64,000 bases of DNA from contig CM022670.1 of assembly GCA_012295275.1 (NCBI GenBank), positions 42,222,001 to 42,286,000 on the forward strand, in the 5' to 3' direction. The position numbers and the translations under genes are program-made. The DNA comes from Chrysomallon squamiferum. Lineage: Eukaryota; Animalia; Mollusca. Position 1 is the stretch's first letter, and each line of letters begins with the position of its first letter. A model generated the notes under the pieces. That model worked only from the letters and a program-made list of their open reading frames with translations. It ran no database searches and was not told where the DNA came from. Positions 1 to 64,000 of this stretch are shown here, piece after piece.

Positions 1-315
1 ATCAATGTTTTCCTATTATAAATATATCAGTGTTATCCTGTTACAAATACATCAGTGTTTTCCTATTATAAATATATCAGTGTTATCCTGTTACAAATAC
101 ATCAGTGTTTTTCTATTATAAATATATCAGTGTTTTCCTATTACAAATATATGAGTATTTTCCTATTACAAATACATCAGTATTTTACTTTTTCAATTAA
201 ATCAGTATTTTCTTTTATGTAATGCATCAGTGTTTTTTCTGTTACAAATATATCAGTCTTTTCCTAAGAGAAATATATTAGTGTTTTACAGTTACAAACA
301 TATCAGTATTTTCCT
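1..315. repeat. Intronic minisatellite, about 25-bp unit (atatcagtgttttcctattacaaat)
   Basis: About 12 degenerate copies visible; truncated by the window start. Confidence 0.85.
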
Positions 316-377
316 ATATGAAATAATAATTTAAAAATTCTTCTGATTGAGATACGTTAATATTTTCCCGTGTTTAG

Positions 378-571
378 ATTTCACATTGTGACGTCGTGGA
401 TTCTGGAGCTGCTGCTTCTAGTGATGTGTGTGTCTGGAATGCTCATCTACGATTTGTCTAACGAACTGTGTGTCTCTGTTTTCATTTTCTGTAACTTCAT
501 CCTGGTAAGTGCTGCACTGAAGTGACGTCAGACAATGTAATGTGTACTGTAATCATTGTGCTTATGTTATT

Positions 572-653
<82 letters not shown>

Positions 654-2347
654 TAATATATTAAAGACATACTTCAGTATGAATAATTAACTATTATAAA
701 AATACATTATTTAATAAACCTGTTTATAGTTTTCTAGCTGACAGTAGTTAAACATTATATTTAAAATATTAAAGAAACAATTAAAGATGAAAAGTTAATT
801 TATAAAAGAGTTACATGTATAAGTTGTTTTTTATGATTTTATTTTAATTTCTTTTAATTTCAGACAATCGCTATTGTATTCCTCTTCATAATGATGAAGA
901 AAAGGGTAAATATAAACTTTGATTAATCATAATAAAATATAAGGAAAAATTAACAACAACAACCACAATAAAATACTTCAGAATTGTAGAGAAATAACCG
1001 CTATTGATTCAGCACAGTTTTGCAGACGAGTCACTCAGTAGTACCATTTAACAGGGAAAGAATTTTGTTATATGATGCCAGATTTTGATTGTGATGATGT
1101 TAAATTACAGTGTTGTTCATAAAAATGTAGCAACATTTGTATTAATATTTCAGGTCAAGTCTTCCATCATAGCGATTATACGAAGTCTGAACAGAAAGTC
1201 AAACGTTTCATGGGTAAGACATTTAATTATAAATAATATTACTTATTTTTGTATGAAATATTTTTTAAAAAATCACTATTAGAACTGAGAATATTCAGTA
1301 TCACTTATTTTTATATAAAATATTTAAAAATTCACTATTAGAACTGATTATATTCAGTTTTCTCACTTATTTTTATATAAAATTAAAAATATTCAATATT
1401 TGAACTGAGTATATTCAATTTCATTCTACTAAAAGTGATAAATATTTTCATCTTGTACTATCGATAGTTTATTTTATTTATTTATTTATGACTTTTCTTT
1501 CTTCTTTTTTTACAGAATTTTCCAACAGATTCTTTCAAAGGTAAGTGAAATCAGAATAACCTATTTGGTCTTGCAGCTCCTTTTCATTGGCTCTATTTTC
1601 ATTTATTTATTTATTTATTTTTTAAGTTTTTATAATTTCGTTCATTAAATATGTTTTCATTAACTTTGTGATATTTCCTCTGTGTTTTATACAGCGTACG
1701 TGATGCCAGAGACGACACTCAAACCTCAGACGATAGAGGAAAGCATTCAACACCACTGCGACAAAGTGAACCGCAGCAAGTTCACACGTGAACGCAAGAA
1801 ACAGCTACAACAACTGCTAGGCAGCTCAGTAGAACACACTTTTGGATCATTTAGAAGCTGCAGCCCTGACGATCACTGCAGTCACGACACTGAAACTGAC
1901 AAACTGAACGACGACAGCGGCATGGGCAGTGATGAACGATCATACAGAACAACTGCCATCTTGCACAGCGGAAATGAAGACAACGAGGTGCTCGACATGG
2001 ACGACAGCTTGTACGGGTCCGCTGCACCTTGTGAACATCCAAAGCCGATACGCGAGATGGTAGAAAACTGGTACACGAACAAAAACAAAGCGTCAAAGCC
2101 TGCGGAGTGTGATTACGTGTCTGCCGACCCGCGCGCCTCCTGCGACAACGTGAGATCTGAAAAGTCTGTACGCAACAATCTCACAAACAAGTCAGTGCGC
2201 ATGTTCGACACAGCGGAAGTGAAGACGTTATTGTCACAGGATGACTCAGCCTACTTTAAAAAATCGGTCTCTGGCTGTTTCCAGACAAAACAGTTGTTGT
2301 TAAACAAAGTATCCGTGAATGCCGGAATTGAAGAATATAGTCTTTAA
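378..2347 (+). CDS. 3' portion of a spliced membrane protein, probably a 7TM adhesion/secretin-family GPCR (last two TM helices plus a long cytoplasmic tail); 5' end lies outside the window
   Basis: GT-AG exons 378-504, 864-905, 1154-1213, 1516-1540 and 1695-2347 join in frame. They give FHIVTSWILELLLLVMCVSGMLIYDLSNELCVSVFIFCNFIL-TIAIVFLFIMMKKR-VKSSIIAIIRSLN..., two hydrophobic segments followed by a basic amphipathic helix-8-like stretch and a polar tail ending EEYSL*. The family assignment is inferred from topology only. Confidence 0.55.
575..652. repeat. Compound (CT)n(AT)n microsatellite
   Basis: Seen directly. Confidence 0.95.
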
Positions 2348-3865
2348 GATAGCGATGTCACAACTTTGTTGTGTCAGAAGTCTGTGATTCCATCTTTTAA
2401 TGAGCCGCGACTTCATGATTGAACCATGACGACTAACTTTTTATTTAACTCAGACCGGTGATTTAGATTTTCCTGCATTTTTAACATTCAACTTTCACGT
2501 TTGAAGTTACACGTTTTACATCACTAATTTGTTATTCCGTATCCGATAATCAGCGATTTAATATGAGCGCCGTGATTGAAATAGAAAATGATTTTTATCA
2601 GTTCACTGTAGTAAACGAGTTCTACAGTACAAAACATGACTTACCGTATAAGAATGTTGCCGTCTTTAAAATAACTTATTCTGTAACTGTTAATGTTTTT
2701 GTAAAACTGCATAGTGTGGACGTCAATGTTATAATTCGCCCTATTACGGTTTAATCAACAACTGTTTAATTAACGAAACAAAAATTAGAATATACAACAG
2801 TTTGTATTTTGCTTAGCAGTGTTATTTTTATCTCTTACTTTATTTTACTTCACTCGTAATACTAAGCTAGCAGGTGTAATAACAGACAATGTCTTTTCGT
2901 TCAGATTCTGTCACATATGCAGGTTGATTTGATGAGTGTTTTTTGTTTGTTTCTTTTTTTTGTTGTTGTTTTCTTTGTTGAGTAAATGCCTTGATTTGAA
3001 TTTTATATTTTGCCAAGTGCTATCACATTCCTGAATTTTTGTGGTTTTCTGTTACTAAGTTGTATCTCAAATAAGTGACGTGTACATTTTGCAAAGTTCA
3101 TCAATAAATTTGTACGGAAAATTCTATGTTTTAAATGACACGAATTTGTTTTAAGTTATGCTAGTTTAACAGCAGTTCTGGTTTTAGTATTTTCATGCGA
3201 CTGTGGTATTTTAACTACTTCGTTTCCGTTTTTAGTGCTATCACTTCAGTGTTGGGTGTTTAGTGCTACCAGGCGAGTTTTAAGTGCTAAAACAATGATC
3301 ACATCGCTATTTTATATGGTAACTTTACATTCCAAGCTGCTTTAAATAATGAGTTATGACTGCTCAACACTGAACTACACTTTTTGATAATTTAATTCTT
3401 GTATCATATTAAATTATATATTACACATCAAATGTATTAAAAACACATTTCAGGTTAGCATAAATAGATTTGCATGTATTATTTAATGTTATCATGCTGT
3501 TTAGTCTGTTATCCTTCGCCATGCTATTATTATAATGTAATATTTGTGTAAATGTTTATTTATGATGTAAACAATGAGGAATGTACGTAATGTTGTTGCT
3601 GTTTTTCTGTTGTGTTTTTTGTATGTGTTGTAAAAAACAAAGTTTTATTATATTCAATATCTAATTTCACATTATACGTATGCAGTCTTACCAAATAGTG
3701 CCAGGTTTTTATTTTTATTGTTAATTAATAAACTCTGTTATTAGCCATGTTATTTAATGTTAATGTTTTTAATTGTTTTTCCAGTCATCACCAAAAGTAA
3801 CTACCAATACATAAATCATTGTCTCTCCGCAAACATATTTCACAGTTTTCATTAAACTATTATTA

Positions 3866-3868
<3 letters not shown>

Positions 3869-3911
<43 letters not shown>

Positions 3912-3967
3912 TTTCACATGCACTCTTCGTGTTTCTATTATTTATTTTTAAAAGATTGTTTCATAAA

Positions 3968-4040
<73 letters not shown>
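3869..4040. repeat. (AT)n and (AC)n microsatellites
   Basis: (AT)n at about 3869-3909 and (AC)n at about 3977-4037. Confidence 0.95.
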
Positions 4041-4042
<2 letters not shown>

Positions 4043-4269
4043 TGTTGATGTATCCCAGTGATATTTAAGTCTTACTTTGTTAAATGTATTCCTAAATATT
4101 TCCTGTATTGTCATTTTGTACTGTTTACATAAGTAAAAAATATAAAAATATAAAATATTGTTTTCTATTTATTTTTCTATTTTGCTTTTTAATCTTACCC
4201 AACTGTCAGTTAGTATTATCATTTGAAGAACTGATGGGATTCTATTTTACAAAGTAAAGTAATGTTCAT

Positions 4270-4830
4270 TTTCTGCCTAAATGTAAATTATTCATTTAGA
4301 AAACAGAATTTAAATTAATCATTTAGTAAACTAGATCAGATTAGAAACCGATTTTTAAACTAGTCATTTAGAGAAAAAAAAAAGTGTAAACTCATACAGA
4401 AAATAGTTTTTAAATTAATCATTTAGAAAACTACATAAATCAGTTTAGAAAACAGTATTTTAATTAGTCATTTAATAAAAAAAAAATATTTAAATAGTCA
4501 TTTATAAAACAGTATTTAAACTCATTTAGAAAAGAGTATTTAAATTAATCATTTAGAAAACTGTATGTAACTTGTCATTTAGAAAACAGTATTTAGTCTT
4601 TTGAAAAACAGTATTTAAATCAGTCATTTAGAAAATAGTATTTAAAATAGTCTTTTAGAAAACAATATTTAAATTAATCATTTAGAAAACGATAAGTAAA
4701 TGAGTTATTTAGAAAATAGTATTTAAATTAGTCTTTTAAAAACCAGTATTTAAATAAATTACAAAGAAAAATGTATATAAATAGTCATTTGGAAAACAGT
4801 ATTTAAATCAGTCATTTAGAAAACAGTACT
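4270..4830. repeat. Degenerate minisatellite of about 28 bp (agtcatttagaaaacagtatttaaatt) between the convergent gene ends
   Basis: About 20 diverged copies of the catttagaaaa core. Confidence 0.8.
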
Positions 4831-5222
4831 GTTGTCAATCAGCAGTTGGTCAACATGCTCAGACTGTGCCTAATTTCTACCTGAGACGCAAGAGTCGAAC
4901 ATGAAGTCAGTGTTTAGAGACAACAGTGACATTAACAGTGAGTTAAAAATAAACATCACATTAGCAGATTTTATTCTTCAGCTTGTCACAATTACACCAT
5001 GCACACAAAAGATTTAGCAAAAAAAAAAATTATTTTCAAAATGTAGACACTTTCTTGGTTTCTCCCAAACTGCCTCCTTGTTTAAACAGATATTTTTTTA
5101 CATTTCTGTTATCTATAAGGCAGAAAGAAAAAACAAAACAAAACAGGTTTAGAAAAACAATTGAATGTGATATATGAATATTTCCAAACAGCCAGTTTAC
5201 AATTGTGATGTTTACAGACAGT

Positions 5223-8200
5223 TTACATCAGAGGTTGTCGCACTTCAAAACATCCAGTTCCACAGTTTACAACACGCCCAGTCACAATCCTGGAAGAGGG
5301 AGATTTCAAGAAATCAACTCCATTATGTAAACTGGCTTTAGCAAGAAAATTCATTGTTGTTTCAAATGTCATTTTCTGGAAGGGAGAAGCATTTGTTTCC
5401 ATGGCTATGCGGTTGAGAGCCTTGTAGCTGCCCTCGAATGTCATGTAGTCTGTGAGCAGTGAGAGGTGTCTGTAGTCGACATTGATGCCGTATGCACCAA
5501 ACACATTCTTGATTTCCTGAAACAATTCATTTCATATTAGCTTTTACTGAGAAAGTGAGAGAGAGGAAAGGATAGCTGTGACAGCAACAGGCAATGAAAG
5601 AAAAGATGAAAACTGCTTAAACAAAAAACTAAAACAAGAAAATTACTTTGATGAGAACTTTGGCAGCAGCTTCAATTCCGTAAATCTTGGCAAATGCATG
5701 GACATCATTTGTGTAGAGCTGATTAACATCCAGAATGTCTGCATATTTGTACATCTCCTGTAAAACACAAGCTTTCATTATTGTTATTTAAATGTGTGAT
5801 AACATGTTGTTAATTATGTTGTTACACAAGATGATTGGATAGGTTGTTTGTACATCTTTACTACAAGTATCTTGTTTCTGTGATGATTTTCGCTTGGTTC
5901 TTACTCTTATGTTCATTTTATCACTGCAGCTGTATAAATAACAAAGCCAATATTCTGATAGTTTGTTGATGATATGTCTGTACTAATGTGGAGGTGTTTG
6001 TAGTTCTCCAGTACCTGTATGTTGACACCCTCTGTTTTCAAATGCCACTCTGACTGCATGTTTCGTTTCTCATCAATGAGAAAAGCTCGAGAAATTCCTG
6101 CCACTTGATGAATGACAGCTTTCCTTGCGAACCCCTCTATCAGAGACGAAAAGTCAATCTTGCTGTTTGTCAGTCCATACTGTGATAACAGATAAAGACA
6201 CAAATTAATATTTTTACTAAATTTAAGCACATTAATATATACCTACTGATTAAATAACACATATTTCTACTTGAGGAATAATATTTGTGGATCCAAGGTA
6301 AAATTCCTGTACTCTATTTACTTGTAAATATCAAGGTAAAATACCTGTAAATTATTTACTTGTAAATATCAAGGTAAAATACCTGTACACTGTTTACTTG
6401 TAAATATCAAGGTAAAATACCTGTACACTGTTTACTTGTAAATATCAAGGTAAAATACCTGTACAGTATTCACTTGTAAATATCAAGGTAAAATACCTGT
6501 ACACTGTTTACTTGTAAATATCAAGGTAAAATACCTGTACAGTATTCACTTGTAAATATCAAGGTAAAATACCTGTACACTGTTTACTTGTAAATATCAA
6601 GGTAAAATACCTGTACACTGTTTACTTGTAAATATCAAGGTAAAATACCTGTACACTGTTTACTTGTAAATATCAAGGTAAAATACCTGTACACTATTTA
6701 CTTGTAAATATCAAGGTAAAATACCTGTACACTGTTTACTTGTAAATATCAAGGTAAAATACCTGTACAGTATTTGCTTGTAAATATCAAGGTAAAATAC
6801 CTGTACACTATTTGCTTGTAAATATCAAGGTAAAATACCTGTACACTGTTTACTTGTAAATATCAAGGTAAAATACCTGCAGAGTGAGCTCGCACCACCT
6901 GGACTTGTCTACATCAAACTTGTAGTCACAGATGAACTGAGACATCTGTTTCACTTTCTGAAAATAAACAAAACTATAACTGTTATATTTCACTTTGAAA
7001 ATCTGAAAATATCAAATTGGCCAGATTTAATGATAAATAACACAGAAAAAGAAAATTAAAAGTTTAGAAAAACAATTTTTGAGAGAAATATTATTTATTT
7101 TGTTTTTGAAACCACACTTTTACGAAAGAGACATGTTCAAAATGTTTATGTCTTTAAGATAGTTGTGCACACCTGCTTGTATGACACATGTAAAGAAGAA
7201 AGTGAATATCACAGTCATCTAATAACTGTTAGCTAACCCACACACACAGACTAATAACATAACATGTGAAAACGCTACTAAACAAATATTAATTCAATCT
7301 AAAATAAATCTTTCAAAATGTAAAACTAAATTAACATAGGCAAAATAAATTTAAAAATGTAGAATAAATTTTTCGAAATATGGAAAATATAATACAATGT
7401 TGCAAATTATATTTTAAAAAGATGTAAAATTAAATTAAGTAAAATAAATTTTAAAAATATGTAAGTAAATACAAAAATGTAAAATAACTAAAAAATGTTG
7501 AATAGTTTTTTTTTTTAAAAGTGACTAATTTACAAGAATTCTGTTTTCTACAGCCATTTGTTTTTCTTTAGTCATTTCATCCATCTGTCCATCATTCTGG
7601 TTTTCCTCTTCTAACACAACCTCACTAGCATCATTCCCTGCGATCAAGTCATTGTCATCTGCAAAAACATTTTAAATAAATAAAATTGTAAACAAACAAT
7701 TCAAGATTTACACAGACTGGAAATAGTGCTTTTCCTGCAAAACATTAAAATTTGTGAGAATAATAGTTTTTTATTATTTTTTTTTAATCTGTCTAAATAA
7801 TGAAATTTCTCCATGTTTCATGTTACTAATGTGGGGTGTTTTTAAAACAAATATAAAGTTTAAAATGTCACTGTCTAGAAGTTTTACACATTTCATGTGT
7901 TGTTAATGTATTCTAAAACCTTCGCTGTCTACAAGCTCCTTCTCCTGCTCCTCCCCCTCATACTCCTGTGACTCCTGCTGACGTTTCTGATCTCGGACAG
8001 CAAGAGATGAACCCTCCTCCTCGACTTCCACATCGGACGTCTCCCCATCATCATTCCCTCCCACTTCCTGTTTTTCAGCAGGTGTATTCGAGCGCACTGC
8101 ACCAGTGTTCAGATGTCTGTGATTTTACAAATAAAACAATTCCGACTACTTCATAAACATCTAACAGTTTCAACAGAAAACATATCTTAAAATATTTGTC

Positions 8201-11200
8201 TTTTGTGTTTTATTTTTCTTATTTATTTAATTTTTTTTGTTTATTGCTTGTTGGTTTTTCAGATAAATAACATTCCACCTTTTATTTCTTGATAAATACA
8301 ATTTACAACAAAATAAAATGTTAGCAGGGGCTGAGAAAATAATTACCAAAATAACAGTTCATTAGAGAAGGTGATTTAAAAGAATTTATTTATGTGCAAA
8401 GTAAAATAGTTTGTCAAGTCATTACTGTTTGAAGTAACCACCAACACAAGCTGAAAACAGATTTTTGACTATTCAAACTATGTAATATCACTTTTACCTA
8501 CTAAGCTTTTAGTTAAATTATTAATGATTACTTAAAACTTTAATCAAAATTAATTTTTATAATTATTATTTTGAATTATATTTATAACAGGAACTATAAC
8601 GGTGATATATGACCTTGACCTAAGATTTCTAATTTCTTACTGAGCTTGCTGTAAGGCTTTCATCTTGATTTTGATGTGTTCAATGAGCTGACCAATCACT
8701 GATGATTCCATTCTCTCAATCACCTGCCTTGGTTTCAGACAAACACTCTCTTTGTACACTGCATGTGGCAGAAACACAAATTTCACCCGAAACTTCCTGT
8801 GCCGGTCACTGAGTGGAAAACATTACACAATAAAAACAGTATTACATTTTACATTAGTTACATTACACAATAAAAACAGTATTACATTTTACATTAGTTA
8901 CATTACACAATAAAAACAGTATTACATTTTACATTAGTTACATTACACAATAAAAACAGTATTACATTTTACATTAGTTACATTACACAATAAAAACAGT
9001 ATTACATTTTACTATCACATTTTACATTAGTTACATTACACAATAAAAACAGTATTACATTTTACTATCACATTTTACATTAGTTACATTACACAATAAA
9101 AACAGTATTACATTTTACTATCACATTTTACATTAGTTACATTACACAATAAAAACAGTATTACATTTTACATTAGTTACATTACACAATAAAAACAATA
9201 TTACATTTTACTATCACATTTGACATTAATTACATTACACATTAACATTTCAATAAAAACAATATTACATTTTACTATCACATTTTACATTAACATTTCA
9301 ATAAAAACAACAGTACACTTTACTATCACATTTTACATTAGCATTTCAATAAAAACAGTATTACACTTTACTATCACATTTTACATTAGTTACATTACAT
9401 ATTAACATTTTAACAAAAACAGTATTACACTTTACTATTACTACTACTGTTACATTACACATTAACATTTTAATAAAAACATTATTACACTTTACTATTA
9501 CTACTACTGTTACATTACATATTAACATTTTAACAAACAGTATTACAATTTACTACTACTGTTACATTACATATTAACATTTTAACAAAAGCAGTATTAC
9601 ACTTTACTATTAGTACTAGTTACATTACATATTAACATTTTAACAAAAACAGTATTACACTTTACTATTACTACTACTGTTACATTACATATTAACATTT
9701 TAACAAAAACAGTATTACACTTTACTACTACTACTACTGTTACATTACATATTAACATTTTAACAAAAACAGTATTACACTTTACTATTACTACAACTGT
9801 TACATTACATATTAACATTTGAACAAAAACAGTATTACACTTTACTATTACTACTACTGTTACATTACATATTAACATTTCAATAAAAACAATATTACAC
9901 TTTACTATTACTACTACTGTTACATTACATATTAACATTTTAACAAAAACAGTATTACACTTTACTACTACTACTACTGTTACATTACATATTAACATTT
10001 TAATAAAAACAGTATTACACTTTACTACTACTACTACAAAAACTGTCCCTACTTGTTTGATAAAATGTTTAAACTGAAGTTAAAATGAAGTAAGACTGAG
10101 GTAAAGAGAAATTAACAACTTACAATTTAGACTTGCCACTGATAGATAATGTTTCACACACCTCCACGTCTTGTAGAACCTAAATGAAAACATAGCTAAT
10201 TAAAACAATCCACTAATTAAAAACACAGTTTATGTCAAATTTTTATATACAGCTTCCCAAGTTTCAGTATGAATACCTCTATATACCTGTAACTTTATAC
10301 TTAAATGTTATTACAAAATCTAACAATGCTGATTATTTTTTCACTAAATGTACCTTTATTTATCTGTAAAGTTAGACAGTTATTAGCAAATAAAATGGGA
10401 TTTACTTTCCTAACCATATTTTTCCACAGGGATTTTAAAGTTTGTCTGATCATAGAAAAATAACACTTTGGAGACTATTCAGAAATTCAACAAATATGCA
10501 GCACACTATTTTCACTTTTTTTCTGTAATTACTTTGGATTACACAACCTGACCTCATTTTTATAATTACCTGAGATAACACAAATTTATTTATTTTTTTA
10601 TTTTATTTTTTTATATAAATACCTGAGATGACCCAATTTTTACTTTTCTATAATTACCTGAGATAATGCAATTTTTACTTTTTTCAATAATTACCAGAGA
10701 TGACCCAATTTTTACTTTTCTATAATTTCCTGAGATAATGCAATTTTTACTTTTTTCAATAATTACCAGAGATGACCCAATTTTTACTTTTCTATAATTA
10801 CCTGAGATAATGCAATTTTTACTTTTTTCAATAATTACCAGAGATGACCCAATTTTTACTTTTCTATTATTTCCTAAGATAATGCAATTTTTACTTTTTT
10901 CTATAATTACACAAGATGACCCAATTTTTACTTTTCTATAATTTCCGGAAAAAACACAGCTTTGCTTACTTTTTCTGTAATTCCCTGTGATAATTCTTTT
11001 TTCATAATAACATAACTTTTACTTTTCTATAATTACCTGAGATAACACAGTTTTAATTTTTTTCTATAATGACCTGACATAACAAATGTTTTTTCTATAA
11101 ATACCTATAAAGTTTTTGTTTTTTTTATATAATTACCTGAAATAACTTTGTTTAGTTTTTATGTAATTACCGGAGATATCAGAACTTTGTTTAGTTTTTT

Positions 11201-14200
11201 TTGTAATTACCTGAGATAACACAACTCTGTTTAGTTTTTTTTGTAATTACCTGAGATAACACAACTCTATTTAGTTTTTTTATGTAATTACCTGAGATAA
11301 GACAACTCTTTTTAGTTTTTTTTTGTAATTACCTGAGATAAGACAAATCTATTTAGTTTTTTTTGTAATTACCTGAGATAACACAACTCTATTTAGTTTT
11401 TTTATGTAATTACCTGAGATAAGACAACTGTTTAGTTTTTAAGTAATTACCTGAGATAACACAACTCTGTTCAGTTTTTATATAATTACCTGAGATAACA
11501 CAACTTTGTTTATTTTTATGTAATTACCTGAGATAACACAACTCTGTTCACTTTTTTTTTAATTACCTTAGATAACACAACTCTGTTCAGTTTTTATATA
11601 ATTACCTGAGATAACACAACTCTGTTTAGTTTTTTTTGTAATTACCTGAGATAACACAACTCTGTTCAGTTTTTATGTAATTACCTGAGATAACACAACT
11701 CTGTTTAGTTTTTTTCTGTAATTACCTGAGATATCACAACTCTGTTTAGTTTTTTTTGTAATTACCTGAGATAATACAACTCTGTTTAGCTTTTTTTGTA
11801 ATTTCTTTGCCTGGTGCAGAGCTCCTGAGATGTTTTTAACTGTGATGTCCATGGACGGAGTCTTCAGCATTGCACTGGCCACCATGATGATTTCTCGTAG
11901 CCGAGGGATACCAAGAGTAACATTCATTTCTCCACGACCAGCAAAGTGGAATGTGTTCAGGGTCATTTGAGTGGATGGTTCACCAATAGACTAAAAATAA
12001 CAACAAAATTTACCTGAAGTAATCTACCATATAACACAATTTCATCTGTAAATACCGCCCAACAAATTTGTACCTGTATATACCATTTAACATAAATTTA
12101 CATGCAACCATCTATGTATTTGTATCAAAATTAGGCAAGCTTATAATTTTATCTTTCTGTTTTCTATGTCCATTTTGTTATCAGAATCCAAATCTTTTTC
12201 TGTTTCTTTTTTCTTCTTATGGTGTCCGTTAAATGCGTATTTCTCCTCACTGCTCTTTTCATGACATTATCAAATATTCTTAACTTCTTGTTAAACTGCT
12301 TTTTTATCAAGTTTTGTAAAACAGTTTTTATAACAAACACTTCCAACATTTTATTAAACACATTTTTTATTTATGCCAACTTAACACTTTTTTTTTTTGC
12401 TTTTCTCTGCTTCAACTTGTTTTTTTACATAATTACATTACTCGTAATCTAACTGTTCTCTGAAAGTGTTGTTTTGATGTGATTTTTGATCTGTTTTCAC
12501 CGTATGTGTTTACAGATATCATTTTCATATTCATTTACTTTGCCTCTCAGTATTTAACCTTTCAGACTTAATTGTGAGGATAAAATCAGTGAAGTTTTAA
12601 TGTGTTAATTACATATGATGATCATTTGAGAATGAGAATTGTAATAAAGATTTTAAAAGTAGATTTTTTGTCAGATTCAGTTTCTGATCTCGGACAGCAA
12701 GAGACGAACCCTCCTCCAAAAAACAGATTTTTTACATCTGACATTAGAACAACAGGTTGAGAAACATCTAAAATAAAAAATTATTATAATATACTGGAAA
12801 CACTGCTAATATACTGATAAAAACATTTATATTAAATGGCACTTTAAATGGAGTTTTTGAAATGGAGTTTTTGAAATGTATGCTACTTGAAAAATTCCAC
12901 AAGGTTTGAATCCTGTAAACTCCTATAAACAGAATGACAACATAATCCAGTTTTCTGTTGTAATAAAACTAAATTTCTTGCTGTTTTAACAGATTCACCT
13001 GTGCACACAACAGACCGACCGCTTCCCCCGGCTCAGCCATTGATCTGAGAACTTTGGTATTCAACATCTCAGTGAAATCTTTAATTGTGAAATCCTGTAG
13101 ACCACTGCCTGGAAACTGCTTCACAATCTACAACACAAAACACATGATCTGTTACACTATTAACAAATTCTACAACACAAAACACACGATATATTACACT
13201 GTTAACACAATCTACAACACAAAACACATGATCTGTTACACTGTTAACACAGTCTACAACACAACACAATCTGCAAAACAAAACACATGTTACACTGTTA
13301 ACACAAACTACAACACAAAACACACGATATGTTACACCTGTTAACACAAGCTACAAAACAAAACACACGATATGTTACACCTGTTAACACAAACTACAAC
13401 ACAAAACACATATGTTACACTGTTAACACAGTCTACAAAACAAAACACACAATATGTTATACTGTTAACACAAACTACAACACAAAACACATGATATGTT
13501 ACCCTGTTATGGCTGACCTACCTGAGTGAACTGGTTTTCGTCAAACTCTGAAATTAAGACTGGTATTTTCTCAGAAACAACACTCGGGTGTTCTGATGGT
13601 CTGTACACAGACATGACAGGGTCAGGACATCGGTGACTGTGACGTCCATATCTGCAACAAAACACTCTTCTAATTAGAAAATTTACGTTTTAGTTAATTT
13701 CTGTGCTTTATGCTTATTATAATAAAAATCTGTGCCAGAATATTTAAAAAAACAAACATTTCGAAACTAAAAATATTTGTACAATTTTCCATAAACTTGT
13801 ATTTATTAGTCTGAATCATCTTTTTGGTAGCCTTTTAACTGAAACCCTACAATTTTGTTTTTAAATCATTAAATGTTTCATAATTTTATTTTTAGAATGA
13901 GACATTTTCAAGAATGTTTCTTCAACAAGCTCTGGACATTTTTTACAGGCGAAATTTTCATATATTAATGCACAGAATTCTTGAAAAATGACATCATTTA
14001 GTAAACCAGTCCGTTTATTATGTTTAAAACTCTATAAAAAAGCCAGGAAAGGAGTTTCTATACAATGTCGCTGACCTGAGTCTCTCTTCAGCTGAAAGCG
14101 ACCTCCATGCTTTCTCAATGATGTTTGCTGCTCTGGTACGTCCACGCTGTGTGTCAGTCGTTGTCCTGTCATCATCAGCTGTAAAACTGTGTAAGTGTTC

Positions 14201-17200
14201 TCTGTAGAAAGTGAGGTACCCAGACTGACGCGAACCATCAACATCACAGTGCTTCCTCCTCCAGCTGTGTATCTGTCATAAATCATCTTATTAAACTAAA
14301 TACACACTAACAAAACACTCATTCACACATCAACATACTCAGAAAACTTCATATACTTAATTATTTCTTGAAAATGCTAAAATTAAATATTACAAATAAA
14401 AAAATTACTGTTAATATAATATGAACTATTTTATAACAACTACAATACCAAAGCTACCGCTTTGTACACAGTCTGTCACATTTTAATATTGTAAACTATT
14501 TAAAACAATTATTAAATTTTGCTACATATATTGTGGAAACAAAGTTTAACCTTCTTGTTTAGTTTTTTAATTATTTTTCTTGAGGCAGGTTTATCATGCA
14601 TGGAGTTATATGTGAGATTGTTTCTGTTCCACACTAGAAAAGAAAACTGCTTAGGAGTGATGAATGGAGTCTTTATCACATCCAACCCATCTTCTCCGTA
14701 GTAGAACTGAAAATAAAACAAATAATTTACAAGTGTTTATAATACTTTCACTTCTAGTATTAACCCTTTTACTTTCACTTCTAGTATTAAACCTTTCACT
14801 TTCACTTCTAGTTTTAACCCTTTTACTTTCACTTCTAGTATTAACCCTTTCACTTTCATTTCTAGTATTAACCCTTTCACTTTCATTTCTAGTATTAACC
14901 CTTTCACTTTCATTTCTAGTATTAACCCTTTTACTTTCACTTCTAGTATTAACCCTTTCACTTTCATTTCTAGTATTAACCCTTTCACTTTCACTTCTAG
15001 TATTAACCCTTTCACTTTCATTTCTAGTATTAACCCTTTCACTTTCACTTCTAGTATTAACCCTTTCACTTTCATTTCTAGTATTAACCCTTTCACTTTC
15101 ATTTCTAGTATTAACCCTTTCACTTTCACTTCTAGTTTTAACACTTTCACTTTCACAGCTAGCATTAACCCTGAATGCCTATGCATTAATTTGTTAGTTG
15201 AAACTACAAATGTGAAAATTCATGGAACAATGGCTGAAATAATTAAACTGATGCACAAACAAATGAAAATAAAATAGAATTTTAAAAATAAAGCATAATA
15301 AAACATTAAGAAACAAATCTAATATTCATGTAATAAAACCAAGAACAAGTAAAATATTAAAATTATTTTTGTCTCTTGCAGTTAGAATGGGAAAAAATGG
15401 TTTTTCAGTGTGTATTAAGAAATAAACCTGAACAATGCTGCCATCACTGTCTCTCACTGTGAGATCATAGGACACCATCAAACCTTCGAGATGTTTAACA
15501 AGACAACGTTGTAGGTATCCACTTCGACTTGTCTTCACAGCAGTGTCAACCAGACCCTGTTAACAACAACAACAGCAGCTCTACTTAAATAGTAACAAAA
15601 TTTGTATTTACAAAAGTTTAATTAAATTAATATTTTAAAATATCAGATTTACAAAAGATTTATTTATCATCTACAAGTTTACAAACCTCTCTTCCTGCCA
15701 TGCAGTGAAAGAAGTATTCAGGGGGAGCAATTCCTGTGAGGAATCGCCCAGTGACAAAACCTCCTGCTCTGGGGGTCGGGTCGTAGGGGAGAAATGAGGG
15801 CAGGGCTCTTCCCGCCATCATTAGAGGAGGTCGTCGTCCTTCCAGTTCAATCTGACCCAGAAGACAGGAGATCTGCATGCAGTTGACCTGAAAAAAGTAT
15901 TTTATGAATGAAACAAATAACAACACTCATAATGAAGTTTATCTTTTATTACTGTTTATGTACAGTGAATGAGAGGGTTAAAAGATTTAGCATTTTGTCT
16001 GATTTTTATTGAGCCAAATTCCACTTCATGTTTAAAATTAAAATTACAAATAGTTTTGTTTTATTTCAAATATAAACTGAGATACTGAATGACGAAAATG
16101 ATAAGTGAATGTTTTGTCAAAGAAAACCTCGACTTGAACTGTAACAATTGTCATCAGGCAGTAATAAGACTTTATGTTTCAAAGAAAACTGACTGTATTC
16201 AAACATATTAGACTCTGAAAATGTAAAATTATCTAGGACTGACTGTATTCAAACATTTCAAATTCAGATGTAAAATTATCTAGGACTGCCTGTATTCAAA
16301 CATTTTAAACTCTGAAGATGTAAAATTATCTAGGACTGCCTGTATTCAAACATTTTAAACTCTGAAGATGTAAAATTATCTAGGACTGCCTGTATTCAAA
16401 CATTTTAAACTCAGAAGATGTAAAATTATCTAGGACTGACCGAAGAACCTTTCGCCCCTGACTGTGCCATCAGTTGCAGATTGTTGTAGGGGAAACTTTT
16501 GTGTAGACCATGCGGTATGCAGGCTCTGAAAATAAAGTTTATAAACGTCACATACAAGAAACACAAAAGTCATTTTAAAACATTAGCGCTAAAGACAAGT
16601 TCTTCAGGAAAACTCACATTACTTTCGTCAACACATTAAACTAACTTCAAACTTATTTTACAGGCCTATGTAAACCTGGTAACAGGCCTAGCCTAGATGG
16701 GAAATGTAGGCTCCTATTTCAAACTGCTTATTAAATGTTCTGTACATGGACAAAAGGCCCTAAAAAGTCTTGGTTACCTTCTCCAATCCATTCTACCTAG
16801 TTATCTGTCATATATTCATGTTAAAACTCTAGTGGATGAAAACAAAACAACCCAAATTAAAATAAATTCCACTTTGTTTTTGTTTAATGACCAATGAAAA
16901 TTAAAAACTCACTTTGCAATGTTGTTTTGAATCTCATCTGTTTTTGACTTCATGGCGAGGTCAAGTTCTCTCATCTGTCTGTCATCTCGACTCAGGTGTG
17001 CCTCTCTCAGCTTCCTCACCAAGTCTGCTTGGGAGATACCAGCCTCAACATCCAACGCCTTCACTACAGCATCTACAGCACAGTTGGGAGAAGCTGCAAT
17101 GAAATTCTTTCTCTGTTTGTCAGCCTAAATAATAAAGAGATTCCTTTATTTTACAGAACACACAAACTGACTTACACAGACAAACAGTAAGCACAGAGAA

Positions 17201-20200
17201 ATAACAAAACCTACAACTGACTTACACAAACAAACAGTAAGCATGGAGAAATAACAAAACCTACAACTGACTTACACAAACAACCAGTAAGCACAGAGAA
17301 ATAACAAAACCTACAACTGACTTACACAAACAAACAGTAAGCACAGAGAAATAACAAAACCTACAATTGACTTACACAAACAAACAGTAAGCACAGAGAA
17401 ATAACAAAACCTAAAACTGACTTACACAAACTAACAGTGATCTTTACTCACAGATCCACAATGTTGATGATCTGTAGTAACATAATTCATTCTGATATTT
17501 ATATATGGTAACTAATCAGATAATTCAGACATTCTAATAAATCAAGTCATTTTAGGAAAACATTTCAGTGGAAAAGTGTTAGTCTGTTGTTGTCTTACAT
17601 GTTTTGTGACAAGAATGTCCTCCACACCTAGTGTGAAACCTCGCAGCTGTAAGTAAGCACGAAACAGCCTTCCAAGGGAGGTAATCAGTTTTCCAGCAAT
17701 TTCTCCCCCATATATCTACAAAGAAACATTTGTCTTATTACTTGATATATCTTATTTTCTTTAATAAAAACAATAATAAAAAATAAAAAGTATTACAAAT
17801 ATTTCTGAAAACGTTTTTAATTTTTTTGTTTTTTATACACAATTGATATTTATATAGAAAATTTGCTTTCTGATATTAGAAAGAACAAAGAATTAATGCA
17901 AAACTGTAAACAGGTAAATTTGTGTAAATGTAAAATGAAAATTATAAAAAATTAAAAATGTAAAATCATAAAATAGTGTTTTACTTCATAACAGCAATGG
18001 ACAAGACCAAATGGGGTGGGTCCATAATGTCCTTTGTCTAATACCCCCTGCAGCAACTCTCCCCCTCTGACCACAACCACACTTTCCCCCATCAGATCAC
18101 TGTCAGTGAATGAACCACAGACATGCTTCATTGATTTCTGCCAGCTCTGAAATGTAGTAAACATTTATATAACAATAATAATAACTGAGTCTTAAAATGT
18201 ATTTAACTTCGTATATTTTATAAAAAAAAGTGTATCTAGTCACTTATACCACTACACAAATTCATTAATAATCTATTAATTTACTAAATTAATTAAATAA
18301 AAAAATGTTTAATCTAACACTAAGAAGTTGAAACAGCAGTGAAAATTACCAAATAATTTTTCTCACACACTAGAAAAGCAGAAATACACAAACATGGATG
18401 AAATGACATATTTCTTATTACCACCAAGTATCAGTCTAAACTACACTTACCTTATTACCACCAAGTATCAGTCTAAACTACACTTACCTTATTACCACGA
18501 AGTACGAGTCTAAACTACACTTACCTTATTACCACCAAGTATCAGTCTAAACTACACTTACCTTATTACCACCAAGTACGAGTCTAAACTACTGCATTTT
18601 GTACACTTACCTTATTACCACCAAGTACGAGTCTAAACTACTGCATTTTGTACACTTACCTTATTACCACCAAGTACGAGTCTAAATTACTGTATTTTGT
18701 ACACTTACCTTATTACCACCAAGTACGAGTCTAAATTACTGTATTTTGTACACTTACCTTATTACCACCAAGTACGAGTCTAAATTACTGTATTTTGTAC
18801 ACTTACCTTATTACCACCAAGTACGAGTCTAAATTACTGCATTTTGTACACTTACCTTATTACCACCAAGTATCAGTCTAAACTACACTTACCTTATTAC
18901 CACGAAGTACGAGTCTAAACTACACTTACCTTATTACCACGAAGTACGAGTCTAAACTACACTTACCTTATTACCACCAAGTACGATCCTAAACTACTGC
19001 ATTTTGTACACTTACCTTATTACCACCAAGTACCAGTCTAAACTACACTTACCTTATTACCACCAAGTATCAGTCTAAACTACACTTACCTTATTACCAC
19101 CAAGTATCAGTCTAAATTACTGCATTTTGTACACTTACCTTATTACCACCAAGTACGAGTCTAAACTACACTTACCTTATTACCACCAAGTATCAGTCTA
19201 AACTACACTTACCTTATTACCACCAAGTATCAGTCTAAATTACTGTATTTTGTACACTTACCTTATTACCACCAAGTACGAGTCTAAACTACACTTACCT
19301 TATTACCACCAAGTATCAGTCTAAACTACACTTACCTTATTACCACCAAGTATCAGTCTAAATTACTGCATTTTGTACACTTACCTTATTACCACCAAGT
19401 ATCAGTCTAAATTACTGTATTTTGTACACTTACCTTATTACCACCAAGTATCAGTCTAAACTACACTTACCTTATTACCACCAAGTATCAGTCTAAACTA
19501 CTGCATTTTGTACACTTACCTTATTACCACCAAGTATCAGTCTAAATTACTGTATTTTGTACACTTACCTTATTACCACCAAGTACCAGTCTAGACTACT
19601 GTATTTTGTACACTTAATTTCTGTATACTGATAATGTTTTTATTACAAAATTATAACTTTTTCAGTTTCTACCTTTTCAGGAATTTTAGAGTTGCCCTCC
19701 ATGTTAATCAGTGGTTTGCCCTCTGGGATGATGTTGAGAAGTAGTGATGACACAATCTGTGAAAACAAAGGTGTTGTACACTCTAATTATTTATGCTAAC
19801 CCTAACTAACTAGGATAAAGTAAATCTTGAAAAAATGATAAAGAGAATAAAAAAATTACAATGTGTTGTAAGATAATAAAAGAGTAGTTTGAAAAGCAAA
19901 CCTGCTTTCCTGACCACAGCCTGCACGGTTTCAAGATGGCGGGTGGGATGTCTGTTACACGTCTGTGATTTTCTGGAAGACTCGAGTACAACAACTGACA
20001 AAAGTCATCTCTGTAAAGAAAATTACTGTCTTACAGCATCTCACCAATATTCTTATTTACTCTTTATATAACACGAATTGACAAAATAAAATGACTTATT
20101 ATATACCTGTAAAAGTTCCTCTCACTGTTAGCTATAAAGCAAATACCATGTGACAAAATCAACCAACAATATGCCCTGTTACATACCTGTTAAAGAACGT

Positions 20201-20873
20201 TCCTCTCACTGTTAACCATACACCAGACACCATGTGATCCTGAATCAAGCCAGCCAATGGGGTGCCATCTTTAGGAACCAAATACTGGTTGTCTGTACTA
20301 GCTGAAATTAAAAGTTTATCAAAACTGACATGATTACAGTGTTTTCATTACAAGCTTCATGTTATTTCAAAGTAACATCTTATGAAACATGATGTAAAAA
20401 TGTTCATTAATCGCTGTGTCAACTATTCCCACCAACTGGTTTTATAACCACCTTTTAAGAAACAAACCAATATTTAGTAATTTTCCTTTTTTGAAAAATA
20501 AATTTGAACATGTTTTATGTATCTGAATGCTTTGTGATTTTCACTGTTCAAAAAACAAAACACAGTGGTCTCTCTCTTTGTAAAAGGAAGTGGGCATAAC
20601 TGGTTCAAGTTAAATGAAGGGATTGTACAGAAAATGTTCATAGTACAAGCACATTGAACAATGTTCAAATTACTTGTTTATCAAAAATACTCCTATAAAT
20701 AATTGCATAAAATGCATTAACTATTAACAAGTTTATTTTACTTGCAATTAAATAAAATCAAAGTGTCTGTTGCCAGTGAGCTTTGGTTTTTCTGTGAATT
20801 AAATTCTTTACAAAATAATATACATATACATAAATATACATATATACATATACATATATACATATACACATAC

Positions 20874-20910
<37 letters not shown>

Positions 20911-21019
20911 TATATATACATATATACATATAGATATACATATACATATACATATATATACATATATATACATATACATATGCATATACACATATACACA
21001 TATACACATATACACACAT

Positions 21020-21064
<45 letters not shown>

Positions 21065-24000
21065 TTGTAACATTCTGTACATATTATATATACATGTGTG
21101 TGTGAAATGAAATCGTTTTTATTGCTCTGAAAGTAAAAGATCGCCAAACAGTTAGATAATGAATATTTATGAGAATGTGATGTTGAGTTGGCAATGCACT
21201 GTTAATAATTGTTTTTATATTGTGCGGATCATTACATATCTGTTTTTGAAGGATGAAGATAATATTTTAAAACATTATTTATATATCTAGGATAACATAA
21301 TTATCATACAGTTGCATGTTAAAAAATGTGTAGGATCACTGAAATTCATGCACAATAATTTAGCTGTGCAGCACCTGCTGCATTAGCCTTGATTACACAG
21401 GCATCGTGAATTAGCAGCAAATTTCAGAGGAATCGGATTGTGTCCCTTTAAAACACCAGAGGGGTAATTTGTAAATGTGACATCTAGTTTTGTTTAAGGA
21501 CAAGACACATGAACTGCTGACCCTTAAAGTGCAAAATAATGGCATGACAGCCAGTCTAAATAAACAGATGGTGGATACTGCTGCCATTGCGAACTCATTG
21601 TAAGCCATAAGTGATGTGGGCTCACCATCTCTTACAGTGTGTTGAGAGACCTCTGAAACATGTTAATTTTATTTATGTATCTGAACTTTTTGTAATTTTC
21701 ATTGGTTAAAAAAACTTTAAAAAAACCTGTTTTACATATTTTTAAAACAAACAAACTGACCAATGACTGCAGCCTCTGCTCTAGCGAGTTCACTCTGAAC
21801 AAAATGAGCATTCATCTCGTCACCGTCAAAGTCAGCATTGTAGGCCTTGCAGTTGGAGTAGTGCATGCGCAATGTCTTTTGACCTTTCAGCACTCTTACC
21901 TAAACAACATACATGTGTTAAATATCAGTCTGTTGAAGATATGCCAAACACTTCGTTAAATACTTTGTTAAATACTTTGTTAAATACTATATGTCAAATA
22001 CTTTATATGTTAAATACTGTATGTTGAATACTTTCTTCACATGTTAAATATTATTCTATATATACAAAACATGTTAAATACAGTATGTTAAATACTATTC
22101 TATACAACATGTCAAATACTGTAAGTTAAATATTGTTCTATATACAACATATTAAACATATATGTTAAATACTTTTGCTATGATACTTCACTGTACATAT
22201 TAAATATAATTTTATGCAACTGTAAAATGGTTTAATAAATAAAATTAGTAAATTTTGTTTTTGATAGGAAAATAATTTTAGTCTTAAAATGTGACAAAAA
22301 CATAAAAAATCAAGTTAATTATTACAGACCTGATGTGCCTGCATGCTAACTTTGTGTAAAATCTATTTATTTGTGTTTGTGTTAAAGACCTGATGTGCCT
22401 GCATGCTAACTTTGTGTAAAGTATTTGTGTTTGTGTTAAATACCTGATGTGTTTGCATTCTAACTTTGTGTAAAGTCTATTTATTTGTGTTTGTGTTAAA
22501 TACCTGATGTGCCTGCATGCTGGCTTTGTGTAAAGTTGGTTGTCGATTCAGCAACAAATAATCACCATTCTTTAGGTGTCGCAGAACCTGTAAAGAAGAA
22601 TTAAAAGACGTCTGATCAACACATTTAAATATTTAATGATTAACTTACAGGTTGAATAAACTACCTTTTGCCACAGTGAGAAAATATTCATAATAAAATA
22701 TTTGATTATACAGAGATAACACTGACTTTGATGAAATAGGAATGTGTAACACATACCCAGAAAAGTCAAATATTGATGTGTAAAAACAAAAATGTCACAC
22801 TGAGTATCTAACAAAGCACCTGACAATGATTCAGTGGACTGGACAGGAATGGAATGTTTTTGTTAAAATACCGTTTTGGGTTTCAGGAGGTAGCTGGTTG
22901 ACACACTAGGTGTAAGAAGTGTCTTGGCAATAGCCTCTCTCTGAACTCTGTCTTTCCCCAACAGTCGAGTGCTTAGTCCTTTCTCATTTATCACCATAGT
23001 AGCCCTGAAATTTACATAAACAAACACTTTCATAATGTTACTGTAGCATAGATTAACTTACAAAGGTTATAATTAAAGTTATAAATGATCTAAGAGTTTG
23101 ACCGTTATACATATTTATATACAAAGTTGTATCTGTATATGTATTTGTTTACAATGTGGTATGTAGCAATCTTTTATGAACATATATGTATTTATTTATT
23201 TATAAAGTTATATATCTTTAAATATTTATAAAGTCATATGTAATTATTTATAAAGTTATATGCCTGTATTTATAAGGTTATATGTATGTATATATTATTA
23301 AAGACATATGTAGTTATATATAAAGTTAAATGTCTGTATTTATTTATAAAATTAAAGTTAAAAAGAATAAATAAAATAGAAGAAACTGACCCAGGATGTT
23401 TGAGTGGGCCATTAATGACAGCTTGTTTTAACTCGTGTACGTTCCATGGAGTGACCGGCTGCGGGTAGGTTAACTTCTTAGCAAACACTTCCGGAACTCC
23501 GATCTCATTCGTGTTGATACATGGGTCAGGGGAGATAACTGACCTGGCTGCAAAATTCACTCGTTTTCCCATCATATGTTTTCTGAACAAACCCTGTTTT
23601 TTCTCCAGTAGCTGAAATAATTTGTATACAAAATTATATATACATGGTGTTTTATATTATATACATATGAAATACAATTATGTGCAGAATTGGCCCAATT
23701 CATAAGAGGTTCTTAGTCTGTTGTAATCTACTTAGTGTTCTTTGTATAATTACTGCAGTACAATACATCACTGAGTAATGAAACAGAAACCTAACAACAC
23801 AGTGTAGTGAAAATAAAATGATAAGTACATCTGTATGATTTTCAAATGTTTTAAAATGTTCATTAAACTTTAACAGTGTAAAAAATAGGGATATAATATA
23901 CAATTCCCTTCACTTCGAACTGTTTAGCAATTTATGAACCTTACATAGTAACTTTTTACACAGTACTGAACAAATAAAATGTAGATATAGGCATGATTCC

Positions 24001-27000
24001 CTTTTATTTTCCCAAACCACAGAGCAGAACTTTTGCTGCTTTGAGCAAAAACAGGAATGTAGAATGACCAAAACTATCTATTTTGTAAATTAAAATGAGA
24101 GGCAACTTTCTGGACCCTGACTGCGCAGCCATCCAGATTAGAGGGAAATATATACATATAAGATAATGAAGCATAAAACTTGTACAAATAAGAAGAGAAG
24201 GCCGACCTGTTTAATTCCTGGCTGTTTGTCTGTGGACAGTCTGTCAAGGCTGCTGTCAATCAAACAATTGGCATGTATCTGGAGGCGGGACCAAGCTGTT
24301 TGCAGTTTGTGTGTCAATGTATCCCCACTCACAGCTTTGACACTGTCCTGAAATATTATTACTTTTACATATACTTCCAAATTTTATTTCTTGTTGTTTT
24401 CAGGTGTTCATTAATTAAAATGGTGTATAAAGGTACAATTTAAAAACATTTGATGGAAAGTTTAATCTGGTTTTCTGTGTCATCATGGATGTGAAGATTT
24501 CACAACTGAAGCTGCAAATTTCTTTGTTCTCACATTTTGTTATGTGCAGTAAGTTGCTCAAAGCCATTACTAAAAATTTATCAGATAAAATATCACCAAA
24601 ATGTTTTTAGTATTATAATATAAGAATAAATCCTGTAATTCTCATTAAATCAATTTAAAGAAGACTGTGGTAATTTTCTTTTAGGGTGTTCTACGAATAT
24701 GTATGTTCTCATATACAAAAAACCTTTTTTGTTTGGTTTTGTTTGGTTTTTTTCATTAACTTTCTTAAAGTTTTAAAACCTTAACCTGTGAGTGAGGTTG
24801 TAAATTCAGACATACTGACACAATGCCTACAATGACTTGTTTATCTCTTATAAAACTTACTGAAATGATGTCTGTGTTTTCAATGTTTATCTCTTATAAA
24901 ACTTACTGAAATGATGTCTGTTTTCTTTGTTGTTTGACTTATTTATCTCTTATAAAACTTACTGAAATGATGTCTGTGTTTTCTTTGTTATCTCTTATTT
25001 ATAAAACTTTCTGAAATGATGTCTGTGTTTTCTTTGTTTATCTCTTATAAAACTTACTGAAATGATGTCTGTTTTCTTTCTTGTTTGACTTGTTTATCTC
25101 TTATAAAACTTACTGAAATGATGTCTGTGTTTTCTTTCTTGTTTGACTTGTTTATATGTCGTAAAATTTCTTTTATCAGTTCACTGTCTTCCAGCACCCG
25201 TGTCAGGTTTGCTGTCTGTGGATTCTCATATCTCCTTTCTCCCATCACTGACAACTAGGGAAAGGTATAAAGTGAAATTAAAAAATATAAGTTTTGTCAC
25301 TAAGCAAACAAAAAGATGAGCTGGTGACATGAGTCACCTGCAGTACTAAGTGACAGGAAGAGGTTTTCAATATTACCACAGGAAGAAGTTTTCAATATTA
25401 CCACAGGAAGAAGTTTTCAATATTACTACAGGAAGAAGTTTTCAATATCACTACAGGAAGTAGTTTTCAATATCACCACAGGAAGTAGTTTTCAATATTA
25501 CCACAGGAAGTAGTTTTCAATATCGCCACAGGAAGAAGTTTTCAATATCACCACAGGAAGTAGTTTTCAATATCACCACAGGAAGAAGTTTTCAATATCA
25601 CCACAGGAAGTAGTTTTCAATATCACCACAGGAAAATGTTTTAAAAGAAAAAGTCTTAAAAGTAATGTGCCCACTTTACAAGGTCAGTTCTCAGTTCTTG
25701 AAGGAAAAAAGCATTTTCAGTGTCGTGTGTGTATGTGTGTGTATCTAATATTAATATTATATATGAATAAATAAAGAGAAAAGAGAAAAGAAATAATTAC
25801 ATTTTAGAATAAGAATAAATAAATAAAAAATAAAGAAAGAAAGAAATACTCACAGGTCTAAATAAATAAATAAGTAAATAAATACTCACAGGTCTGAATA
25901 AATAAATAAGTAAATAAATACTCACAGGTCTGAATAAATAAATAAATAAGTAAATAAATACTCACAGGTCTGAATAAATAAATAAATAAATAAATAAGTA
26001 AATAAATAAATAAGTAAATGAATACTCACAGGTCTGAACCTGGGTGGAGGAACTGGAATGACGTCCTGGAAGAACAGATCAGTTGGATGTTCTGTGTTCT
26101 CAGTGATGGAAAGACACTGAAACAACATCTTCAGCACCATCGACTCATTCCTCCACAGCTTCCGCATGTGCTCTTTAGCATCTACTGGTGTTACTACAGT
26201 AACCTCAACTCCTGAAATAGCCCCTTTCACATCTTTGTCTTTTTGAGAATCCTCGTCCATTTCAACAATTTCATTTTCCTCATTTTCGTCATCCAGTGAG
26301 ACAGATTTATTTCTGTTAACACACAGAACTTGTTTGTCATCACAGAAATCAAAGTCCTAGTAACTTTATTTCTATTTAACAATCACATAATGTTTAAAAA
26401 CATCACAATGTAACATATTAAAAAATATCTGTTTCTACCTGTTTCGAGTGAACTTCATCACATACTTAATTAACTCTACTTACATACTATACAGATGTCA
26501 CTTTTCTCATTAATGATCCAAAAACACACATAAATTAGTAACTTACTTAGCATTTAGTTTTTTCTTATCTTCTTCAAAGATTACTTTTTTACTGTACAGA
26601 TATCACCTACTTGACACTACTTTTCTCATTAACTGGTCCCAAAAACACAAGGTAAAAGAGAGAACCTTACGTAGCATCTAGTTTTTTCTTAGCTTCTTCA
26701 CAGATGTGTTCAGCTGACTCAGCTGATCCAAAGAGGAGCAGCTTGGCATTGTATTCCTGTTTCATTGGTCTCACACGGCACTTGCAATGTAGACATTTTG
26801 ACTTCACACCAAACTGAGTTTTGATAAAACGTTCCACTATCTGTTTTCGAGCAGCTTCCACATTTTTCACTGGAAGCTTATCTCCAAAATGTTCATCTGT
26901 AACAAATAAAGCATGTTTTTTTCTAGACAGACTCAACATAAACTTGTAACAACTGCTAACACACTGTAGTGAGTTTGGTTTCGTGTGTAACATGATGCAA

Positions 27001-28247
27001 GTAAAAGAGGATTTGCTGCTGATCAGTAAAAGATCACACAGGTTACTTCTACATCATTTTACTTGAATGACAACTACAGTATTTATTTAAGTGTACTGAA
27101 ACACTATTCAACTTTCATGTTTATTTATGAATCAAACAAAAAAATAGAAAAAAAGGAAACCGACATTTATTGGCATTTTTCAAAAATTCACATAAGAAGA
27201 CAAAGTCAAATTTTATTTCATCAATAATGACACACAGTTAATTAAAGTTATTTACATTTACTAAATCAAAGAATGGATTTAAAAATAAAGACACTTAACA
27301 ATAAGTTACATTAATAATCTCATCTGACAAATGTTTGATTAATTTTAAACCTGAGAAGTTGTCGTGTATGAAGGAATCCAGTTGTTGTGAGATGTCGACA
27401 TCTCTCTTTGTGCCAGCCGTCTCAGTCAACAGATGAGTCGCATAGTCAGCAAGCAGCCACGCCCCAGACACCCACCCCTTGTTCAGCAGTGCCACCTGCT
27501 GCACCAACAGCTGACACGCTGACGACTTTGCATTCAGATGATGACAACTGAAACAGGAACCTCGGAGTATCTGAAATAACAAAAACCTTTTCTGTCAAAA
27601 AATTGGAAAAACAAAATAGGTTTTGTAAATCCAAAATGAAAACAGTTTTCTTTTCTCTGTTTTTTTTGTACCATTGACCCATCTGATGTGTGCATGTACT
27701 GTACGTCTGCTTAACAAAATGTCTACTAAAGTTTAAACATATACATCAACACATTGTCAGTGTTGACTTCACCACAATGTAACACAAGTAACAAGTTTAA
27801 AATGTTCACCTGATACAGGATCTTGAAGTATATAGGGTTAAAGACAGGAAGTGGAAGTTGTATGTGACCCATGTGACCTGGACAAAACACAAAGTTCTGT
27901 CCACATGTTGTACACACATCATCATGCTCAGACGGGCCTGAAAAACAGAACATACGGAATCAGTTTTCTTGCTTAATTAGCAGGCTAGTAAATGTTTTCT
28001 CTTTTGTTTTTTCTTTGATAAAATATTTTTTATAAATATTGAAGTAAAATATTGTCAAACTGACTCAAGTTTTGTGTTACATTAGTGCTTACTGCAGCCT
28101 TGCAAACTATTTTAATCAGTCAATCAAACTAATGTTACATGAGAACTGAATCATGCATTTTTAATTTACGGTTTGTAATTTATATGTTTATCTTAAGCTG
28201 CATCATGTAAGACACCAGTTGTTGGGTGGTATTTATATATATGTTTT

Positions 28248-28294
<47 letters not shown>

Positions 28295-28517
28295 TATTAC
28301 ATATGCATGTATGTATGTATGTATATATGTATATATATATATATTTACCAAGAGCTGCATCGTGTAACCCCCCAGTCGTCGGGTGCTGTAACTGGTCAAA
28401 TGTTTGCGGGTTTGTGATTTCCTTTACACTGAGTGACTTGATTTCATCAGCACTGTACAGTCTGAATCTGACACTGTTCATTCGAAACACTGGAACATCT
28501 TCATCCAAATCCTCCAT
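5223..28517 (-). CDS. POLR1A: DNA-directed RNA polymerase I largest subunit (RPA1/RPA194), 33 coding exons, about 1710 aa
   Basis: Exons in transcript order: 28349-28517, 27810-27937, 27351-27570, 26671-26896, 26030-26312, 25114-25254, 24207-24347, 23391-23611, 22872-23004, 22504-22587, 21761-21899, 20187-20301, 19902-20010, 19673-19756, 17985-18146, 17599-17715, 16913-17124, 16441-16525, 15687-15887, 15428-15556, 14551-14706, 14076-14272, 13522-13651, 12999-13127, 11766-11990, 10124-10179, 8641-8808, 7920-8116, 7534-7658, 6877-6957, 6015-6179, 5647-5757, 5223-5516. All are GT-AG with consistent phases and sum to 5133 nt. Motifs: [12 protein letters not shown] Zn site, [11 protein letters not shown], catalytic [11 protein letters not shown] (NADFDGD at 21819-21839), bridge helix [25 protein letters not shown], and Pol I-type trigger loop [30 protein letters not shown]. 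There is no Pol II CTD. Confidence 0.97.
6293..6879 (-). repeat. 38-bp tandem array built from the POLR1A donor junction CAG|GTATTT
   Basis: Unit caaggtaaaatacctgtacactgtttacttgtaaatat, about 15 copies; the terminal copy is the real donor at 6877/6876. Confidence 0.92.
8820..10040. repeat. Compound minisatellite (40/50-bp units grading into 60-bp units) abutting a POLR1A acceptor
   Basis: cattacacaataaaaacagtattacattttacattagtta copies, then 60-bp copies at about 9400-10040; this explains ORF 9597-9998. Confidence 0.92.
10560..11802 (-). repeat. Tandem array of about 40 bp made of the POLR1A exon tail plus donor (..GTATTATCTCAG|GTAATTA)
   Basis: About 30 copies of taattacctgagataacacaactctgtttagtttt; the unit matches the last ~35 nt of exon 11766-11990. 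Confidence 0.92.
13122..13510 (-). repeat. Tandem array of about 42 bp made of a POLR1A acceptor (GTGTTTTGTGTTGTAG|ATTGT)
   Basis: About 9 copies fill almost the whole intron 13128-13521. Confidence 0.9.
14745..15172. repeat. 27-bp intronic minisatellite (cttctagtattaaccctttcactttca)
   Basis: About 16 copies; they generate the spurious ORFs 14664-15197 and 14737-15186. Confidence 0.93.
16186..16440 (-). repeat. 50-bp tandem array starting exactly at the POLR1A donor GTCAGTCCTAG
   Basis: About 5 copies of tgtattcaaacattttaaactctgaagatgtaaaattatctaggactg(a/c)c. Confidence 0.88.
17160..17440. repeat. 50-bp intronic minisatellite
   Basis: actgacttacacaaacaaacagtaagcacagagaaataacaaaacctaca, about 5.5 copies. 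Confidence 0.9.
18412..19615. repeat. Two-variant (37/52-bp) intronic minisatellite
   Basis: cttattaccaccaagtatcagtctaaactacacttac with or without an insert of about 15 nt (tgcattttgta-containing); roughly 25-30 copies. Confidence 0.93.
20818..21060. repeat. TA/CA-rich compound microsatellite
   Basis: tacata/tatata runs; they explain the Y/I/C/V-rich ORFs at 20738-21147. Confidence 0.93.
22325..22535 (-). repeat. Tandem copies of about 60 bp of the POLR1A exon tail plus donor (..CATGCAGGCACATCAG|GT)
   Basis: Three intronic copies near 22328, 22388 and 22442 of the last ~31 nt of exon 22504-22587. Confidence 0.9.
24833..25155 (-). repeat. Tandem copies of the POLR1A exon tail plus donor (..ACAGACATCATTTCA|GTAAGT)
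   Basis: About 5 intronic copies, 45-60 bp each, of aaacttactgaaatgatgtctg. Confidence 0.88.
25355..25640. repeat. 25-bp intronic minisatellite (caggaagtagttttcaatatcacca)
   Basis: About 11 copies. Confidence 0.92.
25845..26038 (-). repeat. Tandem copies of the POLR1A donor TTCAGACCT|GTGAGTA with (TTTA)n spacers
   Basis: actcacaggtct at about 25848, 25884, 25920 and 25960, plus the real site at 26024. Confidence 0.9.
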
Positions 28518-28519
28518 CC

Positions 28520-29805
28520 TGAAAAATATCACACAATAATATAGTTTCATATACACATACATATATAAATAAATAAATAAATAAATAATATGGGCACTAT
28601 TATTATATACACAGAAAAATGTATAGTTGGCTAAGCTTTAAGGGAGCAAATTGTGTGTGAATGTGTGTGTTTTAATTCATCTTAATATAAAACTGGTAAT
28701 ATTTATTAAATAAAACTGAAAATGTACCATCTAATAATATTATATTATGTACAGATACAGAAAATAAGAACTTTAACCTAATTTAAATTGTAAAAGCCAA
28801 AATCACGTCACATGCAGACATTAATAATACAAAGCAAAATTCAAAACTGCCAACCTGAACAAACAAAAAAAAACAGAAAACAACACCAAATATATCTTTA
28901 TAAACTGTAACTACGTCTGACAGTTAAACGAAATGTTTAGAAAAATCTGCCACGATATTTCACATTATGGAAATCAAAACCCTTGTGCTTATCTAGACTG
29001 GTTCCTCGTAAATCAGGCATTTAGATAACGAAACTACAATGTAGTCTCGGTTCGTCAATTTCCGCAGGTTAAATAAAATGAGAGGATAACCATGATAATA
29101 TTTTATTATTTTTATTGAGTTATTTATTTGAATGAGGTAATTGGTACACAATTCACCGATTAAAAAATATACATATTGTAACTAATAGTAGATAATACAA
29201 TAGCGTATTAATTTGTTAAGTAGAAGTCTTTGAAGATTTTCTTATTGAAATAATTTAGTTATTATCCCTGTAACCGTCTTCTCCGCGGTTTTTAGTCGTA
29301 AAACAATCGGAATAACTCGGTATATTTCGGAACATTTCGCTCACAAGTAACGAATAAACAAAACCAGTTAACATTCTGCATCAAAATTATACCACGTGCT
29401 TTCAGATTTAAAGAATTTCAACGAGGTTTTTATTTATTAATAAGTCTTAAGCTGGGTTTCTTTTGAAATGTGTAAATAAAAGAATATATTGAATAAGGTA
29501 ATAACTAGTAATATAACTGTAATAACTAGTAATATAACTGATGCGTGATTCATGATGATAATAATATCTACTAAGATTGGTTTGCAGATCGTCTGCTTAT
29601 CTGATGCCAGTCATTCGATTCATTGTAATTTGTATAATTGGACAGTCGTGTTTTTGGAAATGTAATTATGATTGTAGCTATTATTTAATAATATATAAAA
29701 ATTTTAGTCACACTATAATCTGGCTTATCAAAAGTAGAGTGTTGCAAAATGTATTTTTATTTTTAATATTATTTTGATAATAATTTTTGTTGTTTACACT
29801 TTCAG
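28520..29805. promoter_or_regulatory. Putative bidirectional promoter and 5'UTR region shared by POLR1A and HEATR1
   Basis: The divergent ATGs are at 28517 (-) and 29830 (+), each just downstream of a splice acceptor, so non-coding first exons lie between them. CpG density is locally higher at about 28950-29430. There is a CACGTG E-box at 29393-29398, a palindrome ACTACA-A-TGTAGT at 29033-29045, and a probable HEATR1 5'UTR donor GAG|GT near 29425. Confidence 0.65.
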
Positions 29806-29829
29806 ATACAAGTATTTTGACAAGTTAAA

Positions 29830-32800
29830 ATGACATCATTGGCAAAACAGCTGCAGCGTCTTGTTGTACCCCACACACAGACAGTGTTTGGAGGAGACAC
29901 AAGGAAAACATCGTTGTTGTTCAATCCTGTTGATGCTGCAGCTTTGGACAGAGAGACGTACTTCGCACTTGGTACAGCTTGTGTTTGACTTTTAATTTTA
30001 TTAGTTTTCATTATTACATCATTACAACACTACCTGTTAATTGATATAGAACTATTACATAAGTTCCATAATTAGGTGGGAGTCAATTTGCCAAACTTAA
30101 AATGTCTCATTCCTATCAATTCTGTCATTGTTTAAATGTAACTGCACTGTTACGTACTGTAATTTAGTGTAATAGTGCAGTATATTATTGTAGTGCTGTC
30201 ACAAATGTTATAGTCATGTAATAATGTTAAGATTTGTAATATAACATATTAAAATACTGTAACATCGCATACTTCTGTACTGATATGAATATACTGACAG
30301 TGTAACAATATGTAGGTATTACCACACTGAAAATTTAATTTTGTTACAGAAATGTAGTATTTGCTAACTAATTCCTGTTTTTACACTGATAGGTGTCAGT
30401 GGTTTGGAGGAACTGGAGGGCATTGATCCCAGCTTTGAAAAATTTCATCGCAGTTTGTTCAGCGAAGCTTCACAGATGTTTGAGCGAAGTGTCCAGACCA
30501 AAGAAATAAATGAAAAACTTGACAAAACAATCTGCACTTTCTTACTGCGACTTTCACCATACTTTCTACTCAGACCTGCTCACAAAGCTCTGGAGTGGCT
30601 TATCTACAGGTAACATGTTTGCACTAGATCATCAGTCACTTTCCCCAGAAACCTGTGTTCTCCCGTTTATGTTTATACACCAAACTTCAATATTAATGTG
30701 TAATCAGTGTGATTGACATCTGTTAACTGTTGAAAAATATTCATTTGTTCTTCTTGAAGTATATTACACTAATATATACATTTCAAAGTACTTTACCTTA
30801 ATTTATATCTTAAATTATTTTACATTAATTTAATCTTAAAATGTTTTGCATGAATTAACATTTTGTAAAATATATTACATCAGTTTAGTTTTCCAAAAAG
30901 TACAGATCACTGAAACATTATCTCTGTAAATCCATTCTCAGTTGTTTGTTATTTTACAAGTGTGAGCACAAAAATCACTTAAAACATGAATTCTGAATGT
31001 TGATTAGTTATAGATTTATTCCAGTTTACATATAGATATCACATTCAGTTTTACAGTGTTTATAGATATCACATTCAGTTTTACAATGTTTATAGATATC
31101 ACATACATTTTGACAATGTTTATAGATATCACATTCATTTAGACAATATTTATAGATACCAAATTCAGTTTGAAGATGTTATATATATCACGTTCAGTTT
31201 TACAATGTTTATTTATAGATATCATATTCAGTTTTACAATGTTGATACATATCACATTCAGTTTTACAATGTTTATAGATATCAAAATCAGTTTTACAAT
31301 GTTTATTTATAGATACCACATTCAGTTTTACAATTTTTATTTATAGATATCACATTCATTTTTATAATTTTTATTTATAGATATCATGTTCAATTTTATA
31401 ATGTTTATAGATATCACATTTAGTTTTACAATGTTTATTTACAGATAACACATTCAATTTTTATAATCATAATAATGTTTATAGATATCACATTCAATTT
31501 TTATAATCATAATAATGTTTATAGATATCACATTCATTTTTATAATTTTTATTTATAGATATCACATTCAGTTTTACAATGTGGATGATCTGATGATGTG
31601 TATTCTGCCGTATCATCAAAGTAAAATGTTTGTGCGTGCTGTGCAGTTAATAAACCTTGACACTCACTCTGCCTCAAAGTGGGACTGGATTCTACCTTTA
31701 CAGGTAAATTTACACTACAGGTTATACTTACATATACAGGTTAATTTACAATAGATATACTTGCCTATACAGGTAAATTTAGTTATGTGAGCTAGATGTA
31801 CTTGATAGAGGTAAATTCAGTTACATAAGCTGGATTACTTATCTATAGAGGAATATTTTATTTTCATATGACACAAACATTATTTAATTAAAAAGTATGT
31901 TATGGCAATTCCAATACTTTCTCCCATTCTGATGGTGGTGTTATAAAAACATAAATTATCTTTATAAAATTTTAATATTGGTTTAATTGTTGAGACAATT
32001 CTTGTATTTAGATGTTTCTTTAATAACAATAACAACTATAATAATAATAATAATAATAATAGATATACTAACAAAATGTTGTGACTGTATTTATGTATAT
32101 TTGTTAAATTGTTTTGTTTGTAGAAATCAGGAGTACACTTAACAAAATCTGTGTTGGTCAACCACTGCAGAACTAACTCAGCCTTTCTAGCTTTTGTGTG
32201 CAACATGGTACCCAAGTTCATTGAGGTTTCTTGATTTTTTTTTTTCATTGAATTAATTAATGAACTTGATTAACATTAATTTGTTTAAAATAAGTCAATC
32301 TGCATTTTTATTATTATTAAATAAAATTATAAAATGTTTTTATATTTATTAAAAATTGAAATGTTTATACTCTTAATTAAAGTTAATATCTAATTAGTAA
32401 GAGATGAAATGTTTTAACTATTAGATGTTTAGTTATAAAAATTGAAATGTTGGTGTGTTGTCAGGCTCATGCAGATGTTGAAGATGTAAACAAAGTAGAG
32501 CTGCGAGTGTTGTTTTCATTCTACGCAACGACTGTGCTGGGTGTGCTGGAGTCGGGCAAGATCACAGAGACTCGGGTTGCAGCATTGTTTGAGTCACTAG
32601 TACGTGGATTCAAGTCTCAGATAGTCGACTACAAAGCTGCATCATACATCATCCTTGCCAACCTCATACAGAAAACTCATTTGAAAACAGAGCTGATAGA
32701 AACATTCGTCAACATCATCTGCAAGGTTCAATCTTTATTATCAAAACAAACCATACAGACACCATTATTTTGTGTTAACAAAAATGAAATTTAATTGTAA

Positions 32801-34634
32801 AAAAGAAATTGTGGTCAAAGTGATCCAAAATATAAAAACAGAAATTTATATTTATCAGTCTTGATGGTTACTTGCATTTTAACTTGGATACCACCAAGAA
32901 ATACTGAATAACTGTGATATGTGATCATAATAAATCACACTGTTGTTGAACTTACTAAACATTTCAAAATGTTTATTTATAGTATACATCACCAGCTTTA
33001 CAGACTGAGTCTGTGACCTGCCTGCTGCTTATCTATCAGAAGCAGGATATAAAAACAATGAGAAAAAAGTAAGTTTAAATAAAGTATGAGAATGTCAGAA
33101 TTAAACAAAAAAACATCAAATGTTTTGATATTCCAATTTTTTTTATACAGGACATTACATACCAGAGGTATTAGTAAAACTTAAAATAAAACAATCTGAT
33201 CTTGACATCTTGTAGATTTTGAAAACCTTAAAACATCACTGAATACTGTATTAGTGATCAAAATTATATGAAAACTTATGTAAATATTTATGTTTAAGAT
33301 AATGTAATTTTTTTTTATCAGAGCATTTAAATATCTGAGTCAACAGACAAACTTGGTCGTTGTTCTCAGTGGCTTGTCAGAGAAATACGACATACACTAC
33401 CTTGTCAGCCCCTTCTTGACTAGACTGATACCAGCAGCATTCAAACAAACACTTCTCAACATCGTCAGCAGCGACAGCAGTGAAAACGATGATGACATTC
33501 CTCCTCCACAACTCATACATCTTCTACAAGATCTGCTCACCATGTTGCCTCTTAATGACAGTACAGCTGACTTTGTTGCTAGGTAAAAAAGATTTTAAAA
33601 GCAACAAAAAACAACACTGTAACAAATTTTAAAATAAATAACGTTTTCTATTACAAAAATATAGCTCATTTCATTGCTAAGTATCTGAGATTTTAAAAAC
33701 ACATAAACAACATTTTGTACAAATATTAATACAAAGTTTTGTATTATGACAAAGCAGTTCACTCTGTTGCTAGGTTATTGAGATTTAACACTGATATTTG
33801 TTTTATGGACATAATGCTGTAGTTGTTGTTGTTCTTCCAGTGAGGTGCTGGACCAGTATTTGATGTATGTCTTCAACCATGACTTCGATGAAGGTGATTT
33901 GTTGGTACAGACTATTCAGCAAGTTGTCAGGCAGATGGAAGGAAGGTAACTCTAATTAACTCACCTCAGTTTTATTTTTGTAAGACAAATGAAACTCAGT
34001 TATTAATATGTGTACACAATGTCTAAATACAAAATAACATCTCCTAAAGACAATGCTATGTCTAAAATACTTCACAGTAAAATGTTGAAACTTTGCTACA
34101 GAAACAGGGTACACACACTGATTTAGTTAAATTTATATGCACTGTTTTACATAGTACAATATGTTGAAATGTTATTAATTTTCAGATACCCCATCGCTGT
34201 TGATAAAGCAGTTGACAAAATTTTGAAGTTGTGTGCTGATGAAGAAAAGAAAGCTGCAGTGATGTCGTTTCTCAATGTGTCTGCATTTTCCAATGACCAC
34301 CACGTTGTAACAACCAATGTGAAAAGTTTGGTTTTGTCTCTGAATCATCATCAGGCTGCAGTGAGACAAAGTGCTGTTGAGTTCCTCCTGTCACACACAG
34401 ACAAGGTCAAAATACACAGTCTGTTTTTATATGTATCTACATCCTGTCACACACAGACAAGGTCAAAATACAGTCTGTTTTTATATCTATCTACATCCTG
34501 TCACACACAGACAAGGTCAAAATACACAGTCTGTTTTTATATCTATCTACATCCTGTCACACACAGACAAGGTCAAAATACACAGTCTGTTTTTATTTGT
34601 CCCTCTGTATGTTTATATATCTGTCTACCTACTA

Positions 34635-34686
<52 letters not shown>

Positions 34687-37600
34687 CTATCAATCTCTCT
34701 AACTCACTGTGTCTCTGTATAAACATGTAAGTGTCTGCATAGACACAGCACACACACTAACCAATAGACTTGAAAAAGAATCAGGAAATGCATCTTTAGA
34801 TAGTACCCATTTTGTTTCCTAAAATATTATATAAATTGCTTTTTTTTTCTTTTTTTTTAATTACAACTCAGTTCTGAATATCATAGAATTGTTAAGAGGG
34901 AGACTAGCAGAGTTTCACTAATTCACTGTAAAGTTAAATAAATGGATAAAATTTGGATTTTCTACTCAAAATGATGTTTGAATTTTCAGTTTGAAGAGAA
35001 GTTTGTTTCGGAAGCAATTCTTGCTAGGCTCAGAGATGATGATCTCAATGTTGTGACTGCTGTAGTTAAAAACTGTCAGGTTTGTTTACAGTTATGAAGA
35101 TGTAGTTTATCAGTGACAAAATAAGTATGTACATCCATTAACTTTAATACTCACACTCAAGTGCATAAATTATTTGTAAAAGACTTTTTGGTAGATACAC
35201 ATTAGAAAAACAAATTAGAATTAAGTTTTTGTTTGAAGTGTGTAAATTGTTTACAAGGAAAATTTAAATAATGCATTGAAAACATTTGTATAGTTAATTT
35301 ATTTATTTATTTATTCCTCTTCTTTTTTTTTTAAATACATTTTTTAGGAATACAGAGAAATTGTTGTGTAATTTGTATAAATTAAATATTACAAAATAAT
35401 TTTAGAATTTGAGTGAAGTTGTTGAAAACAAAGAAGAGCTTGAAGTCTGTTTGCTCCAGCTGTTACAAAGATGTGATGGAAAAGAAAAAAGGTAACATTG
35501 AGACAAATGTTAATTTCAACAACAGTAACATAGTGTCAAGTTTTAGTTTACAGAGTCACCTGTACTCAGTTCTGATCTGTACATCAGACAAAAAACTGTT
35601 TTCATTGTGCTTGTTTATTTTTGTACTTCCAGTAATAATTCTGTTTTCCTGAGAGAATGTCTAATAAAACTTACAAAATGTCACTGATGTCTCAGTATTA
35701 AGAAAAAGTATTGTTTGTAAACTGTTTCATATTTCAGAAAGGAAATCTGCACCACAGCTGTGAAGAATATTTGTACCAACAACAACTCTTCTTTTCGAGT
35801 TGCTTTCAGTTACCTCCCTTTGCTATCTGGCTCTGAAAGTGAAGTTGCTGTCTGTCAAAGTTTGCTGAAACATTCTCAGACAGATGTCATACAGAGAGCT
35901 AGTGAAGGTATTTAGAAACTAGATTAGTTACACTAGAACACTGAAACATTCTCAGACAGATGTCATACAGAGAGCTAGTGAAGGTATTTAGAAACTAGAT
36001 TAGTTACACTAGAACACTGAAACATTTTCAGATATCATACTGAGAGTTAGTGAAGGTATTTAGAAACTAGATTAGTTACACTAGAACACTGAAACATTCT
36101 CAGACAGATGTGATACAGAGAGCTAGTGAAGGTATTTAGAAACTAGATTAGTTACACTAGAACACTGAAACATTCTCAGACAGATGTCATACAGAGAGCT
36201 AGTGAAGGTATTTAGAAACTAGATTAGTTACACTAGAACACTGAAACATTCTCAGACAGATGTCATACAGAGAGCTAGTGAAGGTATTTAGAAACTAGAT
36301 TAGTTACACTAGAACACTGAAACATTCTCAGATTGACATCATACAGAGAGCTAGTGAAGGTATTTAGAAACTAGATTAGTTACACTAGAACACTGAAACA
36401 TTCTCAGACAGATGTCATACAGAGAGCTAGTGAAGGTATTTAGAAACTAGATTAGTTACACTAGAACACTGAAACATTCTCAGACAGATGTGATACAGAG
36501 AGCTAGTGAAGGTATTTAGAAACTAGATTAGTTACACTAGAACACTGAAACATTCTCAGACAGATGTCATACAGAGAGTTAGTGAAGGTATTTAGAAACT
36601 AGATTAGTTACACTAGAACACTGAAATATTCTCAGACAGATGTCATACAGAGAGCTAGTGAAGGTATTTAGAAACTAGATTGGTACACTAGAACACTGAA
36701 ACATTCTCAGACAGATATCATACAGAGAGCTAGTGAAGGTATTTAGAAACTAGATTAGTTACACTAGAACACTGAAACATTCTCAGACAGATGTCATACA
36801 GAGAGCTAGTGAAGGTATTTAGAAACTAGATTAGTTACACTAGAACACTGAAACATTCTCAGACAGATGTCATACTGAGAGTTAGTGAAGGTATTTAGAA
36901 ACTAGATTAGTTACACTAGAACACTGAAAACTGAAACATTCTCAGATTGACATCATACAGAGAGCTAGTGAAGGTATTTAGAAACTAGATTAGTTACACT
37001 AGAACACTGAAACATTTTCAGACAGATACCATACTGAGAGTTAGTGAAGGTATTTAGAAACACTAGAACACTGAAACATTCTCAGACAGATGTGATACAG
37101 AGAGCTAGTGAAGGTATTTAGAAACTAGATTAGTTACACTAGAACACTGAAACATTCTCAGACAGATGTCATACAGAGAGCTAGTGAAGGTATTTAGAAA
37201 CTAGATTAGTTACACTAGAACACTGAAAACTGAAACATTCTCAGATTGACATCATACAGAGAGCTAGTGAAGGTATTTAGAAACTAGATTAGTTACACTA
37301 GAACACTGAAACATTCTCAGACAGATGTCATACAGAGAGTTAGTGAAGGTATTTAGAAACTAGATTAGTTACACTAGAACACTGAAACATTCTCAGACAG
37401 ATGTCATACAGAGAGCTAGTGAAGGTATTTAGAAACTAGATTGGTACACTAGAACACTGAAACATTCTCAGACAGATATCATACAGAGAGCTAGTGAAGG
37501 TATTTAGAAACTAGATTAGTTACACTAGAACACTGAAACATTCTCAGACAGATGTCATACAGAGAGCTAGTGAAGGTATTTAGAAACTAGATTAGTTACA

Positions 37601-40600
37601 CTAGAACACTGAAACATTCTCAGATTGACATCATACAGAGAGCTAGTGAAGGTATTTAGAAACTAGATTAGTTACACTAGAACACTGAAACATTCTCAGA
37701 TTGACATTATACAGAGAGCTAGTGAAGGTATTTAGAAACTAGATTACACTAGAACACTGAAACATTCTCAGACAGATGTCATACAGAGAGTTAGTGAAGG
37801 TATTTAGAAACTAGATTAGTTACACTAGAACACTGAAACATTCTCAGACAGATGTCATACAGAGAGCTAGTGAAGGTATTTAGAAACTAGATTGGTACAC
37901 TAGAACACTGAAATATTCTCAGACAGATGTCATACAGAGAGCTAGTGAAGGTATTTAGAAACTAGATTGGTACACTAGAACACTGAAACATTCTCAGATT
38001 GACATCATACAGAGAGCTAGTGAAGGTATTTAGAAACTAGATTAGTTACACTAGAACACTGAAACATTTTCAGACAGATATCATACTGAGAGCTAGTGAA
38101 GGTATTTAGAAACTAGATTAGTTACACTAGAACACTGAAACATTCTCAGACAGATATCATACAGAGAGCTAGTGAAGGTATTTAGAAACTAGATTAGTTA
38201 CACTAGAACACTGAAACATTCTCAGACAGATGTCATACAGAGAGCTAGTGAAGGTATTTAGAAACTAGATTAGTTACACTAGAACACTGAAACATTCTCA
38301 GATTGACATCATACAGAGAGCTAGTGAAGGTATTTAGAAACTAGATTAGTTACACTAGAACACTGAAACATTCTCAGACAGATGTCATACTGAGAGTTAG
38401 TGAAGGTATTTAGAAACTAGATTAGTTACACTAGAACACTGAAACATTCTCAGACAGATATACTGAGAGCTAGTGAAGGTATTTAGAAACTAGATTAGTT
38501 ACACTAGAACACTGAAACGTTCTCAGACAGATGTGATACAGAGAGCTAGTGAAGGTATTTAGAAACTAGATTAGTTACACTAGAACACTGAAACATTCTC
38601 AGACAGATGTCATACAGAGAGCTAGTGAAGGTATTTAGAAACTAGATTAGTTACACTAGAACACTGAAACTTTCTCAGATTGACATTATACAGAGAGTTA
38701 GTGAAGGTATTTAGAAACTAGATTAGTTACACTAGAACACTGAAACATTCTCAGACAGATGTCATACTGAGAGTTAGTGAAGGTATTTAGAAACTAGATT
38801 GGATAAACTTTAGTATATGCCTTGTCTTTACAGATAAATAAAGATGCAAATGATAGTCAATTGATTCACAAATTTGTTGAGCTGTTTCACTGAAGTATTT
38901 TATGGTAACAAGCCCATGGGAAGTCTGTCAGCTGAATTTTAATGAAATAATATTACTGTCATTTTCACTTACTTAATTTATTATGATCCTTTTGTTCAGG
39001 CCTCATTTGACTTGAAAAACCAACATGGGTTATTGAGAAACACGGACCTGCTCTACATCAATTTTGAAATAACATGTACTAATAGCATTGTCTGGATTCT
39101 CAGTGGAGCTTGAGTAAACTTGTTGAATTGTTCTTGTACAAATAACTTTTTGTTATCCTGTGACAGTAAACAAATTTTTTTATTTCCAGAGGTAAAGTAT
39201 CTGTTTATAATAATTAACACATTGCTTTCTAGTATTTATCTCCATGTTTTGCAGCTTGCTTGAATCAGCTGACACTGATGTTTACAGGAGAGGAAGAAGT
39301 GACTGAAGAGAACATTGCAGAGTTCAACATGTTTGTCTCCCAGAGAATAGCAGAAACCCTGACATACAGCAATATACAACACATAGTGAGTATACAGTAA
39401 AATACAACACACAGTTAATATACAGTGAAATACATCACCTAGTGAGACTACAGTAAGATACAACACATAGCATGTATACAGTAAAATACAATACAGTGAG
39501 TATACAATAAAATACAGTACATAGTGAGTATACAACAAAATACAGTACATAGTGAGTATACAGTAAAATACAGCACACAGTGAGTATATAGTAAAATACA
39601 GCACTGAATATGCAGTAAATACAACACAGTGAGTACACAGTAAAATACAATACATAGTGAGTACACAGTAAAATACAATACATAGTGAGTATACAGTAAA
39701 ATGCAATACAGTGAGTGTAACAGTAAAATACAATTCACAGTGAGTATACAGTGAAATACAACACATCGTGAGTATACAGTAAAATCCAACCCAGTGTACA
39801 CTAAGACATAAGGCATAGTGAGTGTCTGTGTGTGAAAGTTGTCACGTTGGTGATTTCAGGTTGAAGATTTGTCTGGAGTGCAGGTTGGAAGGAAGAGAGA
39901 TGTTGTTATGTTGGAGTTCACATTGACTACATTGTACTACATGATTGACAGATGTTCTCAGCACAGTGACATTGTACAGCTGTGTTGTCTCCAGTCACAG
40001 TTACTGTCACTCATTCACAGCAAGGTAACTTCATTACAATGATTATCATTTTACAGCAAAAATCTGTATTATATACATGTTGTTATTTTATAGTTATTGT
40101 CATTGTTATTGCTGTTATTATCATTATCATTGTTGTTGTTTTATTAGATGTTTAGATGTGTGTATTCTTTGATTCCGCAATAATTAATTTACTGATTTTC
40201 ACAGAAGATGATTTCCAGGGTTCACATGAAAAAAACTGTTTCTGACTTGAAACATGTTGTCATGGTGATGAACAAAGAAATCCAGAAAAACAAGATGAAA
40301 GTTTTATATCCTTGTTTTCTCTTTTACCTTCAACATGCTGTAACACAAACCTCAGTACCTGATTCACTGCAGAGTAAGTTGTACCTTATAGTTTTTACTG
40401 TATCTGATATACTGAAAAATATCATTTAGTTGTTACTTCAGTCAGTGTATCCAATACACTGCAGAGTGAGTTGTATCATATAGTTGTTATGTTTTGAGGA
40501 ACGTTTTGTGAGTTTTTTCACACTCTCTTCAAACTACCACAGACATATTTCTATTTTATAAAACACAACAAAAAAAACCATTGACATTCTACTATATATT

Positions 40601-43600
40601 TTCATAAAAAAAAGAATAATAAGGTTTTGTGTTTTGAAAGTTACAAACTTTGTCTGGTCACTTTTCTAATATTTATTAGTCTGCAAGGAGATTTTAAATG
40701 GTCATGGTGTGTTTTTGTTCTGTGTCATAGACTGATGCAGTTGTTTATGTTGATGTTTGTAGCAGCTACATTCTGGCAGTATGGTGGTAGTAAAGAAACT
40801 GGAGATGTCTGGCTACTTACTGTTGTGTCTATGTTTGGTTTTGTTGTTGACCAGGCAGTGGACACATTCTCTAGTGGACATAGTCATGCCAAGAATGTCA
40901 TTGGAATTATGATAAAGGTAATTGCATTTGTATATTCTGATTACAGTTGTTCTAAAGTGTGCCTGCGTGCATGTGTATCTGTGTGTTGTGTGTTTATGTT
41001 CTGGTTCAAAGAGAAAATAAAATGCATTCTGTAGGAATTTTATATTCAGGTTAAGACAGATCTCAAAACATGTTTTTTCTAACAAATTGTGTTTTATAAA
41101 AAAAAATTAAAAATTCCTTATTCTTAATTTCAGCATCTGTTTTCAACAACTGAACTTTTTGTGAAATTTCTCGGCTTGATGTGGACAAGACACGTGAATA
41201 ACCAGACTGGACATTTGCCTCTGACCACCTCACTACAGGCGATGGCCCTAAAACTAGGTCAGACTGTGTTTGAGAAAAGTGACCACAAACAGACCACAGA
41301 TTTCATTAACAACCCAGCACCAGGTAATGTTTACTACCTGTATCTTACAGTGCAACACACCTTTTTATATTTGTTTTATTACCTGTATCTTACAAAGCAG
41401 CACACCTTTTTATATTTGTTTTGTTATTTGTATTTATTAATACAATATACCTTTTTACATTTATGTTTTACAATCTGTATTTATTAATAGTGTTTTACTA
41501 CTTGTATTTATTAGTACTATGTACTTGTTAACAGATAAATTGTGTTAGCCATGTTTGTTTAATATTATTTTTTGTGTGTGTGTTATGTTGTTGATGTATC
41601 TGAACAAGAAAAAAAAAAAAAAAATTTAATTAACATAAAATATATGTAGATTTATGTTACATGTGTGTTTGCTACACGTTTCATAACAAATACACAAGAA
41701 GTAAAAACTTACGTCAGTCTGTATGTGTTACAGTTTTGTGCAGTCTGCTGATTGCTTGTACCTGTGTCTGCCAGCCGATGAGACAGGTAGCTGTGGAGTG
41801 TTTGAAAGTGATTCTATCAAACTCAGATGTGTCAGCCACATTCCATCCACTTGTTGTCCACATTGTAAAATGTGAGCAGGAAATACTGAGTGATTCATCA
41901 TTTGTGAGTCAGGTGAGTATAGGTTTAAAAGTTGAGTTATTCACTAACTTAACTAAAATAGTTTTTTTCTTTGTCCACATCAGTTTATTTAGATATACTT
42001 TTAATCTACAGTTATTGCCTTGTTCAGAGTATTTTTATTGTAACTTAATGAATTCTGACTGGTAGAAGAGATATGAATTTTATCCTTTACATCTGAAGTT
42101 GTGACATCATCATACACATAGCTTAGTGAATGTTGTGATTGACAACTGCAGAAGAACTATCAGAACAAATGGATCCATGCAGTGATTCTCAACTACAGAA
42201 ATACAGTAATCCCCAGATTTTTCTAAACTGTGCTCATTTGCTGTTGTGTTTAGTTATAAGATAAGATCGTAAGTTGGAAGTGTATAGAATGTATTTTTCA
42301 AATTTAAAAATGTTTCTGTTTTTAACAGGTGATAGCATCGACACTGTCCTTTGACATTGAATCAGACTCTGGCTTGCAGTCTCCGAAACAAAAACGTCGC
42401 CGGTCACAACATCAGAGCTCCAAGTCAGTGATGCTGAGCAATTTTCTTGACATTGCTCTTGATTCAAGAACACCAGCCTTTGTAGCAAACTCTGTGATTG
42501 GTTTAACACAACACATTAACACCACAGTAAGTGATCTCCTGAGTTAAAAATTAGTGTCATTTAATATTGTCATGTTTTTATTATCTCATCTTCTGATTTA
42601 TACAGATATTTATTAAAAGAAATTATTTTTATCTACAGGAAAGTTTTATGCAGTTGCTGCCCCTGATTGAGCAATATTCAGAAAAACTGTTTTCTCAAGA
42701 ACTGTCTGTGTGTGAAGCTGGCAGTCTGGAGATATTGTTACACAAATATACACCACAAATCACAAGATGCCTTCAAGAAAATAGTCCTGGGCTAAAGGCT
42801 CTCACTTGGGCCATGAAGTGTGACAAAAACCTTGAAAATAAAACCACAGTTCAGAAAACAGTTCTACCGTTGGTGAGTTACACACACATTGTTTTATTAC
42901 ACTGAAAATAGCTGAGGAATAATTGATCAGTAGTTATGTATATATTTATATATATGTTGATATAAGTTGTTAGCATAAGCTTTGATGAAACACTAATTAA
43001 CTGATATAAAAATTAAGTTTAATTTAAGAAAAAAATAAGTTTTTCAGTTGTAAACCAGTTTGTATACTTTACTTCTGTACATTTATGTACCTTTACATTC
43101 TGGCACTTTGTTCAGTTAAAACATTTTACATACAGTTAACTGCACAGTATCTGATCATCATCATTAGAGTTTGTCACACCCATTTTGTCAAAATAATCTC
43201 AAAATTCAGGAGCCATATCTCCCAAACCCAAGCCTAAAATTTTGGATTTGGTGCTGTGGGATCCCAATCAACAAGTACACCATGTTTCATCAAAATCTGA
43301 GACTGTCGGGTTTAAAATTAGTTTTTTGGGGGTGATTTGATATGGAATGACCCATGTGTGTTTGTGTGTGTGGAGACACAAAGAAAGGTAACTCTGTATG
43401 TAGCTGTTTTACTGGGTCAGTAAAGTGTTTAACTGTCTGCAGATCACACCTGAATTCTACAACACGCTGCCAACGTCAGACTGTCGGCGTCAGATTCTGT
43501 CCTGTCTGTTTGATGTCATCATGGAAACAGAGAACCCTGATGTGACAGCCATTGTGAAGAAAGTTATCAAACATGTAAATATTTTTTTTAAATTATAAAA

Positions 43601-46600
43601 TTTAAATATTTGTAATATCAATTTTATTTTTAAAATGATCAAGAGTGAAAAGTTTAACATTAAGAAAACAAAATAAAATTTAGCAGTTTTCATACACATC
43701 ATAAATGTGACATTTGGTACCAGGTAATGTTCAGATAAGTTTTTTGTGACTTTGCTCTTTAATACATTAAAATATTGTTTCTTCTTCTTAATTTTTTAAT
43801 CGAAAGTCATATTAAGGCATTAGTTTCAAAATTTCTACATATAAATTATTGTCATCATCAGATATTTTTAATGTGACAGTTGTCAAAGTTGTGTATGTTG
43901 ATATATTTTCAGCTGACACTCAACACTGTTCACGTGATATCTGAACTCAACGTTGTGTTGTCACTTAGTTCCCCTACAACTGTCAGAGAGTCAAAGAAAA
44001 AACGGTTTCTGTTTTTTATTTTTCAATCTAACTTTTATAAACTTTCTCTTTTTTTATCTTTCTTTTTCATTCTGACTTTGATCATTTTTTATTTTTTTCT
44101 TCTTTTTTTTTTCTTTCTAACTTTCATAAACTTTCTCTTTTTTTATCTTTCTTTTTTCATTAAGACTTTGATAACTTTATTTATTTATTTACTTTTAATC
44201 TTTTCTGTTTTATGCTTTTTCATAAAGTGTTTTCATCTTCAGAAAAATCTGAGAGATAAAATTTAAAGATTTCTAAAATTCTTCCACAGTTTTGTTTATT
44301 TATTTAAACAGAATCTGTAACAAGAGAAAATTAAGTAATATTTATCTGTGTGTGTATTTTACTAATCTGTGTGTTTCAGTCAAACTTACCCACAAGAGGA
44401 AGTAAGTGAGTTCGATTCTCCATGCTGGCAGAGAGTGGTGATTGTACTAGAAGCTGTACAGGACAAAAAGAAACTGGAGAATCCAGAACTTCTCATCCCT
44501 GTGTGTTTCCAGATAATGTCACGGTCATTAATCTTTTTTTAAATTAAATCAGCTTTCCCAGTTTTGTGACTTAATTAGAACAGCCATTATTTACTTTGTG
44601 CATCAGTTGTTTCAAAATTACAGCCTTTACTTTTCAGTTAAATACAAAGAGATTTTATTACCTACAGTAATTTTGCTTTTCTTTGACAGCTCATCAACAC
44701 CTGTGTTTAAGTATTAATTTCTTTCCACAGTGTGTTTGATGAATTTATACATGATGTGTTTATTTTTGTGTTATAGGAATTTGCTTGTAATATTTAACAC
44801 GTATAAAAATGTATTTGAAAATTTAACACATAAAAATATGGTTTGTTATCTTTAACATACATAAAAATGTTTTTATAATATATATTCAACACATAAAAAT
44901 GTGTTTGTAATATTTAACATATATAAAAATGTGTTTGTTTCTGTGATTCAGAGTGCTGGAACTTGATGAACACCTGACAGCAGAATACACAAAGCAGTTG
45001 CTGTTGACATTGCTGTACAATGTGTGTAACTCTCTTTCCACAGACAACAAACAAAGTGAGATTTTAGAATTTTATTACTATCTGTACTAGAAACACAGTA
45101 TTGGTCACACATACCTGTACTAGAAACACAGCATTAGTCACACATACCTGTACTAGAAACACAGCATTAGTCACACATATCTGTACTAGAAACACAGCAT
45201 TAGTCACACATATCTGTACTAGAAACACAGCATTAGTCACACATACCTGTACTAGAAACACAGCATTAGTCACACATATCTGTACTAGAAACACAGCATT
45301 AGTGACACATACCTGTACTAGAAACAGTATTAGTCACACATACCTGTACTAGAAACCCAGCATTAGTCACACATACCTGTACTAGAAACACAGCATTAGT
45401 CACACATACCTGTACTAGAAACACAGCAGTGACACATACCTGTACTAGAAACAGTATTAGTCACACATACCTGTACTAGAAACACAGCATTAGTCACACA
45501 TACCTGTACTAGAAACACAGCAGTGACACATACCTGTACTAGAAACAGTATTAGTCACACATACCTGTACTAGAAACACAGCAGTGACACATACCTGTAC
45601 TAGAAACACAGCATTAGAAAACACAGCAGTGACATTAGTCACACATACCTGTTCTAGAAACACAGCAGTGACACATATACCTGTACTAGAAACACAGCAT
45701 TAGTCACACATACCTGTACTAGAAACAGTATTAGTCACACATACCTGTACTAGAAACACAGCAGTGACACATACCTGTACTAGAAACACAGCAGTGAAAC
45801 ATATCTGTACTAGAAACAGTATTAGTCACACATACCTGTACTAGAAACACAGCATTAGTCACACATACCTGTACTAGAAACACAGCAGTGACACATACCT
45901 GTACTAGAAACAGTATTAGTCACACATACCTGTCCTAGAAACAGTATTAATCACACATACGTGTACTAGAAACACAGCATTAGTCACACATACCTGTACT
46001 AGAAACACAGCATTAGTCACACATATCTGTACTAGAAACACAGCATTAGTCACACATATCTGTACTAGAAACACAGCATTAGTCACACATACCTGTACTA
46101 GAAACACAGCATTAGTCACACATACCTGTACTAGAAACAGTATTAGTCACACATATCTGTACTAGAAACACAGCATTAGTCACACATACCTGTACTAGAA
46201 ACACAGCATTAGTCACACATACCTGTACTAGAAACACAGCAGTGACACATACCTGTACTAGAAACAGTATTAGTCACACATACCTGTACTAGAAACCCAG
46301 CATTAGTCACACATACCTGTACTAGAAACACAGCATTAGTCACACATACCTGTACTAGAAACACAGCAGTGACACATACCTGTACTAGAAACACAGCATT
46401 AGTCACACATACCTGTACTAGAAACACAGCAGTGACACATACCTGTACTAGAAACAGTATTAGTCACACATACCTGTACTAGAAACACAGCAGTGACACA
46501 TACCTGTACTAGAAACACAGCATTAGTCACACATACCTGTTCTAGAAACACAGCAGTGACACATATACCTGTACTAGAAACACAGCATTAGTCACACATA

Positions 46601-49600
46601 TCTGTACTAGAAACAGTATTAGTCACACATACCTGTACTAGAAACACAGCATTAGTCACATACCTATTCTAGAAACACAGCAGTGACACATACCTGTTCT
46701 AGAAACACAGCAGTGACGCATACCTGTACTAGAAACACAGCAGTGACACATATACCTGTACTAGAAACAGTATTAGTCACACATACCTGTTCTAGAAACA
46801 CAGCATTAGTCGCACATACCTGTACTAGAAACAGTATTAGTCACACATACCTGTACTAGAAACACAGCAGTGACACATACCTGTACTAGAAACACAGCAG
46901 TGAAACATACCTGTACTAGAAGCAGTATTAGTCACACATACCTGTACTAGAAACACAGCATTAGTCACACATACCTGTACTAGAAACACAGCATTAGTCA
47001 CACATACCTGTACTAGAAACACAGCAGTGACACATACCTGTACTAGAAACAGTATTAGTCACACATACCTGTACTAGAAACAGTATTAGTCACACATACG
47101 TGTACTAGAAACACAGCATTAGACACACATACCTGTTCTAGAAACACAGTATCTCTCACACATCTGTTCTAGAAACACGGTATCTGTCACACATCTGTTC
47201 TAGAAACAAGGTATCTGTCACACATCTGTTCTAGAAACACGGTATCTGTCGCACATCTGTTCTAGAAACACGGTATCTGTCGCACATCTGTTCTAGAAAC
47301 ACGGTATCTGTCACACATCTCTTCTAGAAACACAGTATCTGTCACAGATCTCTGTTCTAGAAACACAGTATCTGTCATACATCTGTTCTAGAAACAAAGT
47401 CACACATCTCTTCTAGAAACAGAAAGTCACACATATCTGTCCTAGAAACACAGAAAGTCACACATATCTGTCCTAGAAACACAGAAAGTCACACATATTT
47501 GTTCTAGAAACACAGTATTAGTCACACATATGGAAACACAGTTTTCAGTACAATTTCTGTATTTGCAGTGAAGATTCCAAGTGAGCAGTTTAACATGGAG
47601 TTAATAGTTCAGTGCATCCGTACATCTGACAATCCACAAACTCACCACCAGGCTCTCCTGCTGCTCACAGTGGCTGCTCACATTTGTCCTGTAAGATATT
47701 TTAACAATTGTTAAATTGCTGTCTGTGCAGTCTCATTTTACGTGTTGGATGTTTTTGTAAGATATGTATGTGTTCACAGAAAACAGGCATTTCTTTTGCT
47801 TTTTTCCTCTGTATAACTTGTTTACAATACTGAAGAAACTTATAATTATTTGCAGTAATTATTTTCTAGTAAATATGTTTCTCTTATTTTAAAAAACGTA
47901 TTGGATTATTTATAGAACTGTTCTTTGTGGGGTTTTGTGAATTGTATTTAAGTAATTTTCTACAACTTCTTTTGTTTTATTATAAAAGAAAGGTAGTGTT
48001 TGATTGACCTGTTTTTTTTTTTTTTTTTTTTTCCAGGAACTGTTGTTACACAACATTATGTCTGTGTTCACATTTATGGGAACAAACATTCTGAGACAGG
48101 ATGACAGTTACAGCTTTCACGTCATTTCCAGAATTCTAGAAACAGTCATTCCTGCCCTGGCTGCTGTGAGTTCAGTTCACGTCACTGTAAATGTTAATTA
48201 CATATAGCACATTACAACAAATATATTAAATATATTTATCTAATACTATAATTATATATTGTATTTATATTAATATACAGTAATACTATAATACATATTA
48301 CATTTATATATATACTAATACTGTAATTATATATTATATATATGCTGTTATAAATTTTCGTTACATTTATATTATAATTTATACATACAGTAATCCTGAA
48401 GTTAGATATTGCAGCATCTACATTGTAACTGAAATTTCATATCACAATACTTATTCACTAAAACTATAATTTCACATTACAATATTATATCCACTAGAAC
48501 AAAAATTTCATGTTACAATACTACATACACTAAAACTATAATTTCATATTACAATACTGTATACACTAAAACTATAATTTCATATTACAATACTGTATAT
48601 ACTAAAACTATAAATTCATATTACTATACTGTATACACTAAAACTATAAATTCATATTACAATACTGTATACACTAAAACTATAAATTCATATTACAATA
48701 CTGTATACACTAAAACTATAAATTCATATTACAATACTGTATACACTAAAACTATAAATTCATATTACAATACTGTATACACTAAAACTATAAATTCATA
48801 TTACAATACTGTATACACTAAAAGTATAAATTCATATTACTATACTGTATACACTAAAACTATAAATTAATTATGATTCAGGCCTGTGAAGCAAGAGCTA
48901 AGTTGTCTTCTGAAGTCAGCAGCACTGATGTAGTCATGACGTCTGTTCTGCGGGTGTTTGCCTCTGCACTGCCACACATACCTGAACATCGCAAAATTGT
49001 CATATTTACAAAACTGGTTTCAGTTGTTGGAGAGAAACACTTCCTTTGGCAATTCCTCCTGCTTGTGTTGGAGCACCACATCACATCAGCAGTGGAGAAG
49101 AAACGTGATGAAGAAAGTGATGTCACAGAGAGAAAGGTAGATACACATGGGTGAACTGATTTGCTGTGTTTGATGCAGAGTTTGATAAATGAGATTAAGA
49201 TAAATGTTGTTGTTTTTGTGTAGAAATTGATAAATCATATTAAGAAATGTAGTGAGCAAAGACATTTAATTAAATTTTATAACTCATGTTACAATTAAAT
49301 AGTTAAATGTTGTTTGATACAGTTCAGTTTGATAAATCACATTAAAATAAATGTGGTGAGTAAATGCATTTAATTAAATGTGTAATTAAACACTTAAATG
49401 CTGTTGTAGGAAAGTAGCCCAGTGTCTGCACAGATTCTCAACTTCCTCACACAACTAGCGACATCGTTCACACCATCCATGGTGCTTTACACAGCAAAGT
49501 CGGCCATCGCTTACATCGGCAGTCTGCCTGAGGACAAACCCAGTGACGCTGTACTTAGACAGAGAACAACTGCAAAACAACTGCAAGCTGTCAGCAAGGA

Positions 49601-52600
49601 TGATGTTGAGATCTTCAGTTACACATTTCACACAGCCAAACAGATGAGACATTTCAAATACTGTGTGATACACCTGTTTATACACCTGTTTTCCAGTAAA
49701 CAGTTCATTGCACAGGTAAACATTGTTATACACCTGTTTTCCAGTAAACAGTTCATTGCACAGGTAAACATTGTTATACACAGTTTTCCAGTAAACAGTT
49801 CATTGCACAGGTAAACATTGTTATACACTGTTTTACAGTAAACAGTTCATTGCACAGGTAAACATTGTTATACACAGTTTTCCAGTAAACAGTTCATTGC
49901 ACAGGTAAACATTGTTATACACCTGTTTTCCGGTAAACAGTTCATTGCACAGGTAAACATTGTTATACACTGTTTTACAGTAAACAGTTCAATGCACAGG
50001 TAAACATTGTTATACACAGTTATACAGTAAACAGTTCATTGTACATGTAAACATTGTTAAACAGTAATTGCTATAACATTAATTATGAAGGTAAAACTAT
50101 GTAAACATTAAGATATATTTTTGAGTTGAGTTTTTGTAAATATCTGATGCTATATTACAAAGTGAAATTACAAGTTATAAACATTTTTGTTTACAGGTTT
50201 CAGTTGCAGATGAAGCAAGTTTGTTAAAGAATTTTCAGAAGTTTTTGAGTGAATTGTTGCAGTACATAGCAACAAGCAGCAAGCTGGCAGACAAACACAA
50301 CAACAGTCCCATGTCCAAGTACTGGAGAGCACTGCTTCATAAAACATATGAATTGTTAGACAAGGTAGATAACTCTGTTTCACAGTGTATCAGCACAATC
50401 ACATGGTGTAATAATGATTCACGATCTGTTAGACAGAAATTGTACTTTAAAAATACTTCCGTACAGGACACACTTTTCTTGTTTTTGTTTTTTTTAATTA
50501 TTTCTTTTATTTTTTTCTCTTTTGTTTCTATTTTTATTTCTTTTTTATGCAAAGGCTGTATCCATTTCTATAATTAAAATAATTTGTATTTCTTACCAGT
50601 TATACAGCTAGTTAAAAACTTCATTTGTCAGCTCACAACAGTCGGTTACTGTTTTCTTTAATTATTTGTTAAGCTTTTGAATTCAGACCAACTGTGTTGT
50701 CAGTAGAGAAGTCAACACATTCAGATATTTAGTGTGGCTGAATGCAAGCTGTGTGAAAACAAACGTGTCCAGTGAAGTAAACACAGACTGATGTTATCTG
50801 CTGAAAACAAAATTAAACAGTCCTGTTAAGAGTTAGGCTTTTGTTCAGTTTAAGGGTTTGAGTGCTTAACAAGAACACACAGTCAGTGATGAAATTATTC
50901 ATAGTTTTGTTCAAATAATGCTTACTCTGAAAAAAAAAGAAAAGAAAAAAGAATGGGTCAACAAAACTAGGGAAAGTTTGATCTTTATTATCACTCAACA
51001 TTGTATAAAATACTTGCATTTTGTTTACATCAGACCTTTCTATTTTTTAAACTTAAATTTCATACCTCTGTGTTTCACGTACAAAAATCAACTAAATTGC
51101 TTTCAACAATAATCCTCTAATTTTAGGTGAAAATTATTATTAACATAACATTGATATGGAGATGTTTTTTAACCCAAAGTTTCAGGGTGTGGATGATATC
51201 AGAACCAGAAATTTTTCAGGTGGGACAAAAAGGTGTATGATGTATGAGTGATTAGAAAACACACAGTATGTAACACACTGATGTTCTGTTGTTGCAGGTT
51301 GTATCACTGCTGCCAGACCCTATTTTCCTGAATGTTGTGTCTGGTTTACTGGATCACACACTCTCAACTGTGCAGTGTAAAGCAATGGAGCTACTCACAA
51401 ACAAACTGCAGCACATGAAACTACAGACAACAGACAAACAGGTTTTTTTACTGACAAATACTTAATTTAGTTTTTCTGTTCCTTATTTAATAAAAATCAT
51501 GACAACTGAATGTATTTTCATTTAAAGTTTTTTTTTTATTATTGTTATTACTATTATTATTACTATTATTATTATTATTATTATTTTTATTGCTCTTGTT
51601 CTTATTTATGATAATGGGTTGTTTTTTGTTTTTTTGTTGTCTTCTGGAATTTCATATTTCTTTTTATTTGTTTATTTATTTTGCATTTATTAATATATTT
51701 ATTTTTTTCTGTACAATTTGCTCAAAAGTTTCATAAACTCCATTGCTATTAGTTTTAGTTTCAGTTCAGTTTAACCATTCCTTTCACTGGTCAGTCAAAT
51801 GATATATGTTTTCTGTTGTTGTTGTAGTTGTTGCCTGTGGTTGATCAGTTGATGTCAATTGTCAAAACAATGATGCGCAAGTCAGATGAAGAAGCAACAA
51901 AATCGGGTACAGTTGCACTGTACACTCTCAATGTTCTGTGTAGACTGCTTGGAGAGTCAAACCCAGACCTGTTTATCCAGGTATGTTGTTTACACAGGTA
52001 ATTACTTAAAACAAGTGTATTGCATATTCAGGTAATTGCAATGTTTTATAACATAAACAGTGTGTTATGTGTGGACAGTGGTGTATAATGTCTTATAATA
52101 ACAGTAATGTGTCAGATAATGTGGACAGTGGTGTATAATGTGTTGTAATGTGTCAGATAATATGGACAGGGTGTTATAATAACATGAGCAATATTATATA
52201 ATTGGAACAATGTGTAATTTAATGTGGACAATGTTATATAACTGGAAAAATGAATAATAATAATCTAAACAGTGTTAAATAATGTTAACAATCTGTTGTG
52301 TTAAGGTGTTGACACACACAACAAAGGTGTTGAGAGTGTGTAAAGACAACAACGTACTTGCCTGTGCGCTGCTGTGTATTGCTGAGATCTGCAGCAGTCT
52401 TAAAGTTCACGTCATCCAGCACCTCAACACATTCATGCCTAAAGTGCTCAAAATCATGAACAGTGAGCAACTCATCAGGTGAGTCAAACTAGGAAAAAGA
52501 TATGAGTTAAAATAATCAATAATACTTTGTGAGTAAAACAAAATTTGTTTGAGTAACATTATTAGTAATGTGAGTGAAACATTAAATAACATATAAAGCA

Positions 52601-55600
52601 ATGACTGAAATAATATTAATTGTTATTATTGTAGAAATGATATAATATTTATGTTTTTGTTGTAGAAATGATGTGATATTGATCTGTTTGTTGTAGAAAT
52701 GATATGAAATTGATCTGTTTGTTGTAGAAATGATGTGATTATTGATTTGTTTGTTGTAGAAATGATGTGATATTGATTTGTTTGTTGTAGAAAGATGTGA
52801 TATTGATATGTTTGTTGTAGAAATGATGTGATATTGATTTGTTGTAGAAAGATGTGATATTGATTTGTTTGTTGTAGAAAGATGTGATATTGATCTGTTT
52901 GTTGTAGAAAGATGTGATATTGATTTGTTTGTTATAGAAATGATATGAAATTGATCTGTTTGTTGTAGAAATGATGTGATTATTGATTTGTTTGTTGTAG
53001 AAATGATGTGATATTGATTTGTTTGTTGTAGAAAGATGTGATATTGATATGTTTGTTGTAGAAATGATGTGATATTGATTTGTTGTAGAAAGATGTGATA
53101 TTGATATGTTTGTTGTAGAAATGATGTGATATTGATTTGTTGTAGAAAGATGTGATATTGATTTGTTGTAGAAAGATGTGATATTGATCTGTTTGTTGTA
53201 GAAAGATGTGATATTGATTTGTTTGTTATAGAAATGATATGAAATTGATCTGTTTGTTGTAGAAATGATATATTGATTTGTTGTAGAAATGATGTGATTA
53301 TTGATTTGTTTGTTGTAGAAATGATGTGATATTGATTTGTTGTAGAAATGATGTGATACTGATTTGTTTGTTGTAGAAATGATATATTGATTTGTTTGTT
53401 GTAGAAATGACTTATTACAGATGGGAGCAGTGACTGCAGTTCATCGTATTGTAGAAAGTCTGCCACACTTCATCAGTCCTTACTTGCTAGAAATCACAAA
53501 ACAGGTAATTACGGGATGTTTTTTAAATAAAACTGACTCTGTTTATGTCAAGGTCACAATAACTGTATCAGTTTGATAAATACAGTTTAGTTTGAGTAAG
53601 AGTTTACAGTCTGCTGGCATCAAGTAGCTTATCATTTGCTGATGTTGAAAATAAATAACACAGTTCCTTGTGATGTCAGTTGATAATGTTTAGTTCAAGC
53701 CTGACATGTCTGAAATGTAACAGATATATGTGTGTGTAACATGTATATCTGTGTAAGAGAGGTATGTGTATGTGTGTAACAGATTTATATCTCTATGTGT
53801 AAGAGATGTATGTTATGTAATAGATGTACGTGGGTGTAACATGTATATCTGTGTAACAGATGTGTGTGTCTGTAACAGACGTACTTGTGTCTAAGAGATG
53901 TTGATGTTTATTTTTCAGGTTACCTGTAACCTGGTGAATGAGGGAGGAATTACACAGAAAACACAAGTACAACAAAGAGTACAGTCCATCAGGTAACATT
54001 TTTACACAGTGAATTTATTTATATTTTATCATTTCAAACTAGAATTAATTGTGTCAGTTGTTAGTTACAGGGACTGCACATACAATTGTGTATATGTGAT
54101 TTATTTTTACAATGACTATAATTGATGTGTATTTGTTCTTGCACTGACTATAGTTAAAATTGTTTATGCATGTTATTACAATGACTAGGTACAGTTGTTT
54201 TTATGTGTAATTAAAATTACTATATTTAAAATTGTTTGTGTGTGTTATTGCAGTGATTACAGTTCTTTGTGTGTGTCATTATAATGATTAAAATTGTGTG
54301 TGTTATTACAGTGATTATAGTTGTTTGTGTGTCTTATAATGATTAAACTTGTTTGTTATTTCAGATACATACTGGCTACAATTGTCTCTACTCGAGTTCT
54401 GCTACCAAACATAATATCATGTTACGAGTCTGCTGCAGAAAACATGCAGGTAATTTGAACAACAGTCATAATAACTGTAGACATGTATTTTGTATTGTGT
54501 TACCTTCGGTGTTGTTTTATTCGTAGAGGTGAATTCTTATTAACTGTGTATTATCTGCATTTGTGTATTGTTTTGTCTTACTACTGATATGTATTGTATA
54601 ATTACAATGTTTGTTGTTCAGTGCATCAATACAGATGTGTATTGTATAACTAGATTTATATTGTTACATTAATGTTTGTACTGTATTGGGTATTGTATAA
54701 TTACAGGTATGTAATGTACTGTGTATTGTTTAATTACAGGTGTGTGTTCCCAGTGTGTTGTCACTGTTAGAAGAACACATCAGGTCAATGAACAAAGAAG
54801 ACTTGTCCAGTTTTCACAGTCAGCTTCTCTCATTCTTCTTCTCTGCTCTGTCATTCCGCGAACTTCACCCAGAGGTAAACCATTTCATAACAAACTAGTT
54901 AGTTTCCTTATTAACAATATTAAACACTGACTTGTTTCTTCTGTAAACAATTTCATATCAAACTAGTTAGTTTTCTTATTTAACAATATTAAACATTGGC
55001 TTGTTTTCTCTGTAAACAATTTCATATCAAACTAGTTAAGTTTTCTTATTAACAATATTAAACACTGACTTGTTTCTTCTGTAAACAATTTCATAACAAA
55101 CTAGTTAGTTTTCTCATTAACAATATTAAACATTGGCTTTTCTCTGTAAACAATTTCATATCAAACTAGTTAGTTTTCTTATTAATAGGATTAAACCCTG
55201 ACTTGTATTGTATCAGCTACTATCAGTTTTATTAGTTTACAAAGACATAGACAGTAAATTTAATTTTCTCTGTGTTTCAGGCCAAACAGTCAGTGATCAC
55301 TGTGATTGAATCAGCAGTGATTGACACAATGATCACGATGGTGATGAAGATGTCAGAAGCTACTTTCAGGCCGATGCTGTTCAAGGTAAACACAAATACA
55401 TTAACAACACAGAAATGTGGTGATTAAAACAAATAACTTTAGCAGTTTCTTTTTAATCTAACAATTTAATTATCTTTTTATTAAAATAAATATTATTTAT
55501 TCTTGCTTATTGAAGTAGTTTGTTTGACGCAGGTTTTAAAGCTTATAAAATCTGTGAAGATAAAAAAATATATGTTTATTTTTTTCAGATTTTTGACTGG

Positions 55601-57745
55601 GCCACACGGCAGGATGGAAGCAGAGATAGAGTTCTTGTTTTCTATCAGCTTGCAGACAGGTAATAAAATGAAAACCAGCAGAGTCAAGGAATTTGATATC
55701 TAAAAATTCAGACCTGGAAAACGTGGAAATCTATAATTTTTGATAAAAAGACATGGATATTCACGGAAAATTCATAATAATGCATTCAGGAGGGGAAATT
55801 TTTTTTTTTACTGATAAAAAAGTTATTTTAAAATTGATAATTCTGTTGATCATCTCAAATTCTGATGCAGGTTTGGGCTTGAATTAATCATACAACTGGT
55901 ATTTGTATAGCTGTTACACAGTATGTAGCAACAGAGAATTAGCCATGTACAAGTTGTATTTGAAGTGCTTTTACATCACACACTAATAATAGGCACAGCT
56001 GAGAACAAGTCAACTAAGTGTTTTATTTGAGTTTATTCTACGAGTTCTTAAATTTTAATTAAATACTCAAAAGTCCATGAATTTTCTAGAAAACATTACA
56101 TGTCATGGAAAGTAGTTAAATTTAATTTTCGATAATGTATCAGTAGTAACAGTGATAATAATAGCAACAATAATAAAATCATGATACGTAAATTTTAGAA
56201 ACCCCACTATTTTATTACTGTTTTTATTCAGACTGGCAGGCAAACTGAGGAGTTTGTTTACATTGTTCGCTGGTCACATCATCAAACATGCAGCTCAAAC
56301 TCTTGACAACAACAACATTGCCAAAACAGGTTTGTCATCAAAGATGGGGATAGGAAAAAGAATGTTTAATGTAGATTTATTTTATAAAAGTTTATTGATA
56401 TAAGTGGGGGTTTTTCAATTTTATAAACAAAAATTCAGTTTTTATATATATTTACTGTAAATATAAATTTAATTATCAAATTTTCATAGATATTATTGTA
56501 TTTTTGAATTTTTGTGTATATATTTCCTTTAATTATAAACCAGTAATTCAGTTTTCAATTTCAAGAAACTGAAAACTGAAGTTAAAATGTTTTGTAAATT
56601 TATTTATTGTGGAACTTTGAACAGTCATTTTAAAATAGCAAAAATGAAGTTTGAAATATGTTACAGATGTAAAATACTTTGGAAGTGGAAAGAGTGCTCA
56701 GCGTAAGAGCTGTCTGCTCCTGAACCTGGTACTTGACTGTCTTCACAAGTGTTTTCTCTACGACTCTGAGGGTTTTGTTAACAAGGAGAGATTTGACAGC
56801 TTGATGCAGCACCTTGTTGATCAAGTATGTGAAAAAATAACGTCTTAAAAAGAACATCACAAATTAATTTAAATGCAGATTTGTCATTAGATTTTAAAAT
56901 AGATTGGTTTACACAGTGAAAATGTTATTGTATTTCAGATAGAGAATACACTATACCACTTTGAAGAGAGGATTTCACAACATTTAGTTCCGTGTATTGC
57001 TCAGTTTGCAGTCGCAGTTCAAGACGACTCTTTGTGGCGATCACTCAACTATCAGATCTTACTGAAAACTAGGAACCCTGACCACAGGGTAAGTTTTTGT
57101 TGTATCGACTAACATCAGTTAGACAAGAATCCCAATCAGCAGTTTCTAAATTCTTCACTGAAATTTTACACATTTGTTTTAAAGTGATAATACAAAATTT
57201 ATTGCGCAGATAATTTTGTTATTATTATTTTTTTAAATAAAACTAATTATTATATAAATTACAGTGAAGTTAAAAATGTGGGGTTTTTTTCAGGTTCGAC
57301 TTGCAGCACTTGATGTGGTCGATGCATTCAACAAGAAACTTGGTGATGACTTCATGTCACTGTTACCAGAAACTGTTCCATTCCTCGCAGAGTTAATGGA
57401 AGGTCAGTTTAATAATGTCCACACCCTGTCAGTCATTTATTTGTTAATTAAACCGCACACAGAACAGGACAAAGATTTATTTTTTACTTCTCGAACAAAG
57501 TTATTTTGTAAATTGAAAAGAAAAAAATAGAGTTTATGATCAGTGACATTATTTATTTCATTAAGCAGTGATAAAACTGTTAATGCTTCATTAAATAACA
57601 ATAATTTAAAAGGTGTTATGTTAGAAATGATGTTTAAAAATATTGTTTTGTTTCAGATGACAATGAGGAGGTGGAGACAAGGTGTCAGGCTGTGATATCA
57701 GACATGGAGAAAACACTTGGAGAATCACTACAGAAATATTTCTAG
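29830..57745 (+). CDS. HEATR1: HEAT repeat-containing protein 1 (UTP10/BAP28), SSU processome t-UTP subunit, 43 coding exons
   Basis: N-terminus MTSLAKQLQRL...LLFNPVDAA...GLEELEGIDPSF...LSPYFLLRPAHKALEWLIYRYHI, internal LLHNIMSVFTFMG...RQDDSYSFHVI, BP28CT-like SEATFRPMLFKIFDWA, and C-terminus LLPETVPFLAELMEDDNEEVE...LGESLQKYF*. Exons: 29830-29971, 30393-30609, 31559-31703, 32124-32225, 32465-32725, 32983-33068, 33322-33582, 33841-33945, 34186-34405, 34990-35079, 35406-35491, 35738-35907, 39255-39385, 39860-40024, 40205-40373, 40763-40917, 41134-41323, 41734-41912, 42329-42526, 42639-42872, 43443-43574, 43913-44004, 44380-44523, 44952-45055, 47569-47690, 48037-48165, 48882-49136, 49410-49715, 50197-50364, 51298-51441, 51828-51980, 52306-52478, 53405-53504, 53919-53992, 54365-54449, 54740-54874, 55281-55385, 55589-55659, 56232-56329, 56667-56824, 56939-57088, 57294-57402, 57657-57745. 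Confidence 0.96.
31008..31581 (+). repeat. Tandem array of about 30-34 bp made of the HEATR1 acceptor plus exon head (TTTATAG|ATATCACATTCAGTTTTACAATG)
   Basis: About 17 copies; the last one is the real start of exon 31559-31703. Confidence 0.92.
34387..34597 (+). repeat. Tandem array of about 56 bp made of the HEATR1 exon tail plus donor (CCTGTCACACACAGACAAG|GTCAAA)
   Basis: 4 copies, the first being the real donor at 34405/34406; a (CT)n tract follows at about 34637-34682. Confidence 0.92.
35865..38800 (+). repeat. 76-bp tandem array, about 38 copies, of 43 nt HEATR1 exon tail plus donor plus 33 nt of intron
   Basis: Unit ctgaaacattctcagacagatgtcatacagagagctagtgaag|gtatttagaaactagattagttacactagaaca; the first copy is coding (LKHSQTDVIQRASE). 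Confidence 0.96.
39370..39790 (+). repeat. Tandem array of about 28 bp made of the HEATR1 donor (ATACAACACATA|GTGAGTATACAG)
   Basis: About 15 degenerate copies starting in exon 39255-39385. Confidence 0.88.
43170..43355. mobile_element. Possible fragment of a non-autonomous DNA transposon (MITE-like) in a HEATR1 intron
   Basis: Non-tandem segment of higher GC containing tttcatcaaaatc and ending ..gatttgatatggaatgaccc, reminiscent of invertebrate MITE ends. No partner inverted repeat or target-site duplication was found; this is recognition by style only. Confidence 0.3.
45080..47545. repeat. Minisatellite of about 33 bp (ctgtactagaaacacagcattagtcacacatac) filling a 2.5-kb HEATR1 intron
   Basis: About 75-80 copies with 29/31/33-bp variants; it is the source of the VTHTCTRNTAL ORFs. 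Confidence 0.95.
48450..48870. repeat. 36-bp minisatellite ending about 10 nt before a HEATR1 acceptor
   Basis: actaaaactataaattcatattacaatactgtatac, about 11 copies. Confidence 0.92.
49679..50060 (+). repeat. 46-48-bp tandem array of the HEATR1 exon tail plus donor (..TTCATTGCACAG|GTAAAC)
   Basis: About 8 copies; the ORF reads IHLFSSKQFIAQVNIVIHLFSSKQFIAQ. Confidence 0.93.
52620..53410 (+). repeat. Tandem array of about 27-33 bp made of the HEATR1 acceptor (TTTGTTGTAG|AAATGA)
   Basis: About 26 copies; the last is the real acceptor at 53404/53405. It explains the antisense ORF 52582-53466. Confidence 0.93.
54875..55205 (+). repeat. Tandem array of about 67 bp beginning at the HEATR1 donor GTAAAC
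   Basis: About 5 copies of gtaaacaatttcataacaaactagttag... Confidence 0.88.
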
Positions 57746-58003
57746 TTTTAGACTGTGTCACAACTCAGCAAATAAAACAATGTCTCCAGACGTTTTCTTT
57801 TTTTTTAAATTTTGTTTCTGGAAAATAAACACATATAAGGATAGCACCGAGTAAATTTAGTTAACCTGTATTTGTCCAATACTACATCAGACTCCTCTAT
57901 CATCACTGACATAAATATTTATCATAGCAATTTTCAGATTTCTGTGTGGACCAAAACTACAAAAGTAAATTTCAAATATATTTTTATTTTACCATCAAGT
58001 AAT

Positions 58004-61000
58004 CTAGCGATAACTTCTGTTTTTCACATTAGCTTTAGCATAAAAGTGAACACCAATTTTCTTCTGTCTAGCTTCCCTTTCCATCTTTCTTCTCTGAAAA
58101 AGAAATACAAAATTATTAGAAAGAAGAAACAGTGAGTTTGTGAAATAATGATCTTTTTATCTTAAGACAAAAATGTTATTAATATATTTTAACACAAAAC
58201 CCGATTCTGTTACTCCTTTTAGTTATATTATATAGTTACACTTTACAGTTACGTGTTAGTTACACATTTGAATGTTACCTGTTTTCCTGTCACTCTGACA
58301 AGTTCGTCTTCTTCCAGTGATCGTTTTCTTGGTTTCTTTTCTACACTGACAACAGCAGGGATGATATCAACGCAAGTCGCAACTTCTGTATCGTGCATCT
58401 CGTAAAAACATCCATCACCTTGTGAAAACAGCATGTGCACACAGAGTAAAAAACTGTATGTTAATACTTCATAAAAACTAAAATGACAACTAAAATGACA
58501 ATTACTTAGTTTTCCCTCACAAAAATCAGCAGCCAGATAAAATTAGCAAAATGAAATATTTAAAAAAAAAAAAAGTTAGTATCAAGTATTTTAAATTTAC
58601 CGCAGTAATTTTTAAAAAAATATTTAAAATGTACTACAGTAATTTTATTAGCAAGCAGTATAAAAACAAGTTTTTTATAGTTACTAGCAGTAATTATAAG
58701 TATTAATAGTTTACAGCTAATTTAGAAACAAGTAGTTTAAGTTTACCAGTTTTCTGCAGTTTGTTTTTGGCTTTCACTTTTGGTGTTAATGGGGTCACCA
58801 TCCACGTTCCACTTGGCGTCTCTTCGATGTCAACATTCTCATCACTCGTTTGTCTGCGAGGGTTGAAATTTATTTTCTTTAAGTTCTTAACTCTTAGTCT
58901 TGATTTCTTCTTTCCAGTTACATTCTCACTTTTCACAGAGCTCTGTGTTCTTAATCTGCTCATTTTACTAACAGCCAGTTCTCTCCCCTTAGATAATCTT
59001 TTGTTTAACAATGACTCCAATTTATTCTGTTTCTGTTTGCTTGCTACTTTCACTTCATGTTTTGCTACATCATCCTCTGTGTCATCTCCTTCAATGACAG
59101 AGTCACCATTATCATCATCTGTATCATCATCATCCACATCACTCTCTGTTTGAGAAACTGATTTGACATCTTCTTCTTCAAACTGAGGTTCAACATGAAT
59201 TTTACTGAAGTTCTGTTTTACTTTCGGTTGAATTAATATATTAACATTTAAAACTTTTTTCTCTTCACCTTTATCATTAATGTTTGTTTCTACATCACCA
59301 GTGCTGTCATCAGTCAAAATTTGTGAATTAATTTTGTCAGCTGTTTTCACATTTGAAGTCTGAGAAATACCTTTGTCAGCTGTGTTCACATTTGAAATTT
59401 CTGTTTTTGTTTCTTCAGTTACAAGCTGTGAGTTTTTAGCATTGTCAGATTCTGTTGTTTTCACATTCTCAGATGTAGTTAGACATGTTTCCTCTTTGTT
59501 TTCTTCTTTTTTGTCCAATTCATCCTGCAACACAAATAATGAACACTTAGCCCTGTTGTACACATTAGACTGGTTCATTTTGTACAGTGTTACACAGCAA
59601 AAAACAAAGCAGTTTACATCTAACCCAGTTCTGACAAAGTATAAAAAGACAGTTCAGCTCTGACCCAGGAAGTCTAACGAAATATTTAAAAAAAAGTCTA
59701 CCTGACCCAGGAGGTCTAACGAAGTATTTAAAAAAAAGTCTACCTCTGACCCAGGAGGTCTAATGAAGTATTTAAAAAAAAGTCTACCTGACCCAGGAGG
59801 TCTAACGAAGTATTTAAAAAAAAGTCTACCTCTGACCCAGGAGGTCTAACGAAGTATTTAAAAAAAAGTCTACCTCTGACCCAGGAGGTCTAACGAAGTA
59901 TTTAAAAAAAAGTCTACCTCTGACCCAGGAGGTCTAACAAAGTATGGAATCTTTCCTCTCTGCCAGTCATTCAGTACCATTTTAGCAACAGTGCTGAGAT
60001 CAGGTTCTCCTTTCTGCAACACAAAGTTTATAAACACAGAAGTTATAATCTAATATGTATATCTCACTTGTACAGTATTAATTAATGAAACTGGTAATAT
60101 ACAACATATAACATATTTTGTAATATGTAAAAACTACATAACTACTACTATATTAATGTGTAACATCTCTATATAACTACTCTGTTACTATGTAACTGTG
60201 TAACTAGTGTAATATTTATAATTATACATAAACCACTTATGTGGACAAAACAACACAAATTTTTGTTTTGACTAACTAATATTACAGAAACTGTCAACAT
60301 GAGCTTGTATTACAAGTTTTACTAAAAGCAGGTTACTAGTGTATTGTTAGATATTTTCTATACTGGAACTAGATGTCTTTCAACTAGGAGAACAGACCTT
60401 GAGCAATCTGCCTGACTTTCTCGCTAGTTTTTCTAAAAAGTCCTCTGTACTTGTCCAGTCATCAATGTTGTACGTCTTTCTTATGTATTCCTTCTTTGCA
60501 CGTTCCAACACTGCTCCAATGTAGTCTTCTGGAGATCTAACATTTTCCACCCGCACCTATAATAATACCATATTTACAATACACAATTTGTGTTTTACAA
60601 TAATATAAGACTTACAATACTCAATTTGTGTTTTACAATAATATGACTTACAATATACAATTTGTGTTTTACAATAACCTAAGACTTACAGTATGACCAG
60701 TATAGAAAATAATAGTTCATTATGTTTACAAAGCGACAGTTCATCAAGTGTACAGTCACTGTTCATGAACTGTACAAAGTCACAGTTCATTAAATGTACA
60801 CTCACAGTTCATTAAGTGTACAAAGAGAGTTCATTAAGTGTACAAAGAGAGTTCATTAAGTGTACAAAGAGAGTTCATTAAGTGTACAAAGTCACAGTTC
60901 ATTAAGTGTACAGACAGTTCATTAAGTGTACAAAGCCACAGTTCATTAAGTGTACAAAGTGAGTTCATTAAGTGTACAAAGCCAAAGTTCATTAAGTGTA

Positions 61001-64000
61001 CAAAGTCACTGTTCATTAAGTGTACAAAGCCACAGTTCATTAAGTGTACAAAGCCACAGTTCATTATGTGTACAAGAGTTCATTAAGTGTACAAAGCCAC
61101 AGTTCATTAAGTGTACACAGCCAGTTTATTAAGTGAACAAAGACAGTTCATTAAGTGTACAACAGAGTTCATTAAGTGTACAAAGCCACAGTTCATTAAG
61201 TCTACAAAGCCACAGTTCATTAAGTGTATAAGAGTTCATTAAGTGTACAGTCACTGTTCATTAAGTGTACAAAGTCACAGTTCATTAAGTGAACAAAGCC
61301 ACAGTTCATTTAGTGTACAAAGCCACAGTTTATTAAGTGAACAAAGTCACTGTTAATTAAGTGTACAAAGAGAGTTCATTAAGTGTACAAAGTACAGTTC
61401 ATTAAGTGAACAAAGCCACAGTTCATTTAGTGTACAAAGCCACAGTTTATTAAGTGAACAAAGTCACTGTTAATTAAGTGTACAAAGAGAGTTCATTAAG
61501 TGTACAAAGTACAGTTCATTAAGTGTACAAAGTCACAGTTCATTAAGTATACAGTCTCTGTTCATTAAGTGTATAAAGTTACTGTTCATAAATGTACAAA
61601 GTCACAGTTCATCAAATGTACAAAGTCACAGTTCATTAAATATACAAAGAGACAGTTCAGAGTTCATTAAGAATAAGAGTCTAGAGAAATGCTCACCACT
61701 CCTTTCAGGACAGTGTCAGTCTGAGAGGCCCCAGTTGGGTACACAATTCCCGGACAGTCAACCAGAAATATTCTCTTCATTAATGTGATGTACTGCCACA
61801 CCTAACAAAATAAACTTTTGTACATTTACATCTTAAATAAAATTACTCTGTAATATCACAATGATCTATGATTTCTTTTCCATTCTCAAATTTGTCTATA
61901 AACAACTTTGTTTACTCTGTGCTGAACTTACCTTGATTTACACAAAACTTCTGTCTCACTCTTACCTTGATTTACGTAAATCTTTGTTTCAGGCTCACCT
62001 TGGTTTACACAAATCTTTGTTTCGGGCTCACCTTGGTTTACACAAATATTTGTTTCTCTCTTACCTTGGTTTACACAAATCTTAGTTTCTCTTTTACCTT
62101 GGTTTCTCCTGCTATTGGTGCCACTTTGCAGACTTTCTTGGATCGTAGAGTGTTGATGATGGAACTTTTGCCAACATTGGGGTAGCCAATGAAACCAACA
62201 CTGATTTGTTTCTTGTCCATGTGCAACTAGAAAAAGACATTTTTGTTTTCATAAAACCTCATTTTCTTCTACCTGATGTTCCCCACGGTTAAATGTTATG
62301 TTTAATAAATCTTCTAAAATTTTATTTCCACATTTTATTTTTAACAATGGCTACATTTTTTAATTTGATGATAAAAGTTTACTTTTCCAAACTGTCTGAG
62401 GAGGTTTATCAAAGCTCCTTTCCCAAATGGGTTTGTGATGCTGGCGTGGAAGGCCATTGTTGGATGTTCTGATGACAAAATAGCAACCCACTTTTGCTGA
62501 AATTTCAAAAAAACAATTATTTTATAACTTTACTGTTATTTTCAGTAACACAAATTATTTACATTCAGAGATATCTTGTATCCAAGACATTCATTGTGTT
62601 AATTCTTAAATAAAACTAGTGACTTACTATGACCGTGTTAATTGTTAAATGTAACTAGTGACTTACTATTACTGTGATTTGTTAAATATAACTAGTGACT
62701 TACTGTGACCCAGACAGGAACAAGATCGACTTTGTTCAGAACAAATATAATGTGTTTGTGCGATTTTTCCTTGGCGATGTACTTCTCCACCTGGTAACAG
62801 CGGGTACCGAGTGGGTCCCGTGCATCTAGAACCTGTACCACCACATCAGACGAATCAATGACCTGAAAAAAAGAAAACATTGTCAACTTTACACAGCTTG
62901 TGATGACTACCTCAAACACCATCAATGAAATGTCTTTAAAAAAACACATTAATTACAATTTGTTACACAGAATATCATCAGTTACAACTGTAACACAACT
63001 TGTGACAACTACCTCAAACACCATCAATGAAATGTCTTTAAAAAAACAACATTAATTACAATTTGTTACACAGAACATCATCAGTTACAACTGTAACACA
63101 ACTTGTGATAACTACCTCAATTATCATCAATGAAATCAGAAGTGTTTCTGAAATGTTTCATCACTTTAAATATTGGATGTATTAAAAACGTTTTCATTCA
63201 TTATTTGTCCAATTTGAAATGATACTTAAGAATAACATAACAAATGTTTTGTGATAAAATTATAAATAAATAATAAAATTAAAATTTATTTTACTTTATA
63301 CAGTTCATTCCATATCCGTTTCGACTGTCCCGCTTTGAAAACAATTTCAGGTTCCTCATCCCTGATTCCGGTATCTTCTAGTTCAATGTTGCTGTCTTTA
63401 GATTCATCATACTTCTCCACTGAACTCGATACTTTCTCTATCAGACCCTGGGATTTTTTTTTTTAAAAACAATACATTTTCAATCAGCAAATATTTTTAT
63501 AATTTAAAATTTATAATTCTTTTCTGTTATTATATACAGATATTTGTATCACCATTTCTAAGTCTGATGTGTGAAACAAGTCATAGTTCTATACTTGTAA
63601 AATATGTGTGAAACTAGTTAGTTTTATATTTGGACCATGTGAAACCAGTTAGTGTCTTGTAAACATTATAACAAGAGTACTGTACAAACCTGTACATCTG
63701 TCACAGACAAATTGGGTTTCTTGCGATGAGCTTTCTTTCCAAAAGTATTTTCAAAACTTTCTGTGTCAAGAAGATGCATTCGTGAATGCTGGAAAGAAAT
63801 ACATTTAATAATTTATTACGTTAAAAACAATTTGGTATTTTTTTCTTTTTTTAAACTTTCAATAATTTTTAAAAATAGGAAATTAAATAAATCTTAGATG
63901 AGTTTGGTTACTATGGTAATAATGTATAAACCTTTGCAGTTTCATTAAGAAGTGTAACAGGAAGTTTAGTCTGACTCATGACAACTTTGTACGGGTCGTT
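58004..64000 (-). CDS. GNL2: Nucleolar GTP-binding protein 2 (Nog2/NGP1), circularly permuted GTPase; 5' exons lie beyond the window
   Basis: Exons: 63932-64000 (partial), 63690-63788, 63295-63447, 62704-62862, 62383-62496, 62098-62226, 61697-61801, 60398-60556, 59918-60013, 58747-59524, 58279-58418, 58004-58093. Motifs: [30 protein letters not shown]4 NKVD, G1 [21 protein letters not shown]3 [28 protein letters not shown], and C-terminal [16 protein letters not shown]. Confidence 0.95.
59658..59945 (-). repeat. 42/44-bp tandem array of the GNL2 exon tail plus donor (..AGACCTCCTGGGTCAGAG|GTAGAC)
   Basis: About 6 intronic copies of ctctgacccaggaggtctaacgaagtatttaaaaaaaagtctac. Confidence 0.93.
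60715..61670. repeat. Intronic minisatellite of about 22-24 bp (agttcattaagtgtacaaagccac)
   Basis: About 40 copies in a GNL2 intron. Confidence 0.93.
61926..62106 (-). repeat. Tandem array of about 33 bp made of the GNL2 donor (AAACCAAG|GT)
   Basis: About 5 intronic copies of accttg(g/a)tttacacaaa next to the exon end at 62098. Confidence 0.88.
62890..63140. repeat. Tandem duplication of about 105 bp in a GNL2 intron
   Basis: actacctcaaacaccatcaatgaaatgtctttaaaaaa..., about 2.5 copies. Confidence 0.8.

Follow-up and report, generated by a model that had tools for sequence, protein, structure and literature searches.

The window, that is, the whole 64,000-nucleotide stretch of Chrysomallon squamiferum DNA analysed here, contains three adjacent housekeeping genes:

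5223..28517, minus strand: POLR1A (RPA1), 33 exons, 1710 aa, 53% identity with Haliotis RPA1 (P0052)
29830..57745, plus strand: HEATR1, 43 exons, 2132 aa
58004..64000, minus strand: GNL2, last 12 exons, the 5' part lying beyond the window

All three gene models translate without internal stops, and together they define 85 introns. The C-terminal 833 aa of HEATR1 are 74.7% identical to a Gigantopelta aegis protein (P0242); HEATR1 exons 10-19, which include the junctions at 35907, 39385 and 40373, align poorly with the homologues, and their limits were placed manually, using GT/AG and an uninterrupted frame. GC content is 43% in exons vs 26% in introns.

The original prediction had placed tandem repeats at real exon-intron boundaries of these genes, and all 22 of its coordinates coincide with exon ends in our models: 18 of the 85 donors (about one in five) and 4 of the 85 acceptors. 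Repeats were collected by a self-match scan, which gives no match in three shuffles and recovers 21 of the 22 coordinates; the one missed, 31703, is picked up by TRF and at the loosest threshold only. In the following lines, self-match detection applies except to 31703 and to two old exon-end copies absent from the earlier list, and additional evidence is given in parentheses.

6294..6879, minus strand: donor array at 6877, 38 bp x 15, 3 exon nt, 14 exact decoys (also TRF)
10557..11803, minus strand: donor array at 11766, 40 bp, 38 exon nt, exon-adjacent copies young and deeper copies decayed
13122..13509, minus strand: acceptor array at 13127, 42 bp x 9, 6 exon nt
16188..16440, minus strand: array beginning at the GT of donor 16441, 50 bp x 5
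20115..20237, minus strand: one decayed copy over donor 20187, unit about 85 bp, 51 exon nt
22322..22536, minus strand: donor array at 22504, 60/54 bp x 3.6, 33 exon nt (RNA joint, DNA contig 22391-23175)
24833..25155, minus strand: donor array at 25114, 56/46 bp, 42 exon nt (RNA joint)
25828..26038, minus strand: donor array at 26030, 36 bp, 9 exon nt, remainder AATA-rich (contig pieces)
26542..26705, minus strand: one decayed copy over donor 26671, unit 124 bp with 35 exon nt, the intronic portion matching too (RNA joint)
28196..28385, minus strand: old duplicate of the POLR1A exon 1 end at donor 28349, displaced by 157 bp, newly listed
31024..31586, plus strand: acceptor array at 31559, 30/34 bp x about 17, 24-28 exon nt (TRF, X7 contig pieces)
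31693..31781, plus strand: decayed donor array at 31703, 33 bp x 2.6 (TRF, loosest threshold T=14, RNA joint)
33555..33787, plus strand: old duplicate of the HEATR1 exon 7 end at donor 33582, displaced by 192 bp, newly listed
34386..34600, plus strand: donor array at 34405, 56 bp x 3.8, 20 exon nt (RNA joint)
35865..38800, plus strand: donor array at 35907, 76 bp x 39, 43 exon nt, 38 exact decoys (TRF)
39364..39796, plus strand: donor array at 39385, 28 bp x 15.5, 22 exon nt
40365..40489, plus strand: one decayed copy over donor 40373, unit 92 bp
49678..50063, plus strand: donor array at 49715, 47/48 bp x 8, 38 exon nt (RNA joint, DNA contig 49941-50470)
52621..53410, plus strand: acceptor array at 53405, about 31 bp x 25, 6 exon nt, 23 exact decoys (three runs with the RNA joint)
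54677..54745, plus strand: two-copy duplication over acceptor 54740, 33 bp (RNA joint, DNA contig 53367-54936)
54875..55206, plus strand: array beginning at the GT of donor 54874, 69 bp x 4.8 (RNA joint)
59658..59945, minus strand: donor array at 59918 (GNL2), 44/42 bp x 6.5, 28 exon nt
61927..62105, minus strand: donor array at 62098 (GNL2), 33 bp x 5.4, 8 exon nt
62596..62710, minus strand: donor array at 62704 (GNL2), 37-39 bp x 3, 7 exon nt

Across the 22 sites, unit length ranges from 28 to 124 bp, and the unit breakpoints vary from 0 to 51 nt inside the exon. The claim that every unit straddles or starts at its junction divides into two cases: 20 of 22 units contain exon bases, and the arrays at 16441 and 54874 begin at the GT, have no exon part, and consist of copies that are not decoy donors. 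The arrays do always extend into the intron, as claimed, but this is expected of survivors. Their ages range, as predicted, from near-identical arrays to lone decayed copies; junction 20-mers are identical in 38 of 38 copies at 35907 and 14 of 14 at 6877. Decay proceeds from proximal to distal copies at 11766, and no common trend is seen across 14 arrays. The units are mutually unrelated and of local origin, since just 8 of 43 match anything outside their own block and no unit family is shared; four of these eight belong to two neighbouring interior array pairs, one lineage per pair, and the other four appear AT-rich or of low complexity. A transposon or introner family was considered and rejected: there are no dispersed related units among the 43, and one distant match was found across the whole window.

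The scan yields 42 blocks within the 85 introns: 17 are in contact with a donor, 4 extend across an acceptor, and the remaining 21 are interior, without junction contact. These interior duplications, half of all blocks, were missing from the original prediction. They include:

8820..10037, minus strand: two arrays of common lineage (40 and 60 bp), the pair stopping 11 nt short of an acceptor
18414..19616, minus strand: array of 37/49 bp, 56 nt past donor 19673, with a strong sense donor motif in the unit
45079..47530, plus strand: array of 33 bp x 74 filling HEATR1 intron 24 (donor 23 nt upstream, acceptor 38 nt downstream), with a strong donor motif in antisense
48240..48868, plus strand: two arrays of common lineage (36-39 bp), the pair stopping 13 nt short of an acceptor
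60714..61659, minus strand: array of 24 bp x 39, 37 nt past a GNL2 donor

A duplication of 24-124 bp is present in 37 of the 85 introns, and the collapsed introns are short (median 270 bp). The proposed intron inflation is borne out: extra copies make up 39% of the 43,585 intronic bases. For these three genes, the share of intron length owed to local duplication rather than to transposons has been measured.

The blocks contain 118 donor decoys with at most one mismatch over 9 nt (95 exact) and 46 acceptor decoys with at most one mismatch over 11 nt (29 exact). In dominant transcripts, splicing ignores them, as had been supposed. RNA-type contigs, which reveal dominant forms only, cover 11 of the 22 junctions (22504, 25114, 26030, 26671, 31559, 31703, 34405, 49715, 53405, 54740 and 54874), and the exon-proximal site is joined at all 11; at acceptor 53405, the last copy is used despite 23 exact decoys upstream. 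No decoy joint occurs in the complete joint table for 49715, 53405, 54740 and 54874, nor among the 15 joints listed for the other seven. The reading frame was said to stay intact only through the proximal site. This holds for 16 of 18 donors, at which the first decoy would cause a frameshift or stop; the exception is 49715, where it would insert 16 codons and keep the frame, and at 31703 there is no GT at the tested first-decoy offset. Array donors are as strong as others (median 7.2 vs 6.9, P 0.88), and exon-terminal AG is not enriched at them (11/18 vs 40/67 elsewhere). The locus offers a dense, naturally occurring series of cases for studying splice-site choice in a non-mammal, in which the first donor and the last acceptor beat up to 38 and 23 exact decoys, respectively. 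Gene predictors and short-read mapping may choose decoy sites in such genomes, and caution is needed.

Under random placement, 5.7-10.4 donor-touching blocks are expected against the 17 of 42 found (P 1e-5 to 0.015); when three exon bases are demanded, 15 of 42 remain (P 9e-5 to 0.05). Blocks at either junction number 21 of 42 vs 11.3-20.7 expected (P 0.0009 to 0.53). The comparison with chance placement that was proposed as a refutation test therefore gives a split answer: donors are above chance, but junction overlap as a whole is not robustly so. The predicted donor bias is supported (17:4, P 0.007). Relative to interior blocks, density is 2.1-3.9-fold for donor-touching blocks and 0.5-0.9-fold, i.e., not enriched, for the 4 of 42 that span acceptors. 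The donor excess is stable over six thresholds of a fully automatic pipeline, occurs in plus- and minus-strand genes alike, and is still seen when the highest-scoring blocks alone are counted (10/26 vs 3.5-5.2 expected). At 15 of 85 donors and 2 of 85 acceptors, copies of exon ends in the adjoining intron outdo every control; for exon segments lying 60-90 nt inward, the counts are 0 of 72 on the donor side and 1 of 71 on the acceptor side. With bins picked post hoc, no block of the 42 lies more than 100 nt from any junction (4.7-10.9 expected, P 0.004 to 3e-6), and an acceptor lies no more than 50 nt from the end of 10 of the 21 interior blocks (3.8-5.5 expected, P 0.002-0.03).

The original prediction did not know the pattern as a described pervasive one; that it is undescribed is not supported, as the available text of PMC3087553 already describes it in amphioxus as "mirages". 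These are tandem repeats over exon-intron boundaries, both 5' and 3', with units of 10-160 bp; many copies retain GT/AG and regular splicing is undisturbed (PMC3087553). According to the available parts of PMC3087553 and PMC3902484, they occur in Adh3, the globins BflGb6 and BflGb9, troponin C and PGBD5, vary in length between haplotypes or cells, evolve in concert within a cluster, are possibly general in cephalochordates, and arise by a mechanism stated as unclear. The present arrays resemble them in that units span boundaries (20/22) at 28-124 bp, donors and acceptors are both hit, many but not all copies keep GT/AG, and the authentic site is used at 11 of 11 tested junctions. They differ in their mollusc host, in their number (18/85 donors and 4/85 acceptors in three adjacent genes), and in the measured donor excess, an enrichment test being absent from the available mirage descriptions. 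In the human F7 intron-7 37-bp VNTR, as given in the available part of PMC1557585, the first unit lies over the exon-intron boundary and there are 5-9 copies; minigene tests showed that the identical downstream donors are functional yet silent because the most upstream donor is chosen. As far as that account goes, F7 involves one locus and a donor only, whereas here there are many loci, up to 38 exact decoys, and acceptor arrays in which the last copy wins. The arrays thus belong to a known repeat type (lancelet mirages, human F7), of which this is an unusually dense case.

We lean towards the reading that these are mirage-type minisatellites, formed by local tandem duplication over exon ends in a duplication-rich genome with short introns, and that the donor excess reflects which duplications survive. 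Short duplications would arise gene-wide, some expanding via slippage or unequal exchange, and those wholly within exons would mostly be purged. Duplicating a donor would do almost no damage, since the most upstream donor prevails, a rule tested on human F7. An acceptor duplication would more often be harmful, and therefore few would survive, mostly with little exon; in fact, three of the four surviving acceptor units carry 6 exon nt. Exon-adjoining copies would persist longer because deletions must spare the exon and splice signals and coding constraint holds one copy. Such a frozen exon copy predicts the pattern of the old copies at 28349 and 33582, where the exon part still matches and the intron part is no better than shuffles. 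The strength of array donors, the lack of AG enrichment and the variable breakpoints are also consistent with survival.

A toy model with uniform duplication births and deletions obliged to spare exons, under assumed deletion laws, yields 1.4-3.7-fold for donor-spanning copies, 1.1-1.9-fold just before acceptors and 0.74-0.93-fold in the deep interior. Since it reaches a donor excess of this order by itself, the exon-boundary mutational mechanism that the original prediction called for is not required. However, 2.4-3.7-fold is obtained only when arrays are lost by deletion alone; equal position-independent loss gives 1.4-1.5-fold, below the observed 2.1-3.9-fold. The model does not predict that all blocks lie within 100 nt of a junction, and the excess persists in the highest-scoring blocks, where decay should count least. 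It also keeps acceptor-spanning copies even longer, and strong selection against these must therefore be assumed; RNA picking the right acceptor past the 23 decoys at 53405 speaks against such selection.

These difficulties bear on a possible but less probable reading, in which exon edges are a mutational hot spot, most strongly so at the 5' splice site, and duplicated acceptors are then selected against. The candidate causes of such a hot spot, proposed in the original prediction, are R-loops or pausing coupled to transcription or to the spliceosome, or breaks at nucleosome edges with microhomology-mediated repair; the exons on which such breaks would fall are richer in GC (43%) than the introns around them (26%). 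The confinement of blocks to the vicinity of junctions, the clustering of interior blocks near acceptors, the donor excess on both strands and among high-scoring blocks, and the contrast between exon ends and inward segments (15/85 vs 0/72) all favour it. Nevertheless, retention alone can reach a similar donor excess, the distance bins are post hoc, the data come from one window and three genes, the breakpoints are not fixed at the junction, and nothing seen points directly to R-loops or microhomology. Its narrower form is unlikely: the 5' splice site itself would be a hot spot for 30-150 bp tandem duplication via a putative transcription- or spliceosome-coupled lesion, introns would grow from their edges with older copies pushed inward, and splicing would tolerate dozens of exact decoys at a fifth of donors. 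If the edge concentration is mutational, splicing or exon chromatin would be tied directly to the sites of duplication birth, and the origin of mirages, called unclear in the available part of PMC3087553, would be answered.

The intactness of 95 exact decoy donors might instead indicate that extra donors are kept for a benefit. U1 is able to protect transcripts; added U1 sites would aid exon definition or block premature polyadenylation in AT-rich introns, or the copies would form a ladder of alternative or recursive sites. We consider this improbable: homogenisation would produce copy identity anyway, array donors are not weak, sense donor motifs are not in excess in interior arrays (6/21 vs 20% background, P 0.14), the RNA joints examined include no decoy joint, and 16 of 18 first decoys break the frame. 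More improbable still is a DNA sequence bias independent of splicing, whereby duplications prefer GC-richer DNA or donor-like motifs on either strand. The strong donor motifs in the large interior arrays at 18414 (sense) and 45079 (antisense) fit it, but, with low power at n=21, interior-block GC is not raised (median 0.25 vs 0.27 in other intron DNA, P 0.63), nor is the antisense donor motif (5/21 vs 19% background, P 0.17). An assembly artefact is almost certainly not the explanation. Short-read contigs break at arrays, and long-array copy numbers rest on the assembly; however, a contig of DNA run X2 covers 22391-23175, with two decoy copies and the exon, at 0 differences, contigs of run X4 cover 49941-50470 and 53367-54936, and both runs carry SNPs vs the window under two separate study codes. 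Moreover, the copies have diverged from each other, and none of the DNA joints listed cleanly skips an array.

The original prediction also saw a likeness to intron gain by tandem genomic duplication, in which, according to the available part of PMC3443670, an AGGT-containing exonic segment is doubled and a new intron is born. Both processes involve local duplication that copies splice-like signals; unlike in that model as described there, existing junctions are here copied into old introns. The likeness does not hold up: none of the 42 blocks reaches both intron ends, and, for GNL2, the gene compared, 8 of 8 intron positions and phases, including those of donors 62704 and 62098, are shared with a locus of another animal (L015). 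The position of the 59918 intron is also present in L015, but at the query end.

The arrays were analysed against models of three consecutive ribosome-biogenesis genes in the window, whose GC content is about 30%:

5223..28517, minus strand, POLR1A
29830..57745, plus strand, HEATR1
58004..64000, minus strand, last 12 exons of GNL2

The models were built with a purpose-written spliced aligner, supplemented by hand curation of HEATR1 exons 10-19 and of a small number of POLR1A exons; all three are free of stops, and their 85 introns are all GT-AG. Exon queries retrieved homologues of RPA1, GNL2 and HEATR1. Gigantopelta aegis was the best named match for both GNL2 (88-96% identity in conserved exons) and HEATR1 (74.7% over 833 amino acids), and there are hints that the HEATR1-GNL2 linkage is conserved in Gigantopelta. 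POLR1A and HEATR1 are divergent, with 1.3 kb between their start codons (28517-29830), and the 3' end of GNL2 lies tail to tail with HEATR1 across about 260 bp. All 22 coordinates that the original prediction took for splice junctions are real exon ends in these models.

Duplications were collected by a self-match scan at offsets of 18-400, for which three local shuffles gave no hits and 146 of 1703 segments were removed as microsatellite-like. The scan yielded 46 clusters; four lie beyond the three genes, one is entirely exonic, and the remaining 41, with one compound cluster cut in two, gave the 42 blocks (intronic duplications or arrays, with units of 24-124 bp) analysed here. The blocks occupy 37 of the 85 introns. 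Seventeen touch a donor and four span an acceptor, in line with the predicted preponderance of donors, and 21 are interior, touching no junction; two interior pairs are a single lineage each, so independent interior events number about 19. At least three exon bases are included in 15 of the 17 donor-touching blocks, the exceptions (16441 and 54874) beginning at the GT. The repeat at donor 31703 was detected by TRF, and by self-matching only at the loosest threshold. Two additional old donor copies, beyond those predicted, were found at 28349 and 33582. Collapsing the extra copies shortens the introns by 39%, from 43,585 bp to 26,659. Comparisons among units and with the window found no transposon family, as had been predicted.

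To obtain an expectation, the arrays were collapsed and blocks placed uniformly; the ranges below reflect the choice of footprint and whether a block was tied to its own intron. Donors are touched by 17 blocks against 5.7-10.4 expected (P 1e-5 to 0.015), acceptors by four against the same 5.7-10.4, and either junction by 21 against 11.3-20.7 (P 0.0009 to 0.53). Repeating the count fully automatically at six thresholds put 10-20 blocks on donors against 3.5-10.2 expected (P 2e-6 to 0.02) and 2-4 on acceptors. The donor rate is 2.1-3.9 times the interior rate (P 6e-5 to 0.03); for acceptors the factor is 0.5-0.9, which is not significant. Exon ends were also searched for directly with 30-mers of pure exon sequence, an approach blind to arrays containing little exon. 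These outdid every control intron at 15 of 85 donors and at 2 of the 85 acceptors; segments deeper inside exons did so at 0 of 72 on the donor side and 1 of 71 on the acceptor side. The signal that holds up is therefore the excess at donors: this part of the predicted departure from random placement stands, whereas a general overlap with junctions is not robust. Two further patterns were noticed post hoc: no block of the 42 lies more than 100 nt from a junction (4.7-10.9 expected), and 10 of the 21 interior blocks end within 50 nt of an acceptor (3.8-5.5 expected). A metagenome scan with one GNL2 exon found 80 distant loci (best identity 79%); the 46 of at least 3 kb with usable introns contained 154 putative introns (68 kb) with two blocks, neither on a junction. 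These introns do not serve as a control, since the loci are distant and probably come from short-read contigs, which lose repeats.

The arrays are not an artefact. The DNA contigs of runs X2 and X4 contain decoys (extra splice-site copies inside blocks) and differ from the window by SNPs, which leaves an assembly error with almost no probability; array copy numbers are those of the assembly. Parts of 21100-28200 are present in nine runs under three study codes. In 21100-35800, spliced contigs of X6, X7 and X8 join the exon-proximal site at 22504, 25114, 26030, 26671, 31559, 31703 and 34405, a result drawn from 15 of 32 joints with three DNA joints at repeats left out. In the complete joint table of 49300-55420, all nine spliced joints are authentic, including 49715, 54874, 54740 and 53405. 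The predicted neglect of decoys by splicing is seen at all 11 junctions examined of the 22, a set without the longest arrays; assembled contigs lose rare isoforms, so the result describes dominant transcripts. Spliced contigs, not a library record, are the ground for counting X7 and X9 as RNA runs. Three array bins in 49300-55420 have no RNA depth; this denotes absence from contigs and carries no evidential weight. Joints 28675-31535 (21100-35800 set) and 51833-54483 (49300-55420 set) were rejected as spurious, both having non-GT/AG ends and sides of 20-21 nt.

For 16 of 18 donors and 4 of 4 acceptors, splicing to the first decoy would disrupt the reading frame, so that transcripts from occasional leakage would be possible targets of nonsense-mediated decay. 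The acceptor in use at 53405 is the last among about 25 copies, which would fit a role of exon definition or of exonic enhancers, as classical duplication experiments reportedly suggest. The interior array at 18414-19616 lies 56 nt past the real donor at 19673; its unit contains a sense donor of consensus strength (score 11.5), and read-through from 19673 to it hits a stop. At 54677-54745, the AG of a decoy acceptor runs straight into a strong donor-like GT (score 11.4), as at a recursive-splicing point; the complete joint table of 49300-55420 shows no joint that uses it.

Survival offers the simplest explanation of the donor excess. Duplications would be born uniformly, and deletions sparing the exon would then leave longer-lived copies across donors. 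Duplicated donors would be nearly harmless, the most upstream being chosen, as in human F7, with its 37-bp VNTR in intron 7, where the upstream-most donor is preferred over identical downstream ones (PMC1557585); acceptor-spanning copies would be removed by selection. Uniform births were assumed in a toy model that removes a two-copy duplication through deletions sparing the exon and the first 6 and last 30 intron bases; in it, donor-spanning copies became 2.4-3.7 times denser than interior ones with deletion as the sole loss, and 1.4-1.5 times with equal other loss added; acceptor-adjacent copies reached 1.1-1.9 times and deep copies 0.74-0.93 times. This range overlaps the observed donor excess, so a mechanism tied to exon boundaries, which the original prediction inferred, is not needed; the model does not empty the intron centre. 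The model over-predicts acceptor-spanning copies, so these must be selected against. At 28349 and 33582, the old copies can still be told by their exon part alone, which shows a second survival bias. On balance, we lean slightly towards retention plus selection as the explanation of the donor excess.

A real duplication hot spot at the exon edge, by which duplications would also be born there and not merely survive there, is possible but rather doubtful, and its strong, splicing-coupled form is unlikely. An RNA-intermediate template would be expected to fix the breakpoint at the exon end; breakpoints range from 0 to 51 nt into the exon. A DNA sequence bias in placement is highly improbable: interior arrays lack a donor-motif excess on either strand and interior blocks lack a GC bias, although these tests of a DNA-level cause, like those of breakpoints and donor strength, gave negative results of low weight. 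That the extra donor copies are functional seems very unlikely. Three other ideas were rejected: compensation for weak donors, array donors being no different in strength from others; a safety net for re-splicing in exons that end in AG; and a common polarity of decay along arrays.

The C. squamiferum arrays are real, dense and donor-biased, and belong to a known kind, the "mirages" of amphioxus. The original prediction did not know the pattern as described; PMC3087553 reports minisatellite-like duplications at both exon boundaries of amphioxus genes, harmless to splicing, of unclear mechanism and possibly general across cephalochordates, with alignments in its supplements, and the present arrays share its features of boundary position, unit size, involvement of both ends, retained GT/AG in many copies and undisturbed splicing. 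PGBD5 and troponin C are further cases (PMC3902484). The suggested likeness to intron gain by tandem duplication (as outlined in PMC3443670) fails: no block forms both ends of an intron, and 8 of 8 GNL2 intron positions compared are common to locus L015. A paper on human repeats that modulate splicing (PMC10078293) has no bearing on origin. A genome-wide enrichment study of junction-spanning repeats was not found in the open-licence literature, a weak negative.

Several other repeats were observed. The sole entirely exonic duplication at the main threshold (59333-59396; 39 bp, in frame) lies in low-complexity GNL2 exon 10. Arrays at 1-324, 1237-1421 and 4284-4828, outside the three genes and excluded from every count, are intergenic or in or near a putative plus-strand gene at about 379-2347; one of the arrays outside the genes begins about 23 nt past a likely donor. 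High DNA depth and numerous loose ends in run X2 at 21100-21590, in POLR1A intron 11 (1459 bp), suggest a dispersed repeat. The unit at 31024-31586 (HEATR1 exon 3 acceptor) resembles 32962-33002 (exon 6 acceptor; 81% over 42 nt, E 2e-4), probably by chance in AT-rich DNA. In the window's only distant match, 38 nt of POLR1A exon 28 recur in intron 24 of that gene (12680-12717 versus 7983-8020, 37/38 identical), 4.7 kb away and in unchanged orientation, which looks like a templated insertion rather than a tandem copy.
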